Shown: in pieces, positions 1-40,530 of the stretch | Layout of the letters: each line of letters begins with the position of its first letter | Position numbering within the stretch: the first letter of the stretch is position 1 | Sequence record: PZ513997.1 | DNA length: 40,530 nucleotides | Direction: 5' to 3' (one strand) | Source: a phage | Position numbers and translations under genes: made by a program | The notes under the pieces: generated by a model | Databases searched by the model: none | The model's input: only the letters and a program-made list of their open reading frames with translations | What the model was told of the DNA's origin: nothing

Positions 1-1443
1 ATGTCACTTGTAAGTCTAGTACGCGACACTACTCAAGATATCAAGCACAAGGCAGATATTCTTCTTGATTATCTGGACCGCCAGGAGCAAGGCTTAGGTC
101 AGGTTCAGGAGTTTGTAGAATCCTCCACTATTCTGAATATCCCTTCTTTGCGTAGCTTACTACCTTCCTCCGAGGGTCAGGTGGTGCAAGTACTAAGTAG
201 TTACAGCACCGCCGCTACACAACTCCATTTAGGTGGTGGGCAGTTCCAAGCTGTTAATAACCTGCAAGCAGAGCCAGACGATGGCGGTATTGTAGTGCAC
301 AGTACGCATCCTACGCTGGTATGGAAACGCATTAACTTCACTGCTTATGATATGCAGTTCTGGGGTGTAGTAGCTGATGCAAGTACTGATAACGCAGCAG
401 CCATTACCCGCGCTACTCAGTACGCCCGGCGTAACCGAATTGTACTGGAAGCCCCCGCAGGCAGTATTCATACCAGTGAAATGGTCCCCCTGTACGATAA
501 CATGGGTATACGTGGGCATGGTCGCGCCGAGAATACAGTATTCTACAAGACCACTAACAACGGGTTCAACTACACCAAGAACGGGGTAACTGTCCTTACT
601 GTAGATGCGTTGGCTGGGTTTGTGCCTAAAGAGTGGGACCTCGCTGATTACGAGATAAAGAGTTTCTGTGTGCATGCACAGCTTATTGGCTGTATGTTCC
701 GCAGACTTGGCCTCAGTGCTGAGAACGTAGCCACAACTCGCCCACAGTACGGCCTGCATATCGGCAAGGCAGCTACAGCGGTCGTGCGTCAGTGTACATT
801 CGAAGGTGGTTACATTGGCATTAAGGGCTATAACGTATTCAGTAGCGTCTTCGAGAGTGTAGCAGCGGTGCAGTTCAATGGCTATGGCTATGCTGGTGTA
901 AGTATCAGCGACTACCGTAACAGCACTTTATACAACTCAGGTACATCACTGGACATGCGTATCGTGCAGGTACGTGGATACCAGTTCGGCTTTGAACTGG
1001 ACCGCCTGCAGTACAGTACCCTTATCGATTGTACAGCAGAAGAAATCGTCCCTATGGCTGGGGAAACCACAAGCTACGCCTTCAGTATGTACGACCCGTT
1101 CTGTATCACAATGCTGAACTGTGCTACCGAGTTCGTTAAGGGTGGACAGATTCGTGTACTAGGTTTCGCTAACCCTAGCTTCCGACCGCAGCTTAAAGTT
1201 ACCGGATTCATTGCTATAGACCAGCAGAACCCGGCTGCGCTTACTCCCATCTACCTTGTCGACAACGGGGGTACTACAGGTATGAACGTTGTTATAGAGG
1301 CATCTGAACTATCCAGAAACACTGCTCTGAGCAATAACGGGCAGCCGAGTGTACAAGGTGCAGGAGCTAAGGTAATCCTGATTGGATGCTCTGGAGAGGA
1401 CTGGGTAGCTTCTGGTAGTGGGGTATTCACTAGACTCGCTTAA
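1..1443 (+). CDS. tail spike-like receptor-binding protein, possible beta-helix polysaccharide depolymerase
   Basis: 480 aa ORF. C-terminal two thirds are rich in short G/N/V/I/S/T beta-strand-like segments (e.g. 'GYIGIKGYNVFSSVFESVAAVQFNGYGYAGVSISDY'), typical of parallel beta-helix tail spikes. Sits beside lysis and fibre genes. No T7 gp17-type N-terminal anchor domain. Assignment is by composition and context only. Confidence 0.4.
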   Translation: MSLVSLVRDTTQDIKHKADILLDYLDRQEQGLGQVQEFVESSTILNIPSLRSLLPSSEGQVVQVLSSYSTAATQLHLGGGQFQAVNNLQAEPDDGGIVVHSTHPTLVWKRINFTAYDMQFWGVVADASTDNAAAITRATQYARRNRIVLEAPAGSIHTSEMVPLYDNMGIRGHGRAENTVFYKTTNNGFNYTKNGVTVLTVDALAGFVPKEWDLADYEIKSFCVHAQLIGCMFRRLGLSAENVATTRPQYGLHIGKAATAVVRQCTFEGGYIGIKGYNVFSSVFESVAAVQFNGYGYAGVSISDYRNSTLYNSGTSLDMRIVQVRGYQFGFELDRLQYSTLIDCTAEEIVPMAGETTSYAFSMYDPFCITMLNCATEFVKGGQIRVLGFANPSFRPQLKVTGFIAIDQQNPAALTPIYLVDNGGTTGMNVVIEASELSRNTALSNNGQPSVQGAGAKVILIGCSGEDWVASGSGVFTRLA

Positions 1444-1983
1444 ATGCTATCGAATAAAATCAAGGCAGCGCTGGCAGGGTCTTCCCTGCTGGGCGCGAGC
1501 CTATTCGCAGTAATTGAAAGCAACGAAGGCTTATCCCTCACTGCTTACAAAGATTCCGCAGGCGTACCTACCATCTGCTATGGCGAGACTAAAGGCGTTA
1601 AAATGGGCCAAAAGGCTACGCTGTCGCAGTGTCAGGCCATGCTGATACAGTCAGCAGGGGAACACGCTAAGGCTCTTGACGGGCTTCCTATGCATCTTAC
1701 GGACGTACAGCTTCTGGGAGCCATAGACCTAACCTATAACATTGGGGTATCAGGTTTCAAGAACAGCACCGTGAAGCGCAAGCTAATGCAAGGGGATAAT
1801 AAAGGTGCTGCTCAGGCCGTACTAGCGTGGCGCTACATCACTGTTAAGGGTAAGAAGTACGATTGCTCAGTTAAGGCCAACAAGGTCTGCTACGGCCTCT
1901 GGAAGCGCCGTGTTTGGGAATCCCAAGCTATTGGCAATGAATTTAAATCAATGCAGGCAGCAGTAGCTGCTATGCCTAAATAA
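1444..1983 (+). CDS. SAR endolysin, T4-lysozyme-like muramidase (GH24)
   Basis: 179 aa. 'ESNEGLSLTAYKDSAGVPTICYGET' matches the T4 lysozyme catalytic region '[21 protein letters not shown]' with the same Glu-Asp-Thr spacing. The N-terminal Gly/Ala-rich weakly hydrophobic segment 'KIKAALAGSSLLGASLFAVI' directly precedes the catalytic Glu, as in signal-arrest-release endolysins (P1 Lyz, phiKMV gp45). Confidence 0.8.
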   Translation: MLSNKIKAALAGSSLLGASLFAVIESNEGLSLTAYKDSAGVPTICYGETKGVKMGQKATLSQCQAMLIQSAGEHAKALDGLPMHLTDVQLLGAIDLTYNIGVSGFKNSTVKRKLMQGDNKGAAQAVLAWRYITVKGKKYDCSVKANKVCYGLWKRRVWESQAIGNEFKSMQAAVAAMPK

Positions 1984-3084
1984 ATGAGTCTAATTAATCA
2001 GCGCCGTCGTATCTCTAAGGGTGGCAATACCGGCGGTGGTGGCGGTACTGGGCCACAAGGACCTGTAGGGGAGCAAGGCCCTGTAGGGCCTATGGGTCCG
2101 GCAGGTGCAGATGGCCCAGTAGGTCCAGTAGGTCCAGTCGGTCCACAAGGTCCTCAAGGCCCAGCTGGGCCTCAGGGTCCGCAAGGTCTGCAAGGTCCTG
2201 AAGGTGTTCAAGGAGCTAAGGGAGATAAGGGCGATACTGGTCCAGCGGGGCCAGCGGGTCTCAACTTCCGTGCTGCTTGGGTTCCGGGCTTGACCTATGC
2301 TTTACAGGATTCAGTAGCCTACAATGGTAGTACTTGGTTTGCTAATTCGGCTATTGAGGCAGACGTAACGCCCGGTACTGATCCTCGTTGGGTGCTGCTT
2401 GCTATGCAGGGTACTAAGGGGGATACCGGACCTACAGGTCCACAGGGGCCTCGCGGAGTGCAAGGCGTGCCCGGAGACGTAGGCCCTCAGGGTCCGCAGG
2501 GTATAGCAGGCCCGCAGGGTATTCGCGGTCCTCAAGGTGATACCGGCGAGCAAGGTCCCGCAGGGCCACAGGGCGCTAGAGGTATACAGGGAGTTAAAGG
2601 CGATAAAGGCGACAAGGGTGATAAAGGGGATACAGGCGCTACTGGACCCCAAGGACCCGCAGGTCAAAATAATACCAATAATCCAGTATATACTACACAA
2701 CTTGCAGTATCTACTAGCTATTCGGCAATAGCTATTCCTAATAACCCCGGAGTATCCTTAACGGTTAGACGTGTCAGCAATAATATTGAGTATTCATTTA
2801 CTGGTAACTCCATTGCGGGTAGGTACTTCGACGTAGAATTAGTTAACTTCCCCTCAGCGGACGTAGTCAAAAGGTATCAATCTAACCATACAATAGCAGG
2901 TACTAGCCGCTATGTAGTAGGCGACCCCGCAGGCTACACTGGTACAGGATACAAGAAGATTCAAATTACTGCAAGGGATTGGGGAGATAAGAATATTATT
3001 ATCATAGACCTGTTCCACCTACAACGAGCTGGGGATGCTAACTTCAACATCGCCATTAGGATTGAGACCTTTAAACTTCCTTAA
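1984..3084 (+). CDS. collagen-like (Gly-X-Y) repeat protein, probable tail fibre or fibre-associated protein
   Basis: 366 aa. Two long uninterrupted G-X-Y tracts ('[46 protein letters not shown]...' and '[52 protein letters not shown]...') followed by a non-repetitive C-terminal domain. Confidence 0.65.
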
Positions 3085-3684
3085 ATGGCGGTAGTAAGAA
3101 AGCAGCGTAGAGTTGACGGTAAGAAGCAGAACTACTATTGGGATACTGAATTATGTATTGAGGTAGCAGCTCCTGTAAGGAAAAAGCACTATAGCATAGC
3201 TAATCCTATGCAAGGCTTGATAGGTTACGCTGTGATGCACGATAGCGAGCTTAAACAAGGTATAACAGACGCGTTTGCTAACTTTAACGGTAGTCAGATG
3301 CGTAACGGTTTAACTGGTATCAGTATACCTAAGTTGATTGAGTTAGCAGATACACAACCAGAGCTATATAGTACTGAGCATCCAGAGAGTACTAACCATG
3401 CTGCGTATGATGCAGCGCTTACTATGCTTCTAGTATTAGTGCGTGAACGTATCCCTGAATGGGAAGAGGCGTACAGATATGATATGCATAATAGTGGGTT
3501 AAATATCGTTGATTTAATGTGTGAACAAGGCTATGACACTGATAACTATACCGGTGCTATAGCTAATAGTCTTAATCAGGTTTGGAGTGAAGGTAAGCTC
3601 TTAGTAGGCACTGAGGCTAACAAGCATTGGCTTAAATCTCAGGGATTTTCTAAACTGCGTTCCCAGCGTAATAGATACATTTGA
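3085..3684 (+). CDS. hypothetical protein (weak resemblance to DnaQ-like 3'-5' exonuclease motifs)
   Basis: 199 aa ORF. 'YYWDTEL' resembles an Exo I D-x-E motif and 'NHAAYDAALTML' resembles an H-x-A-x-x-D motif, but spacing is atypical. Weak. Confidence 0.3.
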   Translation: MAVVRKQRRVDGKKQNYYWDTELCIEVAAPVRKKHYSIANPMQGLIGYAVMHDSELKQGITDAFANFNGSQMRNGLTGISIPKLIELADTQPELYSTEHPESTNHAAYDAALTMLLVLVRERIPEWEEAYRYDMHNSGLNIVDLMCEQGYDTDNYTGAIANSLNQVWSEGKLLVGTEANKHWLKSQGFSKLRSQRNRYI

Positions 3685-3861
3685 ATGGATAAAGCTAATT
3701 GGCAAGGTTATAAAACTCATGCAGATATGTTTGAGTTTCACAATAGAATTAACAACTACGCTTATCAGAGACTTAAAGCAGAGCAGGAGCTAGCAGAGCT
3801 TAGGCTACTAGCTTATAAGGAAGGGAAGGTATTCAACAATGAAGATTGGAAGAGATTTTAA
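3685..3861 (+). CDS. hypothetical small protein (58 aa)
   Basis: ATG-initiated ORF in the tiled frame, immediately after the preceding stop. No recognisable motif. Confidence 0.25.
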   Translation: MDKANWQGYKTHADMFEFHNRINNYAYQRLKAEQELAELRLLAYKEGKVFNNEDWKRF

Positions 3862-3864
3862 TTG

Positions 3865-3893
3865 TTGACTTACCTGTTTTGTAGAGGTATAGT
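3865..3893 (+). promoter_or_regulatory. sigma70-type host promoter candidate (early promoter)
   Basis: TTGACT (3865-3870), 17-nt spacer, TATAGT (3888-3893): a near-consensus -35/-10 pair with optimal spacing. Lies at the head of a non-coding-looking island, upstream of the small early ORFs. Confidence 0.45.
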
Positions 3894-4032
3894 TACATCA
3901 CACCACAACGAGGTAGGAAATAAAGAAGATGAACATTCAGAGCATGAACTTCCCGGTAATTATTAATTGTCTCTTAGCTTCTCATGTAATTCCCTCTGTA
4001 TAACCCGAGGACGCTACGTTACGCTCAGAACC

Positions 4033-4140
4033 TATTTATCTACCCCGATTCTTCAGGAGGGCAGCGGCTTATCGTTCCCGCTAACTTGCTGGCTAGTGCT
4101 CTGCTCCGTGCCTGCGCTTACCGTTACTCGGTTACTATTG
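4033..4140 (+). repeat. copy A of a roughly 100-bp repeated non-coding element (paired with 12950-13050)
   Basis: Roughly 75-80% identity to 12950-13050 by eye, including the shared 11-mer 'tttatctaccc' and core 'cttcagRagggcaRcSgcttatcgt'. Contains a 5-bp stem (agcgg/ccgct, 4063-4082) that is replaced by aaccg/cggtt in copy B, i.e. compensatory changes. Confidence 0.45.
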
Positions 4141-4332
4141 AAGCCTTACCAACCTGTACACGCACAATCATATCTTCTAGGCTGGACATGCAAGCTGTAC
4201 CGCTTTCGTAAGTACCTTCTTCCTTGCTAGATGGGACGTATATTTGGCACTACCTTTCTAATCGCCGCTACTATCTTTAACATTACACTGCCGTTTCTTG
4301 CTATCTATGGCTTAATCATGCTGTTCGCTTAA

Positions 4333-4572
4333 ATGACTAACTTCAAAACTATGATTGCTGGTATCTTGGCAGCTGCTGCTGTTACCTTCTCTATTAAGGA
4401 TGCTCAGGCTGTTCCTAACAGCATTGAACTCTGCAACTGGGGCAAATGGGCGTACGCTCAGAACATCACGCTACAGCAGCTAGTAGACACGTTAAACAGC
4501 GTTGAAGCTATGCCGATTGATGATAGAATGCAGGTAGTAGAGTGCTTTGTAGAGGAGATGTCTAAATCATGA
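4333..4572 (+). CDS. small secreted or periplasmic early protein
   Basis: 79 aa. N-terminus 'MTNFKTMIAGILAAAAVTFSIKDAQA' has the n/h/c architecture of a Sec signal peptide with an AxA-like cleavage site. First substantial ORF after the promoter island. Confidence 0.45.
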   Translation: MTNFKTMIAGILAAAAVTFSIKDAQAVPNSIELCNWGKWAYAQNITLQQLVDTLNSVEAMPIDDRMQVVECFVEEMSKS

Positions 4573-4701
4573 ATGAACGAATGGTATGAAGAGGCAATGC
4601 CGTGGCTTATCTGGGCCTTAGGCTTCCTGATTGTATATATGATTGCTAGTTACGCTGACGACGCTAAGATTGATTCTAAAGAGGAAGATAAAGATGCTTG
4701 A
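4573..4701 (+). CDS. small membrane protein (42 aa)
   Basis: Single hydrophobic helix 'PWLIWALGFLIVYMIASYA' followed by an acidic/lysine-rich tail. Junction shows 'atgaatga', consistent with an ATGA start/stop overlap that was duplicated. Confidence 0.3.
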   Translation: MNEWYEEAMPWLIWALGFLIVYMIASYADDAKIDSKEEDKDA

Positions 4702-4959
4702 ATGCTTGATATTATTCCCAACAACAAAGCTGCTAATGACGATAGATTCCAAGAATGTGATTTCGAGGAGTATCGTCAGTACGAGGCATTGAGTGTAACG
4801 AAGGGAATGGCTAAGCGCGTATGGTTACATAGATATTATGTAGGTAAGTTCGCACGTGAGGAGCACGTGCGAGTTTACAATACGCAAGAGGCTGCTAAGG
4901 CTCAGCAAGCGGTGCTAGGCGGTACTGTTACTGCCCTGCTTGAAACTGGCTTAATCTAA
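4702..4959 (+). CDS. hypothetical early protein
   Basis: 85 aa ORF in the early cluster. No motif recognised. Confidence 0.35.
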   Translation: MLDIIPNNKAANDDRFQECDFEEYRQYEALSVTKGMAKRVWLHRYYVGKFAREEHVRVYNTQEAAKAQQAVLGGTVTALLETGLI

Positions 4960-5715
4960 ATGTTTGATTTAACTACTACGAACACAGAACAGACCATGTC
5001 TAGTCTGGACTTCTTGAATAACATTATTAATCCGGCGCGTGTAGCAGCAGGGGAGAGGGAGGTTAGAAATAGGGATTTTATCAAACGCGTAGAAGACGAG
5101 TTGGACGATTTAACGGCGGGCGAAACTTTCGTTCGCTTCGGTAATACAGTAACTTATTACAATCTAACCTTAGAGCAGATGACTCTAATAGGTATGCGTG
5201 AATCTAAAGCTGTGCGTCGCTCAGTGTTAGAAACTCTGAAGAAGCTGCAACGTAAGGAGACTGACGAAGAGATTATGATGCGCGGATATATGCTGACTGT
5301 TAAGAAGTACGAGCAGTTGCAGCAAACGCTTATCATGAAGGACGCGGTCATTGAAGTACAAGAAGAGCAAATTCATAATCTACAGAACCTGTTTAATGAA
5401 GGTATGACTCCTTCGGCATTCGTTAAGCAACTGAATGGCTGTAATGCTAATGCTGTGTCGTCCTATCTAGAGCAGCTAGGTTGGATTTATTCTCGTGAAC
5501 GTAAAGGAGGTAAGGATTGGTTTGCTTATGCAAGCTCACGTGATAAATATCTGCGTCAATCAAGTTACTGCCCTAACCCTGCTTATCCTAACGTGCGTAT
5601 TCATACGGTACAGTTAACTAAGCAAGGCGCTGTTAAGCTCTATGAGATGTACTTAGACAGTAAACTTCCTATGCGTAAAGTATGGGATGGTAAATTCACC
5701 CACGACGTACTGTAA
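4960..5715 (+). CDS. putative antirepressor-like / DNA-binding early protein (KilA-C-like C-terminus)
   Basis: 251 aa. C-terminal segment 'FVKQLNGCNANAVSSYLEQLGWIYSRERKGGKDWFAYASSRDKYL' resembles KilA-C/antirepressor C-terminal domains. Weak, by eye. Confidence 0.3.
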   Translation: MFDLTTTNTEQTMSSLDFLNNIINPARVAAGEREVRNRDFIKRVEDELDDLTAGETFVRFGNTVTYYNLTLEQMTLIGMRESKAVRRSVLETLKKLQRKETDEEIMMRGYMLTVKKYEQLQQTLIMKDAVIEVQEEQIHNLQNLFNEGMTPSAFVKQLNGCNANAVSSYLEQLGWIYSRERKGGKDWFAYASSRDKYLRQSSYCPNPAYPNVRIHTVQLTKQGAVKLYEMYLDSKLPMRKVWDGKFTHDVL

Positions 5716-5883
5716 ATGCACAATATTTCTAACCCTGAAGAAATGAAGGATCTGGCACGTCACCTTCTCGAAGCGCTGGATTATAGTACGGCTACTTCTG
5801 ATGATGGTATGGTATGGTTAGAGAACTTTGAAGTAGGTATCTTGAGGGACTACATTGAGTATTTAGAAAATAAATTAAAATAA

Positions 5884-6210
5884 ATGAACGCTAAGGCTCA
5901 AGCACGTCGTTTCGGTATTTCTGTAGAAGCAGCTAAAGAGATGGAACGTAACCGTACTGAACTGGTGCAGCTTGCTCAGAAGCCGGAAGGTACTGAAGCA
6001 CGTAAGGCGCTTAAGAAGTTAATGACTCATACTTACAAAGCACAGTCCATTCCCAGCAATGACTTCTCTGATAAAGTATCTCAGCGCGGCAGTAAAGTAG
6101 CGGAGTATAAAGAACGCGGCGAACGCACTTGCCGTCCTAGCAGTAAGACGGATATTAAAGTTAATAGTTACTTTGCATCTAAATCACGTACTCCTAAGGG
6201 GATTAAATAA
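5884..6210 (+). CDS. hypothetical basic early protein
   Basis: 108 aa, Lys/Arg-rich. No motif recognised. Confidence 0.35.
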   Translation: MNAKAQARRFGISVEAAKEMERNRTELVQLAQKPEGTEARKALKKLMTHTYKAQSIPSNDFSDKVSQRGSKVAEYKERGERTCRPSSKTDIKVNSYFASKSRTPKGIK

Positions 6211-6314
6211 ATGGACCTTAATACGGCTTGGCAGATGGTAATGTGGCCTGTATGCGTCGTAATAGCAATCATCCTGATAATCGCGACTGAAGTAGAGAAG
6301 AGGAACAAGAAATG

Positions 6315-6487
6315 AATGATTCAAGAGGATGATTTTGATACTTGGTATAACATTCACGTAAGGCACCGTGCTCGTGAGGAAGCTACTAGGAGGAAACTAG
6401 CAGCGCTTAATCGCGGGCACTCTGAGAAGTATGCTAAGAAGTTAGCTTCTGAAACTTACAACGAATACCTGACGAGGAACTTAAAAT
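6315..6487 (+). CDS. small early protein, paralogue 1
   Basis: 57 aa. C-terminal 'HSEKYAKKLASETYNEYLTRN' is clearly paralogous to 'HSEAHAKKLAQGIYSEYLKRY' in the adjacent ORF 6488-6649. Confidence 0.35.
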
Positions 6488-6649
6488 GAATGACTGAACG
6501 TGAGATGTGGTATGAAGAATATGTTAAAAAACTTGCCGCCCAAGCTGCCACTGCTGCTTATCTGGTAGAACTTAAGAAACACTCTGAAGCTCACGCTAAG
6601 AAATTAGCGCAGGGTATTTACAGCGAATACTTGAAGAGGTATACAGAAT
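6488..6649 (+). CDS. small early protein, paralogue 2
   Basis: 53 aa. Tandem paralogue of 6315-6487 (see that entry). Confidence 0.35.
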
Positions 6650-6957
6650 GAATGACACAGCACCAGAAAGCACAGCAACTAGCTAAGAACTACTACACCT
6701 TCCTGATTAACAATGAATGTAACACCTGTTTCGCTTGGAATGCAGCTATGGCCCTTTTCAAACTGGAGATGCAGAAATGAATGACTGACCTTAACCCTGA
6801 ACTGATTGTAATGCGTAATGATGAAGTAACTGTACAGAACCTAGCTCGCGAGTACGATGCGCGGACTGAGCTGCATGAATACTACAAAGCTAAGGCTGAC
6901 CGTGTAGGTCTAACATTAGAAGCTTATTGCAAACGCTTTGGCGTTAAACTTCACTAA

Positions 6958-7287
6958 ATGTTGCCAGTAAACGAAGTAGTCGGGCAGTACTGGCGTATGC
7001 TTGAGACTCAAAGCAGCTTAGGCCGTAAGACATTGCAAGATATACCGATAGAGCTGCGCAGGCTCTGCCCTTTGAAATGGTGTACTGATTGGCAGTATCG
7101 TGAAGGTATGCGCCTGCTGGTAGGTTATTACAGCTATGATAACGAGAGAGCTTCAGAAGTCCTTCAGCGCATAGATTTTAATGTAATAAGGGAGTTGCAG
7201 GAGAAAGGGTATGAAGGTGCTAAGCAAGCGTTTAAGGATGCTTGCTTAGACTATTATGAATGGCAAGTATCGTACAGAGGTATCTAA
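6958..7287 (+). CDS. hypothetical protein
   Basis: 109 aa ORF directly upstream of primase. No motif recognised. Confidence 0.4.
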   Translation: MLPVNEVVGQYWRMLETQSSLGRKTLQDIPIELRRLCPLKWCTDWQYREGMRLLVGYYSYDNERASEVLQRIDFNVIRELQEKGYEGAKQAFKDACLDYYEWQVSYRGI

Positions 7288-8061
7288 ATGGCTGATGAAC
7301 TCTGGCTCAGGACGGCAAAGCGCTTGGCTGTTGGACAAACTGAACGCTTTAGGTGCTGCGGAAGAACAGCAGCAGCCGTAATAAGAAACGAGACTGATAA
7401 ATGGTCCTGCTCCTGCTATCGTTGCAAGAGCTATCACGTAGAACGTAAGCAGTATGCGCAATTAGCAGCACCTGAAGTACTGGGGCGCGAGTTACCCGCC
7501 CCTCAGGACCTGAAGCGCCTGCCTGAACTGGATGCAGGGCTTCAGCAGTTCCTTTACGGATTCTTAATATCAAAAGGTATCTGGCCTGACATGGCTGGAG
7601 ATGTTTATTACTCAGAACAATACAAGAGGTTAGTATGGAAATTATCAACGGTCAGTTACATAGCGCGAGCATTGCACGAGTATCAGCAACCGAAATGGGT
7701 CGTAATGGGGAAGCCGATGCAGTATGCAGCCGCGACGAATACGACGGGTTCATTGATAGTATTGACGGAGGATTACCTTTCGGCTTTCAAAGTTCAGCAA
7801 GTCACGGAGAGGTATTCATCTCTACAAGTTACGGCGGTAGCGTTGCTTGGGACAAGATTACCGCTGACTCTGAAGGCTGGGCTTATTAAGTTAGGTAAGC
7901 CTGTAGTGTGTATGCTTGACGATGATAAAGCTGGCTGGGATGGTACAGTCAGTGTAATAAAACAGCTTAAACCTTTCCTGCCAGTCTATGATAGGCATTT
8001 AGATGTAGACCCTAAAGCCGCTCATTGCGGTAAGATACTTGGAGCATTTGATGGACTTTAA
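7288..8061 (+). CDS. DNA primase (zinc-binding domain plus TOPRIM)
   Basis: 257 aa. Cys cluster 'CCGRTAAAVIRNETDKWSCSCYRC' (zinc ribbon). TOPRIM-like 'LTEDYLSAF' (conserved Glu) and 'CMLDDDKAGWDG' (DxD). Directly upstream of the helicase, as in phiKMV-like phages. Confidence 0.7.
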   Translation: MADELWLRTAKRLAVGQTERFRCCGRTAAAVIRNETDKWSCSCYRCKSYHVERKQYAQLAAPEVLGRELPAPQDLKRLPELDAGLQQFLYGFLISKGIWPDMAGDVYYSEQYKRLVWKLSTVSYIARALHEYQQPKWVVMGKPMQYAAATNTTGSLIVLTEDYLSAFKVQQVTERYSSLQVTAVALLGTRLPLTLKAGLIKLGKPVVCMLDDDKAGWDGTVSVIKQLKPFLPVYDRHLDVDPKAAHCGKILGAFDGL

Positions 8062-9336
8062 ATGGACTTTAATTTACTACGCGCTTTCTGTGAACGTAAG
8101 GTAATGGATAGGTTGTACGAACAGACGCCTAAGTCCTTGCTAGCACCTGATACGGTAGCGATGATTGGTTGGCTGCAACTGTACTTCGCAACTTATCCTG
8201 ACTCTAACGAAGTTAACTTTGAGATGATGAATACGCTCTTGGATATGCGAGGGACACATCTTCAGAAAGAGCAGCTGGATATTATGAAGCATATGCTTAA
8301 GACTATTCAGAACGTCCCTACTGAGCTTGTAGCAGGTACAGTTAAGACACTGAATGAGCTAGCTTACTCTGGCGAGATGGCTGCACTAGTGAGCAAGTAT
8401 CAGGCAGGTGATGAAATAGATTTCGTACAGGAAGCTAAAGCACTTGAGCGTAAGTACTCTGGTGTAGTAGCTGCTAATGATTCATTACTTAAATGGGAAG
8501 ATGGAGGTGTAGATGATATTCTCGCGGCTACTGATGAGTCTGGTGGTCTTAAGCTTACTGTGTTCAGTGAGTTGGCTAGAAACATTCGCGGCTTGCGGGG
8601 TGGTGATTGTGTCGCTGTGGCTGCTCCTGTTGACGCTGGTAAAACTTCTCTCCTTGCTGCTGCAGTAGTTAGCTTAGCTGAGCAGATGCATGAGCAGAAG
8701 GAGATTTACGCGGAGCGTCCTATACTGTGGCTGGTAAATGAATCATTAGCCAAGCGCACTGTTCCTCGTATCTATCAGGCAGCTACTGGGCTGACTCTTC
8801 AGCAGATTGTAGAGCAGCATAAAGAAGGTAAGTTCGCTGATAAGTATCTGAAGAAGGTTGGGACGTGGGATAAGATTCGCGTTAAGGATGCGCACAGTAT
8901 GAATCTGGGGCAGATTTCAACCTTACTGGAGGAAATGAAACCTGCTGTTCTAGTAGTAGATATGGTGAGTGGTATCAAGGGCGCGAATGCTGACTCAGAA
9001 CATCAGGCACTGGAGCGTACTTGGCAGGAACTGCGCATCTTAGGCTGTGAGCATGACTGTATTATCATTGGTAGTATGCAGCTATCGGCAGAAGGTTACG
9101 ATATGCTCTATCCCCCACTGACTGCTATGAAGCAATCACGCATCGGAGTACAGGGTGCATTAGACCTTTGTATTATGATGGGAAGATTGAATGTGAATGA
9201 TAAGCCGGACATGGCTAACATTCGCGGAATCTCTACCCCAAAATCAAAATTAACTAAGTCCGGCTGTCAGAGCTATGTTCAATTTCAGGTTGAATTTGAC
9301 GGAGGACGTTGTCAGTTTAAGGAGGGTACATTATGA
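8062..9336 (+). CDS. replicative DNA helicase (DnaB / T7 gp4 helicase-domain-like)
   Basis: 424 aa. Walker A 'APVDAGKTSLL'; Walker B-like 'VLVVDMVSG'. Confidence 0.8.
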   Translation: MDFNLLRAFCERKVMDRLYEQTPKSLLAPDTVAMIGWLQLYFATYPDSNEVNFEMMNTLLDMRGTHLQKEQLDIMKHMLKTIQNVPTELVAGTVKTLNELAYSGEMAALVSKYQAGDEIDFVQEAKALERKYSGVVAANDSLLKWEDGGVDDILAATDESGGLKLTVFSELARNIRGLRGGDCVAVAAPVDAGKTSLLAAAVVSLAEQMHEQKEIYAERPILWLVNESLAKRTVPRIYQAATGLTLQQIVEQHKEGKFADKYLKKVGTWDKIRVKDAHSMNLGQISTLLEEMKPAVLVVDMVSGIKGANADSEHQALERTWQELRILGCEHDCIIIGSMQLSAEGYDMLYPPLTAMKQSRIGVQGALDLCIMMGRLNVNDKPDMANIRGISTPKSKLTKSGCQSYVQFQVEFDGGRCQFKEGTL

Positions 9337-9762
9337 ATGAGCGAATGTATAGAACATAACCAGAAGGGCAACAAAGCTGGTTACGGCAATGGTTACTGGA
9401 ACGGTGAACAGGTTATGCTTCACCGCTTAGCCTATTGCTTTAACAAGCAAATACCTGTAAGTGAAATTAAAGGTAGTGTAGTGATGCACACCTGTGATAA
9501 CCCTCGCTGCATTAACCCAACGCACTTACGCTTGGGTACTCAGGATGAAAACATGAAAGATATGCAAGGCAAGGGAAGGATGAGCCAGGGCAGTAAGCAT
9601 TACATATCTAAACTTACTGAGGAGGATGTTAAGTACATACGTGAGAATTATATACCACGGCATCCAAAGTTTGGAGGTAAGGCGCTTGCTGCTAAGTTTG
9701 GTATAAATCCGGCATCCCTGTGTCAAATACGAAAAGGCCTACGCTGGAAATCCGTAAGCTAA
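9337..9762 (+). CDS. HNH homing endonuclease
   Basis: 141 aa. 'HRLAYCF...VMHTCDNPRCINPTHLRLGTQDENMKD' is an HNH_3-type motif (His, Asn, His with Cys zinc ligands). Free-standing between helicase and polymerase. Junction shows duplicated 'atgaatga'. Confidence 0.8.
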   Translation: MSECIEHNQKGNKAGYGNGYWNGEQVMLHRLAYCFNKQIPVSEIKGSVVMHTCDNPRCINPTHLRLGTQDENMKDMQGKGRMSQGSKHYISKLTEEDVKYIRENYIPRHPKFGGKALAAKFGINPASLCQIRKGLRWKSVS

Positions 9763-9915
9763 ATGTTAAAGTCAGAAGACATTACAGAGCAGGACTACGA
9801 GGTTATCCGTGCGATAGCTAATAACCGTAAGCAGGTTAAACGCTACACGCTGGATAGCAGTGAGATGATTGTACGAGCAGCACTTAACAGAGCACGGCGC
9901 GAGGGGTGGAAATGA

Positions 9916-11130
9916 ATGAGCAGCATACTGATTTGGGATATTGAAACGCAGAACGTACCTTACTATGGCGGGGTTGCTACACCTTACTGCCCAGATAACT
10001 ACATTGTGGAATCAGGCTTCAGGATTGATAGAACTAATCCAGATGGTACGGTGACGTGCAGTGATGTAGGTAGCGTGCGTTACGAGTCGCGGGAGGAGTT
10101 CATCTCAGCACCTAGTAGTCAGTGGTTGCCTATTCAGGACGATACTTGGTTAATGGTAATGCATAACGCCGCATATGAGATTAGCTGGGCGTTGACGTTT
10201 GCTAGGGAAGAGTTTGAAGCATTCCTGAAACGGGGAGGGCGCGTATTCGATACAATGCAAGGCGAGTACATTGCCTCAGACTTCCAAAACCTTTACCCAT
10301 CATTAGATGAGACGGCTCCTAAGTACGGCGGCAGCCACAAGGTTGACGGCGTTAAACTGCTATGGCAGCAGGGCGTGTTAACAGCAGATATTGACCCTGT
10401 ACTGCTGCATGAGTATCTAACAGGGCCAGAAGGTGATATCGTAAACACAGCGTTATGCTTCTACGGGCAGTGTGCAGTGTTCGCTGAGCGTGGGCAGATG
10501 CCTATGGTCTGGGAAAGGATGGATAGTGTACTGGCCTTAGCCTACTGCGAGTTCAACGGTGTGTACGTAGACATGCCTACAGCCAGAGCTAACCAGAAGG
10601 AGCAGGAGGACGCTATAGCAGAGCTGAAGCAGACGCTGCAAGGCTTCTTACCTGAACTGCCTGAGGGATTTGAGTTCAACTGGAACAGCGGTTATCATAT
10701 GAGTGCGTTGGTGTACGGCGGTACGGTTAAGTACAAGTGCAAGGTCCCGTATGACCCGCCAAAGTTTGTAAAGTTCGATGCCTACCTGGCCGATGTTAAG
10801 GGTACTCAGCAATACATAGATGTTAATGATTGGCAAGATAGCTGGACGTACAGCCGTGAAGTGTTTAAGTCTGGACGTAATAAAGGTCTGCCCAAAGTTT
10901 ACAAGGTGGAAAGTTCAGAGCAGTCTATGAAGTGGGGTGAGCGCCTGTATAAGTTCGAAGGGCTTGTGCACATCCAAGACCTACCAGCAGTATTGCAAGA
11001 GAAGTACGCAGAGCGCGGAGAGTTCCGAGGTGCTCAGACATTGGCAGATGGTACACCTGTGTTCAGTACAGGGACTGATGCTATGAAAGAACTGGCTAAC
11101 TATTTTATTGGGATGGAAGAGAATGAGTAA
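9916..11130 (+). CDS. DNA polymerase, N-terminal part (3'-5' exonuclease domain)
   Basis: 404 aa. Exo I motif 'ILIWDIETQN'. Followed in frame by the polymerase-domain ORF. Confidence 0.8.
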   Translation: MSSILIWDIETQNVPYYGGVATPYCPDNYIVESGFRIDRTNPDGTVTCSDVGSVRYESREEFISAPSSQWLPIQDDTWLMVMHNAAYEISWALTFAREEFEAFLKRGGRVFDTMQGEYIASDFQNLYPSLDETAPKYGGSHKVDGVKLLWQQGVLTADIDPVLLHEYLTGPEGDIVNTALCFYGQCAVFAERGQMPMVWERMDSVLALAYCEFNGVYVDMPTARANQKEQEDAIAELKQTLQGFLPELPEGFEFNWNSGYHMSALVYGGTVKYKCKVPYDPPKFVKFDAYLADVKGTQQYIDVNDWQDSWTYSREVFKSGRNKGLPKVYKVESSEQSMKWGERLYKFEGLVHIQDLPAVLQEKYAERGEFRGAQTLADGTPVFSTGTDAMKELANYFIGMEENE

Positions 11131-12285
11131 ATGAGTAACAAGGCTTCGGAGTTCTTCAAGGCATACAGTGAGATGACCTTGCGTGAGAAAGATTTAGGCT
11201 TCTATGAGAAGAAGGAATTTAACAAGGACGGTAGCCTGCGTAAGACTACAGGTATGCTTCCGTATGTAATCCCTCAGAAGGAAGACGGCAGCGGCATCAT
11301 TCATCACAGATTGAATCACTGCTCAACCACGACCGGACGACTATCAGCATCTAACCCGAATATGCAGCAGTTGCCGCGTGAATCTAAGGTTAAGCAGATT
11401 CTGCGTAGTCGTTACGGTGAGCAAGGTATGATTGCTCAGTGTGACTACTCAGCTATGGAAGTTGTAATGGGCTGTGTAATAACAGGTGATAAGAAACTAC
11501 TATCCTTGCTTGAAGCTGGTACAGATATGCACTGCTATCGTTTAGCATTCCAAGAGGGTATGCCTTATGAAGAAGTCTACGAGCTTTGCCATAACCCGGA
11601 TGCACCTAACCATAAGGAATGGAAGAAGAAACGAACAGCAATCAAAACCTTCAGCTTCGCAGCGCAGTATGGAGCTTCCGCTAAAGGACTGGCGTTCGCC
11701 TCTGGTGCCAGCCTGAAGGACGCTGAGAAGTTCTTAGCTAACGAAGAAGCCCTGTTCCCTGAATCTATTAAGTACCGTGATGTAATTGCAGCAGAGGTAA
11801 ATCGTACAGCACTGTTAGAGCCTATGCGCCGCGAGCAATCAGATGATGGTAGCTGGCGTATCTATCGGGAAGGCTATTTTACTGCTCCTTGTGGTACTCG
11901 TTACCGCTTCCGTCAGAAACCTGTATGGCGTGAAGGTAAGCAGGTCATGGACTTTAAACCTACAGAGATGGCTAACTATCCATTTCAAGGTTCAGGTTCT
12001 CTGCTTATGCTTATTGCGATGGGTATGATTCTGCGCGCAGGATTAGCTACGGATTGGGGTAACGGTAGTTGGTGCTTGTTAGCAACTGTACATGACTCCG
12101 TATATTGTGACTGTAAAGATGAGTCAACGGCGAGGGAAGTAGGTCAATTAATTAAGAAATGTATGGAAGGTGCAAGAGATAGAATGCTGCAACTTTGGCC
12201 TAACTTCGGAATACTACAGGACGTTAAATTCCCTGCCGAGTGTGGTATTGGTAAATCATTTAAAGAGGAGCAGGTACTTGGCTAA
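11131..12285 (+). CDS. DNA polymerase, C-terminal part (family A polymerase domain)
   Basis: 384 aa. Motif A 'CDYSAMEVV', motif B 'RTAIKTFSFAAQYGAS', motif C 'VHDSVYCDC'. Confidence 0.85.
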   Translation: MSNKASEFFKAYSEMTLREKDLGFYEKKEFNKDGSLRKTTGMLPYVIPQKEDGSGIIHHRLNHCSTTTGRLSASNPNMQQLPRESKVKQILRSRYGEQGMIAQCDYSAMEVVMGCVITGDKKLLSLLEAGTDMHCYRLAFQEGMPYEEVYELCHNPDAPNHKEWKKKRTAIKTFSFAAQYGASAKGLAFASGASLKDAEKFLANEEALFPESIKYRDVIAAEVNRTALLEPMRREQSDDGSWRIYREGYFTAPCGTRYRFRQKPVWREGKQVMDFKPTEMANYPFQGSGSLLMLIAMGMILRAGLATDWGNGSWCLLATVHDSVYCDCKDESTAREVGQLIKKCMEGARDRMLQLWPNFGILQDVKFPAECGIGKSFKEEQVLG

Positions 12286-12329
12286 GTGGTATTGGTAAAT
12301 CATTTAAAGAGGAGCAGGTACTTGGCTAA
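12242..12329 (+). repeat. exact 44-bp tandem duplication at a CDS junction
   Basis: 'gtggtattggtaaatcatttaaagaggagcaggtacttggctaa' occurs at 12242-12285 (polymerase 3' end) and again at 12286-12329 (start of the HNH ORF, GTG start, read in a different codon phase). This is the pattern expected when two CDSs that overlap by 44 bp are concatenated. Confidence 0.7.
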
Positions 12330-12825
12330 AGTTACTAAACCTATACCGGAAGGCATACGGGAATTTTGGAGATATGATTCTGAGAGTGGGAAATTAATAT
12401 GCATACAAAACATAAAGCGCACTAAGTACAGTGAAGGCATAGTTGCAGCTAGTCTTACAACTACAGGTAATTATCTAAAGCTGAATTTTAATAAGGTAAG
12501 CTACCTTCAGCATCGGGTAGCATGGTTCCTTTACTATAATGAACAACCTCCTGAAGTTATAGACCACAAGGACGGTAACGGCCTTAACAACGCTATAAAC
12601 AACCTGCGTGCTGCAGATGATGGTTGTAACATGATGGACATTACTGTAACTGCTAAATCCACTACAGGTATTAAAGGTGTCATGCCTGTACGGGGAGGTA
12701 AGCTGTTCCGTGCCGAAGTATGTGTAGATGGTAAGCGCTACCAGAAGCACAGCAAGGACGTAGCTTTCTTAGAGCAGTGGGTACAGGCTAAGCGTAAAGA
12801 ATTACACGGAGAGTTTTATAAATAG
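12286..12825 (+). CDS. HNH homing endonuclease with AP2-like DNA-binding domain
   Basis: 179 aa. HNH motif 'VIDHKDGNGLNNAINNLRAA' and AP2-like 'GIKGVMPVRGGKLFRAEVCVDGKRYQKHSKDVAFLEQWVQAKRKELHG'. Its 5' end is the second copy of the 44-bp duplicate. Confidence 0.75.
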   Translation: MVLVNHLKRSRYLAKVTKPIPEGIREFWRYDSESGKLICIQNIKRTKYSEGIVAASLTTTGNYLKLNFNKVSYLQHRVAWFLYYNEQPPEVIDHKDGNGLNNAINNLRAADDGCNMMDITVTAKSTTGIKGVMPVRGGKLFRAEVCVDGKRYQKHSKDVAFLEQWVQAKRKELHGEFYK

Positions 12826-12949
12826 ATGCTTGCTGACGCTACTGACCGTTTCCGGTTGGCTCCCTGCCTCGTCGATGTGTGTACTATACGGAAAGCATCC
12901 CTGCTTGTCAACAGCTATTTATAAGTGTACGGGAGGAACCGTTCAGTCT

Positions 12950-13050
12950 CGTTTTATCTACCCAGAGACTTCAGAAGGGCAACCGCTTATCGTCCTCGGT
13001 TAACGTCTTGCTATGTGGCACATCTTACTTACTTCGTTACTGCTTGTCAA
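12950..13050 (+). repeat. copy B of the roughly 100-bp repeated non-coding element (paired with 4033-4140)
   Basis: See copy A. Lies in the 366-bp non-coding-looking island 12826-13191 downstream of the HNH gene. Stem aaccg/cggtt at 12981-13001. Confidence 0.45.
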
Positions 13051-13191
13051 TCTCTTTCTTAAATGATTCTTACTTTCATCTACTACCTCCTATTAATAAA
13101 GTTAAGGCTGCAATCTCTGAAGACTGCATCACTAACCCTACTTAAGTTAGCGAGTCTTATTTCTCCTAGACTCTCATCTGCATCACACTGA

Positions 13192-13380
13192 ATGAAAGTA
13201 AGAATCATCAATCACGATGCTTATGGTCCTTTCTTAACTGATACATGTAAGGAACTGTACGCAGTAGGTACAGTGCATGAAGTACAAGATTTCTTCCCTG
13301 ACACGGGGGAGGTTATCTTAGGGTATGAAGATGAAGGATTTACCTTTGATCCATCAGAGTATGAAGTTGTGGAGGAGTAG
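13192..13380 (+). CDS. small acidic hypothetical protein
   Basis: 62 aa, strongly acidic ('...FDPSEYEVVEE'). Immediately upstream of the pentapeptide-repeat gene. Confidence 0.35.
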   Translation: MKVRIINHDAYGPFLTDTCKELYAVGTVHEVQDFFPDTGEVILGYEDEGFTFDPSEYEVVEE

Positions 13381-13902
13381 ATGAACTATTTAGATATCTG
13401 CGAGAAGTACAATGTAGGAAGCCTGCGCGACGCTAACCTGCGCGACGCTGACCTGTACGGCGCTAACCTGTACGGCGCTGACCTGCGCGACGCTAACCTG
13501 TACGGCGCTAACCTGTGCGGCGCTGACCTGCGCGACGCTAACCTGTACGGCGCTAACCTGTGCGGCGCTGACCTGCGCGGCGCTAACCTGCGCGGCGCTA
13601 ACCTGCGCGGCGCTAACCTGTACGGCGCTAACCTGCGCGGCGCTAACCTGCGCCTAACCTGCGCGGCGCTAACCTGTACGGCGCTAACCTGCGCGGCGCT
13701 AACCTGCGCGGCGCTAACCTGTGCGGCGCTAACCTGTGCGGCGCTAACCTGCGCGGCGCTAACCTGCGCGGCGCTAACCTGTACGGCGCTAACCTGCGCG
13801 ACGCTAACCTGCGCGACGCTGACCTGTGCGGCGCTGACCTGCGCGACGCTGACCTGTGCGGCGCTAACCTGCGCGGCGCTGACCTGCATGGGACTGACTT
13901 GA
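13381..13902 (+). CDS. pentapeptide-repeat protein (Qnr/MfpA-type fold), reading frame disrupted
   Basis: First 90 codons encode perfect A(N/D)LxG pentapeptides ('[30 protein letters not shown]...'). At 13651-13661 one 15-nt unit is 11 nt, shifting the called frame into 'LTCAALTC...'. The pentapeptide frame continues to a TAG at 13935-13937 ('...[19 protein letters not shown]'). Confidence 0.6.
13426..13886 (+). repeat. 15-bp tandem repeat array (about 31 units, one truncated to 11 bp)
   Basis: Units of form 'cgcgRcgctRacctg', head to tail with no spacers. This is the coding repeat of the pentapeptide-repeat gene. Truncated unit at 13651-13661. Confidence 0.85.
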
Positions 13903-14130
13903 TTGATTGTAATTTATGGGGAACAGTACTTTATTAGCCTATACAAGGGAACAGTACGCGCAGGTTGTCAGTCGCATACGATAGCGGAGTGGCGAAGTTT
14001 TAGTAAGGAAGAAGTAATTGCTATGGACGGGCGTAATTCTCTTAAATACTACCCACGTCTTTTAGACATCATTGATTTTTACTGTGGTAAGGGCGAGCGT
14101 CCTGATTGGGTAATGAAAATAAACAAGTAA
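13903..14130 (+). CDS. hypothetical protein (called with TTG start; true start probably the internal ATG)
   Basis: 75 aa as called. The first roughly 11 codons overlap the true C-terminus of the pentapeptide-repeat frame, so the start is probably downstream. Confidence 0.3.
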
Positions 14131-15117
14131 ATGCCGCGCATCAATGCCATTAAACTCTTCACTAAAGAACAGCACCAAGAAATTCTGAGCAAGTATAAAT
14201 CAAACGCTGAGGCAGCAGCAGCATACAACGCAGCATCTGGTTTAGATGAACCTGTGGCTTATCGTCAGCTTGTTAAGTACTGGCGCAGAATCTACGAAGC
14301 AGCTAATGGCAGTAAAGCGAAAGCTAATAAAGGGCTGGTTGAAGCGCGTAAGCTAATACAACCTTCCCCTACAGATGATATCGGTAATACTGATGTTCCT
14401 GACATGTGTCGCCGTATTCTTGTCATTGGTGACCTGCACGCTCCTTACACCCACCCTGATGCCCTCGATTTCCTTCGTTCTGTCCGAGACAGTTACGGTC
14501 CTGACATGGTTGTTCAGGTAGGTGACGAGACTGACGGGCACGCTATTAGCTTCCATGACTCTGACCCGGACTTGGATAGCGCAGGTGTTGAACTTGAGAA
14601 AGCTAAGCAGTATCTAGCTAAGGTGCATGACCTGTTCCCTAACCTGCTGGTGTGCGACTCGAACCACGGTAGCTTGGTGTACCGCCGCGCTAAAGCGCAT
14701 GGCCTGCCAGTACAGTTCATTAAAAAGTACCGCGATATCCTGTTCCCAGAACACGGTGCTAAGAAGTGGAGCTGGTCAGACGCTTGGGTATTGAATACTC
14801 CGACCGGACCAGTACGCTTCCAACATCAAGTATCTGGTGACCTTATGCTGAACGCTTCGCATGAACGCACCAGCATGGTAATCGGTCACCACCATGCGTT
14901 ATACGATATTAAGTATGCAGCAAGCAGCACGGCATTGTACTTCGGTGCGCATGCAGGTTGCTTGATTGACCACAAAGCTATGGCCTTTGCTTACGGTAAG
15001 CTGACTCGTAATAAGCCTATCCTCGGTGTAATGACTATTACCGAAGGATGTCCTAGTCTGATTCCTATGCTACTGGATGCGGAAGGACGTTGGGTTAATC
15101 GTAAGAAGAAACGCTAA
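14131..15117 (+). CDS. calcineurin-like metallophosphoesterase (phosphatase or nuclease)
   Basis: 328 aa. Five-motif MPP signature in order: 'VIGDLHAPY' (GDxH), 'VGDETDGH' (GDxxD), 'CDSNHGS' (GNH-like), 'VIGHHHA' (GHxH). Preceded by about 90 residues without a recognised motif. Confidence 0.7.
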   Translation: MPRINAIKLFTKEQHQEILSKYKSNAEAAAAYNAASGLDEPVAYRQLVKYWRRIYEAANGSKAKANKGLVEARKLIQPSPTDDIGNTDVPDMCRRILVIGDLHAPYTHPDALDFLRSVRDSYGPDMVVQVGDETDGHAISFHDSDPDLDSAGVELEKAKQYLAKVHDLFPNLLVCDSNHGSLVYRRAKAHGLPVQFIKKYRDILFPEHGAKKWSWSDAWVLNTPTGPVRFQHQVSGDLMLNASHERTSMVIGHHHALYDIKYAASSTALYFGAHAGCLIDHKAMAFAYGKLTRNKPILGVMTITEGCPSLIPMLLDAEGRWVNRKKKR

Positions 15118-15570
15118 ATGACTGAAGAGTTAATACGCGAATACCTTGCGCTAGACCCTTCTAGTCCTACTAATCTGAAGTGGATTAAGACTTCTGGCAG
15201 CCGGGTTAAGTTAGGGTCTGTGCAAGGTTATCTAAACTCGCATGGTTATGTTAAGGTTAAACTCAAAGGAAAGGCGCTGTCGCTGCATCGCGCAGTGTTC
15301 TTATTACATTATGGATACCTTCCATATGAGGTAGATCATGTAAATAGGGATAAGACTGATAACAGACCTGATAATCTTAGAGCAGCAACTAGAAGCTCTA
15401 ACTGCCATAATAAGAACTGCACGGGATTTAACTTTGATAAGAAGTCACAGAAGTTTAGAGTCCGTGTGCAAGTAACTACCACTAAGCGAATTACTGTAGG
15501 CTGGTATGATAGTCCATTTGAGGCTAGGGCAGCTTACTTAACGTTCAAAACAGCTAACAATCTAATCTAA
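15118..15570 (+). CDS. HNH homing endonuclease with AP2-like domain
   Basis: 150 aa. N-terminal 'YLALDPSSPTNLKWIK', HNH motif 'YEVDHVNRDKTDNRPDNLRAATRSSNCHNK', AP2-like 'FRVRVQVTTTKRITVGWYDSPFEARAAYLTF'. Paralogous to 21916-22392. Confidence 0.75.
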   Translation: MTEELIREYLALDPSSPTNLKWIKTSGSRVKLGSVQGYLNSHGYVKVKLKGKALSLHRAVFLLHYGYLPYEVDHVNRDKTDNRPDNLRAATRSSNCHNKNCTGFNFDKKSQKFRVRVQVTTTKRITVGWYDSPFEARAAYLTFKTANNLI

Positions 15571-16374
15571 ATGACTATTAACTTATCCTCTCTGAACTCC
15601 CTTGTTAACTCTACTGTAGAAGCTCAAGGTATTGACCAGTCTGTTACCCAGAGCGGAGGTAATTTTGCAGACGTGTTACTTCCGCGTGGAAGCTACTATG
15701 GTCGTTTCATGGAGTACATCGAGCTGGGTAAAAAGATTCCTATGCACATGGGTAAACCTACTGGTAAGCCTGCTGTAATGAACGTGCGTTTAGGCTTCAT
15801 CGTCTACACCCCAGACGGCAGCATTAAGCGTATCAACCCGTTCCCGATGGCTATCAGCAGCTTCGAGAAGGCTAAATTCAAGCAAGTGTTCGATAAGATG
15901 AACTACGACGGCACTCTGAAGCACATGGCCCAGCGTTTGGGTCAGGCGTTCATGTTCGAAGTTGAGCAGTACACTTCTAAGACTGGCAAGACTTCTAACA
16001 CTATCGACTTCCTGAGTCTGCGCCAGCTGCCTAAGTTTGACCCGAATACTGGCGCACCGATTGAACTGCCTGCACTGGATGAATCCGGTCTGCGTCTGTT
16101 CCTGTTCGACAACCCGACCAAAGAAACTTGGGATAGTCTGCACATTGAGAAGAACAACTTCATTCAGGAAGATATCCTGCAAGCTGTGAACTTTGAAGGC
16201 TCTGCATTGCAGCAGATGCTTATGGGCGGTGTTCCTGATATGGCAGCAATGGCTGCGCCAGCTGCTGCTCCTGCAGCACCTGTAGCTCTGACTGCTCCGG
16301 CTGCACCTGCTGCCCCCATGACAGCTCCAGTGGCCCCGGCTATGCCAGCAGCACCAGTTGCACCAGCTATCTAA
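15571..16374 (+). CDS. hypothetical replication-module protein with Ala/Pro-rich C-terminal tail
   Basis: 267 aa. Globular N-terminal part, then low-complexity 'AAMAAPAAAPAAPVALTAPAAPAAPMTAPVAPAMPAAPVAPAI'. A single-stranded-DNA-binding role is possible from position only. Confidence 0.35.
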   Translation: MTINLSSLNSLVNSTVEAQGIDQSVTQSGGNFADVLLPRGSYYGRFMEYIELGKKIPMHMGKPTGKPAVMNVRLGFIVYTPDGSIKRINPFPMAISSFEKAKFKQVFDKMNYDGTLKHMAQRLGQAFMFEVEQYTSKTGKTSNTIDFLSLRQLPKFDPNTGAPIELPALDESGLRLFLFDNPTKETWDSLHIEKNNFIQEDILQAVNFEGSALQQMLMGGVPDMAAMAAPAAAPAAPVALTAPAAPAAPMTAPVAPAMPAAPVAPAI

Positions 16375-16758
16375 ATGACTGTAGAAATTGCACAGACTAA
16401 AGAAGTACTGAAGACCTTCCAAGAAGTAGCAAGCGCAGTAGCTAGCTTTATCGTATCTCTGGATTCAGATGAAGCGGTATCGGTGCAGCCTATTAAGAAA
16501 GCTATCGTAAAGCTGGCTGAGCAGTACGGCGCAGACTTCGGCATCGTAGAGAAAGAGATGCGAGAGAACAACGATATTGCAGCTAAGTCTGAAGAGTTAC
16601 TAGATGACCCGCTGGTTTACGTACGCATTGCTGGTACATTAAACTCACATGTAGGTAATCTTGCAGCAGTAATCTACGACGTAGAGCAATCTGCAATGGG
16701 CATTGAAGTTATGGGCAACCTGCTCGGTACGGTTCTGATTCTGGAAGAGGCATACTAA
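16375..16758 (+). CDS. hypothetical acidic protein
   Basis: 127 aa, acidic. Immediately upstream of the exonuclease gene. Confidence 0.35.
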   Translation: MTVEIAQTKEVLKTFQEVASAVASFIVSLDSDEAVSVQPIKKAIVKLAEQYGADFGIVEKEMRENNDIAAKSEELLDDPLVYVRIAGTLNSHVGNLAAVIYDVEQSAMGIEVMGNLLGTVLILEEAY

Positions 16759-17679
16759 ATGATGATTGGCGGCGTTAATCTAGATACTCTGGCGGTTCAA
16801 CTAGAGACGCCGCCAGTCTCTGATAAGGTACTGCTGTTAGATGCAGACCAGCATATATACAAAGCCGCTAGTACTGTTAAGCGGCTTGATACTGCAATAC
16901 GTAGGTTTTACCAGTCAGTACTAGAGGAGAAATTCTATGTTAACACTAAAGAAGTTCGGGCCTACATTACGCCTTCTAATAACTTTAAGTGCGGACGTTT
17001 CCTACTACCGACCGTTAAGCCCTATCAACAACAACGTTCAACTAGAGAAGAGCTACCTCTCAAGGCCCCACTTAAAGAACATCTTATCGCTAATCCGCAT
17101 GAATACGCAGCGCAAGGTATAGAAATTGTATTCGATTACTTAGCTGAAGCGGATGACCGTATCATAGAAGACAGCATTGAGTTCGGAGAGCGAGGTGTAG
17201 TTAGCAGCTTCGATAAAGATATGAATCTGTGCAGAGGTCCTAAGTGGAATCCCGAGCTGGGCACTATCGACACTATTGATAACGAGTACGGTTGGATAGA
17301 TTACAATAAGGATAAAGGTAAGATTGTAGGACATGGCACAGCATTTTTCTGGGCGCAGATGCTAATGGGTGATACTGCTGACAACGTCAAAGGTATTCAA
17401 ACTTTAAACGGTAAATCTTGCGGTCCGGCTAAGGCTTACGAGTTCTTAAAGGACTTCACAGATTCGACCAACTCAGCTAGGGCAGTAGTCCTAGCTTACG
17501 CTGAAATTAACCAGAACTTCCTAGCCGAGGCTGAATGCCTATGGCTGCACAGAAACAAAGATGATTCAGCATTCAAGTACATACACCCTTTGTTAGACGA
17601 CGAGCTTCAGAAGTGGTGCGAGTCTCTACATTCCTACAACGAGGATTACAAAGCATGGCGACTTTCAACGCAGCAGTAG
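16759..17679 (+). CDS. 5'-3' exonuclease (T7 gp6-like, FEN family)
   Basis: 306 aa. Matches to T7 gene 6 exonuclease blocks: 'VLLLDADQHIYKA' vs T7 'ILVMDGDWLVFQA'; 'VVSSFDKDMNL' vs 'IISCDKDFKTI'; 'MGDTADNVKGIQ' vs 'KGDITDGYSGIA'. Confidence 0.8.
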   Translation: MMIGGVNLDTLAVQLETPPVSDKVLLLDADQHIYKAASTVKRLDTAIRRFYQSVLEEKFYVNTKEVRAYITPSNNFKCGRFLLPTVKPYQQQRSTREELPLKAPLKEHLIANPHEYAAQGIEIVFDYLAEADDRIIEDSIEFGERGVVSSFDKDMNLCRGPKWNPELGTIDTIDNEYGWIDYNKDKGKIVGHGTAFFWAQMLMGDTADNVKGIQTLNGKSCGPAKAYEFLKDFTDSTNSARAVVLAYAEINQNFLAEAECLWLHRNKDDSAFKYIHPLLDDELQKWCESLHSYNEDYKAWRLSTQQ

Positions 17680-17704
17680 ATGGCGACTTTCAACGCAGCA
17701 GTAG
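17655..17704 (+). repeat. exact 25-bp tandem duplication at a CDS junction
   Basis: 'atggcgactttcaacgcagcagtag' at 17655-17679 (exonuclease 3' end) and again at 17680-17704 (start of next ORF). Same signature as the 44-bp case. Confidence 0.7.
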
Positions 17705-17874
17705 AAGCAATCGTGGAACTGTACTTCAAAGAAGAGTTCGCAGAGATGGAAGCTAAGCTGTCTGACTTGTACGATGTAAGTCCTGAGTTGTACAGACAAG
17801 CGCAGGTTAAGCTAGAAGATTTGATTGCAGAGCAACATTGCTTAGATGAAGGTGAGGAGCTTGATTTATGGTAA
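17680..17874 (+). CDS. small acidic hypothetical protein
   Basis: 64 aa, strongly acidic, between exonuclease and endonuclease VII. Confidence 0.35.
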   Translation: MATFNAAVEAIVELYFKEEFAEMEAKLSDLYDVSPELYRQAQVKLEDLIAEQHCLDEGEELDLW

Positions 17875-18300
17875 ATGGTAATGCGTAAGGTTACACGTGC
17901 ACAGTTAAGAAGCATCACTATGAAACTGGCTAAGGAGCAGGGAGGTAACTGCCTGCTCTGCGGCGAGCCTTTGGACTTCTCAATTAAAGGGGCTAAAGGT
18001 GATAGCGTTGTTTGTGACCATGACCATATTACTGGACGTATTCGTGGGGCATTGCACAGGTCGTGCAATGGGGGTGAGGGGAAAGTGGCGTCCGCTTGCG
18101 GTAGGTGGATTGTTGGTAGTATGGGTAGCAGTGCTGCTATCGCCAATGCTCTGCGCAATATGGCTGACTACTTAGAGCGTGAACCTACTGACTTCATTTA
18201 TCCTACGCACAAAACAGAAGAAGAGAAGCGCCTAGCAGCTAACGCTAAGGCACGTAAGGCTAGGGCAACCCGTAAGGCAGCACAGGAGATTAAGAAATGA
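17875..18300 (+). CDS. endonuclease VII-like DNA junction-resolving enzyme
   Basis: 141 aa. 'CLLCGEPLDF...VVCDHDHITGRIRGALHRSCNGGEG' matches the T4 endonuclease VII zinc-binding/HNH-like core (C-x2-C ... DHDH-x-TG-x-RG ... CN). phiKMV-like phages carry this in the same position. Confidence 0.8.
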   Translation: MVMRKVTRAQLRSITMKLAKEQGGNCLLCGEPLDFSIKGAKGDSVVCDHDHITGRIRGALHRSCNGGEGKVASACGRWIVGSMGSSAAIANALRNMADYLEREPTDFIYPTHKTEEEKRLAANAKARKARATRKAAQEIKK

Positions 18301-18741
18301 ATGAGTGATGAATTAGAGATAGGTCGTGAGTATACTTGGGGATCTGGGGCATGTACATATGTTCGTGATGAGTATGGGATTTGGTGTTTAAGAGACAAGG
18401 GTCATAGGCTCAGTAAGGACAGGGCAGCAGAGCATATTAAATATGCTACCAGTTACAGTAAGTTCCGCTATTTGAATGATGGGAAAGCTGCGGGTCGTCT
18501 TAATGTTGACGACGTACGCAAACCTTCACATTACCAAGTATTCCCGGACGTAGAGAGTATTGAGATTATCGCACGTAGCATGACGCAAGCAGAGTTCAAA
18601 GGCTTCTGCCTCGGTAATGTTCTGAAGTACCGACTGCGTGCAGGTAAGAAGTCTGAACTTGCTACAATGGAGAAGGACCTGAAGAAGGCCGACTTTTATA
18701 AAGAACTGTTCGAACAGCATAAGGGTAAATGCTATGAGTAA
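18301..18741 (+). CDS. hypothetical protein
   Basis: 146 aa, between endonuclease VII and RNA polymerase. No motif recognised with confidence. Confidence 0.35.
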   Translation: MSDELEIGREYTWGSGACTYVRDEYGIWCLRDKGHRLSKDRAAEHIKYATSYSKFRYLNDGKAAGRLNVDDVRKPSHYQVFPDVESIEIIARSMTQAEFKGFCLGNVLKYRLRAGKKSELATMEKDLKKADFYKELFEQHKGKCYE

Positions 18742-19035
18742 ATGAGTAAGAAGATTATCGCAGTGATTGAACTTCAGACTGAAGATTTAGATTTAGCTGA
18801 GGAGTTCATGCAGAATCTGTTTCAAGCAGGTGCAGATTACGGTCACGTCCGTAAAGATTATGATTTCTACCTGATGGAAGGCGACAACGAGTTCGTAGAG
18901 GTATTACATTGAATGTGCAGTGAATGGTGTATGGCACGCTGGACTGAAGCAATTGAAGCAGGTAACGAAGCAGCAGCTAAAGACTATCAAGAACTTTACG
19001 TGCTCTGGAAAGAGCGCGAAGATAAAGCTAAGTAA

Positions 19036-21486
19036 ATGAAACACGAATCATTAGAACAGAAAGTAGAACGTCAGGTACAGCTAGAGAAGGATTACCGTAC
19101 ACGTAGCCTGAATAAGTCACGTGAGCTTGTACAGAAAGCTATGCAAGCTGGTAATCTTTCAAGCCTGCCTAAGGTATCTCGTATGATTGCAGCTGCTTAC
19201 GACACCGTAGCAGCAGGCATTGACGAGATGAAGGCAGAGAAAACAGCAGGCGTAGGCGGCAAGTACCGCAGCGTTATACGTCTGGTTCCTACGGATGTAC
19301 TGACCGTGATGACTTTAACTAAGTGTTTCGATGCCCTCTTTGTATCTGAAGGCGGCAGCTCTCGCGTGAGTGCTGGTACTCTGCTGGCTAATATTGGTCG
19401 TCAGGTACAGGCAGAAGTCCTAAGCATTCAGCTTGAGACTGTAGCACCTGCATACATGAACCGAGTGTTCGAGTACTTGAAAGAACGTAATACTACCAGC
19501 CCTTCCCACATCATGAAGACACTGCGCGCTTCAGCTGAGAATGTGCACTTAGGGCATGAGCCGTGGAGCAACTCTCAATGTGTAGCGGTAGGTAAGCTCC
19601 TGCTTCAACCAGCTTGGGAGACGGGCCTGTTCCAGTGGGATAAGGCTACCGATGCCACCCGCATGTCCTACCTTGCACCTGCACCTGAATTAGCCGAGCA
19701 CTTGCAAGAACTGGTAGAAGATGCAGATACAGTAGATATCAAGCCGCCTATGCTGGTTAAGCCTAACCGCCACGATACACTGTTCTCCGGCGGTTACCTG
19801 CTCCCTTCTACCTGTAAGCGTGGTACTTATCACAACCGCCAGATTACTCGCAGCATGAAGCGCGATGTGTCTGACGCATTCAAGGAAGCGACTGAACTTA
19901 AGTCTGCTCTGAATAAGTCTCAAGAAGTTCCTTACGTAATTAACAAGCAGATTCTTAACCTGATTAATGAGGCGCGTCGTACTGGAGTAACTGCCGGTAT
20001 GCCCAGCGCTTTCCCTGCTCCTAAACCTGAATGGTATCTGGACGGTGTACCTAAAGAAGAGTACACAGAGCGTCAGATGGATGACTTCCAAACTTGGAAG
20101 ATGAACATGCGCAACTGGTACATCAATGAGCGTGCAAGGGTAAGTAAGCTGCGTTCCTTGATTTCACTGGTTCAGATTTGCGAAGAGTTTAAAGATGAAG
20201 AAGAGCTGTACTTCCCAACCTGCGTTGACTGGCGCTACCGTCTGTACTTCAAATCAAGCCTGCATCCTCAAGGTTCTGACATGCAAAAAGCTCTGCTGTC
20301 CTTCGGTCGGGCAAAGCCTCTGGGAGAGCGGGGTCTGTTTTGGCTCAAGGTACACGTCGCTACCTGCTATGGTTATGATAAGGCCTTATTCGAAAAGCGT
20401 GCAGCTTGGACTGATGCTAATATCGAGCAGATTCGACTTGTCGCATCAAGTCCGTTTAATGCAGAGGCTTTTAAAAGTGCCGACAGTCCGTGGTGTTTTC
20501 TGGCTGCCTGCATCGACCTCGTTGCTGCTCTTGACTCTGAAAGCCCAGAGCTTTACGAATCGCGGCTTCCGGTGGCTATGGATGCAACCAACTCTGGCAG
20601 CCAGCACTTCTCAGCTCTACTGCGTGACCCAGTAGGCGGTAAACTTACTAACCTGTTCTGGGAAGGTAACGAAGAGAAAGCGGATATGTACATGGACGTT
20701 AAGCAGCGTACTGATGCTAAGGTCATCATGGACTTGGACAATCCTGAGTTCGTAGTACAGGCTCAGTTCTGGCGTGAGAACGAGATTACTCGTAGCATGA
20801 CCAAGCGCCCTTGCATGACACACGTATACTCTGCAACTGTTCGCTCGTGCTCTGAGTACATCCTCCAGTCTGCGCAGGAGGAAGGCTACGAAGGCACTGA
20901 GGAGTACAGCCTGTTCAAGCTGGCAGGTTACCTGAGTGGACGTATGAAGGCGGCGGTAGAGGACGCTAACCCAGCGGCTACAGCAGCAATGAAGTACCTG
21001 CAATCCCTGTGCTATAAAGTTCCGGCAGCCAATCACCTGCAATGGAAGACTCCGCTAGGTGGTCTGGTTATTAATCGTTACACTGAGTCTGAAGAGACTA
21101 CAGTCAAGGTTAAGAGCATGAACTTATCGCACCTGCTTATCTATAACCGTAACTACGATGTAAACAACAAGCGTAAGGCTAAGTCAGGTATCTCCCCTAA
21201 CTGGATTCACAGCTTAGATGCCACGCACTTGATGATGACTATTAATGCGTTCGAAGGTGATATCATGCCTATTCACGATTCAGTAGCTACACATGCTTGT
21301 GATGTAGATGTAATGCAGAAGGCAGTACGCGAGCAGTTCGTGCGCCTGTACACTGAGCACGATGTACTGCAAGAGATTACTGACGCAGCCGTAGAATGCG
21401 GCGCTGACTTGGAAGGTTTAGAAATGCCTGTTAAAGGTAATCTTAATATCCAATTAGTGAAGGAATCCCCGTTCTTCTTCTGCTGA
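19036..21486 (+). CDS. T7-like single-subunit DNA-directed RNA polymerase
   Basis: 816 aa. 'DATNSGSQHFSALLRD' vs T7 'DGSCSGIQHFSAMLRD'; 'RSMTKRPCMTHVYSA' vs T7 'RSVTKRSVMTLAYGS'; 'PIHDSVATH' vs T7 'IHDSFGT'. Its position after the replication genes is the phiKMV-like arrangement. Confidence 0.95.
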   Translation: MKHESLEQKVERQVQLEKDYRTRSLNKSRELVQKAMQAGNLSSLPKVSRMIAAAYDTVAAGIDEMKAEKTAGVGGKYRSVIRLVPTDVLTVMTLTKCFDALFVSEGGSSRVSAGTLLANIGRQVQAEVLSIQLETVAPAYMNRVFEYLKERNTTSPSHIMKTLRASAENVHLGHEPWSNSQCVAVGKLLLQPAWETGLFQWDKATDATRMSYLAPAPELAEHLQELVEDADTVDIKPPMLVKPNRHDTLFSGGYLLPSTCKRGTYHNRQITRSMKRDVSDAFKEATELKSALNKSQEVPYVINKQILNLINEARRTGVTAGMPSAFPAPKPEWYLDGVPKEEYTERQMDDFQTWKMNMRNWYINERARVSKLRSLISLVQICEEFKDEEELYFPTCVDWRYRLYFKSSLHPQGSDMQKALLSFGRAKPLGERGLFWLKVHVATCYGYDKALFEKRAAWTDANIEQIRLVASSPFNAEAFKSADSPWCFLAACIDLVAALDSESPELYESRLPVAMDATNSGSQHFSALLRDPVGGKLTNLFWEGNEEKADMYMDVKQRTDAKVIMDLDNPEFVVQAQFWRENEITRSMTKRPCMTHVYSATVRSCSEYILQSAQEEGYEGTEEYSLFKLAGYLSGRMKAAVEDANPAATAAMKYLQSLCYKVPAANHLQWKTPLGGLVINRYTESEETTVKVKSMNLSHLLIYNRNYDVNNKRKAKSGISPNWIHSLDATHLMMTINAFEGDIMPIHDSVATHACDVDVMQKAVREQFVRLYTEHDVLQEITDAAVECGADLEGLEMPVKGNLNIQLVKESPFFFC

Positions 21487-21915
21487 ATGAGCAATACATT
21501 AAACACAGCACAATACACAACACATCTCTACAATTGGAACAACTCTTCTGATTACATAATCAGCATTGTTAAACAATTGCATGTATGGGGTATTGGTATC
21601 CAGTTAGGAATGGATGAGGAAGAGCATTTCCAGAAGGTTGTGCAAGAGATACAAGGACACAGTGTATTAGCAGTATTCAGCGGTGATGAGCTAATCGGAG
21701 GCGTAAGTATTATTCCTCAGTTATTAGAGAATAGTCATTATACAGGTAAGAGTATGGCTACAGGATTTATGGTAGTCGAGCCTTATCACCCTAAAGCAGT
21801 TGCTACGCTCTACAGGAATTTAAAACGAATCGTTCGGGAGAACGGTGCAGACTGGCTTATATTCACACGTGCAGTATCTGACGTGGATTACTTACAGAAG
21901 GGGATTAAGCTTTGA
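21487..21915 (+). CDS. hypothetical protein
   Basis: 142 aa directly downstream of the RNA polymerase. A weak impression of an acetyltransferase-like fold, not supportable without a search. Confidence 0.3.
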   Translation: MSNTLNTAQYTTHLYNWNNSSDYIISIVKQLHVWGIGIQLGMDEEEHFQKVVQEIQGHSVLAVFSGDELIGGVSIIPQLLENSHYTGKSMATGFMVVEPYHPKAVATLYRNLKRIVRENGADWLIFTRAVSDVDYLQKGIKL

Positions 21916-22392
21916 TTGAAAGGTATTGAAGAATACATAGCTTTAGACCCAAGTAGCCCTACGTATCTTAGCTGGATTAAGGCACCTCTTAGAGGACGTG
22001 TTAAAGTCGGCGAGCCGGCATTAATTTCCTTAAGCAAGACTAATTACTATCGTGGGAAGTTTCAGCAAAAGAACCTGCTTGCGCATCGCGTGGTGTACTA
22101 CCTCGCTACTGGAATTGAACCTCCAGCAATGCTAGACCATACAGACGGTAACAGGCAGAACAACAACCCAGATAACTTAAGGGCAGTAACTGCTCGAGAG
22201 AACAATCACAATAGGCATGCATGTAAAGGCTACCACTGGCGAAGTAACAGAAATCACTGGTGCGCTCAGATACATGTAGATGGGAAGGAGATATACCTAG
22301 GCTCCTTTCAAACTGAAGCGGAAGCTAGGGCAGCTTATCTAGAAGGTAAGCGGATATACCACCCAAGTGCACCGGTACATTTACTTAACTAA
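21916..22392 (+). CDS. HNH homing endonuclease with AP2-like domain
   Basis: 158 aa, TTG start as called. 'EEYIALDPSSPTYLSWIK', 'MLDHTDGNRQNNNPDNLRAVTARENNHN', AP2-like 'WCAQIHVDGKEIYLGSFQTEAEARAAYL'. Paralogue of 15118-15570. Confidence 0.7.
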   Translation: MKGIEEYIALDPSSPTYLSWIKAPLRGRVKVGEPALISLSKTNYYRGKFQQKNLLAHRVVYYLATGIEPPAMLDHTDGNRQNNNPDNLRAVTARENNHNRHACKGYHWRSNRNHWCAQIHVDGKEIYLGSFQTEAEARAAYLEGKRIYHPSAPVHLLN

Positions 22393-22614
22393 TTGGTTGG
22401 ATTGACTGATACAGCGGCGCTGGAAGCACAGCAGAAGGCGGCGCGTGAACAACAGGAAGCACTGCAAGCGCAGGCAGCTCTGGATAACGATCAGTCTGGA
22501 GAAAATCTCACGCAGGTTGAATCTGGTGGTGCAGCTAATGCATCCGGTGCATCTATTACAGCAGACCAGCGCAAGCGCCGTCAGGGTGCAGCATCAACTG
22601 CCTTAGGTATCTAA
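22393..22614 (+). CDS. hypothetical protein
   Basis: 73 aa, TTG start as called, directly upstream of the portal gene. Confidence 0.3.
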   Translation: MVGLTDTAALEAQQKAAREQQEALQAQAALDNDQSGENLTQVESGGAANASGASITADQRKRRQGAASTALGI

Positions 22615-24171
22615 ATGCAGAAGCGTCTATCCGAACTGTTTGTTAAATTAAAGGACCCTTCAGTTCTAGACGCTAGTGAACAGTTCGCTAACTGGACTCT
22701 TCCTAACGTCTTTACTAAGGATATCTCCGGTAACGATGGTAGACGCACTTCACTTCAACGCGATTACCAAAGTACTGGGGCACTACTAATTAACTCAGCT
22801 GCAACTAAGATTGCAAACGCCTTGTTTCCACAAGGTAGTCCATTCTTTAGATTTGCAGATTCAGAAGAGCTTGCTAGTGTAATAAGCGAGCTTGGTATTC
22901 AAGGTACTGTATTCTCAGCTCAGGCAGAGATGGAGGACACAGCATCAAGTCTAGTATTTACTCGTGGCGGCTACGCAGCTAAGCTACGTGCCACTAAGCT
23001 CCTGCTTGTAACTGGTAATGCCTTAGAGTACTTCGATGACAGCACAGGACGTAGCTACATCTACAGTGTACGTGATTACGTAACTAAGCGAGATGGTGCA
23101 GGTAATGTCTTAATGACAGTTCTGCGTGAGCGTATCAGCGTAGCAGACATCCCAGACGATATCAGAAGTGCACACTTTGCACAGAAAGATACTTACGATG
23201 ATGTCGCGCTCTATACTGGTATCATGCGTGAGAACCGAGAGACGGGTGCTGTATATAAAGTTTATCAAGAAGTAGAAACCTTCCCTGTTGGCGAGGCTAG
23301 TTACTACCCTGAGAACGAATGCCCTTATATTGTGTTAGCATGGAACCTAGTTAACGGTGAGCATTACGGACGTGGCCTTGTTGAAGACTATGCCGGAGAC
23401 TTTGCACGATTATCAGTTCTGAGTAAGAGCCTGACCTTGTATGAGGTTGAAGCTGCTCGCGTAGTGAATATGGTATCCTCTGCCTCTGGTGTAGATATCG
23501 ACTCATTACAGGATGCTGAGACAGGTGAGTTCGTACAGACTAACCAGCCTGCTGGTTCTCAGTCTGGGGTATGGGCACACGAAGGTGGTAATGCTCAGAA
23601 GATTAACTCACTACAGCAAGAGATTCAGTTGCTGGAGCAGAAGCTGGCACGTGCATTCATGTACGGAGGCAATACTCGTCAAGGCGAGCGTGTAACGGCT
23701 TATGAGATTCGTCAGAATGCTCAGGAAGCTCAGGCTGCTCTAGGCGATGCTTACTCTACACTTGCAGATAATTGGCTTCGTAGACTCGCGTACTTGTACG
23801 TTCTGAATAAATACCCTGAGATTAAACCTCAGCTTGACCTCGGCATTATGTCATTAGACGTAACCGTAGGTACTGCTTCCTTATATAAGGCTGCACAAGC
23901 AGACCGTTTACTTGAGGCAGTTCAGAGCCTGCAATTAATTGTACCAGTCCTACAGCAGAGTACTGCACGTACTAACGTAGATGCGTTGATTGATACCGTA
24001 CTAGATAGCTTCGGCGTACAGTCTAATAAGTTCTTCTATACAGAGGAAGAGCTACAGGCTATGCAGCAGCAGCAACAAGCACAGCAGCAGCAGGACGTTC
24101 AGGCACAGCAGTCATTACTGCAAGCTCAGGACCCTACTATCGCTGGTGAGCAATTAGGTTTAATTCCATAA
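22615..24171 (+). CDS. portal (head-tail connector) protein, T7 gp8-like
   Basis: 518 aa. Size and position (first large gene of the structural block, before scaffold and capsid) match T7 gp8. Gln-rich C-terminal tract. Confidence 0.75.
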   Translation: MQKRLSELFVKLKDPSVLDASEQFANWTLPNVFTKDISGNDGRRTSLQRDYQSTGALLINSAATKIANALFPQGSPFFRFADSEELASVISELGIQGTVFSAQAEMEDTASSLVFTRGGYAAKLRATKLLLVTGNALEYFDDSTGRSYIYSVRDYVTKRDGAGNVLMTVLRERISVADIPDDIRSAHFAQKDTYDDVALYTGIMRENRETGAVYKVYQEVETFPVGEASYYPENECPYIVLAWNLVNGEHYGRGLVEDYAGDFARLSVLSKSLTLYEVEAARVVNMVSSASGVDIDSLQDAETGEFVQTNQPAGSQSGVWAHEGGNAQKINSLQQEIQLLEQKLARAFMYGGNTRQGERVTAYEIRQNAQEAQAALGDAYSTLADNWLRRLAYLYVLNKYPEIKPQLDLGIMSLDVTVGTASLYKAAQADRLLEAVQSLQLIVPVLQQSTARTNVDALIDTVLDSFGVQSNKFFYTEEELQAMQQQQQAQQQQDVQAQQSLLQAQDPTIAGEQLGLIP

Positions 24172-24990
24172 ATGTCAGAAGCAATTCAAGATGTATCTAG
24201 CGCCGTTCCAGAAACTACTGTTATTGAGAACGTTGGCGGTCCTAAGATTCCTGGGCCTCAAGGTGGCGTCAAAGCTCCGAACATGCAAGGAGTAGCACAG
24301 CCACAGGAACAAGAAGTTCCAGCAGCGTTAGATATTCAGGCACTGGCGCAGTCACTTAACAAATCAGAGACTGTTACTACTGAAGAGAAAGAACTTGCAG
24401 AGACAGGCAACCCGGCAATTGATGCTGGTATCGCCATGCTTAAACAGGTAGCTAAACTGAATGACGCAGATATGGTCCGTGCCATTGGTAAGGCAGTTGA
24501 GCGTGGTGATGCTACTCTAATTGATACGGCATTTATTAAGGAACGCTTCGGCGAACATGCTGCATATGCAGAGCTATTAGCTAAGGCTTATCTGGATGAC
24601 CAAGTAGGTCAAGCTCAGAAAGCAGTTAACTCGGCATATGAAGCAGCAGGTGGCAAGGAGAAGTGGGAAGCAGCTGCGCAGGTATTTAATGCAAAGGCCC
24701 CTCAGCATCTTCGTAACGCGGCACGTGCTTTAGCAGACTCTGGAGATATTCAGGGCGCCTCTAAGCTCGTACTGGAAACATGTCAATCAATGGGAATGAT
24801 TGCTCAGGTTAACCCTATGCTGAAAGGCGGTGCGGGTACAGCTGGTGCACTTACTGCCCAAGCGTTCTCTGAAGAGTACGCTAAACTCCGTAAAGAGGTC
24901 GGCAACCGTAGCCTAGAATCTAGTGCTTTCAACGGTCGCTACCAAGAGCTTCTTGCTCGTCGTGCTGCTGGTAAACGCGCTGGCATTTAA
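24172..24990 (+). CDS. capsid assembly scaffolding protein, T7 gp9-like
   Basis: 272 aa, acidic and Ala-rich, between portal and major capsid genes. Confidence 0.55.
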   Translation: MSEAIQDVSSAVPETTVIENVGGPKIPGPQGGVKAPNMQGVAQPQEQEVPAALDIQALAQSLNKSETVTTEEKELAETGNPAIDAGIAMLKQVAKLNDADMVRAIGKAVERGDATLIDTAFIKERFGEHAAYAELLAKAYLDDQVGQAQKAVNSAYEAAGGKEKWEAAAQVFNAKAPQHLRNAARALADSGDIQGASKLVLETCQSMGMIAQVNPMLKGGAGTAGALTAQAFSEEYAKLRKEVGNRSLESSAFNGRYQELLARRAAGKRAGI

Positions 24991-25182
24991 ATGAGTACAG
25001 TAGTTGAGGTAGTTTATAAGGACGGAACTTCAGAGGTTCTTGAAGGTTATACCGAGGTAAATGGAGGTAACACCGGGGCATTTCTGTTAGTTAGTGCTTA
25101 CCCTGAGTCACCTTCCCTTCCTAGAATTTACTTTAGCCCAGAAGCAATTAAATGCGTTAAGAAGTACACTCAAGTAGATTAA
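24991..25182 (+). CDS. hypothetical protein
   Basis: 63 aa ORF between scaffold and capsid genes. Confidence 0.3.
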   Translation: MSTVVEVVYKDGTSEVLEGYTEVNGGNTGAFLLVSAYPESPSLPRIYFSPEAIKCVKKYTQVD

Positions 25183-26175
25183 ATGGCTGATACTGCATAC
25201 ACTGGCAACTCTACTCGTCCACATTGGGGCGGCGCGTCCTCCGACGTTGATATTCATCTGGAAGTTTACCAGAATGAAGTAGATTCCCGCTTCGAATACC
25301 AAGCACTGTTCTTGGGCCTGTCTTCTCAGCGCTCTACTGCTGACCGCTCTAACACCTACCGTATTGACCGCCTGAACACTTCTAGCGTTAAGGGCCGTCA
25401 GTCTGGTGTAGCTCTGGACCCGACCCCAGTACGTAACGATAAGATGATTATCGTAGTTGATACCGTACTGTACATCCGTAACCCGATTGACTATCAGGAT
25501 GACTGGACTGCTCCAGACTTCCTTACCGAGATGGGTCAGAACAACGGTTACGAGTTCGCTGAGACCTTCGACCAAGCGCACCTCATTCAGCTGATTAAGG
25601 GCCGTTCTTGGACTGCTCCAGAACATCTGAAGCCTGCATTCTCTGATGGTATCGAAATCGCTGCTACTCTGTCACTTGACCCTGCCGATCAGGACCGTAT
25701 GGAACTGGACGCTATGCGCATTAATGAGGCGCACAAGAAAGGTGTTGATGAGCTGATTAAGCGTAAGGTTCCGCTGGGTGATATGGTTACTCTGGTATCT
25801 ACTGAGATTTACTCTAAGCTGCTGGAACATCCTAAGCTGTTCAACCGTGACTTCGGTGACTCCAACCTTGACGGCTTCAAGCAGCGTCGTGCTGTAGTTA
25901 TGAATGGTATTCCGGTTGTCGAAGCTGTAGAGTTCCCAGAAGCCGGCGCGCATCCGCTGGGCAGTGCTTACACTGTTACTGCTGATGATGCTGCTTGCCG
26001 TATGGTAACCTTCAGCAAGTCTAAGACTCTGGTAACTGTAGAAGCTAAGCCGTTCACCGCCCGTATTTGGGACGATGAGCTGAACTTCGCTAACGTGCTG
26101 GACTGCTACGCAATGTACACCGTCGGTAACCGCCGCCCGGATACTGCCGCTGTAGTCAAATTCACTTACGCTTAA
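25183..26175 (+). CDS. major capsid protein, T7 gp10-like
   Basis: 330 aa. Size and order match T7 gp10A. Local resemblance, e.g. 'VVMNGIPVVEAVEFPEAG' vs T7 'VMGFEVVEVPHLTAGG'. Confidence 0.8.
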   Translation: MADTAYTGNSTRPHWGGASSDVDIHLEVYQNEVDSRFEYQALFLGLSSQRSTADRSNTYRIDRLNTSSVKGRQSGVALDPTPVRNDKMIIVVDTVLYIRNPIDYQDDWTAPDFLTEMGQNNGYEFAETFDQAHLIQLIKGRSWTAPEHLKPAFSDGIEIAATLSLDPADQDRMELDAMRINEAHKKGVDELIKRKVPLGDMVTLVSTEIYSKLLEHPKLFNRDFGDSNLDGFKQRRAVVMNGIPVVEAVEFPEAGAHPLGSAYTVTADDAACRMVTFSKSKTLVTVEAKPFTARIWDDELNFANVLDCYAMYTVGNRRPDTAAVVKFTYA

Positions 26176-26376
26176 ATGGCCTTACTGGCAAGCATTGGTG
26201 CAAAGCCCATGACTAAACGTTATGAAGCTAAGCGTGCGCTTAAGCAAGTGGAAGTCGAGCTTAAACGAGTATCTCCAGAAGCTACTGCTGAAGAGGTAAT
26301 CGAAGTAGTTGTAAGCGTACTTAAATCTAAGCTCGGTGTAGCTGAGCCAAAGAAGAAAGCTAAGAAAGCTGAATAA
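26176..26376 (+). CDS. hypothetical protein
   Basis: 66 aa Lys-rich ORF between capsid and tail tubular genes. Confidence 0.3.
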   Translation: MALLASIGAKPMTKRYEAKRALKQVEVELKRVSPEATAEEVIEVVVSVLKSKLGVAEPKKKAKKAE

Positions 26377-26931
26377 ATGCGTCTTATCGATGCAGTGAAC
26401 GTAACATTAGAAGCTCTGGGTGAATCTAGAGCTGTAGACTTGAACAGTAGCAATCCCTCAGTAGGCTTAGCTAAAGCAGCTATCGAGCGTACTCGACGTG
26501 GGGTGCTCAGTACCGGTCACTGGTTTAACGTGATTGAACGTGAAGTAGTACCAGCTCAGACAGGTCGTATCAGTATCCCGTGGAAGCAACTGGCTATCTA
26601 TGGTATTGACGGTAAGAAGTATTCCGAGCGTGATGGTATTCTCTACGACTTAGTAGAGCAGACTAATAGATTCGAACAGCCTGTTAAGCTGCGTGTAGTA
26701 CTGGACTTTGACTTCGAGGATTTACCAGAGCACGCTGCATTATGGATTGCGTATGAATCCGCAGCTCAGGTATACTCTAACGACTTAGGTGCAGATGCTA
26801 CCTATCAGATTCTAACTCAACAGGCGCGTGAGTACGAAGCGCTTACCCTGCGTGAGCATTTACGCAATCAGCGGTACAGTACTGCGCGTACTCGTAACTC
26901 AGGCCGCATTCGTTATGGCTTCCGTATCTAG
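26377..26931 (+). CDS. tail tubular protein A, T7 gp11-like
   Basis: 184 aa. N-terminus 'MRLIDAVNVTLEALGE...' follows the pattern of T7 gp11 '[26 protein letters not shown]'. Position matches. Confidence 0.65.
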   Translation: MRLIDAVNVTLEALGESRAVDLNSSNPSVGLAKAAIERTRRGVLSTGHWFNVIEREVVPAQTGRISIPWKQLAIYGIDGKKYSERDGILYDLVEQTNRFEQPVKLRVVLDFDFEDLPEHAALWIAYESAAQVYSNDLGADATYQILTQQAREYEALTLREHLRNQRYSTARTRNSGRIRYGFRI

Positions 26932-29265
26932 ATGGCTACAAGACCTAGCTCTAACGCATTAGAAGGTACTATCCCTAGCTTACTGCAAGGGGTCTCTCAG
27001 CAGATTCCACGTGAGCGTAAGCCCGGTCAGTTAGGTTCTCAAGTGAACATGCTATCTGACCCCGTTACCGGTATCCGTCGAAGACCTGCTGCTAAGCTGC
27101 TTCAGGACGCTACAGGTATTCCAGCGCCATTAACAGGTAAGCTATTTACTGCTTACGTAGAGCGTGGTACTGACGGCAGACATCTACTGATTGACACTAC
27201 TAACGGTAACTGGTGGCTTCTGGCTAAGAATACCGGCAGCATAGTTAACCGTGGTAATAGTCCGTATCTGATTGCTAGTATAGGCGCGGTATCCATTCAG
27301 ACTGCCAGTGTAGGTGGGTTAACTTACATCCTTAATACCGAGCAGAGGCCTGTTACTAACATTAATAATGGCAATAAACAGAACCCCGCTAACACAGGCT
27401 TTGCCAGAGTACTGACAGGTGGCTTTAATAAACAGTGGACTCTTAATGTATACGCTAATGGAACTGTTTACACCAGCAGCTTCTATCAGAGTCAGGATGA
27501 TATAGCAGGTTCCACTGCTGCTGCTATAGCTGGTAAGTGGCGTGATGGGTTACAATCTCAGATGCCAGCAAACTCAGTGTTTGTGCAGGGTAGTTCTATA
27601 TTCGTTAGAGGTACGAACGTATCTGTAGAGACTGATGCAGGTACTGCATATGCACTTACTTCTGGACAGTCTCGGGTAAATCAGGAAACTGACCTACCAG
27701 CAGTACTACCAGCAACAGCAGACGGTGCACTATGCGCAGTAGGTCAAGCAGGGGCAGATAGTACTTGGTATCAGTACGATTACTCTAAACGTAGCTGGAT
27801 TGAGACTGGTGCTTATAATAGCATAAGCAGCGTTACTAACGTACCTTTAGAATTGGCAGTAGATGATAATATTATCGAACGCCCTTTCGAAGGTAGGCTC
27901 TCAGGAGATGACGAAACTAACGCAGACCCTTACTTCATTACCAACGGTTACTTCACAGGTATTGCGGCATTTCAAGGGCGGCTAGTACTACTGTCTGGTG
28001 CAGGTATTACATTCTCAGCGTCAGGCCTGTATCAGCGCTACTATCGAAGCACAGTAACCTCACTGTTGGATACTGACCGTATAGATATTGCGGCAGCATC
28101 TGCGCAGGACTCTGTGTTCCGCACAGCCTTACAGTTCAACCGAGATTTAACTATCTTTGGTGACAGTATGCAGGCAGTAGTACCGGGCGGTGGTGCGTTA
28201 ACCCCTACAAACGCAAGCGTAACATTAACGTCAGAGTTCTCGAGTGACAGTCGGGTTGTGCCAATTGTCGCAGGTCAGACTATCCTCTACCCGAACCGTA
28301 GGAACGAAGGTTATGCAGGAGTGCTTGAGTTCTTGCCAAGTCCTTACACTGCCAGTCAGTACACTACGCAGGATGCTACTGCGCACCTGCCCCGTTATAT
28401 ACCGGGCCGTATCATGAAGATGGTACTTAGCTCCGTAACTAACATAGGATTTATTCAGTACAGCGGTGAGCGTAACGCACTGCTTGTGCACGAGTATCTC
28501 TGGACGGGTGATGGCAAGGCGCAGGCTGCTTGGCATAAGTGGACGTTCAAACAAGAAGTACTGAGCGTGCATAGTCAATCAGAAGTAATGTACTTGTTTA
28601 CACGTAACCCTAGCTCAGGTGAAGTACAGGTCCAGACTATTGACCCCCGCGAAGGGTTTGTAGCTGATGGCTTGTACGAAGTTCCATACCTAGATGCGCG
28701 TACCTTAATGAGCGTACAAGGCGGTCAGTTCACAGTTCCAGCGCATTTACGCGGCTCTGATTACATGCAAGACCTTGCGTTAGCATATCCAGAGACTAGT
28801 GGATTAGCAGGTGATAATGTTGGCATTCTATCCTATGACGGAGATACAGGTAAGGTAGTAAGAGGTGTTCCAGATGGTAACTATTATATAGGCTTCCGTA
28901 TTCCGAGCAGCTTTACTATTACCCCGCCTATGATAAAGGACGCTAACGATAACTTGGTAGGTTCTGGGCATGTACGCCTGTTGCGTCTAGATGCAGCTGC
29001 GCGTAAGTCCGGTGTATTCTATGTAGAGGTCAAGGACACTGCCAGAGGTGTAGATAATGATAATCTATACTCAGGGCTGTTACTGAACTCACGAGAACTT
29101 GCGCCTGACCTAGCTCCTAGATTTGAACTAGGTAACGTTATAATCCCTTGCAGGACTAACTCCGATACTACTGAGGTTACTTTCAGTACTCGAGATACGT
29201 TAGAAATGAACATACTGGATATCTCGTATATCCTTAAATACAGTCCACGTCGTAGACGTATATAA
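26932..29265 (+). CDS. tail tubular protein B, T7 gp12-like
   Basis: 777 aa (T7 gp12 is 794 aa), directly after gp11-like gene. Confidence 0.7.
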   Translation: MATRPSSNALEGTIPSLLQGVSQQIPRERKPGQLGSQVNMLSDPVTGIRRRPAAKLLQDATGIPAPLTGKLFTAYVERGTDGRHLLIDTTNGNWWLLAKNTGSIVNRGNSPYLIASIGAVSIQTASVGGLTYILNTEQRPVTNINNGNKQNPANTGFARVLTGGFNKQWTLNVYANGTVYTSSFYQSQDDIAGSTAAAIAGKWRDGLQSQMPANSVFVQGSSIFVRGTNVSVETDAGTAYALTSGQSRVNQETDLPAVLPATADGALCAVGQAGADSTWYQYDYSKRSWIETGAYNSISSVTNVPLELAVDDNIIERPFEGRLSGDDETNADPYFITNGYFTGIAAFQGRLVLLSGAGITFSASGLYQRYYRSTVTSLLDTDRIDIAAASAQDSVFRTALQFNRDLTIFGDSMQAVVPGGGALTPTNASVTLTSEFSSDSRVVPIVAGQTILYPNRRNEGYAGVLEFLPSPYTASQYTTQDATAHLPRYIPGRIMKMVLSSVTNIGFIQYSGERNALLVHEYLWTGDGKAQAAWHKWTFKQEVLSVHSQSEVMYLFTRNPSSGEVQVQTIDPREGFVADGLYEVPYLDARTLMSVQGGQFTVPAHLRGSDYMQDLALAYPETSGLAGDNVGILSYDGDTGKVVRGVPDGNYYIGFRIPSSFTITPPMIKDANDNLVGSGHVRLLRLDAAARKSGVFYVEVKDTARGVDNDNLYSGLLLNSRELAPDLAPRFELGNVIIPCRTNSDTTEVTFSTRDTLEMNILDISYILKYSPRRRRI

Positions 29266-29832
29266 ATGTGGCAGTACGTAGCAGCACAAGCCGCCGCTTC
29301 GCTGTTCCAGATTGGCGGCCAAATTGAAGCGCAGGTTGAGCAGTCTAAAGCGGTACAGGCTCAGCTGGCTAAAGGCATAAGCCAATTAAACTTACAGCGC
29401 AGTCAGTCAAGACGGCAGACTAGCGCTGCCTTATTCAACGTTCAACAAGGTAAGCAGCAAGCACTGTCTCAGGTAGGCCTACAGGCCGCAGCCTCGGATA
29501 CTGTAGGTGCAAGCGTCAGGGACGCAGTTGCTACAGTTAACGTACAAACAGACCGTCAGGATACTGCGGTACGTGCTCAGCAGCTGGCACAGGAGCAAGG
29601 CTTCTTCCAGCAGGCAGAGGTACTTATTCAGAATGCTAGGGCTAATACTCCTCAGCAGTCAGGTCAAGATATTGTATTCAACGCTGCACTGTCTATTGCA
29701 GGTAAGGCAGCAGGCTCCGCAGCAGCAGACGGGGTACTTGGGGATAGTGATATTCTAGGCTCCTTAGGGGAGTTCGGGCAATCTCTTAGTGGTACATACC
29801 AATCGTGGAAAAGTTATTTAGGTGGTGAGTAA
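29266..29832 (+). CDS. internal virion protein, gp14-like
   Basis: 188 aa, Ala/Gln-rich, first of three consecutive ORFs of increasing size that mirror T7 gp14/gp15/gp16. Confidence 0.5.
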   Translation: MWQYVAAQAAASLFQIGGQIEAQVEQSKAVQAQLAKGISQLNLQRSQSRRQTSAALFNVQQGKQQALSQVGLQAAASDTVGASVRDAVATVNVQTDRQDTAVRAQQLAQEQGFFQQAEVLIQNARANTPQQSGQDIVFNAALSIAGKAAGSAAADGVLGDSDILGSLGEFGQSLSGTYQSWKSYLGGE

Positions 29833-32523
29833 ATGCCGATTAATCCGCAGCGTCAGGGGCTTAACTTAAGTCCTGTACAATTACAAGCTACACAGCAGAA
29901 CTTTCAAACAGGTATTGGTGCAGCAGCTGTAGATGAATCAGGTCAGGCGCGTAGTGCTGCTATCAGTAAGTTCCTTAGTGATGCTGTAGGCGGCTTCCAA
30001 GAACAGGCTCAAGTATACGGTGCTAAGGCAGCGGTACAAGGTGCTCTAGATGCTCAGAATGCTGTTAATACAGCAGCCGAGAAGGATGAGCGTGTAAAAC
30101 AGCAGAACTTCCTATTACGTGACTCCTACGAGTCTGGGTATGTATCTGCCGCAGTAAGTCGTGAGCTAACTGATTGGCGTACATCTGCACTGCAACGCGC
30201 ACAGGAAGCAGCGGCTAATGGCCTATCTGACGATGAGTTCAGATTGCAGGAGCAGGAGAGTACTGCTAAGTTCTCAGACCAACTAAGCAAGTGGCTTCCT
30301 TCACTGGATAAGCAGGCTGCTATAGCTACGCTTGAACAGGTACGTACATCCAGTGCAGCGAACTTCACAGCATTTCAAGAGAACCGTGCTAAGGTTGCAC
30401 GCGCTAAAGCTGATACTACTCTGGACCAGAACCTGACAGCCTCGGGGCAAGAGTTCTTTACTCGTGTACAGGAAGGTAACGTTGCAGCGGCTGACTTAGC
30501 TATCGTCTCTGGTATGGGTGCTGTACTTGGCGCTAATCATCTGGATAAGGATGACAAGATTGCTAAGGTTAAGGACTACCTTGTTAGCGTAGCTCAGAAC
30601 ACAGATGACCCTTTGGTTATCGACCGCCTTCAGAAGATTGCTACTGAGCAGCTAGGCATTAACTCCGTAGACGTTAACAAGGCACTGCTGTCTGAGTTTA
30701 AACGCGCTGGTAATCAGATGGAAGCATCTGTGCGCTTTAATATCGCTGACCAGCTAGAGTCCCTTAAAGGTGCATCTCCTGAGCAGCAGGAAGCTACATT
30801 AGCCCGCATTCGTTCAGATGTACAACGTTACGGACAACTGGGCGTATTAGGTGCAGGTACTCAGCTCGACATCTGGGCTAGTGCTAGTAAGGTACGTGAT
30901 GAGGCTGCTGATAAGTATGCGTTCCAAGTAGCGCTTGATACTAAGCAACCGTCAGCAGTACTAGCAGGCATGTACGGGGGGGATGTAGACAAGGCCCGTA
31001 AGGCTATTGAAAATAACTTCCCAGATGACCCTACAGGTAACGCTAACTTGTTACAGTATGGTAAGACTGCTAAAGATGCATTCATCGTACAGCGTGCGCA
31101 TGAACGTACTTCTAAGTTAATGGCAGATACCTTAGCCTCTCTGGACAGTCTAGGTGAGGACGGCACTGTATCAGCAGCTAACAACGCAGCTATTGCGTCT
31201 TGGGTGCAGTTCTACCAATCCGGCGGTGACTTAGACCGCGTAAGTCTTAGCTCTGCTGTCCCTGAAGAGTACCGTGGTATTATCCAACGTGCTGCTGCTC
31301 AAGGTCAGTCTAACGCCAGTAATATCATTCTGGATGATGTACGTCGCCTTGCACGCAATAAGGCTAGCGGTCGTTACGATAACCTCCCAGCTAATCCCCC
31401 TGAAGCTGCTATTGATGCAGAGTCTACAGCTAACTGGTTCAGCTTCGGCGATACTGCTGATGCTCAACGTACAGAAGGCCGTGTAGCATTGCAGGAAGAA
31501 TACAAAGCGCTTTACCGCTCTAACCCTGAGCTGCTTGTTGGTAAATCCCCGGAGGATATTAACACGCTTCTTAAGGGGAATATCCAATCTCGTAAGATTG
31601 AGGTAGAAGTAGCAGGTAAGCCACGTCACGTATATCTTCCGGCAGGTACTAAGATTCAGGACTTCATGGGTTCTTACCGAGGTGACGCTGAGCAGTTCCG
31701 TACTGCGTTAAGCCAGCAGATTCAGGTTAGCGTAGATGCCGTAGCAGACCCTTCTAAGGTAGACCGTGTAATCGTCCAAGCTGGTACAGCTGGTGCTCAG
31801 GCTCAGAATCTTACAGCTACTGTTATTACTACCGATGGTATCATGCAGAACATTAGCATTGATAACGAGCAGGTACAGCAGCTAGCACAGCAAGGTTATA
31901 ATGAAGCCTTAGCAGGCGGTATCAAGATTGGCGAACAGGCTATAGGCTCACGTCCTGCTACCTTCTGGGATGCAGACAACGGTAGGACTATTAGCTTGAA
32001 CGTTAACGGTAAGAACAGCGTAGGACTTCCTCCTGCTGTGTATTCTGATATCATTGCTACTACTGCCCAGTTCGAAGGATTCCGCGCTACTAAAGCTAAG
32101 GGTTCTGTGGGCTTCGGTCTGCATGATAACTCTGGACTCCCTGTACCTGATAAGCTGACTCCTGAGCAAGGTGTAGAGTTATTGAAAGGTGCTATGGAGA
32201 AGCAGTACATTCCAGCAGTGCAGAAGCAGCTGAAAGGGATTACTCAAGACCCTAGCGCTTTGAAAGTACTGGTTGACTTGAACTATCATGGCGGTAACGG
32301 CAGCTCTATGCCTGTAGCAGATGTTCTGCGTAAGCTCAAGGATGCTAATAAGTCTCCTGTAGGTTATGCTAATAATAACGCTGATAGCTTTGATACTCAG
32401 GCTGTAGTAGGGTTGAACGTACTGAAACAACAGCCAGCTTATAAACAGGCTCAGGCTAGTCGTAAGAAGTACCTAGAGACTAACTACTGGCAAGCAGTGC
32501 AAGCAGTCCGTTTAGGTCAGTAA
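29833..32523 (+). CDS. internal virion protein, gp15-like
   Basis: 896 aa, Ala/Gln-rich and predicted helical, in the gp15 position. Confidence 0.55.
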   Translation: MPINPQRQGLNLSPVQLQATQQNFQTGIGAAAVDESGQARSAAISKFLSDAVGGFQEQAQVYGAKAAVQGALDAQNAVNTAAEKDERVKQQNFLLRDSYESGYVSAAVSRELTDWRTSALQRAQEAAANGLSDDEFRLQEQESTAKFSDQLSKWLPSLDKQAAIATLEQVRTSSAANFTAFQENRAKVARAKADTTLDQNLTASGQEFFTRVQEGNVAAADLAIVSGMGAVLGANHLDKDDKIAKVKDYLVSVAQNTDDPLVIDRLQKIATEQLGINSVDVNKALLSEFKRAGNQMEASVRFNIADQLESLKGASPEQQEATLARIRSDVQRYGQLGVLGAGTQLDIWASASKVRDEAADKYAFQVALDTKQPSAVLAGMYGGDVDKARKAIENNFPDDPTGNANLLQYGKTAKDAFIVQRAHERTSKLMADTLASLDSLGEDGTVSAANNAAIASWVQFYQSGGDLDRVSLSSAVPEEYRGIIQRAAAQGQSNASNIILDDVRRLARNKASGRYDNLPANPPEAAIDAESTANWFSFGDTADAQRTEGRVALQEEYKALYRSNPELLVGKSPEDINTLLKGNIQSRKIEVEVAGKPRHVYLPAGTKIQDFMGSYRGDAEQFRTALSQQIQVSVDAVADPSKVDRVIVQAGTAGAQAQNLTATVITTDGIMQNISIDNEQVQQLAQQGYNEALAGGIKIGEQAIGSRPATFWDADNGRTISLNVNGKNSVGLPPAVYSDIIATTAQFEGFRATKAKGSVGFGLHDNSGLPVPDKLTPEQGVELLKGAMEKQYIPAVQKQLKGITQDPSALKVLVDLNYHGGNGSSMPVADVLRKLKDANKSPVGYANNNADSFDTQAVVGLNVLKQQPAYKQAQASRKKYLETNYWQAVQAVRLGQ

Positions 32524-35500
32524 ATGGCTCAGTTCCTGAATCAAGAAGCTAACCCCGCAATAAAGGATTCTGCTAAAGGTGATACCCTAGTAGAAGTACA
32601 GCAACCTCAAGAGACTGTCCGTTGGAATGATGCTACTGACTTAGGTGCATCTGCACTTGAACGTGCATCTTTAACAGCACAAGCTAAGACTCCAGCTGTA
32701 ACAGCAGGCGAGTCCTTCATGGCTGGTGTAGGTAACTCTATTGTTGCTGCTTCATTACGTAAAGCATTCTCCCCTGACTTCCCTACTGACACATCCTTTA
32801 AACCTATTGAGATGCTTCAGAAGGATAATCGTACTCGTATCTATACTCCTAATCAGGAAGAGATTGAGTACTTACAAGGTTCAGTATCATTAGAAGACTA
32901 TAACTACCGCATTGAGCAGATGCTTGAACAGCGTGAGCGTGATCAGACAGCAGGGGCTAACCTTATCTCTGGTATTGCAGGCTCCGTTATCGGTGATGCT
33001 CCTACACTGCTAGCTCCGTTTGCAGCTGCTGGCGTAGCAGGCCGTGCAGGTCTAGCGGTCCGTTCAGCTATCCGTGCAGCAGACGTAGGTTCAGCTTACT
33101 ATGCACAGGACCAGCTGGGACAGTCCGAAGGTATTACCGCATTAGTAGCAGCAGTATCAGGTGTAGACCAGCTGTTCGATATTCGTAAGGCAGTTAACGC
33201 AAGACGCGCTGTTCAACGTACTGTCGCAGGTGCAACGGAAGACGTAGCCGATACTGCAGCTAACAACGCTGTAGATGCAAGTACTGGTACTACTCGTGGC
33301 AGTACTCGTACAGAAATGCAGTTCGATGAAGCTGCTCCTACTAAGCGCACAGCTCCAGACTCGGATGCCTTTACTACTAAGATTGATTCCTTAGAATCTA
33401 CCCCGCTTAAGAAACCTATTCGTATCCTGAAAGGTCAGCAGGCTCGTGTAAGTGTACGCGCAAGTGACGTTACTAAGAACCTGTTAGCACGCGATGTACT
33501 GGACGAAGGCCAGAAGGCATTGCTGCGCTCGCTGGACGGTATTATCGATGATGTACCTGTACACCTCGTAGGTGACACTAACATCTCTAGCCGTTATAAT
33601 CTGGCTAACAATGCAGTTACCCTGCGTGCCTCTAAGAAAGGTCCCCGTACTTGGAACACCTACGGAGATGCTATTAATGGTCTGGATTCTAATACTGCTA
33701 AAATTGCTGTGCATGAGCTTATACACGCTGCTACTGTACGCGCTATTCAGTCAGGTACTCCAGAGGCATTGGAAGCTACCGCTAACCTTACTCGTATTCG
33801 CGAGCAGCTTCTTACTAGCCCTAATCTTAATGCGCGTATGCGTTACAGTCTGAGCAGTAACGAAGAGTTGCTTGCAGGTCTTGCAGATGATAAAGGTCTG
33901 GTTAATCTTCTGCGTAATACTGAAGTAGAAGGTGCTAGCGCTATTCGTCGTATTGCCCAAACTATCCTTAAAGCATTAGGTGCTAAGGTAGAAGGTAATG
34001 CCCTAAACGCTGTGCTTGATTCCTATGACGCACTTCTAGATGTAGCTGCTAAAGAACGTGGTGTTACTCGCTATAAATCTCAGGCGTTCTCTGAGTATGG
34101 TGAGTTCGCCGATACAGCTAATGGCGCAGTTAAGCAGCTGGATACCTTTAAGAAGACGTTCGCCCGTAGCTTCAGCCTGTACGATAACATTGCCGAGGGT
34201 TCTAAAGAACTAGCAGACTTGTTAGTATCTGACGGTGCAGCAGTAGGTGCTCGTCGCCCTTCAGTAGCTGATTATAAGCGTAACCTTCAGTTAGAACTGG
34301 ACGGTGCTGCTTCTGTGGTTGAGAAGGCTATTGTCGACTCACTGCGCGCAGATGGTATTGGTTTACTGGATGCGTTCTTGCAACGTAACAAGTTCAAAGC
34401 TGCCCGTCGTGAGCGTGAGTCTAAACTTGCACAGTACCTTGACCAAGCATACTCAGCGGAGACAGCAGGTCGCGAGATTCCTACCCCTCCGCAGGATATC
34501 GCCCCATTAGTTAAGGCTTACGTAGATTCTGAGTGGGCTACTAAATGGTATGACCATCTCCAGAAGTCTGGACTGGTTGAGGTGGATTCTCAGATTAAGC
34601 GCAGTCCTTACTACTTCCCACGCTCGTACAGCTACGACGCTATTCGTCAGCAGATTAATACTGGTGCTCGTCAGGCTTCTGACTACCGTGACCTGTTCCG
34701 TCAAGCCCTGCGTGATATCTATCCCGATATGACAGCTGAGGTTGCTGGTCGTGTAGCTCGTGAGATGTTCGAAAGCATCTATAACGGGAAGTCTAAACAG
34801 ACCGGTCCAGCATGGCGTAGTATTCTGGGGGGTGTAGGCAACGAAGTTATCGTTGATGCAATGCGTGCAGCAGGCGTAGCAGACGACCAGATTCGTAACT
34901 TCCTTACTACTAACGTAGCACGTGAAGCGACTCAGACGTCTCGGGTTAAGAACCTGCGTACCCGTAACCGCTTTGACTTGCAGAAGGAATATGTAGTTAA
35001 CGGTCAGGCTATGCGCATGGCTGACATTCTGGATACCGACGTGGCTAAGCAGATGCAAGGTTATACTAACCGCGTATCAGGCCGTGTAGCATTTGCATAC
35101 GCAGGTGTAACTGACCTGAATGCACTGGAAGGTATGATTAACGCAGCTAAGTCTACAGTACGCGATCCAGACCGTTATCAGAAGCATGTAGACGATACTA
35201 TCGACTTCATGGTAGGTGCACCTGTTCAAGGTTCAGAAGTACCGGAGATATTCCGTGCAGCTGGCAACCTTGCTAACGCCACTGTACTTAAGAACTCCGG
35301 TTTGTATCAGTTGGCAGATACTGCGCTAGCTATGAAAGAGTTTGGGATGGCCCGAGTACTTCGCAGCATGAAGAAAGAGAAGTGGTGGAAGGAAGCTACA
35401 GCGGTCGCTAAAGATGCTAGTCAATCCGCCCGTCTTGATTCTATCCTGCGCGGCAGTATTCAGAAGGAACTTCGGTTCCGTTGGTTGAACTCTTATGCTG

Positions 35501-36294
35501 ATGACAACTTAGACCTTACCCGTAGTTCTCGCTGGTTCAACATTACGCAGAACATCGGTCAGGCTGCACGTCACGTAAACGGTATGGGTCTGGTGCATCG
35601 TCTTCAGACTAACGTTAACGCAGGTATCGTAATGGACGAGCTTAAGCTCATGCTGAACGGCGATGCAGAAGCTACTAAGCGTTTACAGCGTTGGGGTCTT
35701 GACCCTGAACTTGCTAAGCGTATGCAAGCTGCTGCTAGTCCTGATGTAGATGCTTTACTGCCAGATGACTTACAGCTTCAGCTAGAGATTATTGGTACTC
35801 GTCTAATGGATCATGTTATCCAGCAGATTCGTGTAGGTGAGACTTCTCACTTTGCACAGTTCAGTCCAGTAGGTCGCGTAGTAGTTGGTTACGGTAGCTT
35901 TGCTGTAGCTGGTACTAACAAGATTCTACGTCGTGAGTACCGTGATAACGGCTGGATTGGCTTAGCACACCTTGCTGCGTATCAGTTCCCTTTGATGTAC
36001 CTTATTACTCAAGCACGTTTATCTGCTGATGGTAGGAAGGAATCAGAAGGTAAGATTATTGCAGAGGCTGTTAAAGCTATGAGCATCCTAGGCGGGTTCA
36101 GCTTCGTAACTGGTATCTTCGACGATCAAACCCCTAAACATAGCCTGACCGCTACTGGTTATGCTATGAACATCTTAGGCCTGATTCAGAAGGTAGCGGC
36201 AGGTGAAGCAGGCCTTAAAGACGTGTCCCGCAGCCTCCCGCTGTTGCAGGAGTTCATGCCGACCCGTGCAATCATTAATAACTTTGGAGATTAA
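32524..36294 (+). CDS. internal virion protein, gp16-like (ejection/core protein)
   Basis: 1256 aa, largest ORF, immediately before the tail fibre gene, as for T7 gp16 (1318 aa). No lytic transglycosylase motif recognised by eye. Confidence 0.6.
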   Translation: MAQFLNQEANPAIKDSAKGDTLVEVQQPQETVRWNDATDLGASALERASLTAQAKTPAVTAGESFMAGVGNSIVAASLRKAFSPDFPTDTSFKPIEMLQKDNRTRIYTPNQEEIEYLQGSVSLEDYNYRIEQMLEQRERDQTAGANLISGIAGSVIGDAPTLLAPFAAAGVAGRAGLAVRSAIRAADVGSAYYAQDQLGQSEGITALVAAVSGVDQLFDIRKAVNARRAVQRTVAGATEDVADTAANNAVDASTGTTRGSTRTEMQFDEAAPTKRTAPDSDAFTTKIDSLESTPLKKPIRILKGQQARVSVRASDVTKNLLARDVLDEGQKALLRSLDGIIDDVPVHLVGDTNISSRYNLANNAVTLRASKKGPRTWNTYGDAINGLDSNTAKIAVHELIHAATVRAIQSGTPEALEATANLTRIREQLLTSPNLNARMRYSLSSNEELLAGLADDKGLVNLLRNTEVEGASAIRRIAQTILKALGAKVEGNALNAVLDSYDALLDVAAKERGVTRYKSQAFSEYGEFADTANGAVKQLDTFKKTFARSFSLYDNIAEGSKELADLLVSDGAAVGARRPSVADYKRNLQLELDGAASVVEKAIVDSLRADGIGLLDAFLQRNKFKAARRERESKLAQYLDQAYSAETAGREIPTPPQDIAPLVKAYVDSEWATKWYDHLQKSGLVEVDSQIKRSPYYFPRSYSYDAIRQQINTGARQASDYRDLFRQALRDIYPDMTAEVAGRVAREMFESIYNGKSKQTGPAWRSILGGVGNEVIVDAMRAAGVADDQIRNFLTTNVAREATQTSRVKNLRTRNRFDLQKEYVVNGQAMRMADILDTDVAKQMQGYTNRVSGRVAFAYAGVTDLNALEGMINAAKSTVRDPDRYQKHVDDTIDFMVGAPVQGSEVPEIFRAAGNLANATVLKNSGLYQLADTALAMKEFGMARVLRSMKKEKWWKEATAVAKDASQSARLDSILRGSIQKELRFRWLNSYADDNLDLTRSSRWFNITQNIGQAARHVNGMGLVHRLQTNVNAGIVMDELKLMLNGDAEATKRLQRWGLDPELAKRMQAAASPDVDALLPDDLQLQLEIIGTRLMDHVIQQIRVGETSHFAQFSPVGRVVVGYGSFAVAGTNKILRREYRDNGWIGLAHLAAYQFPLMYLITQARLSADGRKESEGKIIAEAVKAMSILGGFSFVTGIFDDQTPKHSLTATGYAMNILGLIQKVAAGEAGLKDVSRSLPLLQEFMPTRAIINNFGD

Positions 36295-37503
36295 ATGGCT
36301 TACAGCTGGCAAGAACAACGCTTGCCAGCGGGAAGTCAGACCGTACCTGTAGAGATTCAGTACCTTGACCGCTCGTACATTCATTTGTACATCAACGAGG
36401 TTGAGGTTACTGACTTTACATGGGGTAGTGATACGCTTATCCGGTTTGACCAAACGCTGGCAGAAGAGTCTACTGTACTACTAGTTCGCCGCACCCCGCG
36501 CGAATACCTGTACCTTATGTTCTCTGAGGGCGCTGCCTTTATTAAAGAGAACTTGGATACACAGAATCGTCAGTTCCTGCATTTAGCTCAGGAGCTTGTA
36601 GAAGGCCGTTCTGTTGACGGTTTCTTCGGTAACATTGATATGAACGGCTATCGGATTGTTAACCTGCGCGCAGGCGAGCAACCGGGGGATGCTGTTAATA
36701 AGGGCCAGTTGGATGCTGAAGCTTTGAGAATATCTGCGTTAGAGAACACATTCGTCTCTCAGACTAATTCTTATCCGTGGTATACTACTGCCACAGAACC
36801 TACAGATATACTTACACCTCCGCTAGTCTTTAATAAAGCATCTGTGTATATTAATGGAGTATGTCAGACCCCAGGCTACAGTTATGAAGTAGTAGCTAAT
36901 ACTATTATGCTGGCTGACCCTATTCCGGCAGGTACACACGTATTTGCACGTTTAGGTGAGGATGTTACGGACCTAGTACCTGACTATGCTACAGGCAGCC
37001 AACTACAGGCAGTAGCCCAACGTACTACGCTAGTAGAAGAAGATATGCAGACTGTGCAAGCATCTATGAATAGTTTGCAATCTGACGTTACTTCTTTAGA
37101 CACCTCTAAGGCGGCTAAAGGTGATGCAGGGCTTGCTCAGTTAGGAGCTACGGCTGTAGGGTCTGCTGTATTTAAAGCAGCTTCACAGGTAGATGCTAGA
37201 GCTGCTATCGGCGCTAATAGCTCACTAAGCCAACAGGCCCAGCAGACTTTTAGAGATGCAGCCACTGGTTTTACTATTAAGATGGGAGTACTCCCAGCTT
37301 CGCTGACTTCCCCTTACACGGTAACATTTGATATTCCGTTTACTGCCTTATTTCAAGTGCAGCTTACAGGCGGCCCTACTACTGGGGAAAGTGCTACAGG
37401 TAACGCGCAGGTTAGTGCACTAGCAGCATCCTCGTTTACCTGTAAAGCAGCAGCAGTAGCAGAGCTACAAGGCTGCTATTGGGTAGCGTATGGTACCAGT
37501 TAA
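36295..37503 (+). CDS. tail fibre protein, T7 gp17 N-terminal-domain-like
   Basis: 402 aa. N-terminal region 'VPVEIQYLDRSYIHLYINEVEVTDFTWGSDTLIRF' follows the pattern of the T7 gp17 tail-attachment domain. Shorter than T7 gp17. Confidence 0.65.
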   Translation: MAYSWQEQRLPAGSQTVPVEIQYLDRSYIHLYINEVEVTDFTWGSDTLIRFDQTLAEESTVLLVRRTPREYLYLMFSEGAAFIKENLDTQNRQFLHLAQELVEGRSVDGFFGNIDMNGYRIVNLRAGEQPGDAVNKGQLDAEALRISALENTFVSQTNSYPWYTTATEPTDILTPPLVFNKASVYINGVCQTPGYSYEVVANTIMLADPIPAGTHVFARLGEDVTDLVPDYATGSQLQAVAQRTTLVEEDMQTVQASMNSLQSDVTSLDTSKAAKGDAGLAQLGATAVGSAVFKAASQVDARAAIGANSSLSQQAQQTFRDAATGFTIKMGVLPASLTSPYTVTFDIPFTALFQVQLTGGPTTGESATGNAQVSALAASSFTCKAAAVAELQGCYWVAYGTS

Positions 37504-37803
37504 ATGGCTAAGGCGGCTACAAAGAGTCGCCTCGCTGAACTGCATAAGATGTTCACCGAGGCACTCATTTCAGAATTACAGCAGGCTAAGGATGAAGAGC
37601 TTCCTATGCCTGCGGCAGATAAATCAGTTATCGCTAACTTCCTAAAGGCTAATAACATTACAGCCGATGCAGACTCTACAGAGATGCAAGAGCTACGTGA
37701 TGAGTTCCAAGATGAGTTGGCAGAGAAACGTAAAGCACGGGCACAGGAACTGTTAGCGAAAGCTGGTGCAGACCCCGAAGACCCATTAGCAGGCATCTTA
37801 TAA
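37504..37803 (+). CDS. terminase small subunit, T7 gp18-like
   Basis: 99 aa, helical and acidic, directly upstream of the large terminase. Confidence 0.5.
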   Translation: MAKAATKSRLAELHKMFTEALISELQQAKDEELPMPAADKSVIANFLKANNITADADSTEMQELRDEFQDELAEKRKARAQELLAKAGADPEDPLAGIL

Positions 37804-39516
37804 ATGATGGCTGTCACTCTAAAGGACTTCCGAGAGTTCGCATACTTAGGTATGAAGTTCCTCGGCTTTGACCTTACGGAGATGCAGCGCGATATAGCTG
37901 ACTTCATGCAGCACGGTCCGCGTAAGCGCATGGTGGCCGCACAGCGTGGCGAGGCTAAGTCTACACTCGCAGCTCTCTATGCAGTCTGGCGCCTGATTCA
38001 GGACCAGAGCACGCGTATTCTTATTGTATCCGGTGGTGAGAAGCAGGCATCTGAAGTAGCTACGCTTGTTATCCGTATGATTGAAACGTGGCCTTTACTG
38101 TGCTACCTCAAGGCTGATAGTACTCGCGGTGACCGTACCTCTTATGAGGGTTACGATGTTCACTGCGACCTGAAGCCTTTGGATAAATCTGCCAGCATCG
38201 CGTGCGTAGGTATTACCGCACAGCTTCAGGGTAAGCGTGCTGACCTGCTAATCCCAGATGATATTGAGACTACTAAGAACGGCTTAACGCAGACTATGCG
38301 TGAGCAGTTGCTTAGCATCTCTAAAGACTTTGCAGCAATCTGTACGCACGGTGATACCTTGTATCTTGGCACGCCTCAGACTAAGGACAGTATCTACAAG
38401 ACGCTTACGGGTCGTGGCTTCGAGGTTCGTGTATGGCCCGGTCGTATCCCTAATCAGGAGATGCGCGAGCGTTACGGAGAAACCCTAGCCCCGTATATTC
38501 AAACCCTCATCGACGCAGGGTACAAAGAGACAGGCTTCGGGTTAGATGGTACGTTAGGTGAATGCACCGATAAAGGACGCTATAACGAGGAAGCCTTGAT
38601 TGAGAAGGAACTGGACTTCGGCCCAGAAGGGTTCCAATTACAGTATATGCTCGACACAACCATGTCCGATGCACTGCGTACCAAGATTAAACTCAGTGAC
38701 GCTTTGATTTACACTGGCTCGCATGATGCAGCGCCTGACCGACTGAACTACATGGCTGATAAGCGCTATCTCTACGGAGAGGAACATGAGGGTATTCGAG
38801 GTCAGCAGTTGTATGTGCCGAGTCACGTAGGTGAGCACATGCTCAACTATAAGCACAAGCTGCTGGTACTTGACCCTGCTGGTAACGGTGGTGATGAAGT
38901 ATCCTTTGCAGCTGGTGGTGCAGTCAGCTCTTACATCCATCTCTTTAGTGTAGGTGGTTTGCAAGGCGGGCTTAGCACAGAGAACGTAGATACCTTAATT
39001 GACCTAGCGGTCGAGATGGGTATTACTGATATCTTCGTCGAGCGTAACATGGGTCACGGCACGGTAGAATCTTTGATTATAAACCGTCTACGTGAACGTA
39101 GTATGCCCGGCATTGGTGTCAGGGGCGGTTATAACACGTCTCAGAAAGAGAAACGTATCATTGATACTATCTCCCCTGTTACGCGTCGTCACCGCTTTGT
39201 AGTGCACGCTAGGGCGCTGGAAGACGATATCAAGTACTGTATGCAGTACAGTCGTGATAAGCGCTGGCTTTACAGTGCGTTCCAGCAGTTATCCGGTATT
39301 ACTTATGACCGTGGTAGCCTGGCGAAGGATGACCGGGCAGACGCTATTAGTATGCTCGTAGCTGAACTGAACTCGCACCTCGTAGAGGATGAGAAGCAGG
39401 CAGCAGAGAAGGACCAGCTTAAGAAGGCGTTAGACTTTATGGATAACCCTATGGGCTGGAAGAAGTCAATGGTACAGAAGCGCAAGCGCGGTGCAAGCGC
39501 ACGTATCGGTTATTAA
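37804..39516 (+). CDS. terminase large subunit, T7 gp19-like
   Basis: 570 aa (T7 gp19 is 586 aa). Walker A-like 'AAQRGEAKSTLAAL'. Last large gene of the structural block. Confidence 0.8.
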   Translation: MMAVTLKDFREFAYLGMKFLGFDLTEMQRDIADFMQHGPRKRMVAAQRGEAKSTLAALYAVWRLIQDQSTRILIVSGGEKQASEVATLVIRMIETWPLLCYLKADSTRGDRTSYEGYDVHCDLKPLDKSASIACVGITAQLQGKRADLLIPDDIETTKNGLTQTMREQLLSISKDFAAICTHGDTLYLGTPQTKDSIYKTLTGRGFEVRVWPGRIPNQEMRERYGETLAPYIQTLIDAGYKETGFGLDGTLGECTDKGRYNEEALIEKELDFGPEGFQLQYMLDTTMSDALRTKIKLSDALIYTGSHDAAPDRLNYMADKRYLYGEEHEGIRGQQLYVPSHVGEHMLNYKHKLLVLDPAGNGGDEVSFAAGGAVSSYIHLFSVGGLQGGLSTENVDTLIDLAVEMGITDIFVERNMGHGTVESLIINRLRERSMPGIGVRGGYNTSQKEKRIIDTISPVTRRHRFVVHARALEDDIKYCMQYSRDKRWLYSAFQQLSGITYDRGSLAKDDRADAISMLVAELNSHLVEDEKQAAEKDQLKKALDFMDNPMGWKKSMVQKRKRGASARIGY

Positions 39517-39699
39517 ATGGCAATTGCAGCAGCAACTTTGGCACAGAAGACTGAACTTCAACGTCAACTGAATATTCTGGCTAAGGACATTTACCAGATT
39601 CTTACCCAGCCTTTGGATGCAGTGTCAGTAGGCCCGACCTTTGATGCTAAGATTCCGGCACTAGAAGCAGCTATCGCAGCTGTTAAAGCAGCAGCATAA
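39517..39699 (+). CDS. hypothetical protein
   Basis: 60 aa, Ala-rich helical ORF. Confidence 0.3.
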   Translation: MAIAAATLAQKTELQRQLNILAKDIYQILTQPLDAVSVGPTFDAKIPALEAAIAAVKAAA

Positions 39700-40098
39700 A
39701 TGATTCGTGCAGCCGCTGGGTTAGTACTCGTTACGGCGCTTACAGGATGCTCAGCGGCTTCTGCACTATCAGGATTAGTCGGCACTAAGCCAGACCTGAC
39801 AGTGCAGGCTGGGGCTGAGAATACTAAGCAGACCGTAGGTTTGAACAGTAGATCCGACTCCAGCACGGATACAACAATCAAAGATTCCAATGTAGGTACT
39901 CTAGACACTTCTACAAAGAAGCAGTCAGTTACTACTGGAACTATCAATACAGAGCGTGTACAGGTTGTTAATAATGACAGTACAAGCATTATACTAGCAG
40001 GGTTGGCGGGTGCAGCGGTTCCAATCGCAATCCTCATCATTATCCTGCTTTTCCGCAAGCTCGGAAGGAAGGGTGACGTAGATGAGTCTACCAATTAG
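39700..40098 (+). CDS. outer-membrane lipoprotein with C-terminal transmembrane helix; candidate unimolecular spanin
   Basis: 132 aa. N-terminus 'MIRAAAGLVLVTALTGC' is a lipoprotein signal with lipobox L-T-G-C. Ser/Thr-rich middle region, then a hydrophobic helix 'LAGLAGAAVPIAILIIILLF' and basic tail 'RKLGRKGD'. Topology and size match phage T1 gp11-type u-spanins. Confidence 0.5.
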   Translation: MIRAAAGLVLVTALTGCSAASALSGLVGTKPDLTVQAGAENTKQTVGLNSRSDSSTDTTIKDSNVGTLDTSTKKQSVTTGTINTERVQVVNNDSTSIILAGLAGAAVPIAILIIILLFRKLGRKGDVDESTN

Positions 40099-40284
40099 AT
40101 GGGTGGTGGATGGGTGGCTGATATCATGTCTTGGCAATGGGGCACTATCTCTTTTATTGTAGGTACTGTAGTAGCGGTACTAACGTTTCTTTGGAATGCC
40201 TACTATAAACGCAAGGAGTACTTGCTGAAAGAGAAAGCATTACAGAAAGGCTTAGAGTACTACGAGTTCAAGAATAAACCATAA
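40099..40284 (+). CDS. small membrane protein, holin or pinholin candidate
   Basis: 61 aa. One clear hydrophobic helix 'ISFIVGTVVAVLTFLW' followed by a highly charged C-terminus. Adjacent to the spanin candidate. Confidence 0.4.
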   Translation: MGGGWVADIMSWQWGTISFIVGTVVAVLTFLWNAYYKRKEYLLKEKALQKGLEYYEFKNKP

Positions 40285-40530
40285 ATGACTAGGTACGGAG
40301 CAGGTGCACACACTTTTCGATTTGGGAGTGGTGCACGGGACAGGATTGTAGTACCAGATGCAGGTACTACTGTAACGGTAGAGTACTGGTCTGGTACAGA
40401 GTGGGTTATGGACGTAGATTCACCAATTGACTCTCCAGCTACACTTTATACGCGGCTTGTACGTGTCCGCTTAACTGCGGATGGCGGCTTCTCCTTTGAT
40501 GTAGTGGAGGCTATTGATGAGTCTAATTAA
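40285..40530 (+). CDS. hypothetical protein
   Basis: 81 aa ORF ending at the last base of the window with TAA. Confidence 0.3.
   Translation: MTRYGAGAHTFRFGSGARDRIVVPDAGTTVTVEYWSGTEWVMDVDSPIDSPATLYTRLVRVRLTADGGFSFDVVEAIDESN

Follow-up and report, generated by a model that had tools for sequence, protein, structure and literature searches.

The window analyzed here, a stretch of DNA comprising 40,530 nt, is filled from position 1 to position 40530 by 64 open reading frames (segments s1 to s64) that are read head to tail on the + strand in a single frame. Its length equals 3 x 13,510 and its terminal codon is TAA, as a recount confirmed for the figures given in the preliminary description of this DNA, and the tiling by same-frame ORFs with zero spacing that was claimed there was borne out as well. 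Frame 1 contains 64 stop codons, while 873 and 1,484 are found in the other two + strand frames and 542 to 1,084 in the frames of the - strand. The start codon of each segment (ATG in 57 cases, TTG in five and GTG in two; n = 64) directly follows the preceding stop, and the spacing is zero at 63 of 63 junctions.

All 64 segments are intact ORFs running from start to stop, and each is at the same time a full-length, unique and 100% identical substring of one genome, the 42,514-bp sequence OQ921331.1 of Escherichia phage vB_EcoP_PAS7 (hereafter PAS7), a published E. coli phage of the genus Cepavirus within the Slopekvirinae (PMC11522302). The pointer of the preliminary description to a phiKMV-like relative has consequently to be corrected: the relative belongs to the Slopekvirinae (Cepavirus) and not to phiKMV proper. 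The alignment to the closest relative gave the predicted picture, in that 40 intervals of PAS7 (2,180 nt) are absent from the window and all natural gene overlaps are present twice, base for base. The lengths close exactly, since 42,514 nt minus the 2,180 nt of absent DNA plus 196 nt of doubled overlap sequence yields 40,530 nt. The DNA entirely missing from the window includes the non-coding region PAS7 42022-42514 (493 nt); small ORFs are present in this uncalled region, so that the gene caller was not simply filling gaps. Genome ends and terminal repeats are likewise lacking in the window; in phiKDA1, direct terminal repeats of 267 bp are present.

The tailspike protein is encoded on a single public contig, namely OQ921331.1. 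No phage, viral-contig or plasmid record was found to carry a junction of the joined arrangement: an exact-match search among viral contigs for the junction with a 44-nt duplication (see below) gave no match, a megablast comparison of window positions 11000-19200 with plasmids gave none either, and no record in the phage collection covered 80% or more of the query at a single location. As a probe for a second natural PAS7 copy with another layout, a natural 39-mer of the fibre gene was used, and it was absent from viral contigs.

Natural relatives do not show such a tiling. In two natural annotations, none of 58 and none of 51 junctions has zero spacing, and the gene starts are evenly spread over the three frames (23/19/17 and 18/18/16), which settles the question of start-frame clustering that had been raised beforehand. 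In the GenBank annotation of PAS7, 35 junctions are positive gaps and 23 are overlaps, and the starts use all three frames; in a further count, natural starts distribute as 25/18/17. Frame-keeping by chance alone has a probability of about 9e-31, and chance is therefore excluded as the cause of the tiling. The gene content itself is that of a natural Slopekvirinae phage (as read from the GenBank products and Pfam families of identical sequences), with a single-subunit RNA polymerase, a T7-type tail, a terminase and a lysis cassette. What the window lacks is the layout of a contiguous natural Autographiviridae (Slopekvirinae) genome, in which spaced genes are accompanied by ribosome-binding sites (RBSs), promoters and terminators and start in all frames. 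Hence, the gene content is natural and the arrangement alone is unnatural.

The junctions record the natural overlaps of PAS7. The string ATGAATGA occurs exactly eight times (starting at 4569, 6312, 6486, 6648, 6777, 9333, 9912 and 18297), always spans a junction and, as had been proposed, reflects a natural 4-nt ATGA stop/start overlap in PAS7 that has been doubled; the first of these junctions lies at 4569-4576 (+ strand). The two longer exact tandem duplications likewise proved to be gene overlaps. In the 44-nt duplication (12242-12329, + strand), positions 12242-12285 and 12286-12329 both correspond to PAS7 9686-9729, the overlap of DNA polymerase part 2 with the GTG codon that the caller chose as the start of the HNH endonuclease gene. 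GenBank starts the latter gene at TTG 9722, behind a GAGGAG Shine-Dalgarno (SD) sequence, which leaves an overlap of 8 nt; the 44-nt duplication is thus inflated by a longest-ORF choice of the GTG start. The 25-nt duplication (17655-17704, + strand; 17655-17679 = 17680-17704 = PAS7 15363-15387) derives from a genuine overlap between the exonuclease gene and its neighbor, and the identical 25-nt overlap is annotated in the relative P64441. Overlaps between genes on opposite strands and overlaps doubled over long range were confirmed as well. The final 14 nt of the window (40517-40530, + strand) are identical to positions 1984-1997 and represent the natural s64/s3 overlap (PAS7 38918-38931); the relocation of s3 has left its two copies separated by 38.5 kb.

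This displacement concerns a block of three genes (s1 to s3; 1-3084, + strand) that are the last genes of PAS7 and have been put first, in reverse genome order: the tailspike (1-1443, + strand; PAS7 40579-42021), the endolysin (1444-1983, + strand; PAS7 40030-40569) and the tail fibre (1984-3084, + strand; PAS7 38918-40018). Segments s4 to s64 stand in source order, and minus-strand calls elsewhere in the window follow ascending source position. Those calls (s7 at 3967-4230; s28, s29 and s30 at 12826-13191) have been flipped to their coding sense. The simplest uniform ordering rule would call for a source in which PAS7 38918-42514 was inverted, and one might therefore think that the source assembly had captured a real alternative arrangement of PAS7, in which the tailspike/endolysin/fibre module is invertible. 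We consider this highly improbable. Inverted repeats of at least 12 nt that flank the block were not found in PAS7, and the fibre gene shares 14 nt with the gene preceding it, so that a clean inversion cannot keep both intact. Moreover, the module is co-directional and terminal in three relatives (P64441, phiKDA1 and a metagenomic contig), a recombinase is absent among the 60 GenBank product names (as judged by the names only), and no second PAS7 copy exists among the public contigs.

The gene calls present in the window were made de novo and are not those of GenBank. The GenBank gene set of PAS7 comprises 60 CDSs (called with RASTtk), as compared with the 64 calls in the window, and eleven of the latter differ, five of these being small ORFs that overlie promoter DNA and match no family. 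GenBank's own annotation was rejected as the source of the calls on the basis of these eleven differences. Seven idiosyncratic products are absent from a public collection of 15 billion proteins. The large terminase (37804-39516, + strand) is 37 codons short, with 570 amino acids as against 607 in GenBank and in P64441, a loss of 111 nt of probable coding DNA from the 5' end of its gene. Similarly, the holin (40099-40284, + strand) is 21 codons short (61 instead of 82 amino acids); the 82-amino-acid product matches PF04971, and the 63 nt lost from the 5' end are probably coding. A pentapeptide-repeat gene appears as two fragments (s32 and s33; 13381-14130, + strand) as the result of a 4-nt deletion in an array of 15-nt repeats. 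The frameshift noted in the preliminary description is real: an 11-nt unit takes the place of a 15-nt unit at 13651-13661 (PAS7 11137-11147), and the TTG "start" of s33 is an internal codon of the gene. The repaired protein scores 223 bits on PF00805, and its counterpart in P64441 is a single ORF of 193 amino acids. The GenBank record places this PAS7 gene on the wrong strand and names it a "modular polyketide synthase."

Expression signals have suffered accordingly in the window. As stated previously, the capsid gene (25183) and the RNA polymerase gene (19036) both lack an SD core ahead of their starts. Overall, an SD core is found at 12 of 63 starts in the window, versus 43 of 64 when these starts are viewed in their natural PAS7 context (background 9.3%). 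The best terminators (14049-14062 and 24311-24342) and the best promoter (30596-30624) fall in PAS7 intervals that have been deleted. The claim that regulatory DNA is largely missing holds for the RBSs and the intergenic promoters and terminators; it does not extend to three sigma70-like promoters and a structured RNA, which survive within spurious ORFs, mostly as reverse complements. One of these ORFs is s6 (3862-3966, + strand), a 34-codon "ORF" with a TTG start that has no Pfam match and is unannotated in GenBank; its opening codons form the -35 box of a sigma70-like promoter (TTGACT-17-TATAGT; 3865-3893). The adjacent s7 (3967-4230, + strand) is the reverse complement of non-coding DNA (PAS7 939-1202), and the syntenic region of P64441 is unannotated. 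Segments s28 to s30 (12826-13191, + strand), the reverse complements of PAS7 10216-10314, 10333-10470 and 10478-10606, cover a promoter/leader region and hold two sigma70-like promoters in antisense (12883-12911 and 13022-13050). A candidate consensus for phage-polymerase promoters, GTATNACTATAAGATA, was dropped, as just two copies were present, a number not above chance.

The natural PAS7 genome contains three copies of a structured RNA that is supported by covariation. Read from 5' to 3', the element comprises one hairpin, an H-type pseudoknot and a pair of hairpins, with a core of about 100 nt and a model of 126 positions. PAS7, P64441 and one metagenomic relative each carry it three times per genome, and most of these copies directly follow a sigma70-like, host-type early promoter; the Koutsourovirus phiKDA1 and the unclassified Enterobacter phage Entb_48 have diverged versions. 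The copies in the window sit within the fake ORFs s7 and s29/s30. Copy A (3973-4097, - strand; PAS7 1072-1196, + strand) lies intact inside s7 and scores 121.3 bits, the same as its natural counterpart. Copy C (12891-13016, - strand) is damaged and scores 104.4 bits versus 144.7 bits for the natural copy; positions 12925-13016 alone are authentic (PAS7 10379-10470), the last 24 nt of the element are found at 13168-13191, and 7 nt have been deleted.

Searches for known RNA families and tRNAs yielded no tRNA and no Rfam match, the latter across the whole PAS7 genome; the best sub-threshold Rfam hit for the element was PrfA, whose 21.7 bits (E = 0.87) fall far below the gathering score of 88. The model found no match in S.Kent 1-2-1 or ECO104 4-5-2. 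A strict pattern for the element was absent from metagenome contigs, and a looser one returned just phiKDA1 and the already known metagenomic contig. Among the promoter-proximal cis-acting phage RNAs are put of phage HK022 and nut of phage lambda. Like these, the element is structured, lies directly downstream of early promoters read by the host polymerase and occurs more than once in a genome; the likeness drawn here is one of position and copy number, not of sequence or of architecture, which in this element comprises a hairpin, the H-type pseudoknot and two more hairpins. We lean, by a narrow measure, toward regarding it as an undescribed leader that acts in cis on early transcripts of the host polymerase and might function, for instance, in antitermination, processing or stability.

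How did the window come about? We hold it almost certain that it is an in-silico concatenation of CDSs taken from gene-finder output, either for the PAS7 genome or for a private assembly of that isolate. A gene finder would have been run on one of these sequences, each predicted CDS would have been exported in coding orientation, start codon through stop codon, and the 64 CDS records would then have been joined with nothing in between. Segment lengths are all multiples of three, and one frame is therefore kept throughout; a CDS-only export drops intergenic RBSs, promoters, terminators and genome ends and doubles the bases that overlapping genes share, while export in the coding sense reverse-complements minus-strand calls. 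The calls include ORFs down to 99 nt, TTG and GTG starts and divergent 5' overlaps, a behavior that presumably points to PHANOTATE or a similar gene finder. Files of the ".ffn" type, the CDS multi-FASTA output of Prodigal, PHANOTATE, Glimmer or Prokka/Pharokka, resemble the window in their start-to-stop records in coding sense, their alternative starts, repeated overlaps and reverse-complemented minus-strand genes, and in their lack of intergenic DNA. Such files are normally in genome order, whereas the window has the last three genes first and reversed. The position of tailspike, endolysin and fibre thus speaks against a simple genome-order concatenation, and we infer an extra step for s1 to s3, be it a source with an inverted block, a draft in two contigs or some quirk of sorting. 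The preliminary description had left the choice between a genome-order concatenation of gene-caller output and a refactored construct; the concatenated gene-caller output stands, while strict genome order and the refactored construct do not.

That the window is a physically built phage genome, refactored or synthetic, whose overlaps were separated on purpose by duplication, is very unlikely. In T7.1, the refactored genome of Chan, Kosuri and Endy (2005), bases common to overlapping elements were reportedly duplicated to set these apart, while RBSs, promoters and terminators were kept as explicit parts and restriction sites were placed between the parts. The window does resolve overlaps by duplication, as refactoring designs do, and all its genes share one orientation. 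However, explicit regulatory parts and designed junctions are both missing: none of the 63 zero-spacing junctions carries a scar, restriction site or spacer, and a design stripped of its RBSs and intergenic promoters and terminators could not be expressed. Nor does it fit a designed construct that spurious ORFs of reverse-complemented promoter DNA were kept as genes, that the frameshifted pentapeptide gene is listed as two "genes," and that the terminase and holin genes are truncated; no plasmid or phage record matches such a construct. A contiguous natural genome of extreme compaction, whose genes truly abut in one frame, is vanishingly improbable. The tiling itself is all that speaks for it, yet the sequenced isolate carries the same genes in a layout with gaps and overlaps in three frames, this layout is common to P64441, phiKDA1 and the metagenomic contig, the tandem duplicates match natural overlaps to the base, and the frame-keeping probability is as given above. 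PAS7 OQ921331.1 supplies every base of the window at full identity and differs from it in its 2,180 additional nt, its single-copy overlaps, its use of three frames and its 60 RASTtk CDSs. The perfect gene tiling is a data artefact without biology, and the window is not natural DNA; it is the concatenation of CDS records that explains it.

Collectively, these results matter for quality control rather than for biology. Findings drawn from the window on gene spacing, frames, junction repeats, missing signals, strand or gene order are compromised and need rechecking on OQ921331.1, and the traps include tandem and inverted "repeats" at junctions, a seeming lack of RBSs, antisense promoters, a tailspike/endolysin/fibre block that comes first and reversed, and two "genes" that are the halves of one broken pentapeptide-repeat gene. 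The RNA element hidden inside fake ORFs is the sole potentially new thing tied to the window.

The window (40,530 nt, or 3 x 13,510) closes with a TAA codon and contains exactly 64 stop codons in frame 1, while the two other plus-strand frames carry 873 and 1,484 stops and each minus-strand frame carries between 542 and 1,084. Splitting at the frame-1 stops yields 64 segments (s1-s64), each starting directly behind the preceding stop codon with ATG (57 cases), TTG (five) or GTG (two); this is the same-frame, zero-spacing tiling reported in the preliminary description. That description proved correct in each element: the junction motif ATGAATGA ('atgaatga') occurs exactly eight times and always spans a junction, the tandem duplications of 44 nt (12242-12329) and 25 nt (17655-17704) are both exact, and no Shine-Dalgarno core lies ahead of the capsid or the RNA polymerase gene. 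A chance origin is ruled out, since frame-keeping over the 63 junctions alone has a P of about 9e-31. Zero-spacing junctions are absent from two natural annotations of the same phage group (0/58 and 0/51), and gene starts there are evenly distributed over all three frames.

A megablast search against phage genomes recovered a single record with at least 99% identity, Escherichia phage vB_EcoP_PAS7 (OQ921331.1), whose match was fragmented into many pieces. PAS7 is a lytic podophage of E. coli O103 and the exemplar of the genus Cepavirus (Slopekvirinae); MIRA was used to assemble its genome and RASTtk to annotate it (PMC11522302). Every one of the 64 segments is a 100% identical, full-length and unique substring of this 42,514-bp record, a map that refutes the idea of a natural hyper-compact genome. 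The predicted pattern of absent intergenic DNA and doubled overlaps was borne out by the alignment: 40 PAS7 intervals (2,180 nt) are missing from the window and 196 nt are doubled, so that 42,514 - 2,180 + 196 = 40,530, the window length. The doubled DNA comprises ten 4-nt overlaps (eight ATGA, two TTGA), three of 8 nt, four of 1 nt, one each of 7, 11, 25 and 44 nt, opposite-strand overlaps of 10 and 17 nt that form short inverted repeats in the window, and a 14-nt overlap whose copies (1984-1997 and 40517-40530) stand 38.5 kb apart. Short wastewater-study records labelled 'UNVERIFIED_ORG' Listeria phage LM 4-11-1 or LM 4-14-1 (e.g., OR848392.1, OR847098.1, OR848265.1) have about 82% identity to this E. 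coli podophage, so that either the hosts seem to be wrongly labelled or samples were mixed.

Part of the regulatory DNA suspected to be missing is indeed located in the deleted intervals. These hold the strongest terminator-like hairpins (PAS7 14049-14062 and 24311-24342, the latter a short distance downstream of the capsid gene) and the best sigma70-like promoter (TTGACG-17-TATAAT, 30596-30624). When a Shine-Dalgarno core was defined as AGGA, GGAG or GAGG at -17 to -4 (background 9.3%), it was found at 43 of 64 called starts in the natural genome versus 12 of 63 in the window, and these 12 are mostly overlaps in which the core lies inside the upstream gene. Also absent is a 493-nt non-coding stretch (PAS7 42022-42514), which shows conservation in a relative and in which the genome ends probably lie; phiKDA1, a related phage, has 267-bp direct terminal repeats. 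Part of the deleted DNA is probably coding: the terminase has 570 amino acids in the window versus 607 in GenBank and in the PAS7 relative P64441, and the holin 61 versus 82.

Eleven window calls disagree with the GenBank annotation of PAS7. Some calls, those of the primase and the pentapeptide-repeat gene, are better than their GenBank counterparts. The 257-aa primase call agrees with the 256-aa P64441 primase, where GenBank has two ORFs. The pentapeptide-repeat gene (window 13381-14130; PAS7 10867-11612) is called on the correct strand and scores 98 bits on PF00805; GenBank's opposite-strand 'modular polyketide synthase' gives a sub-threshold hit only and is without Pfam support. A 4-nt deletion in the 15-nt repeat array (frameshift unit at window 13651-13661) splits this gene into two calls; beyond it the canonical reading is taken up by the frame of the following segment, for which an internal TTG codon was called as the start, and the repaired 249-aa protein reaches 223 bits on PF00805. 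In P64441 the homologue is one intact 193-aa ORF, and those of P22-like Salmonella phages are also single ORFs. The break may reflect either a pseudogene or a misassembled repeat.

Other calls are spurious. A promoter's -35 box forms the start of segment s6 (window 3862-3966), and s7 and s28-s30, from the PAS7 minus strand, run over promoter and leader DNA; the latter four match no family, and P64441 carries no annotation in the syntenic regions. Seven starts are non-ATG, and four or five of these are artefacts. The 44-nt duplication hinges on the caller's GTG start at PAS7 9686; with the GenBank start (TTG 9722, with a GAGGAG Shine-Dalgarno sequence 7 nt upstream) the overlap would be 8 nt. 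The 25-nt overlap is genuine and conserved in P64441. Seven idiosyncratic window products were looked up among 15 billion public proteins and none (0/7) is present there; the calls were therefore made privately. The caller accepts ORFs down to 99 nt, TTG and GTG starts and divergent 5' overlaps, traits that we take to resemble PHANOTATE more than Prodigal; we infer a PHANOTATE-like gene finder.

The DNA polymerase (window 9916-12285; PAS7 7368-9729) consists of two ORFs with an 8-nt overlap, ATGAGTAA, the second in another frame. P64441 is annotated with the identical split and overlap, while phiKDA1 has one 2,385-nt gene; being conserved, the split suggests a two-part enzyme or programmed frameshifting and not an error in sequencing. 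Five small genes of 34-58 codons at window 6211-6957 (PAS7 3485-4215), which overlap by ATGA (at four junctions) or by 1 nt, supply four of the eight ATGAATGA junctions; the 3' ends of at least three are 71-79% similar, which makes these tandem paralogues. The motif GTATNACTATAAGATA, which resembles a T7-type promoter core, occurs identically at two intergenic PAS7 sites absent from the window, one upstream of the phosphoesterase gene (11660-11675) and the other immediately behind the RNA polymerase gene (19226-19241); as a phage promoter consensus it was rejected, two copies being no more than chance.

A conserved structured RNA element of about 125 nt is encoded in three PAS7 intergenic regions on the plus strand (1072-1196, 2984-3109 and 10379-10504; copies A, B and C), with an architecture of a hairpin, an H-type pseudoknot and two hairpins. 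Copies B and C lie directly downstream of sigma70-like promoters (2952-2980 and 10345-10373) and copy A about 230 nt beyond another (811-839). Between this early promoter and copy A, PAS7 has an insertion of about 225 nt (849-1073) relative to the metagenomic contig L006; it is retained in part as window 3903-3966 and 4096-4230, and a GenBank 56-aa CDS within it (875-1045) is uncalled in the window. P64441 and an IMG/VR metagenomic relative likewise have three copies each, in syntenic positions, and most copies in the three genomes directly follow sigma70-like promoters. Over the nine copies covariation is strong: 97.7% of cells pair, versus 25-41% with partners slid, 13 of 24 pairs (including 6/6 of one helix) show compensatory changes, and 0/500 shuffles reached the observed score. 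A search with a covariance model turned up diverged copies in phiKDA1 (20.6 bits, E = 4.5e-5) and in Entb_48, an unclassified Enterobacter phage (17.1 bits), both located in early intergenic gaps. In the candidate pseudoknot stem, UGCCC:GGGUA is replaced by UGGUCC:GGACCA in phiKDA1; the Entb_48 stem is ambiguous. No Rfam match was obtained, and a limited literature search found no description. The window holds one intact, reverse-complemented copy (3973-4097, minus strand) and one damaged copy (12891-13016, minus strand); the third is deleted. From its position, the element may act in cis as a leader of early transcripts made by the host polymerase.

Genome-order concatenation holds for s4-s64 but fails for s1-s3, which the segment map places out of order: the three genes that come last in PAS7, for the tailspike, the endolysin and the fibre, stand first (window 1-3084) in reversed order. 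Because the remaining minus-strand calls ascend in source position, a uniform ordering rule would require a source with PAS7 38918-42514 inverted and placed first. No inverted repeats flank the block in PAS7, the fibre gene shares 14 nt with its upstream neighbour, the three genes are co-directional and terminal in P64441, L006 and phiKDA1, and public contigs contain no second copy of this phage; the PAS7 tailspike protein is encoded on no further contig in a public gene-position index. With no biological basis found, the arrangement is not regarded as biology and is probably an artefact of source layout or of sorting; likely causes are a draft of two contigs, one of them reversed, or a quirk in how records were sorted.

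A physical refactored construct, the other origin proposed for the tiling, is very unlikely: the design would be without ribosome-binding sites and promoters, junction scars are absent, its 'genes' would include reverse-complemented promoter DNA, essential genes are truncated, and no deposited phage or plasmid record matches. The concatenated-CDS interpretation is supported, with corrections for the order of s1-s3, the spurious calls, the loss of probable coding DNA and the GTG start. The perfect tiling is a data artefact of low intrinsic interest in itself; it is important to flag, because it makes readings of the window that are based on spacing, order or junctions invalid.

Follow-up and report, generated by a model that had tools for sequence, protein, structure and literature searches.

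The lysis genes considered here most closely resemble those of the KP34-like phages (Drulisvirus/Slopekvirinae), which carry a cassette consisting of (i) a unimolecular spanin (u-spanin), (ii) a holin of ~83 aa that has been read as a pinholin, and (iii) a SAR endolysin (Eriksson et al. 2015, PMC4411677). The same u-spanin/holin/SAR endolysin cassette has been reported for the PhiM1-like phages (PMC6115819), and the u-spanins of KP34 and phiKDA1 belong to the T1 gp11 family, which is associated with pinholin/SAR systems (Kongari et al. 2018, PMC6139136). The pinholin/SAR pathway itself has been reviewed (PMC9636201).

The stretch of DNA analysed (the window; 40,530 nt) very likely carries, judging by its sequence, the lysis genes of a KP34-type podovirus, PAS7: a u-spanin, a pinholin and a SAR endolysin, in a concatenated arrangement. 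The source of the 64 predicted coding sequences in the window is Escherichia phage vB_EcoP_PAS7 (OQ921331.1, Slopekvirinae), to which the window pieces correspond almost base for base (one piece has one mismatch); identities below 100% are due to gaps. The PAS7 genome has already been published, and its lysis genes are not discussed in the PAS7 paper.

Comparison with OQ921331.1 revealed that the window lacks the features of a natural segment (intergenic DNA, overlaps, and native order and strand). The 64 ORFs stand head to tail and tile all 40,530 nt exactly, with zero intergenic bases. Four pieces are reverse-complemented relative to the record, and the last three native genes of PAS7 stand first in the window, in reversed order: window positions 1–1443, 1444–1983 and 1984–3084 equate to record positions 40579–42021, 40030–40569 and 38918–40018, respectively. 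Derivation from some other natural genome with the order tail spike, endolysin, fibre was rejected; the only high-identity match is PAS7, where that order is reversed. Artificially strung together from gene calls, the window is not natural contiguous DNA, and so inferences drawn from its gene order, intergenic signals or start codons are unreliable.

The initial annotation had described the lysis genes as dispersed in the order membrane ORF, 81-aa ORF, tail spike, endolysin. This order does occur in the window, read across its ends, but not in the native record, which gives u-spanin, holin, 81-aa ORF, collagen-like fibre, endolysin, tail spike. Since the tail spike natively follows the endolysin, it does not separate the endolysin from the holin, as had been proposed. 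The lysis genes are nonetheless split in PAS7; the genes that split them are the 81-aa ORF and the collagen-like fibre gene. Setting this split aside, PAS7 and the KP34-like phages share the three protein families, their order and the overlapping of genes, and in both the cassette lies between the large terminase and the tail spike. The PAS7 holin is ~54% identical to Drulisvirus proteins. Relative to the seven relatives examined (Minorna, P64441, SU503, phiKDA1, KKP 3828, Peggy and the LM 4-11-1 contig), PAS7 alone has the intervening DNA.

That DNA is a two-gene, 1.39-kb insertion with breakpoints at record positions 38657 and 40048, and on either side of it there appears to be a copy of ~25 nt from the ancestral holin/endolysin overlap. 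The first gene (40285–40530, plus strand) encodes a soluble, 81-aa protein of PHROG_8454 (unknown function), with other homologues in the phage collection found only in Vibrio and Shewanella phages. The second (1984–3084, plus strand; between the 81-aa ORF and the endolysin in the record) encodes a 366-aa, collagen-like fibre protein that matches Pfam Collagen (8e-23) and the tail fibre family PHROG_5073 (2e-62), and is ~66% identical to collagen-repeat/tail-fibre proteins of the E. coli phages UDF157lw, MM01 and Phagiculus. The insertion is absent from all seven relatives, in each of which the holin gene directly abuts or overlaps the endolysin gene. Spanin, holin, endolysin and tail spike are syntenic in six of the seven, and the LM 4-11-1 contig has the first three genes; the step from endolysin to tail spike (480 aa; 1–1443, plus strand) is shared between PAS7 and relatives. 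Ancestrally, the genes overlap and run spanin, holin, endolysin, tail spike; PAS7 has gained the insertion. PAS7 shows that a fibre-gene insertion can part overlapping holin and endolysin genes with all parts left intact, the overlap being apparently duplicated.

Pattern scans of the native DNA between holin and endolysin found no convincing terminator-like site (one weak plus-strand match lies inside the holin gene), and located a 12-pair hairpin past the tail spike, at 42061–42088. A sigma-70 promoter scan of the native region returned no more sites than shuffled controls. All of these genes, from the spanin to the tail spike, probably belong to one late transcript.

The endolysin gene (1444–1983, plus strand; WMX18831.1) is 100% identical to the PAS7 record and encodes a T4/P21-type lysozyme of 179 aa. 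The protein matches Pfam family PF00959 (Phage_lysozyme; E=1.8e-26, 93.4 bits against a cut-off of 22.3), the endolysin family PHROG_7 (1.1e-43), and PDB entries 7M5I, 3HDE and 4ZPU. Alignment with 3HDE—the solved SAR endolysin of phage 21—has an E-value of 6e-16 and begins at residue 5, meaning that the match takes in the N-terminal segment. Here, residues 6–24 (IKAALAGSSLLGASLFAVI; 1459–1515, plus strand), preceded by K5 and K7, match the P21 enzyme's SAR domain column for column. Their Kyte-Doolittle mean is 1.74, with 53% Gly/Ala/Ser/Thr; the P21 SAR window has values of 2.11 and 63%. The PAS7 segment contains no cysteine. The catalytic triad region, E28-(8 aa)-D37-(5 aa)-T43 (1525–1572, plus strand), follows directly and has the general spacing Glu-8aa-Asp/Cys-5aa-Thr. 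E28, D37 and T43 are invariant in an alignment of PAS7, P64441, Minorna, LM 4-11-1 and the P21 enzyme, and their columns face the EGVSYIPYKDIVGVWT motif of the last; the PAS7 protein is 65% identical to the Minorna endolysin. The PF00959 match, the 3HDE alignment, the invariant triad and the SAR-like composition bear out the original observation of a T4-lysozyme catalytic motif immediately after a SAR segment.

Any Sec signal, of course, has a basic n-region and then a hydrophobic core, as this N-terminus does, and the SAR domain of T4 RI has been reassigned to a cleaved signal peptide (PMC9636201). The endolysin N-terminus could, by analogy, be cleaved off as an ordinary signal peptide or anchor the protein permanently, with no releasable SAR domain. 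We consider this improbable: no small-x-small peptidase site could be read from the sequence after the hydrophobic core, the catalytic Glu28 lies only four residues past that core, the core is 53% G/A/S/T, and the segment aligns with a SAR domain that is kept in the solved, full-length P21 enzyme. By every sequence criterion tested, the endolysin is classed as a SAR endolysin, for which the expected partner would be a pinholin.

The pinholin-type partner that had been anticipated is predicted to be the product of 40099–40284 (plus strand). This call is 5'-truncated: it corresponds to residues 22–82 of a native, 82-aa ORF (record 38427–38675, WMX18828.1). Both forms exceed the curated cut-off (26 bits) of PF04971, the family to which the holin S of phage 21 belongs (window form 30.6, native form 32.5), with native residues 15–65 placed on positions 8–62 of the 64-position profile; there is also a match to the holin family PHROG_20 (4.7e-18). 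A comparison of the holin family with the single S21 sequence by hhalign gave a probability of only 73%, over residues 26–63 only, and so we relied instead on Pfam and on a bridging homologue from phage Peggy. The Peggy holin scores 46.2 bits against PF04971 (profile positions 5–59) and is aligned with S21 over both helices by BLASTP (E=4e-6). An NCBIfam search gave zero matches to holin models, and its matches for the endolysin and spanin were all sub-threshold. Taken on these profile and sequence matches, the 82-aa protein is assigned, as a predicted holin, to the phage 21 S family (class II pinholins).

The truncation accounts for an earlier doubt, namely that the partner was uncertain because the 61-aa membrane protein showed one TM helix. 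The 61-aa window ORF begins at Met22 of the ORF annotated in the record, and 46 nt (record 38444–38489) are missing from the window, the blast junction running from 38443 to 38490. A remnant of the native start, consisting of the ATG and 14 further nt (MSLPI...), persists at 40082–40098 (plus strand), inside the spanin gene at its 3' end; the 46 absent nt have put it out of frame with position 40099, and the window ORF that it opens (40082–40162) reads MSLPIRWVV.... The native start lies 63 nt upstream of Met22, giving a 17-nt overlap with the spanin gene. All 13 metagenomic homologues are 82–86 aa long, and 12 of them start MSLPI or MGLPI. In 257 of 265 phage matches, 80% or more of the 82-aa query is covered, and almost all of the matches listed start at residues 4–8. 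The holin loci of the seven relatives encode 81–83 aa from a conserved upstream ATG that overlaps the spanin gene, and the long form is carried by the records of all six annotated relatives. A purine-rich, Shine-Dalgarno-like stretch is found ~5–12 nt before the upstream ATG in PAS7 and most relatives, and is weak in P64441.

Could the 61-aa product nevertheless be genuine, either as the sole product or as the effector of an unusual dual-start pair with the 82-aa form as antiholin? PAS7 and 12 of 13 close homologues have Met22, it was the start chosen by the gene caller, and S21 truncations that lack the N-terminal half of TMD1 still make pores (bioRxiv 10.1101/2021.04.20.440580). However, no Shine-Dalgarno-like sequence lies 5–10 nt before Met22 (the closest AGG is ~14 nt upstream). 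Further, in four of the seven relatives the equivalent codon is GTC or GTA (Drulisvirus) or ACT or ACG (Koutsourovirus), none of which is a start codon. Met22 was rejected as a conserved alternative start on the identity of these codons and the absent ribosome-binding site. Every annotated relative uses the upstream ATG, among them Minorna, whose record has ribosome-binding sites marked, and the 21 codons upstream of Met22 are conserved at the protein level. We thus hold a genuine Met22 product to be very improbable, and the 61-aa, single-helix holin to be, on the comparative evidence, a truncation introduced by annotation.

The 21 residues lost from the window form include the greater part of an N-terminal segment that is weakly hydrophobic and rich in Gly/Ala, and that is assigned by alignment as a putative homologue of TMD1 of the phage 21 pinholin S. 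What remains in the 61-aa ORF is TMD2 only: a strongly hydrophobic helix at 40138–40194 (plus strand; WGTISFIVGTVVAVLTFLW, Kyte-Doolittle mean 1.86). The protein ends in a charged C-terminal tail (residues 58–82, KRKEYLLKEKALQKGLEYYEFKNKP). Segment 13–31 has a Kyte-Doolittle mean of 0.91, as compared with 0.64 for the TMD1 region of S21. The segment is also short (the stretch separating R12 from D29 has 16 uncharged residues), and its insertion comes out as unfavourable on a Hessa-type scale (summed energy ~+8.9 versus +6.4 for S21). The AlphaFold model of P0001, 99% identical to the PAS7 holin, has helices at residues 7–31 and 35–70; its mean pLDDT is only 63, with 53–60 over the N-terminal helix, and given this low confidence we take it as weak support only. 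Neither a Met-Lys-x-Met dual-start motif nor a second Met near the N-terminus is present in the holin. The dual-start motif is not universal among holins.

These properties raise the question of whether the N-terminal segment ever enters the membrane. Holins of the KP34/PAS7 type might be natural single-pass proteins (N-out, C-in) that resemble S21 minus TMD1, the segment never inserting; lysis timing would, in this case, be set by expression level or some other factor, uninvolved with TMD1 release. Consistent with such a topology are the single strongly hydrophobic window, the mere 16 residues from R12 to D29, the one TMD obtained by TOPCONS for the 83-aa KP34-like holins (PMC4411677), and S21 truncation work in which TMD2 alone can form pores, though transient ones (bioRxiv 10.1101/2021.04.20.440580). 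On the other hand, the family keeps this N-terminal segment in both sequence and length, the Kyte-Doolittle scale makes it no less hydrophobic than the S21 TMD1 region (hydrophobicity windows miss the TMD1 of S21 too), and in the Peggy homologue a run of ~24 uncharged residues aligns to S21 TMD1. A single-pass topology is unlikely, and we grade the part concerning timing in the same way. We prefer a two-helix reading, in which the native ORF would supply the Gly/Ala-rich equivalent of TMD1.

Hole type is a separate matter. SAR endolysins also work with canonical holins, and so sequence alone does not fix hole size. In some phages, namely P1 (PMC9025707) and N4 (bioRxiv 10.1101/2025.11.12.688109), the partner of the SAR endolysin is reportedly a holin other than a pinholin. 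The PAS7 holin could, similarly, make large, non-specific holes of the canonical type, with the SAR endolysin using any depolarisation and 'pinholin' being a misnomer; hole size is not readable from sequence. Against this stand the shared PF04971 membership with S21 and the small or polar TMD2 residues S39, G43, A47, T50 and N54, which are invariant or nearly so in close homologues. These align with G40, S44, G48, T51 and N55 of S21, residues that we take to face helix-packing surfaces or the lumen. Large holes thus seem rather unlikely, and a pinholin, with small channels (~2 nm) that would not let a cytoplasmic endolysin through, remains our preferred reading.

Three other small membrane ORFs, at 4231–4332, 4573–4701 and 6211–6315, had been put forward as holin candidates. 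Each does contain one strongly hydrophobic window (Kyte-Doolittle means 1.85–2.56). However, a PF04971 holin already occupies the conserved cassette position, none of the three matches a PHROG at E<=0.001, and the best Pfam match (E=0.03) is far under the curated cut-offs; with nothing meaningful from Pfam or PHROGs, all three were rejected. They map to record positions 1273–3589—within a group of small genes that precedes the DNA-replication genes, a long way from the late genes—in what is presumably the early region, and 4231–4332 is unannotated in the PAS7 record. That one of them is the true holin is barely conceivable.

The third lysis gene, at 39700–40098 (plus strand), encodes a 132-aa protein that matches the Rz-like spanin family PHROG_1804 (6.8e-40). 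Its N-terminus, LVLVTALTG-C17-S, carries a lipobox (LTGC; 39739–39750, plus strand) with a non-Asp residue at +2. A C-terminal TMD is encoded at ~39988–40050 (plus strand; residues 97–115, Kyte-Doolittle mean 2.83). Cys17 is the sole cysteine, leaving none in the periplasmic part, a criterion taken from PMC6139136. The Minorna orthologue is annotated 'unimolecular spanin'. In its sequence features, the protein fits a putative unimolecular spanin of the T1 gp11 type, which it resembles in the LTGC lipobox, the C-terminal TMD, the lack of periplasmic cysteine, and the association with pinholin/SAR genes; its placement in the T1 gp11 family comes by way of the KP34 and phiKDA1 orthologues. Adjoining the spanin gene upstream is a conserved, 60-aa ORF with no TM helix (39517–39699, plus strand; PHROG_7375, 1.6e-25), which is syntenic in Minorna, P64441, SU503, phiKDA1, KKP 3828 and Peggy.

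Comparison with the phage 21 system (S21 68/71 and R21) shows likenesses in both partners: the holin falls in PF04971, and the endolysin is homologous, with a SAR domain and the E/D/T triad. The SAR segment is cysteine-free in PAS7 as well. Differences are that (i) PAS7 lacks Met-Lys-x-Met, (ii) its TMD1-like segment has seven fewer residues and is flanked by R12 and D29, and (iii) its spanin is unimolecular, in contrast to Rz/Rz1, with the spanin gene first. PhiKMV, like PAS7 an RNA-polymerase-encoding podovirus, combines a pinholin (KMV44) with a SAR endolysin (KMV45) (Briers et al. 2011, as cited in PMC4411677). The phiKMV genes run holin, endolysin, Rz, Rz1, and the spanin has two components, in both of which phiKMV differs from PAS7; the similarity between the phiKMV and KP34 cassettes is reported as ~30% over 22% coverage (PMC4411677).

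Together, the three predicted proteins suggest the following course of lysis. The 179-aa endolysin would be exported by Sec, with the weakly hydrophobic SAR helix holding the enzyme inactive in the inner membrane, while the 82-aa holin builds up in the same membrane. Upon holin triggering, TMD2 would form small channels, and the proton-motive force would collapse. The SAR helix could then exit the bilayer, the enzyme refolding as the P21 enzyme does—without a cysteine switch—and degrading the murein. Finally, the 132-aa spanin, with its lipoprotein N-terminus in the outer membrane and its C-terminal helix in the inner membrane, would disrupt the outer membrane.

The lysis strategy of PAS7 is one already known from KP34-like phages, and in this respect the finding is an ordinary one; with the combination of u-spanin, P21-type pinholin and SAR endolysin already described, it carries little biological weight. 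It does allow WMX18828.1, a 'hypothetical protein' in the PAS7 record, to be reannotated as a phage 21 S-family holin. A more speculative and rather doubtful idea is that the shortened, Arg/Asp-bracketed segment no longer inserts in the KP34/PAS7 branch, making these holins constitutively 'TMD1-out' relatives of S21; if true, lysis timing in the branch would be set by means other than TMD1 release. Finally, PAS7 provides an example of receptor-binding-type genes inserted within a lysis cassette.

Rather than a naturally occurring piece of DNA, the window is a string of joined-up gene calls. An ORF listing and a frame-1 walk show that 64 ORFs tile all 40,530 nt exactly, with zero spacer bases; each starts with ATG, GTG or TTG, and each stop directly abuts the next start. 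Megablast gives the source as Escherichia phage vB_EcoP_PAS7 (hereafter PAS7; OQ921331.1, 42,514 bp; Autographiviridae, Slopekvirinae). Piece-by-piece comparison with this native record revealed essentially no mismatch (a single one, in one piece), the sub-100% identities being due to gaps. All PAS7 intergenic DNA is missing from the window, PAS7 gene overlaps are present twice, and four pieces are reverse-complemented (3967–4230, 12826–12924, 12925–13062 and 13063–13193). The final three native genes open the window in reversed order: (i) the tail spike (window 1–1443; record 40579–42021), (ii) the endolysin (window 1444–1983; record 40030–40569), and (iii) a collagen-like fibre (window 1984–3084; record 38918–40018). 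The calls come from a different caller than those of the GenBank annotation. In such a concatenate the order and spacing of the genes, like their start codons, are therefore unreliable at face value, and first-stage findings resting on order, spacing, promoters or terminators are affected.

Separately, window 13422–13887 contains a 15-nt unit, CCTGCGCGGCGCTAA, in ~31 tandem copies. The + frame of the array encodes pentapeptide repeats that switch to LTCAA repeats mid-array, as if by a 1-nt frame change within it; the GenBank call on the opposite strand, 'modular polyketide synthase', looks doubtful.

The native order overturns one claim of the initial annotation, namely that the tail spike lies between holin and endolysin: natively, the endolysin precedes the tail spike. 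In the six annotated relatives (Minorna, P64441, SU503, phiKDA1, KKP 3828 and Peggy) the order is 60-aa ORF, unimolecular spanin (u-spanin), holin, endolysin, tail spike, with the holin overlapping both neighbours; the holin ORF also overlaps the endolysin ORF in a seventh, unannotated relative, the LM 4-11-1 contig. PAS7 is collinear with these relatives up to record position 38657 and again from 40048; the intervening distance is 1.39 kb in PAS7 versus ~16 nt in the relatives. Hence, the reported dispersal of the lysis genes is an artefact as far as the tail spike is concerned, while a two-gene insertion does split them in PAS7. As a side observation, several contigs deposited as 'Listeria phage LM ...' (UNVERIFIED_ORG; H5, H6, H17, H19, H30, H35) carry the enterobacterial Slopekvirinae lysis cassette at ~80% identity; their stated host is almost certainly wrong.

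The insert carries two genes (native 38686–40018), an 81-aa ORF (window 40285–40530), which otherwise has homologues in the phage collection only among Vibrio and Shewanella phages, and the collagen-like fibre. The latter has a weak CBM_5_12 match and shares ~66% identity with proteins from the E. coli phages UDF157lw, MM01 and Phagiculus; over its C-terminal half it shares ~71% with side tail fibres from phages W70 and A73. Both genes look laterally acquired, and the fibre may be a second receptor-binding protein, one not treated in the PAS7 paper. The holin stop and endolysin start both lie within the ancestral overlap "ACTATGAGCATAAGCAACAAGGTTAA", diverged copies of which seem to flank the insert (native 38640–38675 and 40020–40060); in the left copy, the alignment reads the endolysin ATG as ACG. 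In a consensus scan of the native DNA, the holin–endolysin interval yielded no convincing terminator-like site; the sole + strand match there (38553–38572, three G-C pairs) falls within the holin gene. The same scan found a 12-pair terminator-like hairpin just after the tail spike (record 42061–42088), lost from the window along with the other intergenic DNA. The whole block is probably co-transcribed. The hairpin sits in a stretch conserved with P64441 (42071–42163).

The 179-aa product of window 1444–1983 matches Pfam Phage_lysozyme (E=1.8e-26), the PHROG_7 endolysin (1.1e-43) and, in a search of solved structures, the signal-arrest-release (SAR) endolysin of phage 21 (P21 enzyme; 3HDE, E=6e-16), the last alignment beginning at residue 5, within the N-terminal hydrophobic segment. 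Over residues 6–24 (IKAALAGSSLLGASLFAVI), hydropathy averages 1.74 on the Kyte-Doolittle scale and Gly/Ala/Ser/Thr make up 53%, against 2.11 and 63% for the P21 SAR window. Two lysines precede the segment, and no small-x-small peptidase site is found in the sequence after the hydrophobic core. The catalytic Glu stands four residues beyond that core, and E28, D37 and T43, canonically spaced by 8 and 5 residues, are invariant in an alignment of PAS7, three relatives and the P21 enzyme. The initial annotation's T4-lysozyme-type motif straight after a SAR segment is thus borne out, and at the sequence level the predicted SAR-type lysozyme is confirmed; the protein would be exported and then released from the membrane. 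The P21 enzyme activates by refolding, and the P1 enzyme by a disulfide switch. The SAR segment contains no cysteine, which fits P21-type refolding and not the P1-type switch.

The holin partner, previously considered uncertain, can now be assigned. Window ORF 40099–40284 (61 aa) matches PF04971 (phage 21 holin S) at 30.6 bits, above the curated cut-off of 26, and covers only profile positions 22–62 of 64. The native gene (record 38427–38675), which shares 17 nt with the spanin gene, encodes 82 aa (WMX18828.1, annotated "hypothetical protein"; MSLPISGDTITRVGAQAAAATMGGGWVADIMSWQWGTISFIVGTVVAVLTFLWNAYYKRKEYLLKEKALQKGLEYYEFKNKP); this form scores 32.5 bits, with residues 15–65 on profile positions 8–62, and matches the PHROG_20 holin at 4.7e-18. 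The window piece begins at record 38490, at Met22, with 46 nt lost; the first 17 nt of the gene, ATG included, are kept at window 40082–40098 in the spanin 3' end, where they are out of frame and open a 26-aa ORF ("MSLPIRWVV...").

Comparative evidence points to the upstream ATG as the real holin start. With the 82-aa query, tblastn alignments cover at least 80% of it in 257 of 265 matching phage genomes, beginning at residues 4–8 in nearly all matches listed. All 13 homologues in a large protein collection are 82–86 aa long, and 12 begin MSLPI or MGLPI. An ORF of 81–83 aa opens from the spanin-overlapping ATG in 7/7 relatives' loci, and the long form is carried in all six annotated records, with annotated ribosome-binding sites in Minorna. 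A purine-rich, Shine-Dalgarno-like stretch lies ~5–12 nt before this ATG in PAS7 (GGAAGGAAGGG, then 8 nt) and most relatives, and is weak in P64441. Met22 was rejected as a start: no such element lies within 5–10 nt of its codon, and the equivalent codon is a non-start one in four relatives (GTC or GTA in two Drulisvirus phages, ACT or ACG in two Koutsourovirus phages). Given PF04971 membership and the restored start, the predicted partner of the endolysin is a phage 21 S-family protein. A further start-codon mismatch between window and record is seen in the large terminase (window 37804–39516), called at 570 aa versus 607 aa in GenBank (36022–37845).

Restoring the start also bears on the earlier count of only one transmembrane helix, which was made on a call starting at Met22. 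The restored segment V13–M31 is Gly/Ala-rich, with a Kyte-Doolittle mean of 0.91 versus 0.64 for the first transmembrane helix (TMD1) region of the phage 21 pinholin S21, which simple hydrophobicity windows likewise miss. In the more distant Peggy homologue, an uncharged stretch (LTAMAYGSSGGAAVTGWLGTVM) aligns with S21 TMD1; this protein matches S21 across both helices (BLASTP, E=4e-6) and PF04971 at 46.2 bits (profile positions 5–59). The PAS7 TMD1-like segment is short (16 uncharged residues, R12 to D29), and TOPCONS predicted a single TMD in the 83-aa KP34-like holins (PMC4411677). An AlphaFold model of P0001, a homologue with 99% identity to the PAS7 holin, has helices at 7–31 and 35–70, with pLDDT of only 53–60 over the first. 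S21 truncations indicate that the second helix can by itself form pores of a transient kind, with the N-terminus setting their timing and stabilising them (bioRxiv 10.1101/2021.04.20.440580). The degenerate, TMD1-like segment may still span the membrane and be released as in S21, and this applies across the KP34 branch, not to PAS7 alone.

Three other small membrane ORFs (4231–4332, 4573–4701 and 6211–6315), each with one hydrophobic helix, had been suggested for checking as holins. None has a PHROG at E<=0.001 or a Pfam match better than E=0.03, far below curated cut-offs. They map to record 1273–3589, in a group of small genes that precedes the replication genes and is probably the early region; 4231–4332 has no annotation in the record. 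Lacking a PHROG or Pfam match at these levels and lying far from the late genes, they were rejected as holins.

The remaining cassette gene, window 39700–40098, encodes a 132-aa u-spanin. Its lipoprotein signal (lipobox LTGC, then Ser) holds the protein's sole cysteine, and its C-terminal helix is strongly hydrophobic (Kyte-Doolittle 2.83). The protein matches PHROG_1804 (6.8e-40), and the Minorna record labels the orthologue "unimolecular spanin". The KP34 and phiKDA1 spanins belong to the T1 gp11 family, nearly all members of which lie within pinholin/SAR endolysin cassettes (Kongari et al., PMC6139136). Directly upstream is a 60-aa soluble ORF (window 39517–39699; PHROG_7375, function not assigned), which adjoins the u-spanin in PAS7 and all six annotated relatives.

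KP34-like viruses were described in 2015 as having a u-spanin, an ~83-aa holin and a SAR endolysin in the same order, a cassette that was read as a pinholin system (PMC4411677) and was described again in PhiM1-like phages (PMC6115819); lysis genes are not a topic of the PAS7 paper. The original puzzle was largely a product of a truncated gene call and an artificial gene order, and the PAS7 cassette is one more member of a known lysis system.

Follow-up and report, generated by a model that had tools for sequence, protein, structure and literature searches.

The repeated element of the analyzed DNA (hereafter, the window, 40,530 nt) belongs to an RNA family that has not been described before, although its general kind, the structured 5′ leaders of phage transcripts, is known. 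That it is a structured RNA of the sense strand is well supported by covariation among 9 copies. Each copy appears to form the 5′ domain of a leader of approximately 200 nt, the 3′ domain of which offers, in 2 of the 3 copy types, a choice between 2 mutually exclusive helices at the Shine-Dalgarno (SD) sequence. We tentatively favor a role for the leader as a cis-regulatory gate on the expression of host-transcribed operons, with the pseudoknot domain of the element acting as a sensor or docking surface.

Natural locus of the element

The window is a head-to-tail concatenation of 64 same-frame ORF calls of Escherichia phage vB_EcoP_PAS7, a member of the Slopekvirinae (Autographiviridae) placed in the proposed genus Cepavirus (PMC11522302); all 64 of its segments are exact substrings of the PAS7 genome (OQ921331.1). 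Every ORF of the window is in frame 1 and begins directly after the preceding stop codon, with no ribosome-binding spacer, and the total length is a multiple of three. Compared with PAS7, overlapping starts and stops (e.g., ATGA) are doubled and intergenic spacers are dropped. Both islands harboring the element correspond to spurious small ORF calls within intergenic regions of PAS7 (792-1384 and 10226-10589) and resemble the output of a permissive gene caller. Because the window consists of concatenated ORF calls, the strand, spacing and copy number of "intergenic" features are unreliable there. Indeed, mapping to PAS7 revealed that the preliminary description of the element, which was based on the window, had assigned it to the wrong strand and at the wrong distance from its promoter, and that a junction between segments interrupts copy B, with PAS7 positions 10471-10477 missing and the 3′ end of the copy displaced to 13164-13191 (Table 1).

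In the natural genome, the element is present in 3 copies (A, B and C), all on the + (gene-sense) strand. The repetition originally recognized in the window is real: positions 4035-4098 and 12953-13017 are 79% identical, and the local alignment score of the 2 copies is 56, compared with 19.8 ± 2.4 (maximum 29) in 300 shuffles. The identical 11-mer reported for the 2 copies, TTTATCTACCC, occurs in the window at 4035 and 12953 only, with no further site on either strand. The original boundaries (4033-4140 and 12950-13050) had to be redrawn, since the homology runs approximately 60 nt further left, to approximately 3972 and 12925, and ends well short of 4140 and 13050; the right part of the former copy B (13022-13050) corresponds to a promoter read from the other strand.

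Table 1. Coordinates of the leaders and associated features in the window and in the PAS7 genome.
Feature	Window position	Window strand	PAS7 position	Details
Segments reverse-complemented relative to the natural + strand	3967-4230; 12826-12924; 12925-13062; 13063-13191			From the match to PAS7
Promoter-leader cassettes, early/middle region			~811-1275; ~2952-3160; ~10229-10592	
Promoter PA, sigma70-type	3865-3893	+	811-839	TTGACT-17-TATAGT; 10/12 consensus positions
Copy A, 5′ leader module (P1, pseudoknot, P3, P4)	3972-4103	-	1066-1197 (+)	Covariance-model match 118.9 bits
Copy A, hairpin P1	4063-4082	-		AGCGG / CCGCU, loop GAACGAUAAG; hairpin of the preliminary description
Copy A, H-type pseudoknot (S1 + S2/P2)	4027-4063	-		
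Copy A, pseudoknot stem S1	4059-4063 with 4041-4045	-		UGCCC with GGGUA
Copy A, pseudoknot stem S2/P2	4027-4052	-		AGAAUC with GGUUCU
Copy A, hairpins P3 and P4	4011-4024 (P3); 3993-4010 (P4); together 3993-4024	-		
Copy A, start of 3′ module	3967-3986	-		AUGAGA and 5′ part of P5
Copy A, remaining 3′ module			1203-1272	P5 3′ strand, P6/P8 switch, P7, SD; not in the window
First ORF behind leader A	4231-4332	+		33-aa hydrophobic peptide; not in the GenBank annotation
Copy C, 5′ module			2981-3110 (+)	In a 210-bp intergenic region absent from the window
Promoter PB1	12883-12911	-	10229-10257	TTGACA-17-TATAGT; 11/12; best sigma70 match in PAS7 1-20000
Promoter PB2	13022-13050	-	10345-10373	TTGACA-17-TAAGAT; directly upstream of copy B
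Copy B, 5′ module in the natural genome			10375-10505 (+)	
Copy B, first 96 nt of 5′ module	12925-13020	-	10375-10470	Covariance-model match 148.7 bits on PAS7
Copy B, parts	12981-13001 (P1); 12977-12981 with 12959-12963 (S1); 12945-12970 (P2); 12929-12942 (P3); 12925-12928 (P4 5′ strand)			
Leader B, displaced rest	13077-13191	-		End of 5′ module at 13164-13191, equal to PAS7 10478-10505
Leader B, 3′ module (P5, P6/P8, P7, SD)	13077-13178	-	10491-10592	
First gene behind leader B	13192-13380	+		62 aa; PHROG 6862, function unknown

Covariation in the 5′ domain

Alignment of 9 copies from 4 genomes or contigs indicates that the 5′ domain, of approximately 130 nt, consists of the P1 hairpin, an H-type pseudoknot and the P3 and P4 hairpins. 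In this alignment, 99.1% of the cells are paired, compared with 29% to 45% in slid controls, and 14 of the 24 pairs have changed on both sides, a count that overstates the number of independent events, since the 9 copies are interrelated and the family is small. The covariance-model alignment gave nearly the same result, with 98.8% of the cells pairing, and 30% to 44% in slid controls. Overall, approximately 99% of the predicted pairs are formed. RNAalifold applied to the 9 copies independently recovered the 4 hairpins P1 to P4, with compensatory changes at 13 of 19 pairs, whereas single-sequence folding energies were no better than those of shuffled sequences on either strand (z from −0.4 to +1.6), so that the case for the structure is made by covariation.

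The strand read originally is complementary to the functional one. Owing to G·U pairs, pairing is more complete on the sense strand than on the antisense strand, both in the 5′ module (98.8% versus 90.6%) and in the 3′ module (96.9% versus 81.5%). The hairpin first reported with paired substitutions (AGCGG/CCGCT at 4063-4082 versus AACCG/CGGTT at 12981-13001, around the loop cttatcgt) is present and corresponds, on the functional strand, to P1, for which all 4 modelled pairs have changed on both sides across the 9 copies. The conserved 11-mer (4035-4045) comprises the 3′ strand of the pseudoknot stem S1 and the A-rich loop L3. S1 is formed by GCCC upstream of P2 and GGGU in the P2 loop and is paired in 100% of cases; its flanking U-A pair is replaced by C-G in the 2 C-type copies that have GGGUG in the "11-mer". 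In the second pseudoknot stem, S2/P2, all 6 pairs covary and none is broken.

In an unbiased pseudoknot search, this topology was recovered, at an unchanged position, in 14 leaders, including those of Koutsourovirus phages with unrelated stem sequences, namely, phiKDA1 (GGUCC/GGACC and GGGUAU/AUACCC), L162 (GGCGU/GCGCC and GAGACU/AGUCUC), Entb_48, KKP 3828 and L095. In 12 of the 14 leaders, the 3′ strand of S2 adjoins GA(A/G)CG. The pseudoknot topology is kept across genera, and its sequence is not. More generally, the stems vary through compensatory changes and the loops and junctions are conserved; short helices with conserved loops fit a role of the loops as recognition or tertiary-contact surfaces. 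A closing helix of the 5′ end with GAGAUGA was considered and rejected, as some copies only can form it.

Alternative helices at the Shine-Dalgarno sequence

Conservation within the family is widest 3′ of the element as originally delimited, in a stretch that comprises, in this order, GAUGAGA, helix P5, CGCUAAG...CUUAGUUAAGC, the GC-rich hairpin P7, GCAGAAUUAAGAGGAUU and AUG. In the 13 A- and B-type leaders on which the analysis of this domain is based, P5 and P7 covary strongly, and a CUUAG strand has 2 mutually exclusive partners, namely, an upstream CUAAG, with which it forms P6, and a downstream UUAAG(AG), which overlaps the SD sequence and with which it forms P8. Across these leaders, 98.7% of the P6 cells and 96.7% of the P8 cells are paired, and the changes in the shared column fit both partners: C to G is accompanied by G to C on both sides, and C to U is accommodated as G·U on one side and as U-A on the other. 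P8 extends P7 into an irregular helix of 15 to 20 bp. In all 13 leaders, P8 together with P7 is predicted to be more stable than P6 together with P7, by 1.1 to 10.6 kcal/mol, and the predicted probability that the SD sequence is unpaired is 0.09 to 0.47, with values of 0.24 or less in 8 of the 12 leaders folded.

The A- and B-type copies, which combine a pseudoknot domain with the P6/P8 alternative, may be riboswitch-like cis-regulatory leaders; however, the SD sequence is not part of P8 in PAS7_B and L062_B, where it follows this helix. The C-type copies differ: they carry another long hairpin before the SD sequence, of approximately 17 bp with a mismatch, and have no evident P6/P8 alternative. 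A conserved mini-ORF (AUG AGA GUC UAA), which would follow the SD-like 3′ strand of P4, was considered and rejected, as P644_B and L162 lack its AUG and its length varies among the copies.

Leaders follow host-type promoters

The 4 best sigma70 matches on the + strand of PAS7 1-20000 (at 811, 2952, 10229 and 10345) are exactly the promoters of the 3 cassettes. In 8 of the 9 copies, the first conserved motif of the leader, CAAGACG, begins 9 to 11 nt past the −10 hexamer. The exception is PAS7_A, where an insertion of approximately 230 bp with a foreign ORF separates promoter A from copy A; in P64441 and L006, the equivalent of PA directly adjoins copy A. The distance of approximately 130 nt between promoter and copy A given in the preliminary description is a product of the inverted segment, and in PAS7 this copy starts approximately 227 nt after the −10 hexamer. 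Its more general proposal of a conserved, covarying functional element near a sigma70-type promoter is borne out, and "leader", one of the terms that it used, was the right word.

No terminator was found between the element and the next gene, which indicates that the element is a 5′ leader and not a free-standing gene. From the sequence, we infer promoter-linked transcription starts, RNA ends and processing of the leader. The genes following the 3 copies are mutually unrelated, and PHROG searches retrieved only families of unknown function; in PAS7, the ATG of the 33-aa ORF behind leader A is preceded by AAGAGGA at a distance of 7 nt. The only phage proteins co-occurring with the multi-copy leader are a secreted 79-aa protein and a 42-aa peptide, so that there is no obvious phage RNA-binding partner.

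Distribution of the leader family

In blastn searches of phages and in viral and metagenome scans, the PAS7-type 5′ domain was found in PAS7, in Escherichia phage P64441 and in one metagenome sample only. P64441 carries 3 copies syntenic with those of PAS7, and 2 IMG/VR contigs from the single metagenome sample contain 3 more copies. The strict-pattern viral scans returned just these 2 contigs, and a protein-anchored scan gave the same contig; an over-loose pattern yielded at least 120 loci, mostly random, from which an nhmmer filter left L062 and L095. The metagenome scan with the core pattern returned 32 loci, all of which are chance matches by covariance-model score.

Phages of the ECO104 4-5-2 type and the IMG/VR sequence L062 contain 3 copies of a shorter variant, which lacks P1 and has a mini P2. 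In this sister clade, the same promoters and the 3′ domain are kept, and neither P1 nor the pseudoknot sequence is conserved. Koutsourovirus phages and their relatives have a single copy, located after the same double promoter. In Shigella phage Buco, neither a repeat within the genome nor a leader-profile match was detected.

Searches against Rfam 15 gave no match at gathering thresholds for the whole PAS7 genome and none for the leaders at E ≤ 10 over 7.3 kb; the leader would be a new entry for RNA family databases. Neither half of the leader had a blastn match in 5,426 complete E. coli genomes, indicating that the element is not a copy of a host RNA, and a distant-mode blastn search of 50,697 phage records, with the leaders and the intergenic regions as queries, retrieved no T7-group phage and no lambdoid phage. 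Several known motifs were compared by eye and rejected. The hammerhead core motif CUGANGA fits copy A only, and the spacing of GAUGAG...CGCUAA is wrong; approximately 6 of the 10 specified bases of the RfaH ops element match, with the critical T11 and G12 missing; GGA loops of the kind bound by CsrA are not conserved among the copies; a DnaA box-like sequence (TTATCCACC-like) is found in the C-type copies only; and the A-type copies lack the anti-SD CCUCC of the P3 loop.

Proposed function and alternative explanations

Structured cis-acting leaders on transcripts made by the host polymerase are well known in lambdoid phages (nut, put, N and cIII leaders), whereas, for phages that encode a T7-like RNA polymerase, we know of none other than the RNase III sites. 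What is unusual here, in phages with their own RNA polymerase, is the combination of a pseudoknot domain and an SD switch in one leader with the placement of a copy after each strong host-type promoter. According to the gate model, the host sigma70 RNA polymerase would transcribe the leader from each of the 3 promoter cassettes, and the leader would act in cis on its own transcript. The short P6 hairpin would form first during transcription, leaving the ribosome-binding site open, and the more stable P8+P7 hairpin would close the site afterwards and may also be a substrate of RNase III. The pseudoknot domain and the conserved loops would provide a docking or sensor surface through which a host component shifts the balance between P6 and P8; this component might be RNA polymerase, a protein or a small ligand. 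It is conceivable, albeit doubtful, that the pseudoknot domain is a factor-independent docking RNA for the transcribing host RNA polymerase, put-like in function and structurally unrelated, which would make complexes from host promoters resistant to pausing and termination, with the SD switch coupling this state to translation of the first gene. The leader is a candidate for the means by which the Slopekvirinae tune the host-polymerase phase of infection, and it would be of high interest if this domain were an antiterminator binding RNA polymerase or a ligand sensor.

The main alternative, in which the 5′ domain would be a cis RNA similar to put of phage HK022 or to nut, binding the host RNA polymerase that made it and protecting this enzyme from pausing and termination across the early/middle operons of 7 to 9 kb, up to the phage RNA polymerase gene, appears unlikely. 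In its favor, each strong host-type promoter has its own copy, the promoter-element distance is variable (approximately 10 nt versus approximately 227 nt in PAS7_A), in parallel to putL and putR, and the copies are paralogous, with conserved loops, variable stems and no evident phage protein partner. A terminator-like hairpin (AGCCCUgcguaggAAGGGYUUUUAUUAUA), conserved in PAS7, P64441 and ECO104, follows the first gene of copy B, a GC-rich hairpin with a U-tract is located at PAS7 14049, before the RNA polymerase gene, and put RNA has a minor-groove triplex, a structure that is also accessible to H-type pseudoknots whose loop 3 is A-rich. However, the terminator at 14049 is absent in P64441, and the ECO104 clade, which has kept the same promoters and the terminator-like hairpin, has not conserved the 5′ domain. 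The 4 or 5 helices within approximately 130 nt bear little resemblance to the 2 long stem-loops of put within approximately 70 nt, similarity to put was not detectable, as the search of the phage database retrieved no lambdoid phage, and the constant, tight link to the ribosome-binding site is one that a modifier of RNA polymerase would not need. It is also rather improbable that the leader serves mainly for processing by RNase III at the P8+P7 hairpin of approximately 20 bp, which would free the 5′ domain, ending in a 3′ hairpin, and create a new 5′ end beside the ribosome-binding site. Hairpins of 15 to 20 bp with small internal loops are situated before or over the SD sequence in all 13 A- and B-type leaders, the mismatch-bearing hairpin of the C-type copies takes the corresponding position, just before the SD sequence, and copies B and C lie within read-through polycistronic transcripts, as the R sites of T7 do. 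Processing leaves the conserved pseudoknot domain and the competing P6 helix unexplained, though, and the blastn search, which found no T7-group phage, argues against detectable similarity to the T7 sites. Cleavage at the hairpin originally proposed as the RNase III site does not hold up, since P1 has just 4 to 7 bp and no helix of the element exceeds 7 bp, far below the size of a substrate.

A function of the 5′ domain in trans, as a stable small RNA released from the transcript, is improbable; such an RNA might, for instance, titrate a host factor or defense system as a sponge or decoy, with the 3 paralogues raising the dose. The position of the 3 copies after strong promoters, the conserved and exposed loops and the possible 3′ processing hairpin would suit such an RNA, but no terminator precedes the next gene, and comparison of the core with PAS7 and complete E. 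coli genomes revealed no related or reverse-complementary stretch outside the copies, in a search insensitive to short sites; the linkage to an SD switch likewise speaks for action in cis. Quite improbable, too, is a role of the repeats as DNA, either as mobile promoter cassettes for modular recombination, similar to the promoter-early stem-loop cassettes (PeSLs) of T4, or as an origin or primosome signal, with the RNA structure being incidental. The cassettes do border gene sets that are highly mosaic among PAS7, P64441 and ECO104, the insertion between promoter A and copy A of PAS7 brought in a foreign ORF, and the same double-promoter cassette is found at different genome positions in PAS7 and phiKDA1. 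Recombination could nevertheless be a by-product, and compensatory changes preserve the pairing, including the pseudoknot and G·U pairs specific to one strand, which points to selection on an RNA fold and not on duplex DNA. Although conserved copies of the element recur between the genes of a phage of the Autographiviridae, it is very improbable that the element is a promoter of the T7-like RNA polymerase of the phage, as the preliminary description had considered. Such promoters have approximately 20 to 23 bp and are repeated before middle and late genes; by contrast, the element exceeds 100 nt, contains covarying helices, is found solely downstream of the host (sigma70)-type promoters of the early/middle region and is absent from all late-region intergenic spacers. 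A likelier candidate for the phage promoter is a distinct T7-promoter-like motif, ACTATAAGATA (CACTATAAGATA / GACTATAAGATA), located at PAS7 11665 and 19231, the latter site just past the RNA polymerase gene. Finally, the probability that the islands encode small proteins is negligible, despite the frames of 32 to 87 codons that are open in copies A and B of PAS7. Not one frame is open throughout the 9 copies, 5 of which have stop codons in all 6 frames, the ORFs of the islands have no match in Pfam or PHROG, and the substitutions in the stems are compensatory; furthermore, one of the ORF calls holds a promoter, and another overlaps the stop codon of the preceding gene on the opposite strand. 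The early view of the islands as noncoding is thus upheld.

Comparison with known systems

In HK022, one of the 2 sites, putL and putR, is just downstream of its promoter and the other is approximately 270 nt downstream, and the put RNA contains a minor-groove triplex. Like put, the leaders are paralogous structured RNAs downstream of early sigma70 promoters, at variable distances, with no need for a dedicated phage protein, and 3 copies are found behind the 4 best sigma70 matches; both RNAs are potentially triplex-forming. They differ in architecture, put being present in 2 copies and built of its 2 long stem-loops, and the leader being present in 3 copies and built of a hairpin, an H-type pseudoknot and 2 further hairpins. 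There is no detectable sequence similarity between them, and the leader is always linked to a switch at the ribosome-binding site.

In lambda, the RNA polymerase-modifying site nutL precedes N by approximately 200 nt of highly structured RNA, and RNase III modulates translation (PMC5725501). The pL-nutL-N region resembles the leader in the succession of an early host promoter, an RNA element with conserved loops, a structured spacer of approximately 100 nt, a large hairpin at the SD sequence and the first gene. Unlike that region, the leader is present in 3 copies per genome and contains no boxA-like sequence and, by eye, no boxB-like hairpin: with up to 3 mismatches, boxA (GCUCUUUAACAA / CGCUCUUA) has no match inside the 3 leaders, and the 45 matches genome-wide compare with 45.8 expected. 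The lambda cIII mRNA adopts 2 exclusive foldings that expose or hide the ribosome-binding site of an early phage gene. The leader shares with it the mutually exclusive foldings at the ribosome-binding site, but it is unrelated in sequence and switches between a short upstream hairpin and the extension of a GC-rich hairpin, following a large conserved upstream domain.

The early RNase III sites of T7 (R0.3, R0.5, R1, R1.1 and R1.3) are repeated, mutually similar structures between genes in transcripts made by the host RNA polymerase. The leaders are likewise repeated intergenic structures in a phage of the Autographiviridae, and their 3′ hairpin of approximately 20 bp with internal loops is comparable in size. 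The T7-type site is an irregular hairpin of approximately 20 bp, or roughly 2 helical turns, with an internal loop, whereas P1, S1, P2, P3 and P4 have 4 to 7 bp each, including the hairpin first proposed as the cleavage site, which is far too short; the hairpin of 15 to 20 bp belongs to the 3′ module only, approximately 100 nt further 3′ and outside the element as first described. In addition, the leader has a pseudoknot domain, which the T7 sites lack.

The gene 32 leader of T4 and the preQ1, SAM-II and guanidine-III riboswitches likewise have, in the 5′ leader, an H-type pseudoknot that contains an A-rich loop and precedes a ribosome-binding site under regulation. The pseudoknot of the present leader is distinguished from these by its position, approximately 100 nt from the SD sequence, which it neither contains nor adjoins, and by the lack of an Rfam match. 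The PeSLs of T4-type phages are repeated cassettes of an early promoter plus a structure that border mosaic early genes. The promoter-leader cassettes are similar to them in this arrangement, repeated as they are around mosaic early genes, but the leader is much longer and more complex, is present in just 1 to 3 copies per genome and has a fold that is kept by covariation.

Organization of the window relative to the natural genome

Comparison of the window with the natural genome of Escherichia phage vB_EcoP_PAS7 (PAS7) revealed that the first 3 window genes (positions 1-3084), encoding the tailspike, endolysin and tail fibre, are reversed in order but not in strand, whereas all remaining segments (3085-40530) keep the genome order. 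The reversed order is a further indication that the window was put together from separate ORF calls. The PAS7 non-coding DNA left out of it totals approximately 2 kb, distributed over 18 gaps of at least 20 nt. Among the omitted intergenic regions is the one that carries copy C, the third copy of the structured 5' leader, which is preceded by its own promoter (TTGACG-17-TATAGT). The coordinates of these and other features are collected in the table.

Features of the window, PAS7 and related phages
Feature	Window	PAS7	Other genomes	Remarks
Tailspike		40579-42021		window gene 1; same strand as other window genes
Endolysin		40030-40569		window gene 2; same strand as other window genes
Tail fibre		38918-40018		window gene 3; same strand as other window genes
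Annotated 56-aa ORF		875-1045		in PA-copy A insertion
33-codon ORF	4231-4332			first ORF served by leader A
Intergenic region with copy C		2949-3158
Mini-ORF at GAUGAGA (example)		10491-10503
Inter-promoter RNA, PB1-PB2		10258-10344	ECO104, 5520-5600; phiKDA1, about 1915-1990
Terminator-like hairpin		10783-10810	P64441, 21072-21158 (reverse complement); ECO104, about 6270-6300	spacer missing from window
DNA polymerase ORF 1	9916-11130	7368-8582
DNA polymerase ORF 2	11131-12285	8575-9729
Pentapeptide-repeat protein	13381-13902			+ strand
(C/G)ACTATAAGATA motif		11665-11675; 19231-19241		not in window

Sequences flanking and within the leaders

In PAS7, an insertion of approximately 230 bp separates the promoter of copy A (PA) from the copy itself, with window positions 3862-3966 and 4137-4228 corresponding to PAS7 808-1045. 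Part of the insertion, which includes an annotated 56-aa ORF, resembles sequences of the unrelated Escherichia coli phages SM_W22, BMA1 and Oekolampad. The insertion is absent from the homologues P64441 and L006, in both of which PA directly abuts copy A, suggesting that the promoter-leader junction is an insertion site. The ORF that comes first behind leader A, left unannotated in GenBank, codes for a highly hydrophobic peptide (MGRIFGTTFLIAATIFNITLPFLAIYGLIMLFA) and has AAGAGGA upstream in PAS7.

Many leaders contain a short ORF of their own: in the leader alignment, the conserved GAUGAGA opens a mini-ORF reading AUG AGA GUC UAA or AUG AGA AGC UAA, with the 3' strand of the P4 hairpin, containing GAGG/GGAG, 6-7 nt upstream. 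The length of the mini-ORF is variable, and its AUG is missing in 2 leaders, P644_B and L162.

Leader B is preceded by tandem promoters, PB1 and PB2. The RNA between them (ACAUCGACGAGGCAGGGAGCCAACCGGAAACGGUCAGUAGCG...), whose conservation extends from PAS7 to phiKDA1, may represent a further structured element. In PAS7, P64441 and ECO104, the first gene behind leader B is itself followed by a terminator-like hairpin (AGCCCUgcguaggAAGGGYU) with UUUAUUAUA on its 3' side.

Gene calls and candidate regulatory signals

The pentapeptide-repeat protein gene displays a strong 15-nt periodicity, with 26 in-register repeats. In its place, the GenBank entry for PAS7 lists a "modular polyketide synthase" on the minus strand, apparently a mis-annotation. 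The DNA polymerase of PAS7 is encoded by 2 ORFs overlapping by 8 nt; it is split in the same way in P64441 and is a single 2.4-kb gene in phiKDA1. The locus is flanked by HNH endonuclease genes.

Genome-wide, matches to the rrn boxA with up to 3 mismatches are as numerous in PAS7 as expected by chance. The sole match with 1 mismatch (GCTCTTTAATAA, preceded by GC; PAS7 42457-42468, not in the window) is located within the 493 bp of non-coding DNA that precede the first early gene. Finally, 2 PAS7 intergenic spacers, one of them directly 3' of the RNA polymerase gene, share the motif (C/G)ACTATAAGATA, which is similar to the initiation region of T7-group promoters and is a candidate promoter for the phage RNA polymerase.

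Follow-up and report, generated by a model that had tools for sequence, protein, structure and literature searches.

The early region of coliphage vB_EcoP_PAS7 as a probable mosaic of conserved and exchangeable small genes

Twelve ORFs of 34-251 aa, all on the plus strand, occupy positions 4333-7287 of the window, by which we mean the whole 40,530-nt stretch of DNA analysed. The dense cluster of small ORFs described in an earlier note on this DNA is therefore present as described. The window matches Escherichia phage vB_EcoP_PAS7 (OQ921331.1) without a single mismatch, the only gaps being at junctions. PAS7 is a published virulent coliphage of the genus Cepavirus (Slopekvirinae) with an STEC O103 strain as isolation host, and it is a candidate biocontrol phage against Shiga-toxin-producing E. 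coli. Its early genes were all deposited as "hypothetical" and are not discussed in the PAS7 paper. The window consists of 64 CDSs joined stop-to-start, all in frame 1, which accordingly holds 64 stops, vs 873 in frame 2 and 1,484 in frame 3. Because the CDSs are concatenated head to tail, the ORF density in the window is partly an artefact; the native block (PAS7 1385-4555) carries the same 12 annotated CDSs and is ~92% coding, with gaps of 15, 10, 210 and 10 nt. Genes kept in relatives are called backbone in the following list, and poorly conserved genes that are replaced in relatives are called cargo. Positions refer to the window unless PAS7 is named.

3865..3893, plus strand: putative sigma70-type promoter TTGACT-17-TATAGT, heading operon 1 (PAS7 811-839; 10/12 match)
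3968..4093, minus strand: leader RNA copy A (covariance-model match, 117 bits)
4231..4332, plus strand: 33-aa hydrophobic ORF of the same operon, just upstream of the cluster (SD GAGG at -12)
4333..4572, plus strand: 79-aa predicted secreted protein, backbone (PHROG 19819, 6e-11; dN/dS 0.11-0.18)
4573..4701, plus strand: 42-aa predicted single-pass membrane peptide with acidic C-tail, cargo (native ATGA overlap, AGGAG SD)
4702..4959, plus strand: 85-aa protein, cargo (PHROG 3955, 9e-16, plus 5 other PHROGs; 1/7 relatives)
4960..5715, plus strand: 251-aa Ant-type (antirepressor-like) protein, cargo (PHROG 63)
5716..5883, plus strand: 55-aa acidic protein (pI 4.45), cargo (2/7 relatives; dN/dS 0.22)
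5883..5884, no strand: junction of the removed native 210-nt intergenic region, which splits the cluster into two operons
PAS7 2952-2980: putative sigma70 promoter TTGACG-17-TATAGT, heading operon 2, in the 210-nt region missing from the window
PAS7 2988-3113: leader RNA copy B (covariance-model match, 137 bits), removed from the window by CDS concatenation
5884..6210, plus strand: 108-aa basic protein (pI 10.2), backbone (PHROG 9286, 3e-14; dN/dS 0.05-0.16)
6211..6315, plus strand: 34-aa hydrophobic ORF, PAS7 only (annotated in GenBank PAS7)
6316..6489, plus strand: 57-aa basic protein, paralogue 1, cargo (2/7 relatives; dN/dS about 0.25)
6490..6651, plus strand: 53-aa protein, paralogue 2, cargo (45% identical to the 57-aa ORF)
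6652..6780, plus strand: 42-aa protein, backbone (90-93% aa identity in 5 relatives; dN/dS 0.03-0.12)
6781..6957, plus strand: 58-aa DUF7267 protein, backbone (Pfam PF23929, 1e-15; PHROG 5136)
6958..7287, plus strand: 109-aa protein of an uncharacterised conserved family, backbone (confident alpha/beta-hairpin model)
7288..8061, plus strand: DNA primase, downstream boundary of the cluster (PHROG 47, 1.5e-22; weak Toprim_2)

The ATGA-type overlaps that the earlier note had read from the window exist in the native genome, where the cluster contains five overlaps of 4 nt (ATGA), one of 8 nt and one of 1 nt. The window itself has no overlaps but a duplicated ATGA/ATGA at five junctions (4572/3, 6315/6, 6489/90, 6651/2 and 6780/1), and its junction 4701/2, the counterpart of the native 8-nt overlap, reads ATGCTTGA/ATGCTTGA. 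SD-like motifs lie 9-17 nt upstream of 10 of the 12 ORFs; the 251-aa and 109-aa ORFs have no obvious SD. The native layout shows two operons, predicted to be translationally coupled and each downstream of a strong putative sigma70-type promoter: operon 1 with the 33, 79, 42, 85, 251 and 55-aa ORFs, and operon 2 with the 108, 34, 57, 53, 42, 58 and 109-aa ORFs followed by the primase gene. The proposed placement between a promoter island and primase was borne out, the promoters being of host type; the promoter calls are consensus matches only, with region-wide counts not above those in shuffles. A probably miscalled 'ORF' with a TTG start (3862-3966) encloses the promoter of operon 1.

Upstream of the first gene of each operon lies a structured leader RNA of roughly 120 nt with five covarying helices, present in three copies per genome. 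Promoters with 10-11/12 matches end 8-10 nt before the RNA in 10 of 13 copies, and the next SD-ATG follows 35-70 nt downstream; one copy is located ~240 nt downstream of its promoter, the others typically starting at +1. RNAalifold found compensatory changes in 13 of 23 pairs, and 97% of cells were paired vs 35-41% in slid controls, with 0/500 shuffles reaching the observed values. PAS7 1-5600, which includes copies A and B, gave no match to Rfam 15 at E<=1, and pattern scans across bacterial genomes and metagenomes from JGI returned only chance matches (covariance-model scores <=16 bits). An RNase III reading of the intergenic repeats was rejected, since the folding of a single copy does not surpass that of shuffled sequence (z 0.1-1.2) and covariation describes a junction of several helices instead of a long hairpin; CsrA sites suggested by eye were dismissed as well, as copy A does not keep the GGA loops. 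In the window, copy A is covered by a called minus-strand 'ORF' (3967-4230, 87 aa, TTG start) and for that reason appears only as its reverse complement. As a lesson of method, CDS-concatenated windows conceal regulatory DNA and bring in miscalled antisense ORFs. The window's own pentapeptide-repeat gene belongs to the third leader-headed operon. We regard the leader RNA as a candidate for a new cis-regulatory RNA class.

Within operon 1, the 33-aa ORF is absent from the GenBank annotation of PAS7 and has weak matches in two relatives (L008 and L009). The 79-aa gene is present in six of the seven Cepavirus-like relatives. Its product begins with MTNFK, a hydrophobic stretch (hydropathy maximum 1.47), AQA and then VPNS; among homologues (n=7) the AxA is kept (AQA, AKA or AHA), the hydrophobic N-terminus is variable and the mature start PNS[IV]ELCNWGKWA is invariant. 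The 53-aa mature part is acidic and contains two invariant Cys. With its positively charged n-region, hydrophobic h-region, AxA and conserved mature part, the ORF is confirmed as a predicted Sec-secreted small protein, and the signal-peptide protein listed earlier is thereby upheld. So are the two membrane peptides, the 42-aa ORF at 4573 and the 34-aa ORF, with 19-residue hydropathy maxima of 1.85 and 2.56, respectively; the former has a counterpart in only one of seven relatives (L005, 72% identical). For the 85-aa ORF, a word-indexed protein search gave four close matches, and the 45-aa domain at its C-terminus occurs dispersed among phage families that are unrelated (313 phage records), with carriers including siphoviruses, rV5-like myoviruses and Campylobacter phages. 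An AP2-like reading of this domain, made by eye, lacked Pfam support and was dropped. The 55-aa ORF had no family match in Pfam, PHROGs or a PDB sequence search.

The 251-aa ORF matches PHROG 63 'anti-repressor Ant' (E 5.3e-25, residues 6-249 on profile positions 126-375 of 431) and four further antirepressor PHROGs, which agrees with its earlier description as a KilA-C-like protein. Three modules can be distinguished: an N-terminal part related by homology to the central portion of P1-type Ant1, a middle resembling a coiled coil and a KilAC-like HTH C-terminus. BLASTP against P1-type Ant1 gave 37% identity over 98 aa (1e-13), and the N-terminal module shares 37-52% identity with P1-type Ant1 and with Stx-converting phage proteins (116 records). 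By tblastn, residues 121-248 match a gene annotated as 'antirepressor protein KilAC', and P1-type Ant1 carries ANT at the position equivalent to this C-terminus. The syntenic protein of phage P64441 contains Pfam Phage_pRha plus ANT (ANT 2.4e-13). The 251-aa ORF itself showed no direct Pfam match at E<=1 to ANT (KilAC, PF03374), nor to Phage_pRha (PF09669); a weak GcrA-like HTH was seen at residues 134-184 (Pfam, E 0.0026). The protein resembles the P1 Ant1/P22 Ant-type antirepressors in its fit to the Ant profile and to the centre of P1-type Ant1, in the match of its C-terminus to proteins annotated as KilAC and in the Rha plus ANT domains of its syntenic counterpart in P64441. It differs from them in lacking the N-terminal ~125 profile positions, in the missing direct match to Pfam ANT and Rha and in being borne by a virulent phage without a repressor of its own.

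Operon 2 opens with the 108-aa gene, which is present in 7/7 relatives. In two longer homologues the 108-aa domain is placed C-terminal to a T5orf172/MUG113 nuclease-type domain, and the protein is probably a DNA-binding module. The adjacent 34-aa ORF had no homologue anywhere in our searches and has only a weak SD; its status as a gene is uncertain because it lies in the slot and at the start site of a conserved 55-aa gene of the relatives. The 57-aa and 53-aa ORFs (45% identity over 47 aa, E 5e-8) are the tandem paralogue pair noted before. The 42-aa protein at 6652 is highly conserved in the genus-level clade. A CxxC/zinc idea for it was discarded, as Cys26 is replaced by Arg or Gln in all five aligned relatives.

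The last two genes before the primase are widely kept. The 58-aa ORF aligns with Pfam DUF7267 (PF23929) over nearly the whole model (residues 3-57 on positions 5-62 of 64) at 58.3 bits, above the curated gathering cut-off of 27, and homologues in relatives bear the same precomputed match; no mention of this family turned up in the literature searched. Its gene occurs in 7/7 close and 4/4 distant relatives. Together with the 109-aa gene, it is conserved across Slopekvirinae and Corkvirinae, and both are retained in 11/11 relatives examined, always at the early/replication boundary. Three to four further genes separate the 109-aa gene from the primase in Drulisvirus, Bucovirus and PhiM1; a literature search on Drulisvirus early proteins returned nothing relevant. 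The 109-aa gene was found in 298 phage records, with carriers among Klebsiella, Pectobacterium, Enterobacter and Vibrio podophages, and the fold also exists in LIMElight- and VP93-like phages. AlphaFold2 run on 48 sequences sharing at least 67% identity reached a pLDDT of 51; a more diverse alignment was needed for a usable model, which has a pLDDT of 92.6. The invariant residues of the protein belong mostly to the hydrophobic core, and no PDB neighbour was detected by sequence profile or fold comparison. A family with a confident model and no solved relative represents a tractable target for structural and functional work. As the pair spans several Autographiviridae subfamilies, a strain-specific anti-defence role is disfavoured and a core phage function fits better.

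The absence of recognisable enzymatic motifs was corroborated: except for DUF7267, there was no curated-level Pfam or NCBIfam match. The homology and structure searches that had been proposed as a check matched no ORF to a known enzyme and none to a solved structure, the fold-level comparison covering the 109-aa ORF only. PDB sequence searches with the 79, 85, 251, 55, 108 and 58-aa ORFs gave nothing at meaningful E-values. Ocr/ArdA-type DNA mimics, the T7 0.7 kinase and named anti-restriction families had no match among the 12 ORFs in Pfam, NCBIfam and PHROGs. PADLOC, a library of defence systems without anti-defence families, yielded 0 matches at E<=0.01 for 10 ORFs (the 42-aa ORF at 4573 and the 34-aa ORF left out), and a literature search linking KilAC with anti-defence returned nothing relevant. 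None of the 12 ORFs is recognisably homologous to a characterised host-takeover or anti-defence protein.

Comparison with seven close and four distant relatives divides the cluster into five backbone genes (79, 108, 42 at 6652, 58 and 109 aa) and seven cargo ORFs (the 251-aa Ant-type protein, the 42-aa (4573) and 34-aa membrane peptides, the 55-aa and 85-aa proteins and the 57/53-aa paralogues). In relatives, cargo is replaced by a pentapeptide-repeat protein, KilA-N, Rha plus KilAC or a PHROG 11084 protein. Purifying selection was evident in the 79, 55, 108, 57, 42 (at 6652), 58 and 109-aa ORFs (dN/dS 0.03-0.25 vs relatives). Being poorly conserved and replaced, the cargo ORFs turn over in the way that genes for host interaction or anti-defence would be expected to. 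We consider the cluster, with a probability of about 0.7, to be a real early region of PAS7, transcribed by the host RNA polymerase and composed as a backbone/cargo mosaic of binding proteins, not enzymes. The backbone would set up infection by acting on phage or host DNA or on the transcription/replication machinery, as its conservation and position suggest, and the secreted 79-aa protein may act on the envelope. Cargo would mediate interactions that depend on the strain, whether with the host, with resident prophages or with competing phages, and these might include counter-defence; a candidate anti-defence role is plausible for the cargo only. The split shows where to seek essential takeover functions and where strain-specific counter-defence.

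Of the earlier reading as host-takeover or anti-defence genes, the early location, the non-enzymatic products and the turnover of seven ORFs stand, but neither Ocr, kinase nor anti-restriction homologues were found and five genes form a conserved backbone. It appears unlikely that the whole cluster is a shut-off or anti-defence arsenal equivalent to the T7 class I genes (Ocr, 0.7 kinase, anti-restriction). The early position downstream of sigma70 promoters, the small proteins, non-enzymatic and frequently acidic or basic, the cargo turnover, the pentapeptide-repeat (DNA-mimic-type) protein in the same slot of P64441 and the pentapeptide-repeat gene of the window itself would suit it. The missing homology to characterised anti-defence or shut-off proteins and the KP34-like genome organisation oppose it, as do the five conserved genes, two of them shared across subfamilies with different hosts, which is atypical of counter-defence. 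A better case, though still short of even odds, can be made for a backbone of accessory factors for the phage's own replication/transcription that do not act on the host, above all the 58/109-aa pair by the primase and the DNA-binding-like 108-aa protein. Presence in 11/11 relatives at a fixed boundary, the 298 records of the 109-aa gene, dN/dS of 0.06-0.24 and the fusion of the 108-aa domain to nuclease-type domains favour this; however, no similarity to a known replication or transcription factor was seen by sequence or fold, the 109-aa gene and the primase gene are separated in three lineages, and the invariant 109-aa residues lie mostly in the core.

Two further alternatives concern single genes. 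The Ant-type protein might act against the repressors of prophages that reside in the STEC host, lambdoid (including Stx) or P1-like, and so de-repress these prophages or neutralise prophage-encoded exclusion. The relationship of its N-terminal module to Stx-converting phage and P1-type Ant1 proteins and the STEC O103 isolation host speak for such a target; we nevertheless judge it distinctly improbable, given the absent first ~125 profile positions, the lack of a direct ANT match, the absence of the gene from 4/7 close relatives and the fact that Ant-type proteins are common in lytic phages too, without a known repressor target (ICP1 homologues). Since a protein related to those of Stx-converting phages might induce prophages, this is worth testing for safety. 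The smallest ORFs, i.e., the 34-aa (6211-6315) and perhaps the 42-aa ORF (4573-4701), could be gene-caller fill-ins, a suspicion that we take seriously but do not share on balance. Elsewhere this annotation contains clearly spurious ORFs, placed over a promoter and antisense to the leader RNAs (3862-4230, 12826-13193), and the 34-aa ORF, with its weak SD and no homologue, replaces a conserved gene at the same start. Yet both ORFs are annotated in GenBank PAS7 and have a clean single transmembrane segment, and the 42-aa ORF has its AGGAG SD, ATGA overlap and L005 counterpart.

As a backbone/cargo mosaic, the cluster is ordinary for its kind; less ordinary are the widely conserved 109-aa protein without a known fold and the unlisted structured leader RNA. 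A bolder proposal, which we think doubtful, is that this RNA, as an undescribed 5' leader, governs the operons, both early and middle, of Cepavirus-like phages. It would reprogram the host RNA polymerase in the manner of the put RNAs or control translation, so that host polymerase could read through some 17 kb as far as the late-placed phage RNA polymerase gene; DUF7267 and the 109-aa protein would then form a new host-takeover module shared by KP34-like podophages.

Like the T7-like class I region and the early ORFan blocks of phiKMV/KP34-like phages, the cluster is leftmost and predicted to be sigma70/host-transcribed, with small, packed, often overlapping genes before the replication genes and mostly uncharacterised content that varies among relatives. 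The T7-like analogy of the earlier note is loose where class I genes are concerned, as the layout is KP34/phiKMV-like, not T7-like, with the phage RNA polymerase gene far away (19036-21486, about 12 kb downstream in the window). Unlike class I of T7, the cluster has no homologue of 0.3 (Ocr), 0.4, 0.7, 1.2 or others, the RNA polymerase gene stands outside the block, and some of its genes are shared between subfamilies. [quoted passage not shown] The PAS7 leader RNA differs in its length of roughly 120 nt and its five helices; the likeness is one of position and multi-copy arrangement only. Like put, it is structured, occurs in several sequence-related copies per genome, lies mostly just downstream of an early sigma70 promoter, requires no protein partner a priori and heads long host-transcribed units.

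The small-ORF cluster at window positions 4333-7287 exists as described, but it is an unremarkable early-gene cluster whose products are already listed as hypothetical proteins in the record of a published phage. The window DNA matched the genome of Escherichia phage vB_EcoP_PAS7 (OQ921331.1, 42,514 bp; Autographiviridae, Slopekvirinae, genus Cepavirus) with zero mismatches and with gaps at junctions only. On the + strand, 64 stop codons fall in frame 1 vs 873 and 1,484 in frames 2 and 3, and the next start codon directly abuts each frame-1 stop; therefore, what the window shows is 64 CDSs joined head-to-tail, stop-to-start in frame 1 and each in coding orientation, with intergenic DNA absent and overlap bases doubled, rather than the native genome. 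First-stage findings built on spacing, intergenic motifs or strand need re-reading against OQ921331.1, and the native PAS7 layout was our reference throughout. The paper describing PAS7, whose subject is host range and tailspikes, does not mention the early genes. O103 isolates on which clearing occurs but no plaques form are on record (PMC11522302).

Other discrepancies were seen outside the cluster. The tailspike (1-1443), endolysin (1444-1983) and collagen-like tail fibre (1984-3084) that fill window positions 1-3084 lie in the opposite order in PAS7 (38918-40018, 40030-40569 and 40579-42021), with each orientation unchanged; the reversal is probably an artefact of window assembly. For the primase, gene models disagree: a single 257-aa CDS at window 7288-8061 (PAS7 4707-5480) vs a split into 4555-4800 and 5010-5480 in GenBank. 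Five window ORFs with TTG, GTG or ATG starts (3862-4230 and 12826-13191) lie over a sigma70 promoter, or antisense to intergenic DNA or to copies of a structured leader RNA, and are almost certainly gene-caller artefacts.

Doubtful ORFs (window coordinates)
3862-3966, doubtful ORF
3967-4230, doubtful ORF, also antisense to GenBank CDS 875-1045
12826-12924, doubtful ORF
12925-13062, doubtful ORF
13063-13191, doubtful ORF

The 12 ORFs of the cluster lie exactly at the stated positions, each being a GenBank-annotated PAS7 CDS; 11 are labelled hypothetical and the 251-aa ORF "putative DNA-binding protein". Natively the cluster spans PAS7 1385-4555, with gaps of 15, 10, 210 and 10 nt. The ATGA start/stop overlaps proposed in that note exist in the native genome (five ATGA, plus one 8-nt and one 1-nt overlap), and at window junctions native overlaps appear doubled, as ATGA followed by ATGA or ATGCTTGA followed by ATGCTTGA. 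An SD-like motif precedes 10 of the 12 ORFs by 9-17 nt, the exceptions being the 251-aa and 109-aa ORFs. Against seven Cepavirus-like relatives drawn from GenBank, IMG/VR and Logan/ENA contigs, dN/dS was 0.03-0.25 for the 79-, 55-, 108-, 57-, 42- (at 6652), 58- and 109-aa ORFs, demonstrating purifying selection on these seven, which are therefore real genes.

A tblastn matrix of seven close and four distant relatives split the cluster into a backbone, kept in relatives, and cargo, swapped among them. Backbone genes are the 79-aa ORF (6/7 close relatives), the 108-aa and 42-aa (6652) ORFs (7/7 each), and the 58-aa and 109-aa ORFs, both present in 11/11 close and distant relatives. Cargo, counted in the close relatives, comprises the 42-aa (4573) and 85-aa ORFs (1/7 each), the 251-aa ORF (3/7), the 55-aa ORF (2/7), the tandem 57- and 53-aa paralogues (2/7) and the 34-aa ORF (0/7); the last lies at the start site of the relatives' conserved 55-aa gene, yet is unrelated to that gene. 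The relatives' cargo slots hold a pentapeptide-repeat protein, KilA-N, Rha+KilAC, a PHROG 11084 protein and small ORFans.

The PHROG 11084 protein (4e-72), a 168-aa early protein at 2986-3492 of the relative IMGVR_UViG_3300001598_000508, gave no match in a Pfam search; its N-terminus, IGKGAFTKAY...VLLK, resembles a kinase glycine loop plus lysine. The window has a pentapeptide-repeat gene too, at 13381-13902 (Pfam PF00805, 1.6e-28); it comprises 31 copies of a 15-nt unit whose repeat frame shifts half-way from ANLRG... to LTCAA..., and its product is a candidate DNA mimic of the Qnr/MfpA-like type. GenBank labels the opposite strand here 'modular polyketide synthase'. This gene sits in a third promoter+leader operon; its counterpart in phage P64441 lies inside the early cluster.

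Several protein types named in the earlier note were recovered. In the signal-peptide protein, a hydrophobic N-terminus that varies in sequence ends in AxA, and the mature part after it has an unchanging start and two invariant Cys; two peptides are predicted to cross the membrane once; and the paralogue pair shares 45% identity (E 5e-8). Searches of Pfam, NCBIfam and PADLOC gave no curated-level match except DUF7267 (58-aa ORF), and PDB sequence searches gave none. The suggested lack of enzymatic motifs held at curated level, and no named anti-restriction family was matched in Pfam, NCBIfam or PHROGs. PHROGs accommodated six ORFs, five of the six families being of unknown function.

The remaining type, a KilA-C-like protein, corresponds to the 251-aa ORF, an Ant/KilAC-like protein. 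Its match to PHROG 63 "anti-repressor Ant" (5e-25) covers positions 126-375 of the 431-position profile. The first 100 residues share 37-60% identity with proteins of Stx-converting, Vibrio and Pseudomonas temperate phages and also match the centre of P1-type Ant1 (1e-13), while the matches of its C-terminal 130 residues are ICP1 "DNA-binding" proteins and one gene annotated KilAC. The P64441 gene in the same position carries Pfam Rha and ANT domains; since Pfam ANT did not match the 251-aa ORF directly, the support for its KilAC-family membership is indirect. A small family, with 19 representatives, includes the basic 108-aa protein; two of the 19 carry the domain C-terminal to a T5orf172/MUG113 nuclease-type domain, and these fusions suggest a DNA-binding module. 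The last 45 residues of the 85-aa protein were also found in 313 phage records of unrelated families.

We infer that the cluster acts early and that its products are binding proteins rather than enzymes. The backbone genes would then set up infection, and the cargo genes would mediate strain-dependent interaction with host, prophage or competitor. The anti-defence reading of the earlier note narrows to a possibility for the cargo, for which we found no positive evidence, and its T7-like analogy is loose because the PAS7 layout is KP34-like, with the RNA polymerase gene far downstream. What adds some interest to the cluster is the 109-aa family, which lacks a solved structural relative, and the previously undescribed leader RNA.

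The 109-aa family occurs in 298 phage records (Klebsiella Drulisvirus, Pectobacterium, Enterobacter, Shigella Buco) and 300 protein clusters, its members always free-standing, 108-121 aa long and at the early/replication boundary. This wide conservation across hosts makes strain-specific counter-defence unlikely for the gene. The model from a shallow alignment was unusable (pLDDT 51); diversifying the alignment, to 64 sequences, produced a confident one (pLDDT 92.6, pTM 0.82), predicting two helices, a long beta-hairpin and three further helices. No solved structure resembled this model, and its six BFVD matches at E<=0.001 (TM 0.74-0.93) are all unnamed or uncharacterised proteins, five of them assigned to phages phiKDA1, LIMElight, Vibrio VP93 and vB_VpP_HA5, and Proteus PM16. 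Downstream of their 109-aa homologue, Bucovirus, Phimunavirus and Drulisvirus encode a 575-655-aa protein (Buco 3237-4961, PhiM1 3643-5376, KpV41 3710-5677) and a 'peptidase'; both are missing from PAS7, where the primase directly follows.

The leader RNA, of about 120 nt, has three mutually related intergenic copies in PAS7, and the window retains only reverse complements inside miscalled ORFs. The copy between the 55-aa and 108-aa genes, within the native cluster, is deleted from the window.

Leader RNA copies and remnants
PAS7 1076-1201, intergenic copy
PAS7 2988-3113, intergenic copy within the cluster
PAS7 10383-10508, intergenic copy
Window 3968-4093, - strand, remnant inside ORF 3967-4230
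Window 12887-13012, - strand, remnant inside 12826-13193

It was also found in six relatives (L002, L005, L008, L009, L015 and L017), with a diverged copy in Koutsourovirus KKP 3828 and shorter variants in other relatives; an Rfam search gave no match, and pattern matches in bacterial genomes and metagenomes were attributable to chance. Of 13 copies from five genomes, 10 begin 8-10 nt after the end of a sigma70-type promoter that matches the consensus at 10-11 of 12 positions, and the next SD-ATG follows 35-70 nt downstream. RNAalifold gave five helices with compensatory changes in 13 of 23 pairs. Across 18 distinct sequences, in an alignment fitted to the model and hence favouring it, 97% of cells were paired vs 35-41% in slid controls, with double changes at 17 pairs and the observed values reached by 0/500 shuffles; single copies folded no better than shuffles. 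A covarying RNA sits after sigma70-like promoters, and it may be a put-like or a translational leader. The put-like function is only a hypothesis, drawn from the similar arrangement of the put RNAs of HK022 (PMC9378689).

Follow-up and report, generated by a model that had tools for sequence, protein, structure and literature searches.

Does the short open reading frame (ORF) at positions 4333-4572 of a 40,530-nucleotide phage sequence (PZ513997.1; "the window" denotes this whole stretch of analysed DNA) encode an exported protein, and what might such a protein do in the infected cell? The ORF runs from ATG to TGA on the plus strand and encodes 79 amino acids, with the N-terminus MTNFKTMIAGILAAAAVTFSIKDAQA. 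An earlier note, made from the DNA letters, had taken it for the first early gene of a T7-like phage and had suggested that its product carries a cleavable Sec signal and might act in superinfection exclusion or on the cell envelope. Here the ORF is considered in the natural genome from which it derives, together with its relatives, its predicted structure, and the known phage proteins that it resembles.

The window and the natural genome

The window is an artificial head-to-tail string of 64 ORFs, not natural genome sequence. Frame 1 of the 40,530 bases consists of exactly 64 stop-delimited segments, each initiated by ATG, GTG or TTG right after the preceding stop, and frames 2 and 3 contain 873 and 1,484 stops, respectively. 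The natural counterpart is the genome of Escherichia phage vB_EcoP_PAS7 (OQ921331.1), a member of the Autographiviridae, subfamily Slopekvirinae, and the proposed genus Cepavirus. In BLASTN comparisons with PAS7, junction-free coding segments aligned at 100%, and longer alignments across deleted intergenic DNA at 96.7-99.8%. Relative to PAS7, intergenic DNA has been removed from the window, overlapping genes have been pulled apart, and some pieces run in the opposite orientation; window 3967-4230, for instance, corresponds to PAS7 939-1202 reverse-complemented. The three late genes that come last in PAS7 (tailspike, endolysin, and collagen-like fibre) stand at the front of the window in reversed order. 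The Shine-Dalgarno sequence of the gene considered here is gone, leaving cgcttaaATG at its start. Two window "ORFs" are spurious: that at 3862-3966 starts on a promoter -35 hexamer and runs into the start of WMX18775.1, and that at 3967-4230 is antisense to WMX18775.1 plus spacer. Because of these two, the real 56-amino acid gene WMX18775.1 (PAS7 875-1045) is absent from the window. Gene order, intergenic signals, and inferences about a first gene are therefore unsafe when read from such a concatenation, and features that depend on context have to be taken from the natural genome.

Other differences from the PAS7 record were also observed. The terminase large subunit ORF of the window (37804-39516) begins 111 nt downstream of the annotated PAS7 start (36022) and encodes 570 amino acids, against 607 in PAS7, which indicates that the window was built on another gene call. 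Window 13381-13902, on the plus strand, encodes a pentapeptide-repeat protein (PF00805, E 1.6e-28); at this locus the PAS7 record has a "modular polyketide synthase" on the opposite strand (10872-11375, minus). The polyketide synthase label looks like a mis-annotation, and a pentapeptide-repeat protein is annotated at the corresponding gene of P64441.

The features of the gene and its surroundings are as follows:

3865-3893, plus strand: best upstream sigma70-like promoter, TTGACT-17-TATAGT (PAS7 811-839), a candidate by consensus match (10/12) only
4231-4332, plus strand: hydrophobic micro-ORF of 33 amino acids, MGRIFGTTFLIAATIFNITLPFLAIYGLIMLFA (PAS7 1274-1375, unannotated there), identified by its homologues and hydrophobicity
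4333-4572, plus strand: coding sequence of the 79-amino acid precursor, stop codon counted, identified by its match to WMX18776.1, purifying selection, and phrog_19819
4573-4701, plus strand: 42-amino acid single-pass membrane ORF (WMX18777.1), directly downstream, identified by hydrophobicity

The ORF at 4333-4572 is a genuine, conserved phage gene. Its product has 100% amino acid identity to the hypothetical protein WMX18776.1, encoded at PAS7 1385-1624. Comparison of codons between PAS7 and the homologue in L006 (n=49) revealed 15 synonymous-only and 13 amino acid-changing differences, and comparison between L006 and L010 revealed eight and one, respectively; these differences point to purifying selection. 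The protein also matches the profile phrog_19819 (E 6.4e-11), with residues 26-78 aligned to profile positions 13-64 of 65. The gene was already known, in that it is deposited in GenBank as a hypothetical protein, and it is not discussed in the PAS7 paper. Keyword searching of the literature on exported early or exclusion proteins of lytic phages and of the Autographiviridae returned nothing relevant. The new elements are a predicted export signal and a probable disulfide, together with the limits of the family, a linked micro-ORF, and the negative outcomes of membership tests.

In PAS7, a 493-nt gap 3' of the tailspike gene is followed by coding sequences at 1-600, 615-791, and 875-1045, a 228-nt spacer, the 33-amino acid ORF, and then the gene for the 79-amino acid protein. 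The latter is fifth in line in OQ921331.1, with four ORFs ahead of it: three annotated genes and the unannotated micro-ORF. In P64441 the homologue is sixth after the late/early gap and the 33-amino acid ORF is annotated directly upstream; the same arrangement is found in L006 and L007. On this gene order the gene falls within what is presumably the early region but does not stand first among the early genes, and the contrary impression in the earlier note arose because the window is artificial. Its description of the phage as T7-like proved only loosely right: the family is indeed Autographiviridae, but the subfamily is Slopekvirinae and the gene for the phage RNA polymerase is in the middle of the genome (window 19036-21486).

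A GGAGA Shine-Dalgarno sequence lies 6 nt upstream of the gene in the natural genome (cttaaGGAGAttactATG), and the nearest strong sigma70-like promoter is approximately 545 nt upstream. Promoter-like sites as a class are not enriched (10, against 6.9 +/- 2.8 in shuffled sequence). From the position of the gene, we infer that it is expressed early.

The neighbours of the gene are small and hydrophobic. In natural genomes, the 33-amino acid micro-ORF stops 7-9 nt ahead of the gene, and its homologues in L006, L007, L010, and P64441 have a common C-terminal motif, PFLA-YGLI(-L). On the other side, the ATG of the 42-amino acid ORF overlaps the stop codon of the gene (ATGA) in the natural genome; a homologue of this ORF is present in L007 and absent from L006 and L010. 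Another tiny single-pass membrane ORF, of 34 amino acids, is located at 6211-6315, also in the early region. The three membrane ORFs (33, 42, and 34 amino acids, starting at 4231, 4573, and 6211) and the predicted exported protein form an early cluster of envelope-directed products.

An intergenic element of approximately 115 nt is repeated in PAS7 (L005) at 1077-1191, 2990-3104, and 10385-10499. It is also found in L006 (4129-4254) and L010 (4405-4530), and remnants persist in the window at 4035-4045 and 12953-12963, both on the minus strand. The first PAS7 copy is upstream of the operon holding the gene for the 79-amino acid protein, and the second and third are approximately 20 nt downstream of sigma70-like promoters. 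From five copies of the element, RNAalifold predicted a structure of four hairpins in which 9 of 26 pairs show compensatory changes and one loop, GGGTRGATAAA, is conserved; no match was found in Rfam. The element may be a structured 5' leader or a site of RNA processing.

The predicted signal peptide and mature domain

The protein is divided as follows:

4333-4410, plus strand: predicted Sec/signal peptidase I signal peptide, residues 1-26, from sequence rules, conservation, and a low-pLDDT helix at residues 4-21
4411-4569, plus strand: predicted mature domain, residues 27-79, from AlphaFold2 and alignments A1 and A3
4432-4434, plus strand: codon of the family-invariant Cys34 in helix 1, the proposed disulfide partner of Cys71
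4543-4545, plus strand: codon of the family-invariant Cys71 in helix 3, from the alignments

The signal was called on explicit sequence rules and family conservation. Residues 1-26 comprise an n-region, MTNFK, an h-region, TMIAGILAAAAVTFSI, and a c-region, KDAQA, with the cut predicted between AQA and VP. Lys5 is followed by an uncharged hydrophobic core of 16 residues (6-21), whose highest 8-residue Kyte-Doolittle mean is 2.46. At the predicted site (A24-Q-A26 before the cut, V27-P28 after it), Ala occupies positions -3 and -1, Val rather than Pro occupies +1, and Pro occupies +2. Of the 29 sequences in alignment A1, 27 have Ala at position -1, 28 have Ala, Ser or Thr at position -3, and all have Pro28. 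Mean pairwise identity in the same alignment is 47% for residues 1-26, against 78% for residues 27-76. The first 26 residues nevertheless stay hydrophobic despite this fast divergence, which is the usual behaviour of signal peptides.

The same layout recurs across the family. A positively charged n-region, an h-region, and an AxA site are found in 76 of 82 full-length relatives, and distant relatives in the Drexlerviridae carry textbook MKK or MKR signals (MKRITAIIIATACILGSSWDVQA, with E after the cut, and MKKLITIGYIAAVLASGIGFAKA, with D after the cut). The six exceptions are four 65-amino acid Rogunavirus-type proteins starting MITEMILVASLSSPLVSQQ, in which the canonical n-region has been lost, and two proteins with a neutral n-region. 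A longer N-terminus for the Rogue1 protein was ruled out by an in-frame stop upstream.

Other types of export signal were also sought in the 79-amino acid protein. The lipobox [LVI][ASTVI][GAS]C is absent from it: its first Cys is residue 34, and Ile occupies the column (21) in which some relatives have Cys. The n-region MTNFK contains no Arg, and the twin-arginine motif of the Tat pathway is likewise absent. A hydrophobicity scan and manual reading of the N-termini showed this to be the sole ORF of the window's 64 in which a signal of this type precedes a soluble domain; the remaining N-terminally hydrophobic ORFs encode a SAR-like endolysin, a lipoprotein spanin, a holin, and three tiny membrane proteins.

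In seven of the 29 close relatives in alignment A1, the h-region ends in a Cys (examples are P0006, P0011, P0020, and P0024). In some of these the Cys completes a lipobox-like MLSC, as in P0006, or MMAC a few residues ahead of the conserved AxA. For a subset of relatives, lipidation might thus take the place of cleavage by signal peptidase I.

The predicted mature part comprises 53 amino acids (6.07 kDa, pI 4.1, net charge about -5) and contains the motif ELCNWGKW. Using the family alignment, AlphaFold2 predicts three helices (30-42, 47-56, and 62-78) with pLDDT 83-88, and draws residues 4-21 of the signal as a low-confidence helix. Across the wide family only C34, G37, L54, D64, and C71 are invariant, and the two cysteines are separated by 35-36 residues in 81 of 82 members. 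Neither a second Cys pair nor a conserved His that could complete a metal site was found in the wide-family alignment. With two invariant cysteines, placed in helices 1 and 3, and no other metal ligands, a Cys34-Cys71 disulfide is the simplest reading and is probable. Such a bond fits an oxidising compartment, namely the periplasm.

There is good support for a cleavable Sec-type signal in the sequence rules, the family-wide conservation of the n-region, h-region, and AxA site, and the two invariant cysteines of the mature part, and the earlier suggestion of a small protein with such a signal has been borne out at the level of prediction. Export of the protein to the periplasm appears very probable on the same grounds. 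A protein that instead stays in the cytoplasm, using its hydrophobic N-terminus as a structural or membrane-associating helix, is very unlikely. The 65-amino acid Rogunavirus members without a basic n-region would suit such a protein, as would the helix that AlphaFold2 simply draws at 4-21. However, canonical signals in 76 of the 82 members, the conserved AxA, an N-terminal region that diverges fast yet keeps its hydrophobicity, and exactly two invariant cysteines without other metal ligands all argue for export.

It is also conceivable, though quite unlikely, that the N-terminal segment is not cleaved and serves as a signal anchor or SAR domain, as in the T4 RI antiholin or SAR endolysins, so that the helical domain would remain attached to the inner membrane on its periplasmic side or be released conditionally. 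In the h-region of the PAS7 protein, 10 of 16 residues are the weakly hydrophobic Ala, Gly, Thr or Ser, but the cores of other family members are more hydrophobic and rich in Trp, Phe, Leu, and Met, and the uncharged run, which lies between K5 and K22, is only 16 residues long. The SAR-type N-terminus already present on this phage's endolysin and the two tiny membrane ORFs flanking the gene also speak for an anchor. On the other hand, 27-28 of 29 relatives keep small residues at -3 and -1 in the same alignment columns, a feature for which an uncleaved anchor would have no use. Cleavage after Ala26 is retained as the preferred reading.

Relatives and their distribution

The first search returned 43 close protein clusters, and a profile search 81. 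The relatives are confined to Cepavirus-like podophages and T1-like siphophages (Drexlerviridae) of Enterobacteriaceae, the T1-like carriers being Ec_L1, Phc, AugustePiccard, Rogue1/AHS24, and MM01. As a check on a prophage or bacterial origin, 185,579 bacterial and archaeal species genomes were searched with two motif patterns, and none contained a relative. An exhaustive profile search of 1.84 billion representatives returned 11 proteins at E<=0.001. Eight of these are small phage-type proteins, two of them only 37-38 amino acids long, and the other three are proteins of 1695-5421 amino acids matched across many short stretches. No other named Slopekvirinae (for example phiKDA1, ENC16, Buco or KP34) were recovered by tblastn. 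This restricted distribution looks like that of an accessory gene swapped among virulent enterobacterial phages.

A single locus was found in IMG/VR (L009 4001-4239, IMGVR_UViG_3300010266_000002), and it is frameshifted mid-gene. The N-terminal part of this homologue lies in one frame and ...NSVEAMPYDDKLIVVQCFVESMETL in another, reflecting either a sequencing error or a pseudogene.

The Drexlerviridae homologues (Ec_L1 Ec26, AugustePiccard bas01_0063, Rogue1_0058, and those of AHS24 and MM01) are uncharacterised proteins found by tblastn and profile search. They have the same two cysteines at the same spacing as the PAS7 protein and the same predicted fold in BFVD (probability 1.00), although identity is only 24-39% and the genes reside in siphophages with different neighbour genes. 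On the sequence evidence, the relationship of the PAS7 protein to phrog_19819 and to these proteins is one of true homology, and it adds no mechanism. The neighbours of the siphophage homologues encode unrelated soluble proteins, so the protein must be able to act without the podophage micro-ORFs.

Possible role and comparison with known proteins

Early exported proteins, thought unusual among T7-like early genes in the earlier note, have a precedent among virulent phages in T4 Spackle (Sp, gp61.3; PF25676), which inhibits the tail lysozyme gp5 in the periplasm and mediates superinfection exclusion. Spackle is an early protein with a cleaved signal; it forms a 75-amino acid helical bundle with a C29-C81 disulfide, and its acidic face binds a basic patch on the GH24 lysozyme of gp5.

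By analogy, we propose the following pathway for the PAS7 protein. The accessory gene, which lies at the left end of the genome (the early region) with a candidate host-type sigma70 promoter upstream, would give rise to the 79-amino acid precursor. We infer that this precursor is made early, exported by Sec, and cut by signal peptidase I after Ala26, whereupon the Cys34-Cys71 disulfide would lock a 6-kDa acidic three-helix protein in the periplasm. The gene is tightly linked to the 33-amino acid membrane micro-ORF and, in some phages, to the 42-amino acid membrane ORF. Most likely, its product would be a small binding protein or inhibitor that works in the periplasm and modifies the infected cell's envelope. 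More speculatively, this protein would match Spackle in function without being related to it, guarding the cell against superinfection or lysis from without, and its target could possibly be a lysozyme-type enzyme. Taken whole, this account of an exported, cleaved, disulfide-locked periplasmic protein with a Spackle-like envelope role is our best explanation, and we give it slightly better than an even chance.

The exclusion or envelope-protecting role, considered by itself, is put forward tentatively and is on balance doubtful. It is favoured by the Spackle-like architecture, the envelope-directed early cluster, and the presence of a GH24 SAR endolysin in both PAS7 and Rogue1. A more far-reaching version is unlikely as it stands: that these proteins constitute a hitherto unrecognised Spackle-like periplasmic effector family outside the T-even phages, in which virulent Cepavirus-like podophages and T1-like siphophages make an early, secreted, disulfide-locked 6-kDa three-helix protein, paired in the podophages with a 33-amino acid inner-membrane micro-protein. 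The two would jointly make the envelope of the infected cell resistant to superinfection or lysis from without, one possible means being the neutralisation of GH24 lysozymes.

The only Pfam-recognisable muralytic enzyme in PAS7 is the GH24 SAR endolysin. This lysozyme (PF00959) is encoded at window 1444-1983 and has a Gly/Ala/Ser-rich, SAR-like N-terminus. The other lysis genes lie at 39700-40098 and 40099-40284; a candidate unimolecular spanin of the lipoprotein type has an LTGC lipobox and a C-terminal transmembrane segment, and the holin matches the phage 21 S (pinholin) family. A 1,256-amino acid ejection protein (window 32524-36294) is labelled "peptidoglycan lytic exotransglycosylase" in GenBank and has no Pfam match at E<=0.001; because the label is without Pfam support, we do not lean on it as a target.

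The lysis genes raise the alternative that the protein regulates the phage's own lysis, interacting in the periplasm with its GH24 SAR endolysin or its pinholin and thereby blocking premature lysis or setting its timing, with no exclusion of other phages. PAS7 has both candidate partners, the PF00959 endolysin with its SAR-like N-terminus and the P21 S-like holin, and Spackle itself is a precedent for a small, acidic, disulfide-bonded helical inhibitor of a GH24 lysozyme. The T1-like phage Rogue1 carries the same type of endolysin (32% identity), and its homologue of the 79-amino acid protein is encoded approximately 750 nt upstream of the lysis cassette. In the podophages, however, the gene is in the early region, and the lysis genes are at the other end of the genome; the co-occurrence with a SAR GH24 endolysin rests on two phages and may mean nothing. 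We regard such a regulator as improbable.

To our knowledge, no exclusion or envelope-protecting factor of this kind has been known in the Slopekvirinae or Autographiviridae. If the PAS7 protein is truly such a factor, it would belong to a compact family (81 clusters) shared horizontally between unrelated groups of virulent coliphages. This would bear on the design of phage cocktails, in which one phage could block another, and on the way in which phages manage the periplasm.

Database comparisons assigned the protein to no family of known function. A Pfam scan at E<=1 gave only sub-threshold noise, and NCBIfam and PADLOC gave no match. The family profile matched no PDB sequence at E<=1 (at E<=10 there was one unrelated chance match, E 1.1), and fold comparison gave no informative match.

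The T4 RI antiholin and SAR proteins combine a weakly hydrophobic, signal-like N-terminal segment with a small helical periplasmic domain. The PAS7 protein is likewise a small phage protein with a signal-like N-terminal segment and a small helical domain, but its conserved AxA argues for cleavage and its gene has no lysis-inhibition context.

Cor (T1 and phi80) and Llp (T5) resemble what is predicted for the PAS7 protein in being small, phage-encoded, and exported, and in working in the infected cell's envelope. These lipoproteins differ from the PAS7 protein, which has no lipobox and is encoded in an early cluster of small genes, not linked to a receptor-binding-protein gene. A receptor-masking exclusion protein of this type, blocking the outer-membrane receptor of the phage, is the least probable of the readings considered here, and highly improbable. 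A small, phage-encoded, and (predicted) exported protein would be of the right kind, and a few relatives have the lipobox-like motif with Cys21, such as MLSC in P0006, but position 21 of the 79-amino acid protein is Ile. Moreover, exclusion genes in the Drexlerviridae adjoin receptor-binding-protein genes, whereas the homologues are in small-gene clusters elsewhere, and the carriers differ in receptor: PAS7 is predicted to use the O103 antigen, and LptD is the inferred receptor of AugustePiccard.

Spackle offers the closest likeness in layout. Homology to it was rejected on several counts. BLASTP gave a match of E 0.028 over 27 amino acids. Full-profile comparison with hhalign gave 44%, mostly from alignment of the signal peptides, and this fell to 2% over 16 columns once the signals were trimmed. 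There was no PF25676 match at E<=1, although all Spackle relatives carry PF25676, and comparison with the solved Spackle structures revealed no shared fold. Spackle is an analogy in architecture, not a case of family membership. Both proteins are products of virulent coliphages with an N-terminal signal and a small, all-helical, acidic mature domain (predicted, for PAS7). Each has a Cys in the first helix soon after the cut (DLCEW in Spackle, ELCNW in PAS7) and a second Cys in the C-terminal helix. The motif LC(E/N)W, whose Trp is not conserved in the Drexlerviridae branch, lies at the same distance from the cut in Spackle and in the PAS7 protein.

Follow-up and report, generated by a model that had tools for sequence, protein, structure and literature searches.

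Two consecutive open reading frames (ORFs) in the window, by which we mean the whole 40,530-nucleotide stretch of phage DNA analysed here (PZ513997.1), jointly encode a single family A DNA polymerase, the polypeptide chain of which is cut within the thumb. In all probability (roughly 85%, by our own estimate), these are two real, separately translated genes whose products assemble non-covalently into one replicative enzyme.

Native layout of the two polymerase genes

The gene for part 1 of the polymerase occupies positions 9916-11130 of the plus strand (404 aa, ATG start) and the gene for part 2 positions 11131-12285 of the same strand (384 aa, ATG start); the ORF listing exactly reproduced the coordinates at which a previous, sequence-only reading had placed the two ORFs. 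The window matches Escherichia phage vB_EcoP_PAS7 (OQ921331.1) at 99.6-100% identity; there, the native coding sequences (CDSs) are located at 7368..8582, identical to the part 1 gene, and at 8575..9729, which puts part 2 in the +1 frame and creates an 8-nt overlap, ATGAGTAA, in which the TAA stop of part 1 is combined with the ATG of part 2. In the window, this stop/start overlap is found at 11123-11130 (plus strand; 4472-4479 in L001) and is copied at 11131-11138, which bears out the earlier suspicion of concatenation: the window is made of PAS7 CDSs, and the native overlap is duplicated in it. The other arrangement that had been envisaged, one uninterrupted ORF across the native junction, is not the one present in the PAS7 genome. 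The same overlap design, ATGnnTAA/TGA, recurs in P64441, L008, L018 and L019/L020 despite saturated synonymous sites. Because the Shine-Dalgarno-like sequence 5' of part 2 is weak in PAS7, translational coupling in this phage is something that we can only infer; in relatives that have a gene between the two halves, part 2 has a Shine-Dalgarno sequence of its own (AAGGA, GAGGT). The PAS7 genome paper (PMC11522302) does not mention the polymerase, and a literature search combining Slopekvirinae, split and DNA polymerase found nothing relevant.

The region had also been described as crowded with homing endonucleases, and this holds: both flanking ORFs are free-standing HNH endonuclease genes on the plus strand, one upstream of the polymerase genes at 9337-9762 (PF13392, PF05551; phrog_6254) and the other directly downstream at 12286-12825. 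The latter belongs to phrog_99, as does the HNH endonuclease at the split site of the relatives L009-L011 discussed below, but is only 27% identical to it.

A cut through the thumb

Part 2 matches the Pfam family DNA_pol_A (PF00476) with E=3e-31 and 109 bits against a cut-off of 34, and alignments to the PDB structures of Klentaq, Bst and Klenow, which cover the motifs, show that it consists of thumb helix I, palm and fingers. The motifs by which family A polymerases are recognised in the palm and fingers, namely, A (DYSxxE), B (RxxxKxxxFxxxYG) and C (HDE/S), are all present between 11443 and 12102 on the plus strand, motif A as DYSAMEVV (11443-11466), motif B as RTAIKTFSFAAQYG (11632-11673) and motif C as TVHDSV (12085-12102), and the catalytic residues are conserved. 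The TGRLSASNPNMQQLP motif (11332-11376, plus strand) is uninterrupted here; in the relative ECO104 4-5-2, it is broken by an HNH gene-carrying group I intron (Rfam Intron_gpI, at TGRLSASNP/N, the slash marking the insertion point), a break different from the one under discussion, and motif B, too, is interrupted in many relatives. The N-terminus of part 2 (11131-11202, plus strand) has four extra residues, MSNK, followed by thumb helix I, ASEFFKAYSEMTLREKDLGF, which aligns to EIVENILHYRQLGKLQSTY of Bst and to helix 285-302 in the model of an intact relative.

Part 1 has no Pfam match. Its AlphaFold (AF2) model, with a pLDDT of 86.7 and a pTM of only 0.55 when part 1 is modelled alone, contains an N-terminal DEDD 3'-5' exonuclease fold, for which Foldseek retrieved RNase T, TREX2 and the Pol theta exonuclease-like domain (E ~2e-5, probability 1.0), that is, the RNase H-like fold of DEDD (DnaQ-like) exonucleases. 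The exonuclease motifs (9934-10437, plus strand) are WDIETQ (ExoI, aa 7-12), HNAAYEISW (ExoII-like, aa 83-91) and YLTGPEGD (ExoIII-like, aa 167-174); in alignment A2, D8, E10, N84 and E88 show almost no variation, and Y167 and D174 none. The spacing of ExoIII is non-canonical and, because ExoII contains E where canonical DEDD enzymes carry D, the predicted exonuclease activity of part 1 is to be regarded as likely only.

The designation of the two ORFs as an exonuclease part and a polymerase part stands insofar as the exonuclease domain is in part 1 and DNA_pol_A in part 2, but the cut is not at the domain boundary: as judged from the model, part 1 comprises, in addition to the exonuclease domain, the N-terminal half of the thumb with its beta-rich tip insertion, altogether ~200 residues of the polymerase domain. 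This segment (10531-11100, plus strand), delineated from the secondary structure of the model and HMMER alignments to Klentaq and Bst Pol I, includes long helices at aa ~195-242 (the thumb helix H region), a helix at aa 259-267, the beta-rich thumb-tip insertion at aa 269-347 and helix H2, TDAMKELAN, at aa 387-395. It is followed by a clade-specific C-terminal tail, YFIGMEENE (11101-11127, plus strand), which is lacking in single-ORF relatives and includes a purine-rich stretch that precedes the start of part 2; the nucleotide sequence TATTTTATTGG of the tail does not vary across 7 genomes.

The break itself is in a 4-residue surface loop that joins thumb helices H2 and I. A profile-to-PDB alignment maps it to LEKLAP/YH/EIVENIL of Bst Pol I, and the corresponding loop in the intact relative P0119, as modelled by AF2 (pLDDT 88, pTM 0.77; TM 0.58/0.67 to the Bst Pol I large fragment), is 281-284, flanked by helices 273-280 and 285-302. 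The loop at the break site varies across the alignments and does not form a conserved motif. With both ORFs taken together, the Pol I architecture of exonuclease domain, thumb, palm and fingers is complete and aligns end to end with 786-aa single-ORF relatives.

Conservation of the split and variation of the junction

Single-ORF relatives that span the break, from Klebsiella phages VLC4 and Kp2, Shigella phage Buco, Enterobacter phage phiKDA1 and Vibrio phage HA1, are ~60% identical to the split polymerase; in a comparison with such forms, the check that had been proposed for residues missing at the break, none were found to be lost, and the split forms are ~12 residues longer there (8 + 4). 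The split is shared by several isolates and by 54 metagenomic protein clusters, which are 65-100% identical, end in ..(N/H)YFIG[IMV]E.. and, in many cases, come from 40-45 kb contigs; the split clade is monophyletic in 100/100 bootstraps. The dN/dS values, 0.05-0.08 for part 1 and 0.02-0.10 for part 2, at dS of 0.6-2.9, indicate that both halves evolve under strong purifying selection. The gene, then, is contiguous in relatives, and its pieces are colinear, complete and under purifying selection, which are the marks of genes-in-pieces.

That the split is an artefact of sequencing, assembly or annotation, or a decaying pseudogene, so that there is really one ORF or a dead gene, can hardly be credited. 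An indel of 1 or 4 nt alone would fuse the frames, and they are fused in the relative L022, but the identical architecture is seen in isolates from different laboratories and in the 54 clusters, which derive from many samples, both halves have dN/dS of 0.02-0.10, whole genes sit between the halves in relatives, and the phage itself is viable and has been characterised (PMC11522302). The frameshift or nonsense error that had been considered is excluded by the recurrence of the same stop/start design in these independent clusters and in the isolates, under strong purifying selection.

The content of the junction varies among relatives: there is nothing between the halves, or a 66-aa ORF without a PHROG match (ECO104), or a gene for a 242-aa N6/N4 DNA methyltransferase (L017), or an HNH homing endonuclease gene. 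The last of these is found in three more distant lineages, L009-L011, at the same alignment columns as the PAS7 split; apart from the HNH, the L009 polymerase is ~90% identical to the intact polymerase of phiKDA1. In L009 and L011, the flanks of the HNH gene appear to be co-converted. A likeness between the part 1 tail (NYFIGIE..) and ..RNFIGIEMDD.. of the L017 methyltransferase is treated as chance because the nucleotide match, 21/48, is no better than that of shuffled sequence (mean maximum 22.9).

This variation bears on whether ribosomes undergo programmed frameshifting (+1/-2) close to the 3' end of the part 1 gene, which would yield a single fused polymerase. The +1 frame, in which part 2 lies, has no stop codon over the 12 codons 5' of the part 2 ATG in PAS7 and P64441, and the nucleotides of the tail are unusually conserved, as would suit such a mechanism. 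However, no slippery or stimulatory motif can be recognised, the offset is +2 in ECO104, and the frame relationship and spacing vary among relatives; moreover, a frameshift cannot join the halves in ECO104, L017 and L009-L011 because other coding sequence (183 nt, ~730 nt and ~440 nt, respectively) intervenes. Part 2 also always has its own start, ATG or, in two HNH-bearing loci, GTG. Recoding, which had been listed among the possible causes of the split, is therefore very unlikely.

Joining of the halves by splicing, through a group I intron, an intein or a split intein, has virtually nothing left to recommend it. Group I introns with HNH genes do exist in this polymerase family, as in ECO104, and there are the relatives interrupted at motif B. 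Against this, the two genes are spaced by -8 nt in PAS7, which leaves no RNA at the junction that could be spliced out; an Rfam scan found no intron in L001 or at the split site of L009-L011; and the site is not a conserved motif. A split intein has an N-intein of ~100 aa at the end of the first piece and a C-intein of ~35 aa at the beginning of the second, and the 8 + 4 extra residues are far below that size. Thus, of the suggested link to mobile elements, the homing-endonuclease portion survives, in that an HNH gene is present exactly at the split site of three distant relatives, whereas the scar of a spliced element does not, on account of the spacing, the Rfam result, the few extra residues and the variable loop. 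In PAS7 itself, nothing separates the overlapping pieces, and the homing endonuclease between them is present only in the distant L009-L011.

In P0040/L022, the halves are re-fused through a 4-nt difference, and the extra loop residues are kept. This lineage is nested within the split clade (it falls outside in 0/100 bootstraps), and its re-fusion implies that the termini of part 1 and part 2 adjoin in the folded enzyme; given that L022 is a single Logan contig, the fusion could also be an assembly error. As for the origin of the split, a frameshifting indel and homing-endonuclease invasion followed by loss are both plausible histories; because the placement of the HNH-bearing P0070/P0072 as sister to the PAS7 clade has a bootstrap of only 54%, neither is favoured.

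A probable two-subunit enzyme and other phage genes-in-pieces

The conserved split, the completeness of the halves, the purifying selection and the genes inserted between the halves, all features of the sequences, strongly argue for the genuine two-subunit enzyme that had been one of the initial proposals. In such an enzyme, part 1 would provide the 3'-5' exonuclease domain, helix H, the beta-rich tip insertion and helix H2, and part 2 would provide thumb helix I, the palm, the fingers and motifs A, B and C. The two chains would associate non-covalently, probably via antiparallel packing of the thumb helices and the exonuclease/palm interface, and so restore the normal Pol I architecture, while the ATGAGTAA overlap would tie initiation on part 2 to termination on part 1 and so tend to equalise the amounts of the two. 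Split phage enzymes that assemble and work are known, for instance gp43A/B and NrdA of phage Aeh1 (reviewed in PMC2988022). Probably, a single event produced the split in the ancestor of the PAS7 (Cepavirus-like) clade, and the junction would have since been an ordinary gene boundary, open to extra genes and re-fused in one lineage.

It is unlikely that the two products fail to assemble and that part 2 is a polymerase in its own right, with part 1 being an independent exonuclease or an accessory protein. Such an organization is brought to mind by the LUZ24-like phages, in which an exonuclease of 171 aa ('part I') and a polymerase of 546 aa ('part II') are encoded ~2 kb apart (PMC3890496). The halves also have discordant histories: between PAS7 and L008, dN is 0.19 in part 1 but 0.03 in part 2, that is, ~70% versus ~95% amino-acid identity. 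Because the cut runs through the thumb, however, part 2 alone would be without helices H to H2 and the DNA-gripping tip; in addition, the genes are always adjacent and in constant order, re-fusion via a short linker is tolerated in a nested lineage, and the model of part 1 by itself reaches a pTM of no more than the above 0.55.

If the two chains indeed form one enzyme, a Pol I-type replicative polymerase tolerates a break between H2 and I of the thumb across a whole diverse phage clade, one lineage of which has re-fused it, so this loop offers the engineering of family A polymerases in two pieces a split point already tested by evolution. Related genomes put the evolution of genes-in-pieces on view, the same loop being empty, occupied by extra genes or by a homing endonuclease, or re-fused. 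In annotation pipelines and core-gene phylogenies of Slopekvirinae/Cepavirus, the two 'DNA-directed DNA polymerase' CDSs should be handled together as a single functional unit and should not be mistaken for a pseudogene or an error. A further possibility, which we consider doubtful, is that the cut is more than a tolerated accident and is maintained as a module boundary. The exonuclease/thumb-tip and palm/fingers modules could then be exchanged independently between co-infecting phages, and the junction would be a protected landing site for the methyltransferase, HNH and small ORF within an essential, highly expressed operon. The observations counted as hints in this direction are the discordant halves (PAS7 versus L008), the apparently co-converted flanks (L009, L011), the three kinds of genes at one junction and the unusual conservation of the part 1 tail nucleotides.

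The PAS7 polymerase is another case of phage genes-in-pieces, an arrangement that is already known. A close parallel is the split family B polymerase gp43A/gp43B of the T4-related Aeromonas phages 25 and 44RR (Petrov, Ratnayaka & Karam 2010, reviewed in PMC2988022), where, as in PAS7, two adjacent cistrons encode a replicative polymerase that is contiguous in relatives and where the junction holds, depending on the phage, a homing endonuclease gene or a short spacer, similarly to the variable junction in the PAS7 family. The gp43A and gp43B products co-purify and are active (PMC2988022). The gp43 polymerase, however, belongs to another family and is cut at another structural position, and in 44RR the intercistronic spacer is untranslated whereas the PAS7 cistrons overlap by 8 nt. 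In NrdA of Aeromonas phage Aeh1, which has a mobE insertion (Friedrich et al. 2007, PMC1851037), and in the T4 topoisomerase genes 39/60 (mobA), an essential enzyme is likewise made of two reassembling polypeptides and homing endonucleases are implicated; L009-L011 have an HNH gene in the PAS7 split site, but PAS7 itself has none between the halves. The LUZ24-like Pseudomonas phages share with PAS7 a family A polymerase in two pieces, but there the cut is at the exonuclease/polymerase boundary and ~10 ORFs lie between the pieces, in contrast to the overlapping genes and the cut within the thumb described here. Group I introns with HNH genes in the DNA polymerase genes of T7-like phages (Bonocora & Shub 2004, cited in PMC8351571) involve the same gene family and a similarly HNH-rich neighbourhood, and ECO104 4-5-2 has an intron of this kind; these introns, however, are located in conserved motifs and are spliced to give one polypeptide, whereas the PAS7 break has no intervening RNA and gives two. 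Cyanophage P60 is not a precedent for a split Pol A because its current record shows a single polymerase CDS. A split family A polymerase has been reported in an uncultured T7-like cyanophage lineage that is unrelated to PAS7 (bioRxiv 10.1101/325100).

Native arrangement and domain content

The window consists of joined CDSs of Escherichia phage vB_EcoP_PAS7 (OQ921331.1), a member of the Autographiviridae (Slopekvirinae) for which the genus Cepavirus has been proposed in a paper that leaves the polymerase undiscussed (PMC11522302). The family A DNA polymerase recognized in the sequence-only reading as two consecutive ORFs is a real feature: part 1 (9916..11130, plus strand, 404 aa) is directly followed by part 2 (11131..12285, plus strand, 384 aa), a clear match to Pfam DNA_pol_A (PF00476, E=3e-31) whose motifs A, B and C are covered in alignments to Klentaq, Bst and Klenow. 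Both ORFs are identical to GenBank CDSs (7368..8582 and 8575..9729, respectively) that share 8 nt, ATGAGTAA, with part 2 in the +1 frame. These 8 nt are present twice in the window (11123-11130 and 11131-11138), in agreement with the earlier suspicion of concatenation, and the native spacing and frame, hidden in the joined sequence, are resolved by the PAS7 record, which contains two ORFs at this junction. Concatenation of overlapping CDSs also accounts for a 44-nt exact duplication (12242-12285 and 12286-12329) of the 3' end of part 2 at the start of the next HNH CDS; GenBank places that start further downstream, at 9722, so the window does not follow the GenBank gene calls. The region was rightly described as rich in homing endonucleases, both ORFs flanking the polymerase (9337-9762 and 12286-12825) encoding HNH endonucleases. 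At 13381-13902, the plus strand ORF begins as a pentapeptide-repeat protein and consists of LTCAA repeats from half-way; in GenBank, the opposite strand is labeled 'modular polyketide synthase', and the counterpart in the related isolate P64441 is annotated as a plus strand pentapeptide-repeat protein, so a frameshift or mis-annotation in this 15-nt repeat array is likely.

A Pfam scan of part 1 yielded no match. In its AlphaFold model (mean pLDDT 86.7, 41-sequence alignment), an N-terminal domain of ~230 residues resembles DEDD 3'-5' exonucleases, namely, RNase T, TREX2 and the Pol theta exonuclease-like domain (Foldseek, E ~2e-5), and D8, E10, N84, E88, Y167 and D174 are conserved in the alignment of homologues. 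Part 1 additionally holds ~200 polymerase-domain residues that comprise long thumb helices, a beta-rich thumb-tip insertion of ~80 residues and helix H2, and the first element of part 2 is helix I. The proposed division into an exonuclease part and a polymerase part is therefore only approximate.

Position of the break

In every relative at or below ~61% identity, the whole 788-residue query is matched by one uninterrupted piece (tblastn), as in Klebsiella Drulisvirus, Shigella Buco, Enterobacter phiKDA1 and Vibrio HA1. Comparison with these single-ORF forms, an approach already suggested from sequence alone, revealed no residues missing at the break; rather, the split forms carry ~12 extra ones, namely, FIGMEENE as a tail of part 1 and MSNK at the start of part 2. 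When a family profile was aligned to PDB sequences, the break fell in Bst Pol I at ...YSTSADVLEKLAP/YH/EIVENILHYRQLGKLQSTY, and the weaker Klentaq alignment gives the same position; we take this site to be the junction between thumb helix H2 and helix I of the established Pol I structure. The AlphaFold model of the intact polymerase of Klebsiella phage myPSH1235 (P0119; pLDDT 88, pTM 0.77; TM 0.58/0.67 against the Bst Pol I large fragment) contains the helix TDAMEALA (273-280), the loop RRGF (281-284) and the helix EFCRLVNELGALEKDTGT (285-302), and the break maps to this predicted 4-residue loop.

The thumb-tip insertion shows a presence/absence polymorphism of 23 residues (window ~10777-10860, part 1 aa ~288-315), such that part 1 occurs in 404-aa and 381-aa forms. 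The long form, found in PAS7, is closely similar to Klebsiella Drulisvirus polymerases (YDAYLADVNGTLQYIDVSDWQ...), and L009, a locus that bears an HNH gene, has the short form (VKVEVQDGVYK) as well; this stretch looks like another mosaic segment.

Conservation of the split and variation at the junction

The polymerase is split at the same position in the nearest isolates, P64441 (83% amino-acid identity) and ECO104 4-5-2 with its copies (91%). A search among 5.8 billion proteins retrieved 54 clusters with 65-100% identity to part 1 (378-416 aa), many on 40-45 kb contigs and all ending in ..(N/H)YFIG[IMV]E[DEQ][ND][DE]; the split clade was monophyletic in 100/100 NJ bootstraps. Both halves gave low pairwise dN/dS values, 0.05-0.08 in part 1 and 0.02-0.10 in part 2 (dS 0.6-2.9). 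The recurrence of the split and these low ratios exclude a pseudogene or sequencing error, including the frameshift or nonsense error previously considered. Between PAS7 (9916-11130 and 11131-12285) and the locus L008 (4001-6287), part 1 has diverged far more (dN 0.19, ~70% amino-acid identity) than part 2 (dN 0.03, ~95%), a discordance suggestive of recombination at the split or close to it.

The junction has the properties of a gene boundary, and relatives differ in what it contains. In PAS7, P64441, L008, L018 and L019/L020, there is nothing but the 8-nt overlap ATGnnTAA/TGA. In ECO104 4-5-2, the frame offset is altered by a cassette of 183 nt that contains a 66-aa ORF and is edged by ATGAGTAA and ATGACTAA. 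In L017, a 43 kb Logan contig (ERR14794631) of a PAS7-clade phage, the parts are separated by a gene for a 242-aa N6/N4 DNA methyltransferase (PF01555; 3639-4367), and part 2 is preceded by its own GAGGT Shine-Dalgarno sequence; the methyltransferase motif ..RNFIGIEMDD.. resembles the part 1 tail NYFIGIEDNE, and their nucleotide similarity was no higher than in shuffled controls. In L009, L010 and L011, which show 59-61% identity to part 1, the same alignment columns are occupied by a gene for an HNH endonuclease of 153-155 aa (PF13392, phrog_99); part 1 continues 6-9 codons into it in a different frame, and the start codon of part 2 lies within its 3' end. The proposal that recoding joins the two ORFs into one product thus appears very improbable: no slippery motif was recognized at the junction, the relative frame of the parts is not kept among relatives, and whole genes can intervene.

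Splicing of the halves by an intron or intein at the PAS7 junction is more improbable still, to the point of being negligible, and the scar of an excised splicing element is likewise unsupported: the -8 nt spacing leaves no room for it, the Rfam scan detected no intron in PAS7 or at the split site of L009-L011, and the 8 + 4 extra residues are all there is. True introns in this polymerase family are located elsewhere. In part 2 of Escherichia phage ECO104 4-5-2, a group I intron (Rfam Intron_gpI, 51 bits; OR844702.1 locus, ~3282-4009) interrupts the sequence between TGRLSASNP and NMQQLP and carries a 180-aa HNH gene; the predicted exons rebuild ...SNPNMQQ... exactly as in PAS7, where the motif is uninterrupted (11332-11376), so that, together with the split, this polymerase is in three ORF pieces. 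A large class of Slopekvirinae relatives (P0057-P0115, 580-aa class) is broken at motif B, between ...IKxxSFA and AQYGA, by an ORF of ~140 aa that bears an HNH-like signature (HH..N...CxxCH) and is followed by the rest of the gene (L009 6106-6742; L022 1742-2385). This interruption, with no Rfam match at the gathering threshold, probably marks a further site of an intron or endonuclease. In the phiKMV-like Pseudomonas phage pphageT21 and Acinetobacter phage vB_Ab_1137_KEN_01, the polymerase is broken at yet other positions (470 + 296 aa, and 565 + 212 aa on either side of an HNH gene, respectively). Breakage of the family A polymerase gene is widespread across Autographiviridae.

A probable two-subunit enzyme, its possible origins and known counterparts

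Given the conservation of the split, the selection on both halves and the intervening genes in relatives, it is strongly supported that, among the alternatives initially listed, a genuine two-subunit enzyme is the right choice. Termination-reinitiation at ATGAGTAA would yield both chains in similar amounts, and contacts between the helices of the thumb and across the exonuclease/palm interface would hold them together as an enzyme of normal Pol I-like form. A member of the PAS7 clade, P0040 (L022, 75-1742, Logan SRR10873863 contig), runs through the junction in frame (...DAMKELADYFISMGKDDHASGFFKAY...) and lacks 4 nt of the split alleles (GATGAC[TAAA]CTAGCC versus GATGAC----CATGCT). It was placed outside the split taxa in 0/100 bootstraps, so a natural secondary fusion within the split clade is the simplest reading; as L022 is a single contig, an assembly error is the alternative. 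Because P0040 retains the extra loop residues as a linker, the termini of parts 1 and 2 probably adjoin in the assembled enzyme.

Two origins are possible. A small frameshifting indel could have occurred in an already extended loop: the 4-nt difference, read in reverse, indicates that the stop/start overlap could have arisen at once from a single indel. Alternatively, an HNH endonuclease could have invaded and subsequently been lost. The L009 polymerase shares ~90% overall identity with the intact polymerase of phiKDA1, and in the C-terminal 350 residues the two hardly differ. The identity drops sharply only near the insertion, the flanks of which L009 has in common with L011, a locus that is otherwise distant. 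L009 and phiKDA1 form a before/after pair, which shows that a mobile endonuclease with an apparently co-converted tract can split the gene at exactly this loop. The HNH endonucleases of L009 and L010 are 70% identical, more than their host polymerases. Since the HNH-bearing lineages and the PAS7 clade are sisters with just 54% bootstrap support, we do not choose between the two origins.

Our literature searches found no paper describing this split, which is of moderate interest for polymerase structure, engineering and homing endonuclease biology and is unsurprising in kind. Functional split phage enzymes are established, such as NrdA of Aeh1, split by mobE, T4 gp39/gp60, split by mobA, and gp43A/B, the family B polymerase of Aeromonas phages 25 and 44RR, whose products co-purify and are active and whose junction is occupied either by a seg endonuclease gene or by a spacer that is not translated (PMC2988022). 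A cyanophage lineage reportedly has a two-piece family A polymerase (bioRxiv 10.1101/325100), and such polymerases are annotated in LUZ24-like phages, with the pieces ~2 kb apart (PMC3890496). The PAS7 polymerase is a further such case; however, whereas the LUZ24-like enzyme is cut at the exonuclease/polymerase boundary (PMC3890496), that of PAS7 is cut inside the thumb, and it further stands out for cistrons that overlap and have no endonuclease between them, for the wide conservation of the split, for the variety of genes inserted there in relatives and for an apparent natural re-fusion.

What the first reader, a model, noticed from the sequence alone, without database searches (positions are those of the whole stretch)
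12286..13191. Four free-standing HNH (HNH-AP2) endonuclease genes in the replication region, one overlapping the polymerase 3' end
HNH endonuclease ORFs occur at 9337-9762, 12286-12825, 15118-15570 and 21916-22392; the last two are close paralogues. The 44-bp duplicate at 12242-12329 implies the second one overlaps the polymerase gene by 44 bp in the native genome and is followed by a 366-bp non-coding island. This density suggests recent invasion by mobile endonuclease cassettes, which can drive marker exclusion between co-infecting phages.
Basis: partly seen in the sequence, partly recalled or inferred. Interest (0 to 1): 0.45.

Follow-up and report, generated by a model that had tools for sequence, protein, structure and literature searches.

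The report
Free-standing HNH homing endonucleases in phage PAS7
The four HNH endonuclease genes are real and behave like ordinary selfish homing-endonuclease insertions, common in this kind of phage, while the 44-bp duplicate and the odd 'non-coding island' come from how the window was assembled.

Summary
The window is Escherichia phage vB_EcoP_PAS7 (OQ921331.1) with zero mismatches. It has been cut into gene calls and re-joined, with spacers dropped, overlaps duplicated and minus-strand calls flipped.

All four ORFs are HNH endonucleases (Pfam HNH_3). HNH2, HNH3 and HNH4 are I-HmuI-like HNH-AP2 proteins and only distant paralogues (28-40% identity). HNH1 belongs to a different His-Me subfamily.

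Each gene is an ORF-sized insertion at a gene junction. Each site is empty, with conserved flanks, in at least three close relatives. Seven related genomes carry HNH genes at about 12 different sites. Mobility is therefore supported. 'Recent invasion' is not shown.

The 44-bp duplicate is an overlap between two gene calls. The likely HNH2 start is a conserved TTG with a Shine-Dalgarno sequence, which gives an 8-bp overlap.

The 'island' is three spurious minus-strand calls that were reverse-complemented. In the native genome it is a 364-bp spacer. It holds two strong sigma70-like promoters and a covariation-supported structured leader RNA of about 200 nt. That leader occurs three times per genome and has no Rfam match.

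The HNH finding is ordinary. The leader RNA is the only potentially new item.

The parts
9337..9762 (+). HNH1: a 141-aa free-standing HNH endonuclease of the zinc-loop His-Me type with a C-terminal HTH-like region. It lies between the helicase and the DNA polymerase.
   Evidence: Pfam HNH_3 28.5 bits and zf-His_Me_endon 31 bits. PHROG 6254/59, plus an HTH hit over residues 89-126. There is an 81% ortholog at the same site in P64441. The site is precisely empty in ECO104, L020 and L021.
9916..12285 (+). Family-A DNA polymerase split into two genes (9916-11130 and 11131-12285). In the native genome they overlap by 8 bp.
   Evidence: DNA_pol_A 109 bits on the C-terminal half. The split junction ...ATGAGTAA... 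is conserved in 5 genomes. The gene is a single ORF in phiKDA1.
12242..12329 (+). Exact 44-bp tandem duplicate. It is an artefact of writing two overlapping gene calls one after the other.
   Evidence: Both copies equal PAS7 9686-9729, which is single-copy in the genome.
12322..12825 (+). HNH2: the likely true CDS (167 aa, TTG start). It is an I-HmuI-like HNH nuclease with a C-terminal AP2 DNA-binding domain. In the native genome it overlaps the polymerase stop by 8 bp. The window's call starts at the GTG at 12286.
12883..12911 (-). Sigma70-like promoter P1 (TTGACA-17-TATAGT). In the native genome it is on the coding strand, 4 bp after the HNH2 stop.
   Evidence: 11/12 match, the best in 20 kb. 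Window position. Conserved in ECO104 and L021.
13022..13050 (-). Sigma70-like promoter P2 (TTGACA-17-TAAGAT).
   Evidence: It resembles an unannotated sequence near the left end (nt 569-623) of the T7-like coliphage IMEP24.
12925..13017 (-). 5' module of a structured leader RNA (four hairpins). The window's cut removes native bases 10471-10477. The remaining piece of the module is at 13171-13189 (-).
   Evidence: Nine copies were aligned (A2; five further full copies appear). 13 of 19 pairs show compensatory change. 97% of cells pair against 76% when shuffled (0/500 shuffles reach this) and 29-45% when slid. No Rfam hit. Every reading frame is broken in several copies.
13101..13178 (-). 3' module of the leader: three hairpins directly upstream of the RBS of the 62-aa ORF.
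   Evidence: 15 copies in 8 genomes, including phiKDA1. 14 of 20 pairs are compensatory. The covariance model scores 72 bits, E 1.7e-15, in the window.
12826..13191 (.).
   Evidence: Mapping. No PHROG hits. Not annotated in GenBank. Frames are not conserved between copies.
13192..13380 (+). 62-aa ORF, the first gene served by the leader.
   Evidence: Conserved in all relatives at 35-63% amino-acid identity where measured. PHROG 6862, function unknown.
15118..15570 (+). HNH3: a 150-aa HNH-AP2-type endonuclease inserted between the phosphoesterase gene and the p21-like gene.
   Evidence: HNH_3 56.6 bits. PHROG 99 at 6e-45. The site is empty in P64441, phiKDA1, L017, L020 and L021. ECO104 also lacks it but has lost the phosphoesterase gene, so it is not a clean empty site. 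The best foreign homologue is 43% identical. KP34 has a 31%-identical HNH at the equivalent site.
21916..22392 (+). HNH4: a 158-aa HNH-AP2-type endonuclease. Its TTG start overlaps the stop codon of the upstream gene, and it is inserted within the last two codons of that gene.
   Evidence: HNH_3 52.2 bits and a weak AP2 hit of 16.5 bits. A clean filled/empty junction is seen against P64441, ECO104 and phiKDA1. The site is empty in L017, L020 and L021. The best foreign homologue is about 50% identical.

Best explanation
The four ORFs are free-standing HNH (His-Me finger) homing-endonuclease genes. They are selfish insertions sitting at gene junctions of phage PAS7 (genus Cepavirus, Slopekvirinae).

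Three of them (HNH2, HNH3, HNH4) share one architecture. It has an I-HmuI-like N-terminal DNA-binding region, an HNH nuclease core and a C-terminal AP2 DNA-binding domain. HNH1 is a different HNH subfamily, with a zinc-binding loop and an HTH-like tail.

Each is translationally coupled to, or placed just behind, a conserved gene:
- HNH1: ATGA overlap with the helicase stop.
- HNH2: TTG start, 8-bp overlap with the polymerase stop.
- HNH4: TTGA overlap with the upstream stop.
- HNH3: inserted between the RBS and the ATG of the next gene, bringing a new RBS with it.

Inferred mechanism. In a mixed infection the enzyme nicks or cuts the endonuclease-free allele near the insertion site. Repair then copies the endonuclease gene and nearby markers from the carrier genome.

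Shown here: identity, domain architecture, intact catalytic residues, exact insertion junctions, and a sporadic distribution with empty sites.
Inferred, not shown: cleavage activity, target sites, homing and marker exclusion.

The 44-bp duplicate and the scrambled 'island' are artefacts of the window's gene-by-gene concatenation. In the native genome the spacer is a host-RNA-polymerase promoter region with a structured leader. It is independent of the endonuclease.
For: Identity of the window: 0 mismatches to OQ921331.1, segment by segment.

HNH family: Pfam above the curated cut-off for all four. PHROG HNH families score 1e-40 to 6e-45 for HNH2-4 and 7e-29 for HNH1.

Architecture of HNH2:
- AF2 model with pLDDT 93.8.
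- Profile against PDB: 1u3e at 1.7e-8, AP2 proteins at 0.0065 and 0.0084.
- Remote full-length homologues carry precomputed PF00847 plus PF13392.
- The catalytic D-H...N...N residues align to I-HmuI D74/H75/N87/N96.

Empty sites with conserved flanks:
- HNH1 is absent in ECO104, L020 and L021.
- HNH2 is absent in P64441 and phiKDA1. Empty junction ...GGTAATTTAAT|TAAAATAAGTGTTGACA against filled junction ...TATAAATAGTT|TAAAATAAGTGTTGACG.
- HNH3 and HNH4 are absent from all six relatives.

Turnover in the clade: about 12 distinct HNH sites in 7 genomes, a frameshifted HNH in ECO104, and a group I intron carrying an HNH inside ECO104's polymerase gene.

Recurrent position of HNH2: homologues of 51-54% identity abut or overlap the annotated DNA polymerase gene in Klebsiella KpV48/IME337 and the Pectobacterium PP90 group. 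They also occur in Acinetobacter Friunavirus, where a homing endonuclease downstream of the polymerase is described (PMC5537680).

Literature. HNH genes flanking or interrupting the DNA polymerase gene are described as a common feature of Fri1-like phages (PMC5537680). HNH-AP2 homing-endonuclease genes and 'HEG islands' bracketing essential genes are described in PMC10448857.
Against: No activity, target site or homing event was observed.

Sliding-window identity around HNH1 and HNH2 shows a mosaic pattern. It shows no co-conversion tract that tracks HNH presence.

GC content of the HNH genes (41-45%) is only about 1-1.5 SD below other genes (48.2 +/- 4.8%), so there is no strong foreign signature.

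HNH2 of PAS7 has Asp where at least 90% of homologues have Asn at position 106, outside the four residues that align with I-HmuI's active site.

Pfam's AP2 model itself does not reach its threshold on any of the four proteins.
Confidence: 0.85

Rival explanations
1. Some or all of the four genes are decaying or already inactive relics of past invasions. They would be intact ORFs that no longer cut or home.
For: The homing-endonuclease life cycle predicts such relics. A relative (ECO104) carries a frameshifted HNH at L004 17577-18031. HNH2 evolves faster than its neighbour: 69% aa identity against 99% for the adjacent polymerase segment. PAS7 HNH2 has N106D at a position that is at least 90% conserved.
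Against: All four ORFs are full length. The catalytic D-H/N/N residues align to I-HmuI for HNH2 and are visible in the HNH3 and HNH4 sequences. Start codons and Shine-Dalgarno sequences are conserved. The HNH2 model is confidently folded.
Confidence: 0.15
2. The HNH proteins are domesticated phage functions. Candidates are a terminase-associated HNH needed for packaging, a replication or recombination nuclease, or a host-DNA-degrading nuclease. On this view they are not selfish elements.
For: HNH proteins are required next to the terminase in HK97-like phages (general knowledge). HNH2-type genes recur at the polymerase 3' end in several genera. That recurrence could be read as functional linkage.
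Against: None of the four is adjacent to the terminase genes (window 37504-39516). Each is dispensable in close relatives that keep all flanking genes. Different, non-orthologous HNH paralogues (30-45% identity) occupy varying sites. The same site can hold a different HNH type in different genomes: the HNH1 site in L017, and the HNH3 site in KP34.
Confidence: 0.07
3. The features that drew attention in 12286-13191 (tandem 44-bp repeat, long overlap with the polymerase, gene-free island) are a real structural peculiarity of the phage. One example would be a duplication made by endonuclease-mediated repair.
For: In the window as given, the repeat is exact and tandem.
Against: The deposited genome has one copy. 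The same duplicate-at-overlap pattern occurs at every overlapping gene pair in the window, and spacers are missing throughout. The island's three pieces are exact reverse complements of consecutive native segments.
Confidence: 0.01

Closest known systems
I-HmuI (Bacillus phage SPO1, PDB 1U3E)
   Different: I-HmuI is encoded inside a group I intron and has a C-terminal helix-turn-helix domain. HNH2 is free-standing (no intron detected in PAS7) and ends in an AP2 domain. Identity is only 21%.
HNH-AP2 homing endonucleases (Magnani et al. 2004, cited in PMC10448857; 'IPA-HNH' HEGs of ICP1)
   Same: An N-terminal HNH plus a C-terminal AP2 domain. They are free-standing genes next to essential genes, and several can bracket one core gene ('HEG islands').
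   Different: The ICP1 proteins are too divergent for Pfam HNH_3. The PAS7 proteins hit HNH_3 directly but fall below the Pfam AP2 threshold. No activity data exist for the PAS7 proteins.
HNH genes around the DNA polymerase of Fri1-like Acinetobacter phages (PMC5537680) and of Klebsiella KpV48 and the Pectobacterium PP90 group
   Same: They are homologues of HNH2 (51-54% identity). In Klebsiella KpV48/IME337 and the PP90 group the match abuts or overlaps the annotated polymerase gene. In Fri1-like phages a homing endonuclease downstream of the polymerase is described (PMC5537680). Distribution within each genus is sporadic.
   Different: They belong to different genera. In some Fri1-like phages the HNH interrupts the polymerase gene. 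In PAS7 the polymerase is split at another position with no HNH in the split.
T4 free-standing homing endonucleases (SegG, MobE)
   Same: This is the model for the inferred mechanism. An intergenic endonuclease gene cleaves the endonuclease-free genome nearby, and nearby markers are co-converted and excluded (PMC2790892, PMC2988022).
   Different: The Seg proteins are GIY-YIG enzymes. MobE is an HNH but has no AP2 domain. Homing is demonstrated experimentally only for the T4 system.

Membership tests
HNH / His-Me finger endonuclease (Pfam HNH_3, PF13392) | Score above the curated Pfam gathering threshold | tested here: met
   28.5, 32.8, 56.6 and 52.2 bits against a cut-off of 24.8 for HNH1-4
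HNH / His-Me finger endonuclease (Pfam HNH_3, PF13392) | Catalytic Asp-His general base and the metal-binding and structural Asn residues are present | tested here: met
   HNH2 D81/H82/N94/N103 align with I-HmuI D74/H75/N87/N96. N90, L95, R96 and N103 are invariant in 61 homologues, which include HNH3 and HNH4. For HNH1 this was judged by inspection only.
HNH / His-Me finger endonuclease (Pfam HNH_3, PF13392) | Beta-beta-alpha-metal fold | tested here: met
HNH-AP2 homing endonucleases | C-terminal AP2 DNA-binding domain (three-stranded sheet plus helix) | tested here: met
HNH-AP2 homing endonucleases | The same architecture in HNH1 | tested here: not met
   HNH1 has zf-His_Me_endon plus HNH_3 and an HTH-like C-terminus (PHROG 517). 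It has no AP2 signal and no similarity to HNH2-4 beyond the motif.
Free-standing homing endonuclease gene | ORF-sized presence/absence polymorphism with conserved flanks in close relatives | tested here: met
   All four sites are empty in at least three relatives, with base-level junctions.
Free-standing homing endonuclease gene | Not embedded in an intron or intein | tested here: met
   No Rfam intron in PAS7. The ORFs lie between genes. By contrast, ECO104 has RF00028 with an HNH ORF inside its polymerase gene.
Free-standing homing endonuclease gene | Site-specific cleavage of the endonuclease-free allele | not testable with these tools
   This needs purified protein and empty-site DNA.
Free-standing homing endonuclease gene | Biased inheritance or co-conversion of flanking markers | tested here: inconclusive
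   Sliding identity over helicase-polymerase-HNH2 shows a mosaic pattern but no tract linked to HNH presence. Crosses are needed.
Terminase-associated HNH (HK97-type packaging accessory) | Gene adjacent to the terminase/portal genes and conserved across the group | tested here: not met
   None of the four adjoins the terminase genes (window 37504-39516). All four are dispensable in relatives.

The most novel reading that the evidence does not exclude
The native DNA behind the 'island' (PAS7 10226-10589) carries an undescribed cis-acting structured leader RNA.

Structure. It has a four-hairpin module of about 120 nt with conserved loops (ACGATAA, GGGTRGATA). This is followed by a three-hairpin module of about 78 nt that runs into the RBS.

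Distribution. It sits immediately downstream of strong sigma70-like promoters at three places per genome in PAS7-like phages. The 3' module is also present in phiKDA1.

Possible role. In KP34-type phages, promoters for the phage RNA polymerase were found only outside the replication region (PMC6834552). The early and middle genes therefore probably depend on the host polymerase. The leader could be a put-like antitermination element, or a processing, stability or translation element, for those host-polymerase transcription units.

The probability given is for 'a real, previously undescribed functional leader RNA'. The specific antitermination role is much less likely (about 0.15).
Probability: 0.6. 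Interest if true: 0.5.

Novelty: new member of a known kind. Interest (0 to 1): 0.25.

Why it matters
For the HNH genes it matters little. They document once more that podovirus replication modules are hot spots for homing-endonuclease turnover. They also give exact filled and empty junctions that could serve as substrates for specificity studies, or as natural markers in crosses between Cepavirus phages.

Practically, the check shows that this window is a gene-call concatenate. Tandem duplicates at gene boundaries, missing spacers and 'non-coding' blocks in it must not be read as biology.

The leader RNA, if functional, would be a handle on how these phages drive and protect host-polymerase transcription of about 17 kb of early and middle genes.

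Tried and rejected
- Rfam on the whole PAS7 genome (gathering threshold) and on the native spacer (E<=1): nothing. No tRNAs.
- Pfam AP2 on the four proteins: below threshold.
- Co-conversion tracts by sliding identity: inconclusive.
- Foreign-composition test: the HNH genes are only slightly AT-richer.
- Looking for more copies of the leader. The strict pattern gave 2 viral contigs and 0 metagenome contigs. The relaxed pattern gave 9 metagenome hits, all chance matches. The covariance model of the 3' module found nothing in the first 15 kb of KP34 or SDFMU_Pec.
- The idea that the three tiny ORFs in 12826-13191 are genes was rejected. They have no family hits, are not annotated, and their frames are broken in paralogous copies.
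- The idea that the SDFMU_Pec ORF overlapping its polymerase end is an HNH2 homologue was rejected: no similarity.
- The PAS7 paper (PMC11522302) does not mention HNH genes, the polymerase or promoters.

Full report
WHAT THE WINDOW IS

A megablast of 11800-13400 hit Escherichia phage vB_EcoP_PAS7 (OQ921331.1, 42,514 bp, Slopekvirinae, proposed genus Cepavirus) at 99.8% identity, but in three pieces. Mapping the whole window onto that record shows 64 consecutive segments with zero mismatches. Each segment is one gene call. Intergenic DNA is left out and overlapping gene ends are written twice. Minus-strand calls are reverse-complemented. The last three PAS7 genes (tail fibre, endolysin, tailspike) appear first, in reverse order. 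This explains why all ORFs abut exactly. The window is therefore a gene-by-gene concatenate of a public genome, not a native sequence. I used the native record (L002) for everything that depends on context.

CHECKING THE OBSERVATION

The four ORFs exist at the stated coordinates. All exceed the Pfam HNH_3 gathering score. A profile scan of all six frames finds no fifth HNH gene. In PAS7 coordinates the four are 6741-7166, 9722-10225 (GenBank start), 12767-13219 and 19681-20157. GenBank labels the first two 'HNH endonuclease motif protein' and the other two 'hypothetical'.

HNH2, HNH3 and HNH4 belong to one family (PHROG 99, E 1e-40 to 6e-45). They are distant paralogues. HNH3 and HNH4 share 40% identity, HNH2 and HNH4 share 34%, and HNH2 and HNH3 share 28%. 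'Close paralogues' is therefore too strong. HNH1 is a different subfamily: zf-His_Me_endon plus HNH_3, PHROG 6254/59, with an HTH-like tail.

The 44-bp repeat is exact. Both copies are PAS7 9686-9729. The window's gene caller started HNH2 at a GTG 44 bp inside the polymerase gene, so that stretch was written twice.

The 366-bp 'island' is PAS7 10314-10216, 10470-10333 and 10606-10478. These are three minus-strand mini-ORFs of 32, 45 and 42 aa that were flipped. They have no family hits and are not annotated in GenBank. The homologous stretches elsewhere carry stops in every frame. They are spurious calls. The native 364-bp spacer (10226-10589) is non-coding.

THE START OF HNH2

Five genomes carry HNH2: PAS7, ECO104 4-5-2, and three metagenome/SRA assemblies L017, L020 and L021. 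In all five a TTG start sits 7 nt downstream of the AGGAG core of an AAGAGGAG-type Shine-Dalgarno sequence. The upstream GTG is present in only two of the five. GenBank and the independent gene calls of the protein collection all use the 167-aa TTG form. Alignments to homologues begin at residues 4-10 of that form. The native overlap with the polymerase is therefore most likely 8 bp (TTGGCTAA), not 44 bp.

WHAT THE PROTEINS ARE

The label 'HNH-AP2' is thus right for HNH2. By full-length homology it is right for HNH3 and HNH4 too, although the Pfam AP2 model alone is sub-threshold. It is wrong for HNH1. Foldseek against PDB found nothing significant.

ARE THEY MOBILE?

I compared PAS7 with six relatives:
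- P64441 (about 79% nucleotide identity);
- ECO104 4-5-2 (about 83%);
- phiKDA1 (Koutsourovirus);
- three further relatives recovered through HNH2 homologues: L017, L020 and L021.

Site by site:
- HNH1. It is present at 81% aa identity at the same site in P64441. L017 has a different, PHROG-99-type HNH at that site. ECO104, L020 and L021 go straight from the helicase to the next gene. The ECO104 junction is clean to the base.
- HNH2. It is present in ECO104, L017, L020 and L021 (69-85% aa) and absent in P64441 and phiKDA1. The empty site reads ...GGTAATTTAAT|TAAAATAAGTGTTGACA. The filled site reads ...TATAAATAGTT|TAAAATAAGTGTTGACG.
- HNH3. It is absent from all six relatives. ECO104 has also lost the neighbouring phosphoesterase gene, so it is not a clean empty site. 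The gene sits between the RBS and the ATG of the p21-like gene and brings a second RBS. KP34 has a 31%-identical HNH at the equivalent site.
- HNH4. It is absent from all six. It is inserted within the last two codons of the upstream gene. It supplies a new stop for that gene and uses the old stop for itself.

Across the seven genomes, HNH genes occupy about 12 different junctions. ECO104 has a frameshifted HNH. It also has a group I intron (RF00028, 51 bits) with an HNH ORF inside the conserved SNP/NMQQ motif of its polymerase gene.

'Recent' is not supported. HNH1 and HNH2 orthologues are as diverged as their flanks, or more so. HNH3 and HNH4 have no relative above 43-50% identity among 50,697 phage records. 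GC content is only slightly low. Sliding identity shows no co-conversion tract tied to HNH presence.

HNH2-type genes (51-54% identity) recur in other genera. In Klebsiella KpV48/IME337 and the Pectobacterium PP90 group the match abuts or overlaps the annotated polymerase gene. Homologues are also present in Acinetobacter Friunavirus, and a homing endonuclease downstream of the polymerase has been noted for Fri1-like phages (PMC5537680). HNH-AP2 homing-endonuclease genes and 'HEG islands' around essential genes are described in PMC10448857. The PAS7 paper does not discuss any of this (PMC11522302).

MECHANISM

Shown: these are intact HNH endonuclease genes, placed as ORF-sized insertions and translationally coupled to conserved genes, with a gain/loss distribution.

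Inferred from the T4 Seg/Mob paradigm (PMC2790892, PMC2988022): the enzyme cleaves or nicks the endonuclease-free allele during co-infection. Recombinational repair then copies the gene and its flanking markers.

Rivals are inactive relics (0.15) and domesticated functions (0.07). No HNH gene is near the terminase, and all are dispensable in relatives.

WHAT THE 'ISLAND' REALLY HOLDS

In the native spacer, the best sigma70-like promoter in 20 kb (TTGACA-17-TATAGT, 11/12 match) starts 4 bp after the HNH2 stop. A second promoter (TTGACA-17-TAAGAT) lies 116 bp further on.

Behind the second promoter lies an element of about 200 nt that is repeated three times in PAS7: about 1071-1261, about 2984-3100 (5' module only) and 10376-10568. 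It is also repeated three times in P64441 and L020, and it is found in L017 and in two IMG/VR contigs. It always follows a sigma70-like promoter and always lies on the coding strand.

The 5' module folds into four hairpins. 13 of 19 pairs show compensatory changes, and 97% of cells pair. That compares with 76% in shuffles (0/500 shuffles reach the observed value) and 29-45% in slid controls.

The 3' module has 15 copies in 8 genomes, including phiKDA1. It forms three hairpins that end in CAGAATTAAGAGG-N-ATG, and 14 of 20 pairs are compensatory.

Frequent G-U pairs place the structure on the plus-strand RNA. There is no Rfam match. Collection scans found no further relatives.

P64441 lacks HNH2 but has the same promoter and leader directly after its polymerase gene. 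The leader is therefore part of the phage's transcription layout, not part of the endonuclease cassette.

In KP34, promoters for the phage RNA polymerase were found only at about 0.5 kb, within the RNA polymerase gene, and at about 33.7 kb (PMC6834552). This is consistent with host-polymerase transcription of the replication region. The leader's function is unknown. Candidates are a put-like antiterminator, or a processing, stability or translation element.

In the window the leader lies on the minus strand and is cut: 12925-13017, 13171-13189 and 13101-13178.

VERDICT

The HNH finding is an ordinary, well-known kind of feature. The duplicate and the island are construction artefacts. The structured leader is the only element that may be new.

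Noticed in passing
whole window (e.g. 1-3084, 12242-12329, 12826-13191): The window is PAS7 (OQ921331.1) with 0 mismatches, re-assembled as a concatenate of gene calls. Spacers are deleted, overlaps are duplicated and minus-strand calls are flipped. The last three genes (tail fibre, endolysin, tailspike) are placed first, in reverse order. Any boundary repeat or 'non-coding' block in it is suspect.
   Followed up: yes
window 12925-13017, 13101-13189 (minus strand); native L002 10376-10568; also L002 ~1071-1261 and ~2984-3100: A structured leader RNA of about 200 nt (a four-hairpin module plus a three-hairpin module) lies directly behind sigma70-like promoters, three times per genome. Covariation is strong and there is no Rfam match. 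It is found in PAS7, P64441, L017, L020 and two IMG/VR contigs. The 3' module also occurs in ECO104, L021 and phiKDA1. Copy 2 (PAS7 2952-3158) is missing from the window altogether.
   Followed up: partly
window 9916-11130 and 11131-12285 (native L002 7368-8582 / 8575-9729): The family-A DNA polymerase is split into two translationally coupled genes (...GAATGAGTAA...). The split is conserved in PAS7, P64441, L017, L020 and L021. The gene is a single ORF in phiKDA1 and KP34. ECO104 has an extra 70-aa ORF in the gap, and also a group I intron with an HNH ORF in the C-terminal half (L004 3356-4042).
   Followed up: partly
window 13381-13902 (+) versus GenBank CDS on the opposite strand (L002 10872-11375, 'modular polyketide synthase'): The plus-strand ORF is a pentapeptide-repeat protein (Pfam E 1.6e-28; 15-nt tandem periodicity, 26 repeat copies). 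GenBank annotates the mirror ORF on the minus strand under an implausible name. P64441 annotates the co-oriented pentapeptide protein and has a second one in its early region.
   Followed up: partly
native L002 10258-10344 (window 12826-12882 minus strand, plus 18 bases lost): The roughly 90-nt stretch transcribed from promoter P1 contains a GAAA-tetraloop hairpin (CCGGAAACGG). It is conserved in ECO104 and L021. About 80% identical sequence lies in unannotated DNA of two other coliphages, vB_EcoS_HSE2 and BUCT823.
   Followed up: no
native L002 10783-10802 (spacer dropped from the window, between 13380 and 13381): A terminator-like hairpin with a T-run lies immediately after the 62-aa ORF, which is the first gene behind the third leader copy. 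It could serve as a test bed for an antitermination role of the leader.
   Followed up: no
native L002 12684-12766 (spacer dropped from the window, before 15118): A conserved motif (consensus about CCCTGCATnnGCACGTnAAnAnTACATTAAT in P64441 and phiKDA1, degenerate in PAS7), followed by a hairpin, lies between the phosphoesterase gene and the next gene, upstream of the HNH3 insertion point. It does not resemble the published KP34 RNA polymerase promoters.
   Followed up: no
L004 (OR844702.1), 31551-31804 and 17577-18031: The relative ECO104 4-5-2 has a second group I intron (RF00028, 65 bits) in its late region. It also has a frameshifted HNH gene between the scaffold and capsid genes. Fragments of the same sequence are deposited as 'Listeria phage LM 4-11-1/4-14-1', and a related full-length record as 'Salmonella phage S.Kent 1-2-1'. 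The host labels are probably unreliable (the ECO104 record itself is flagged UNVERIFIED_ORG).
   Followed up: no
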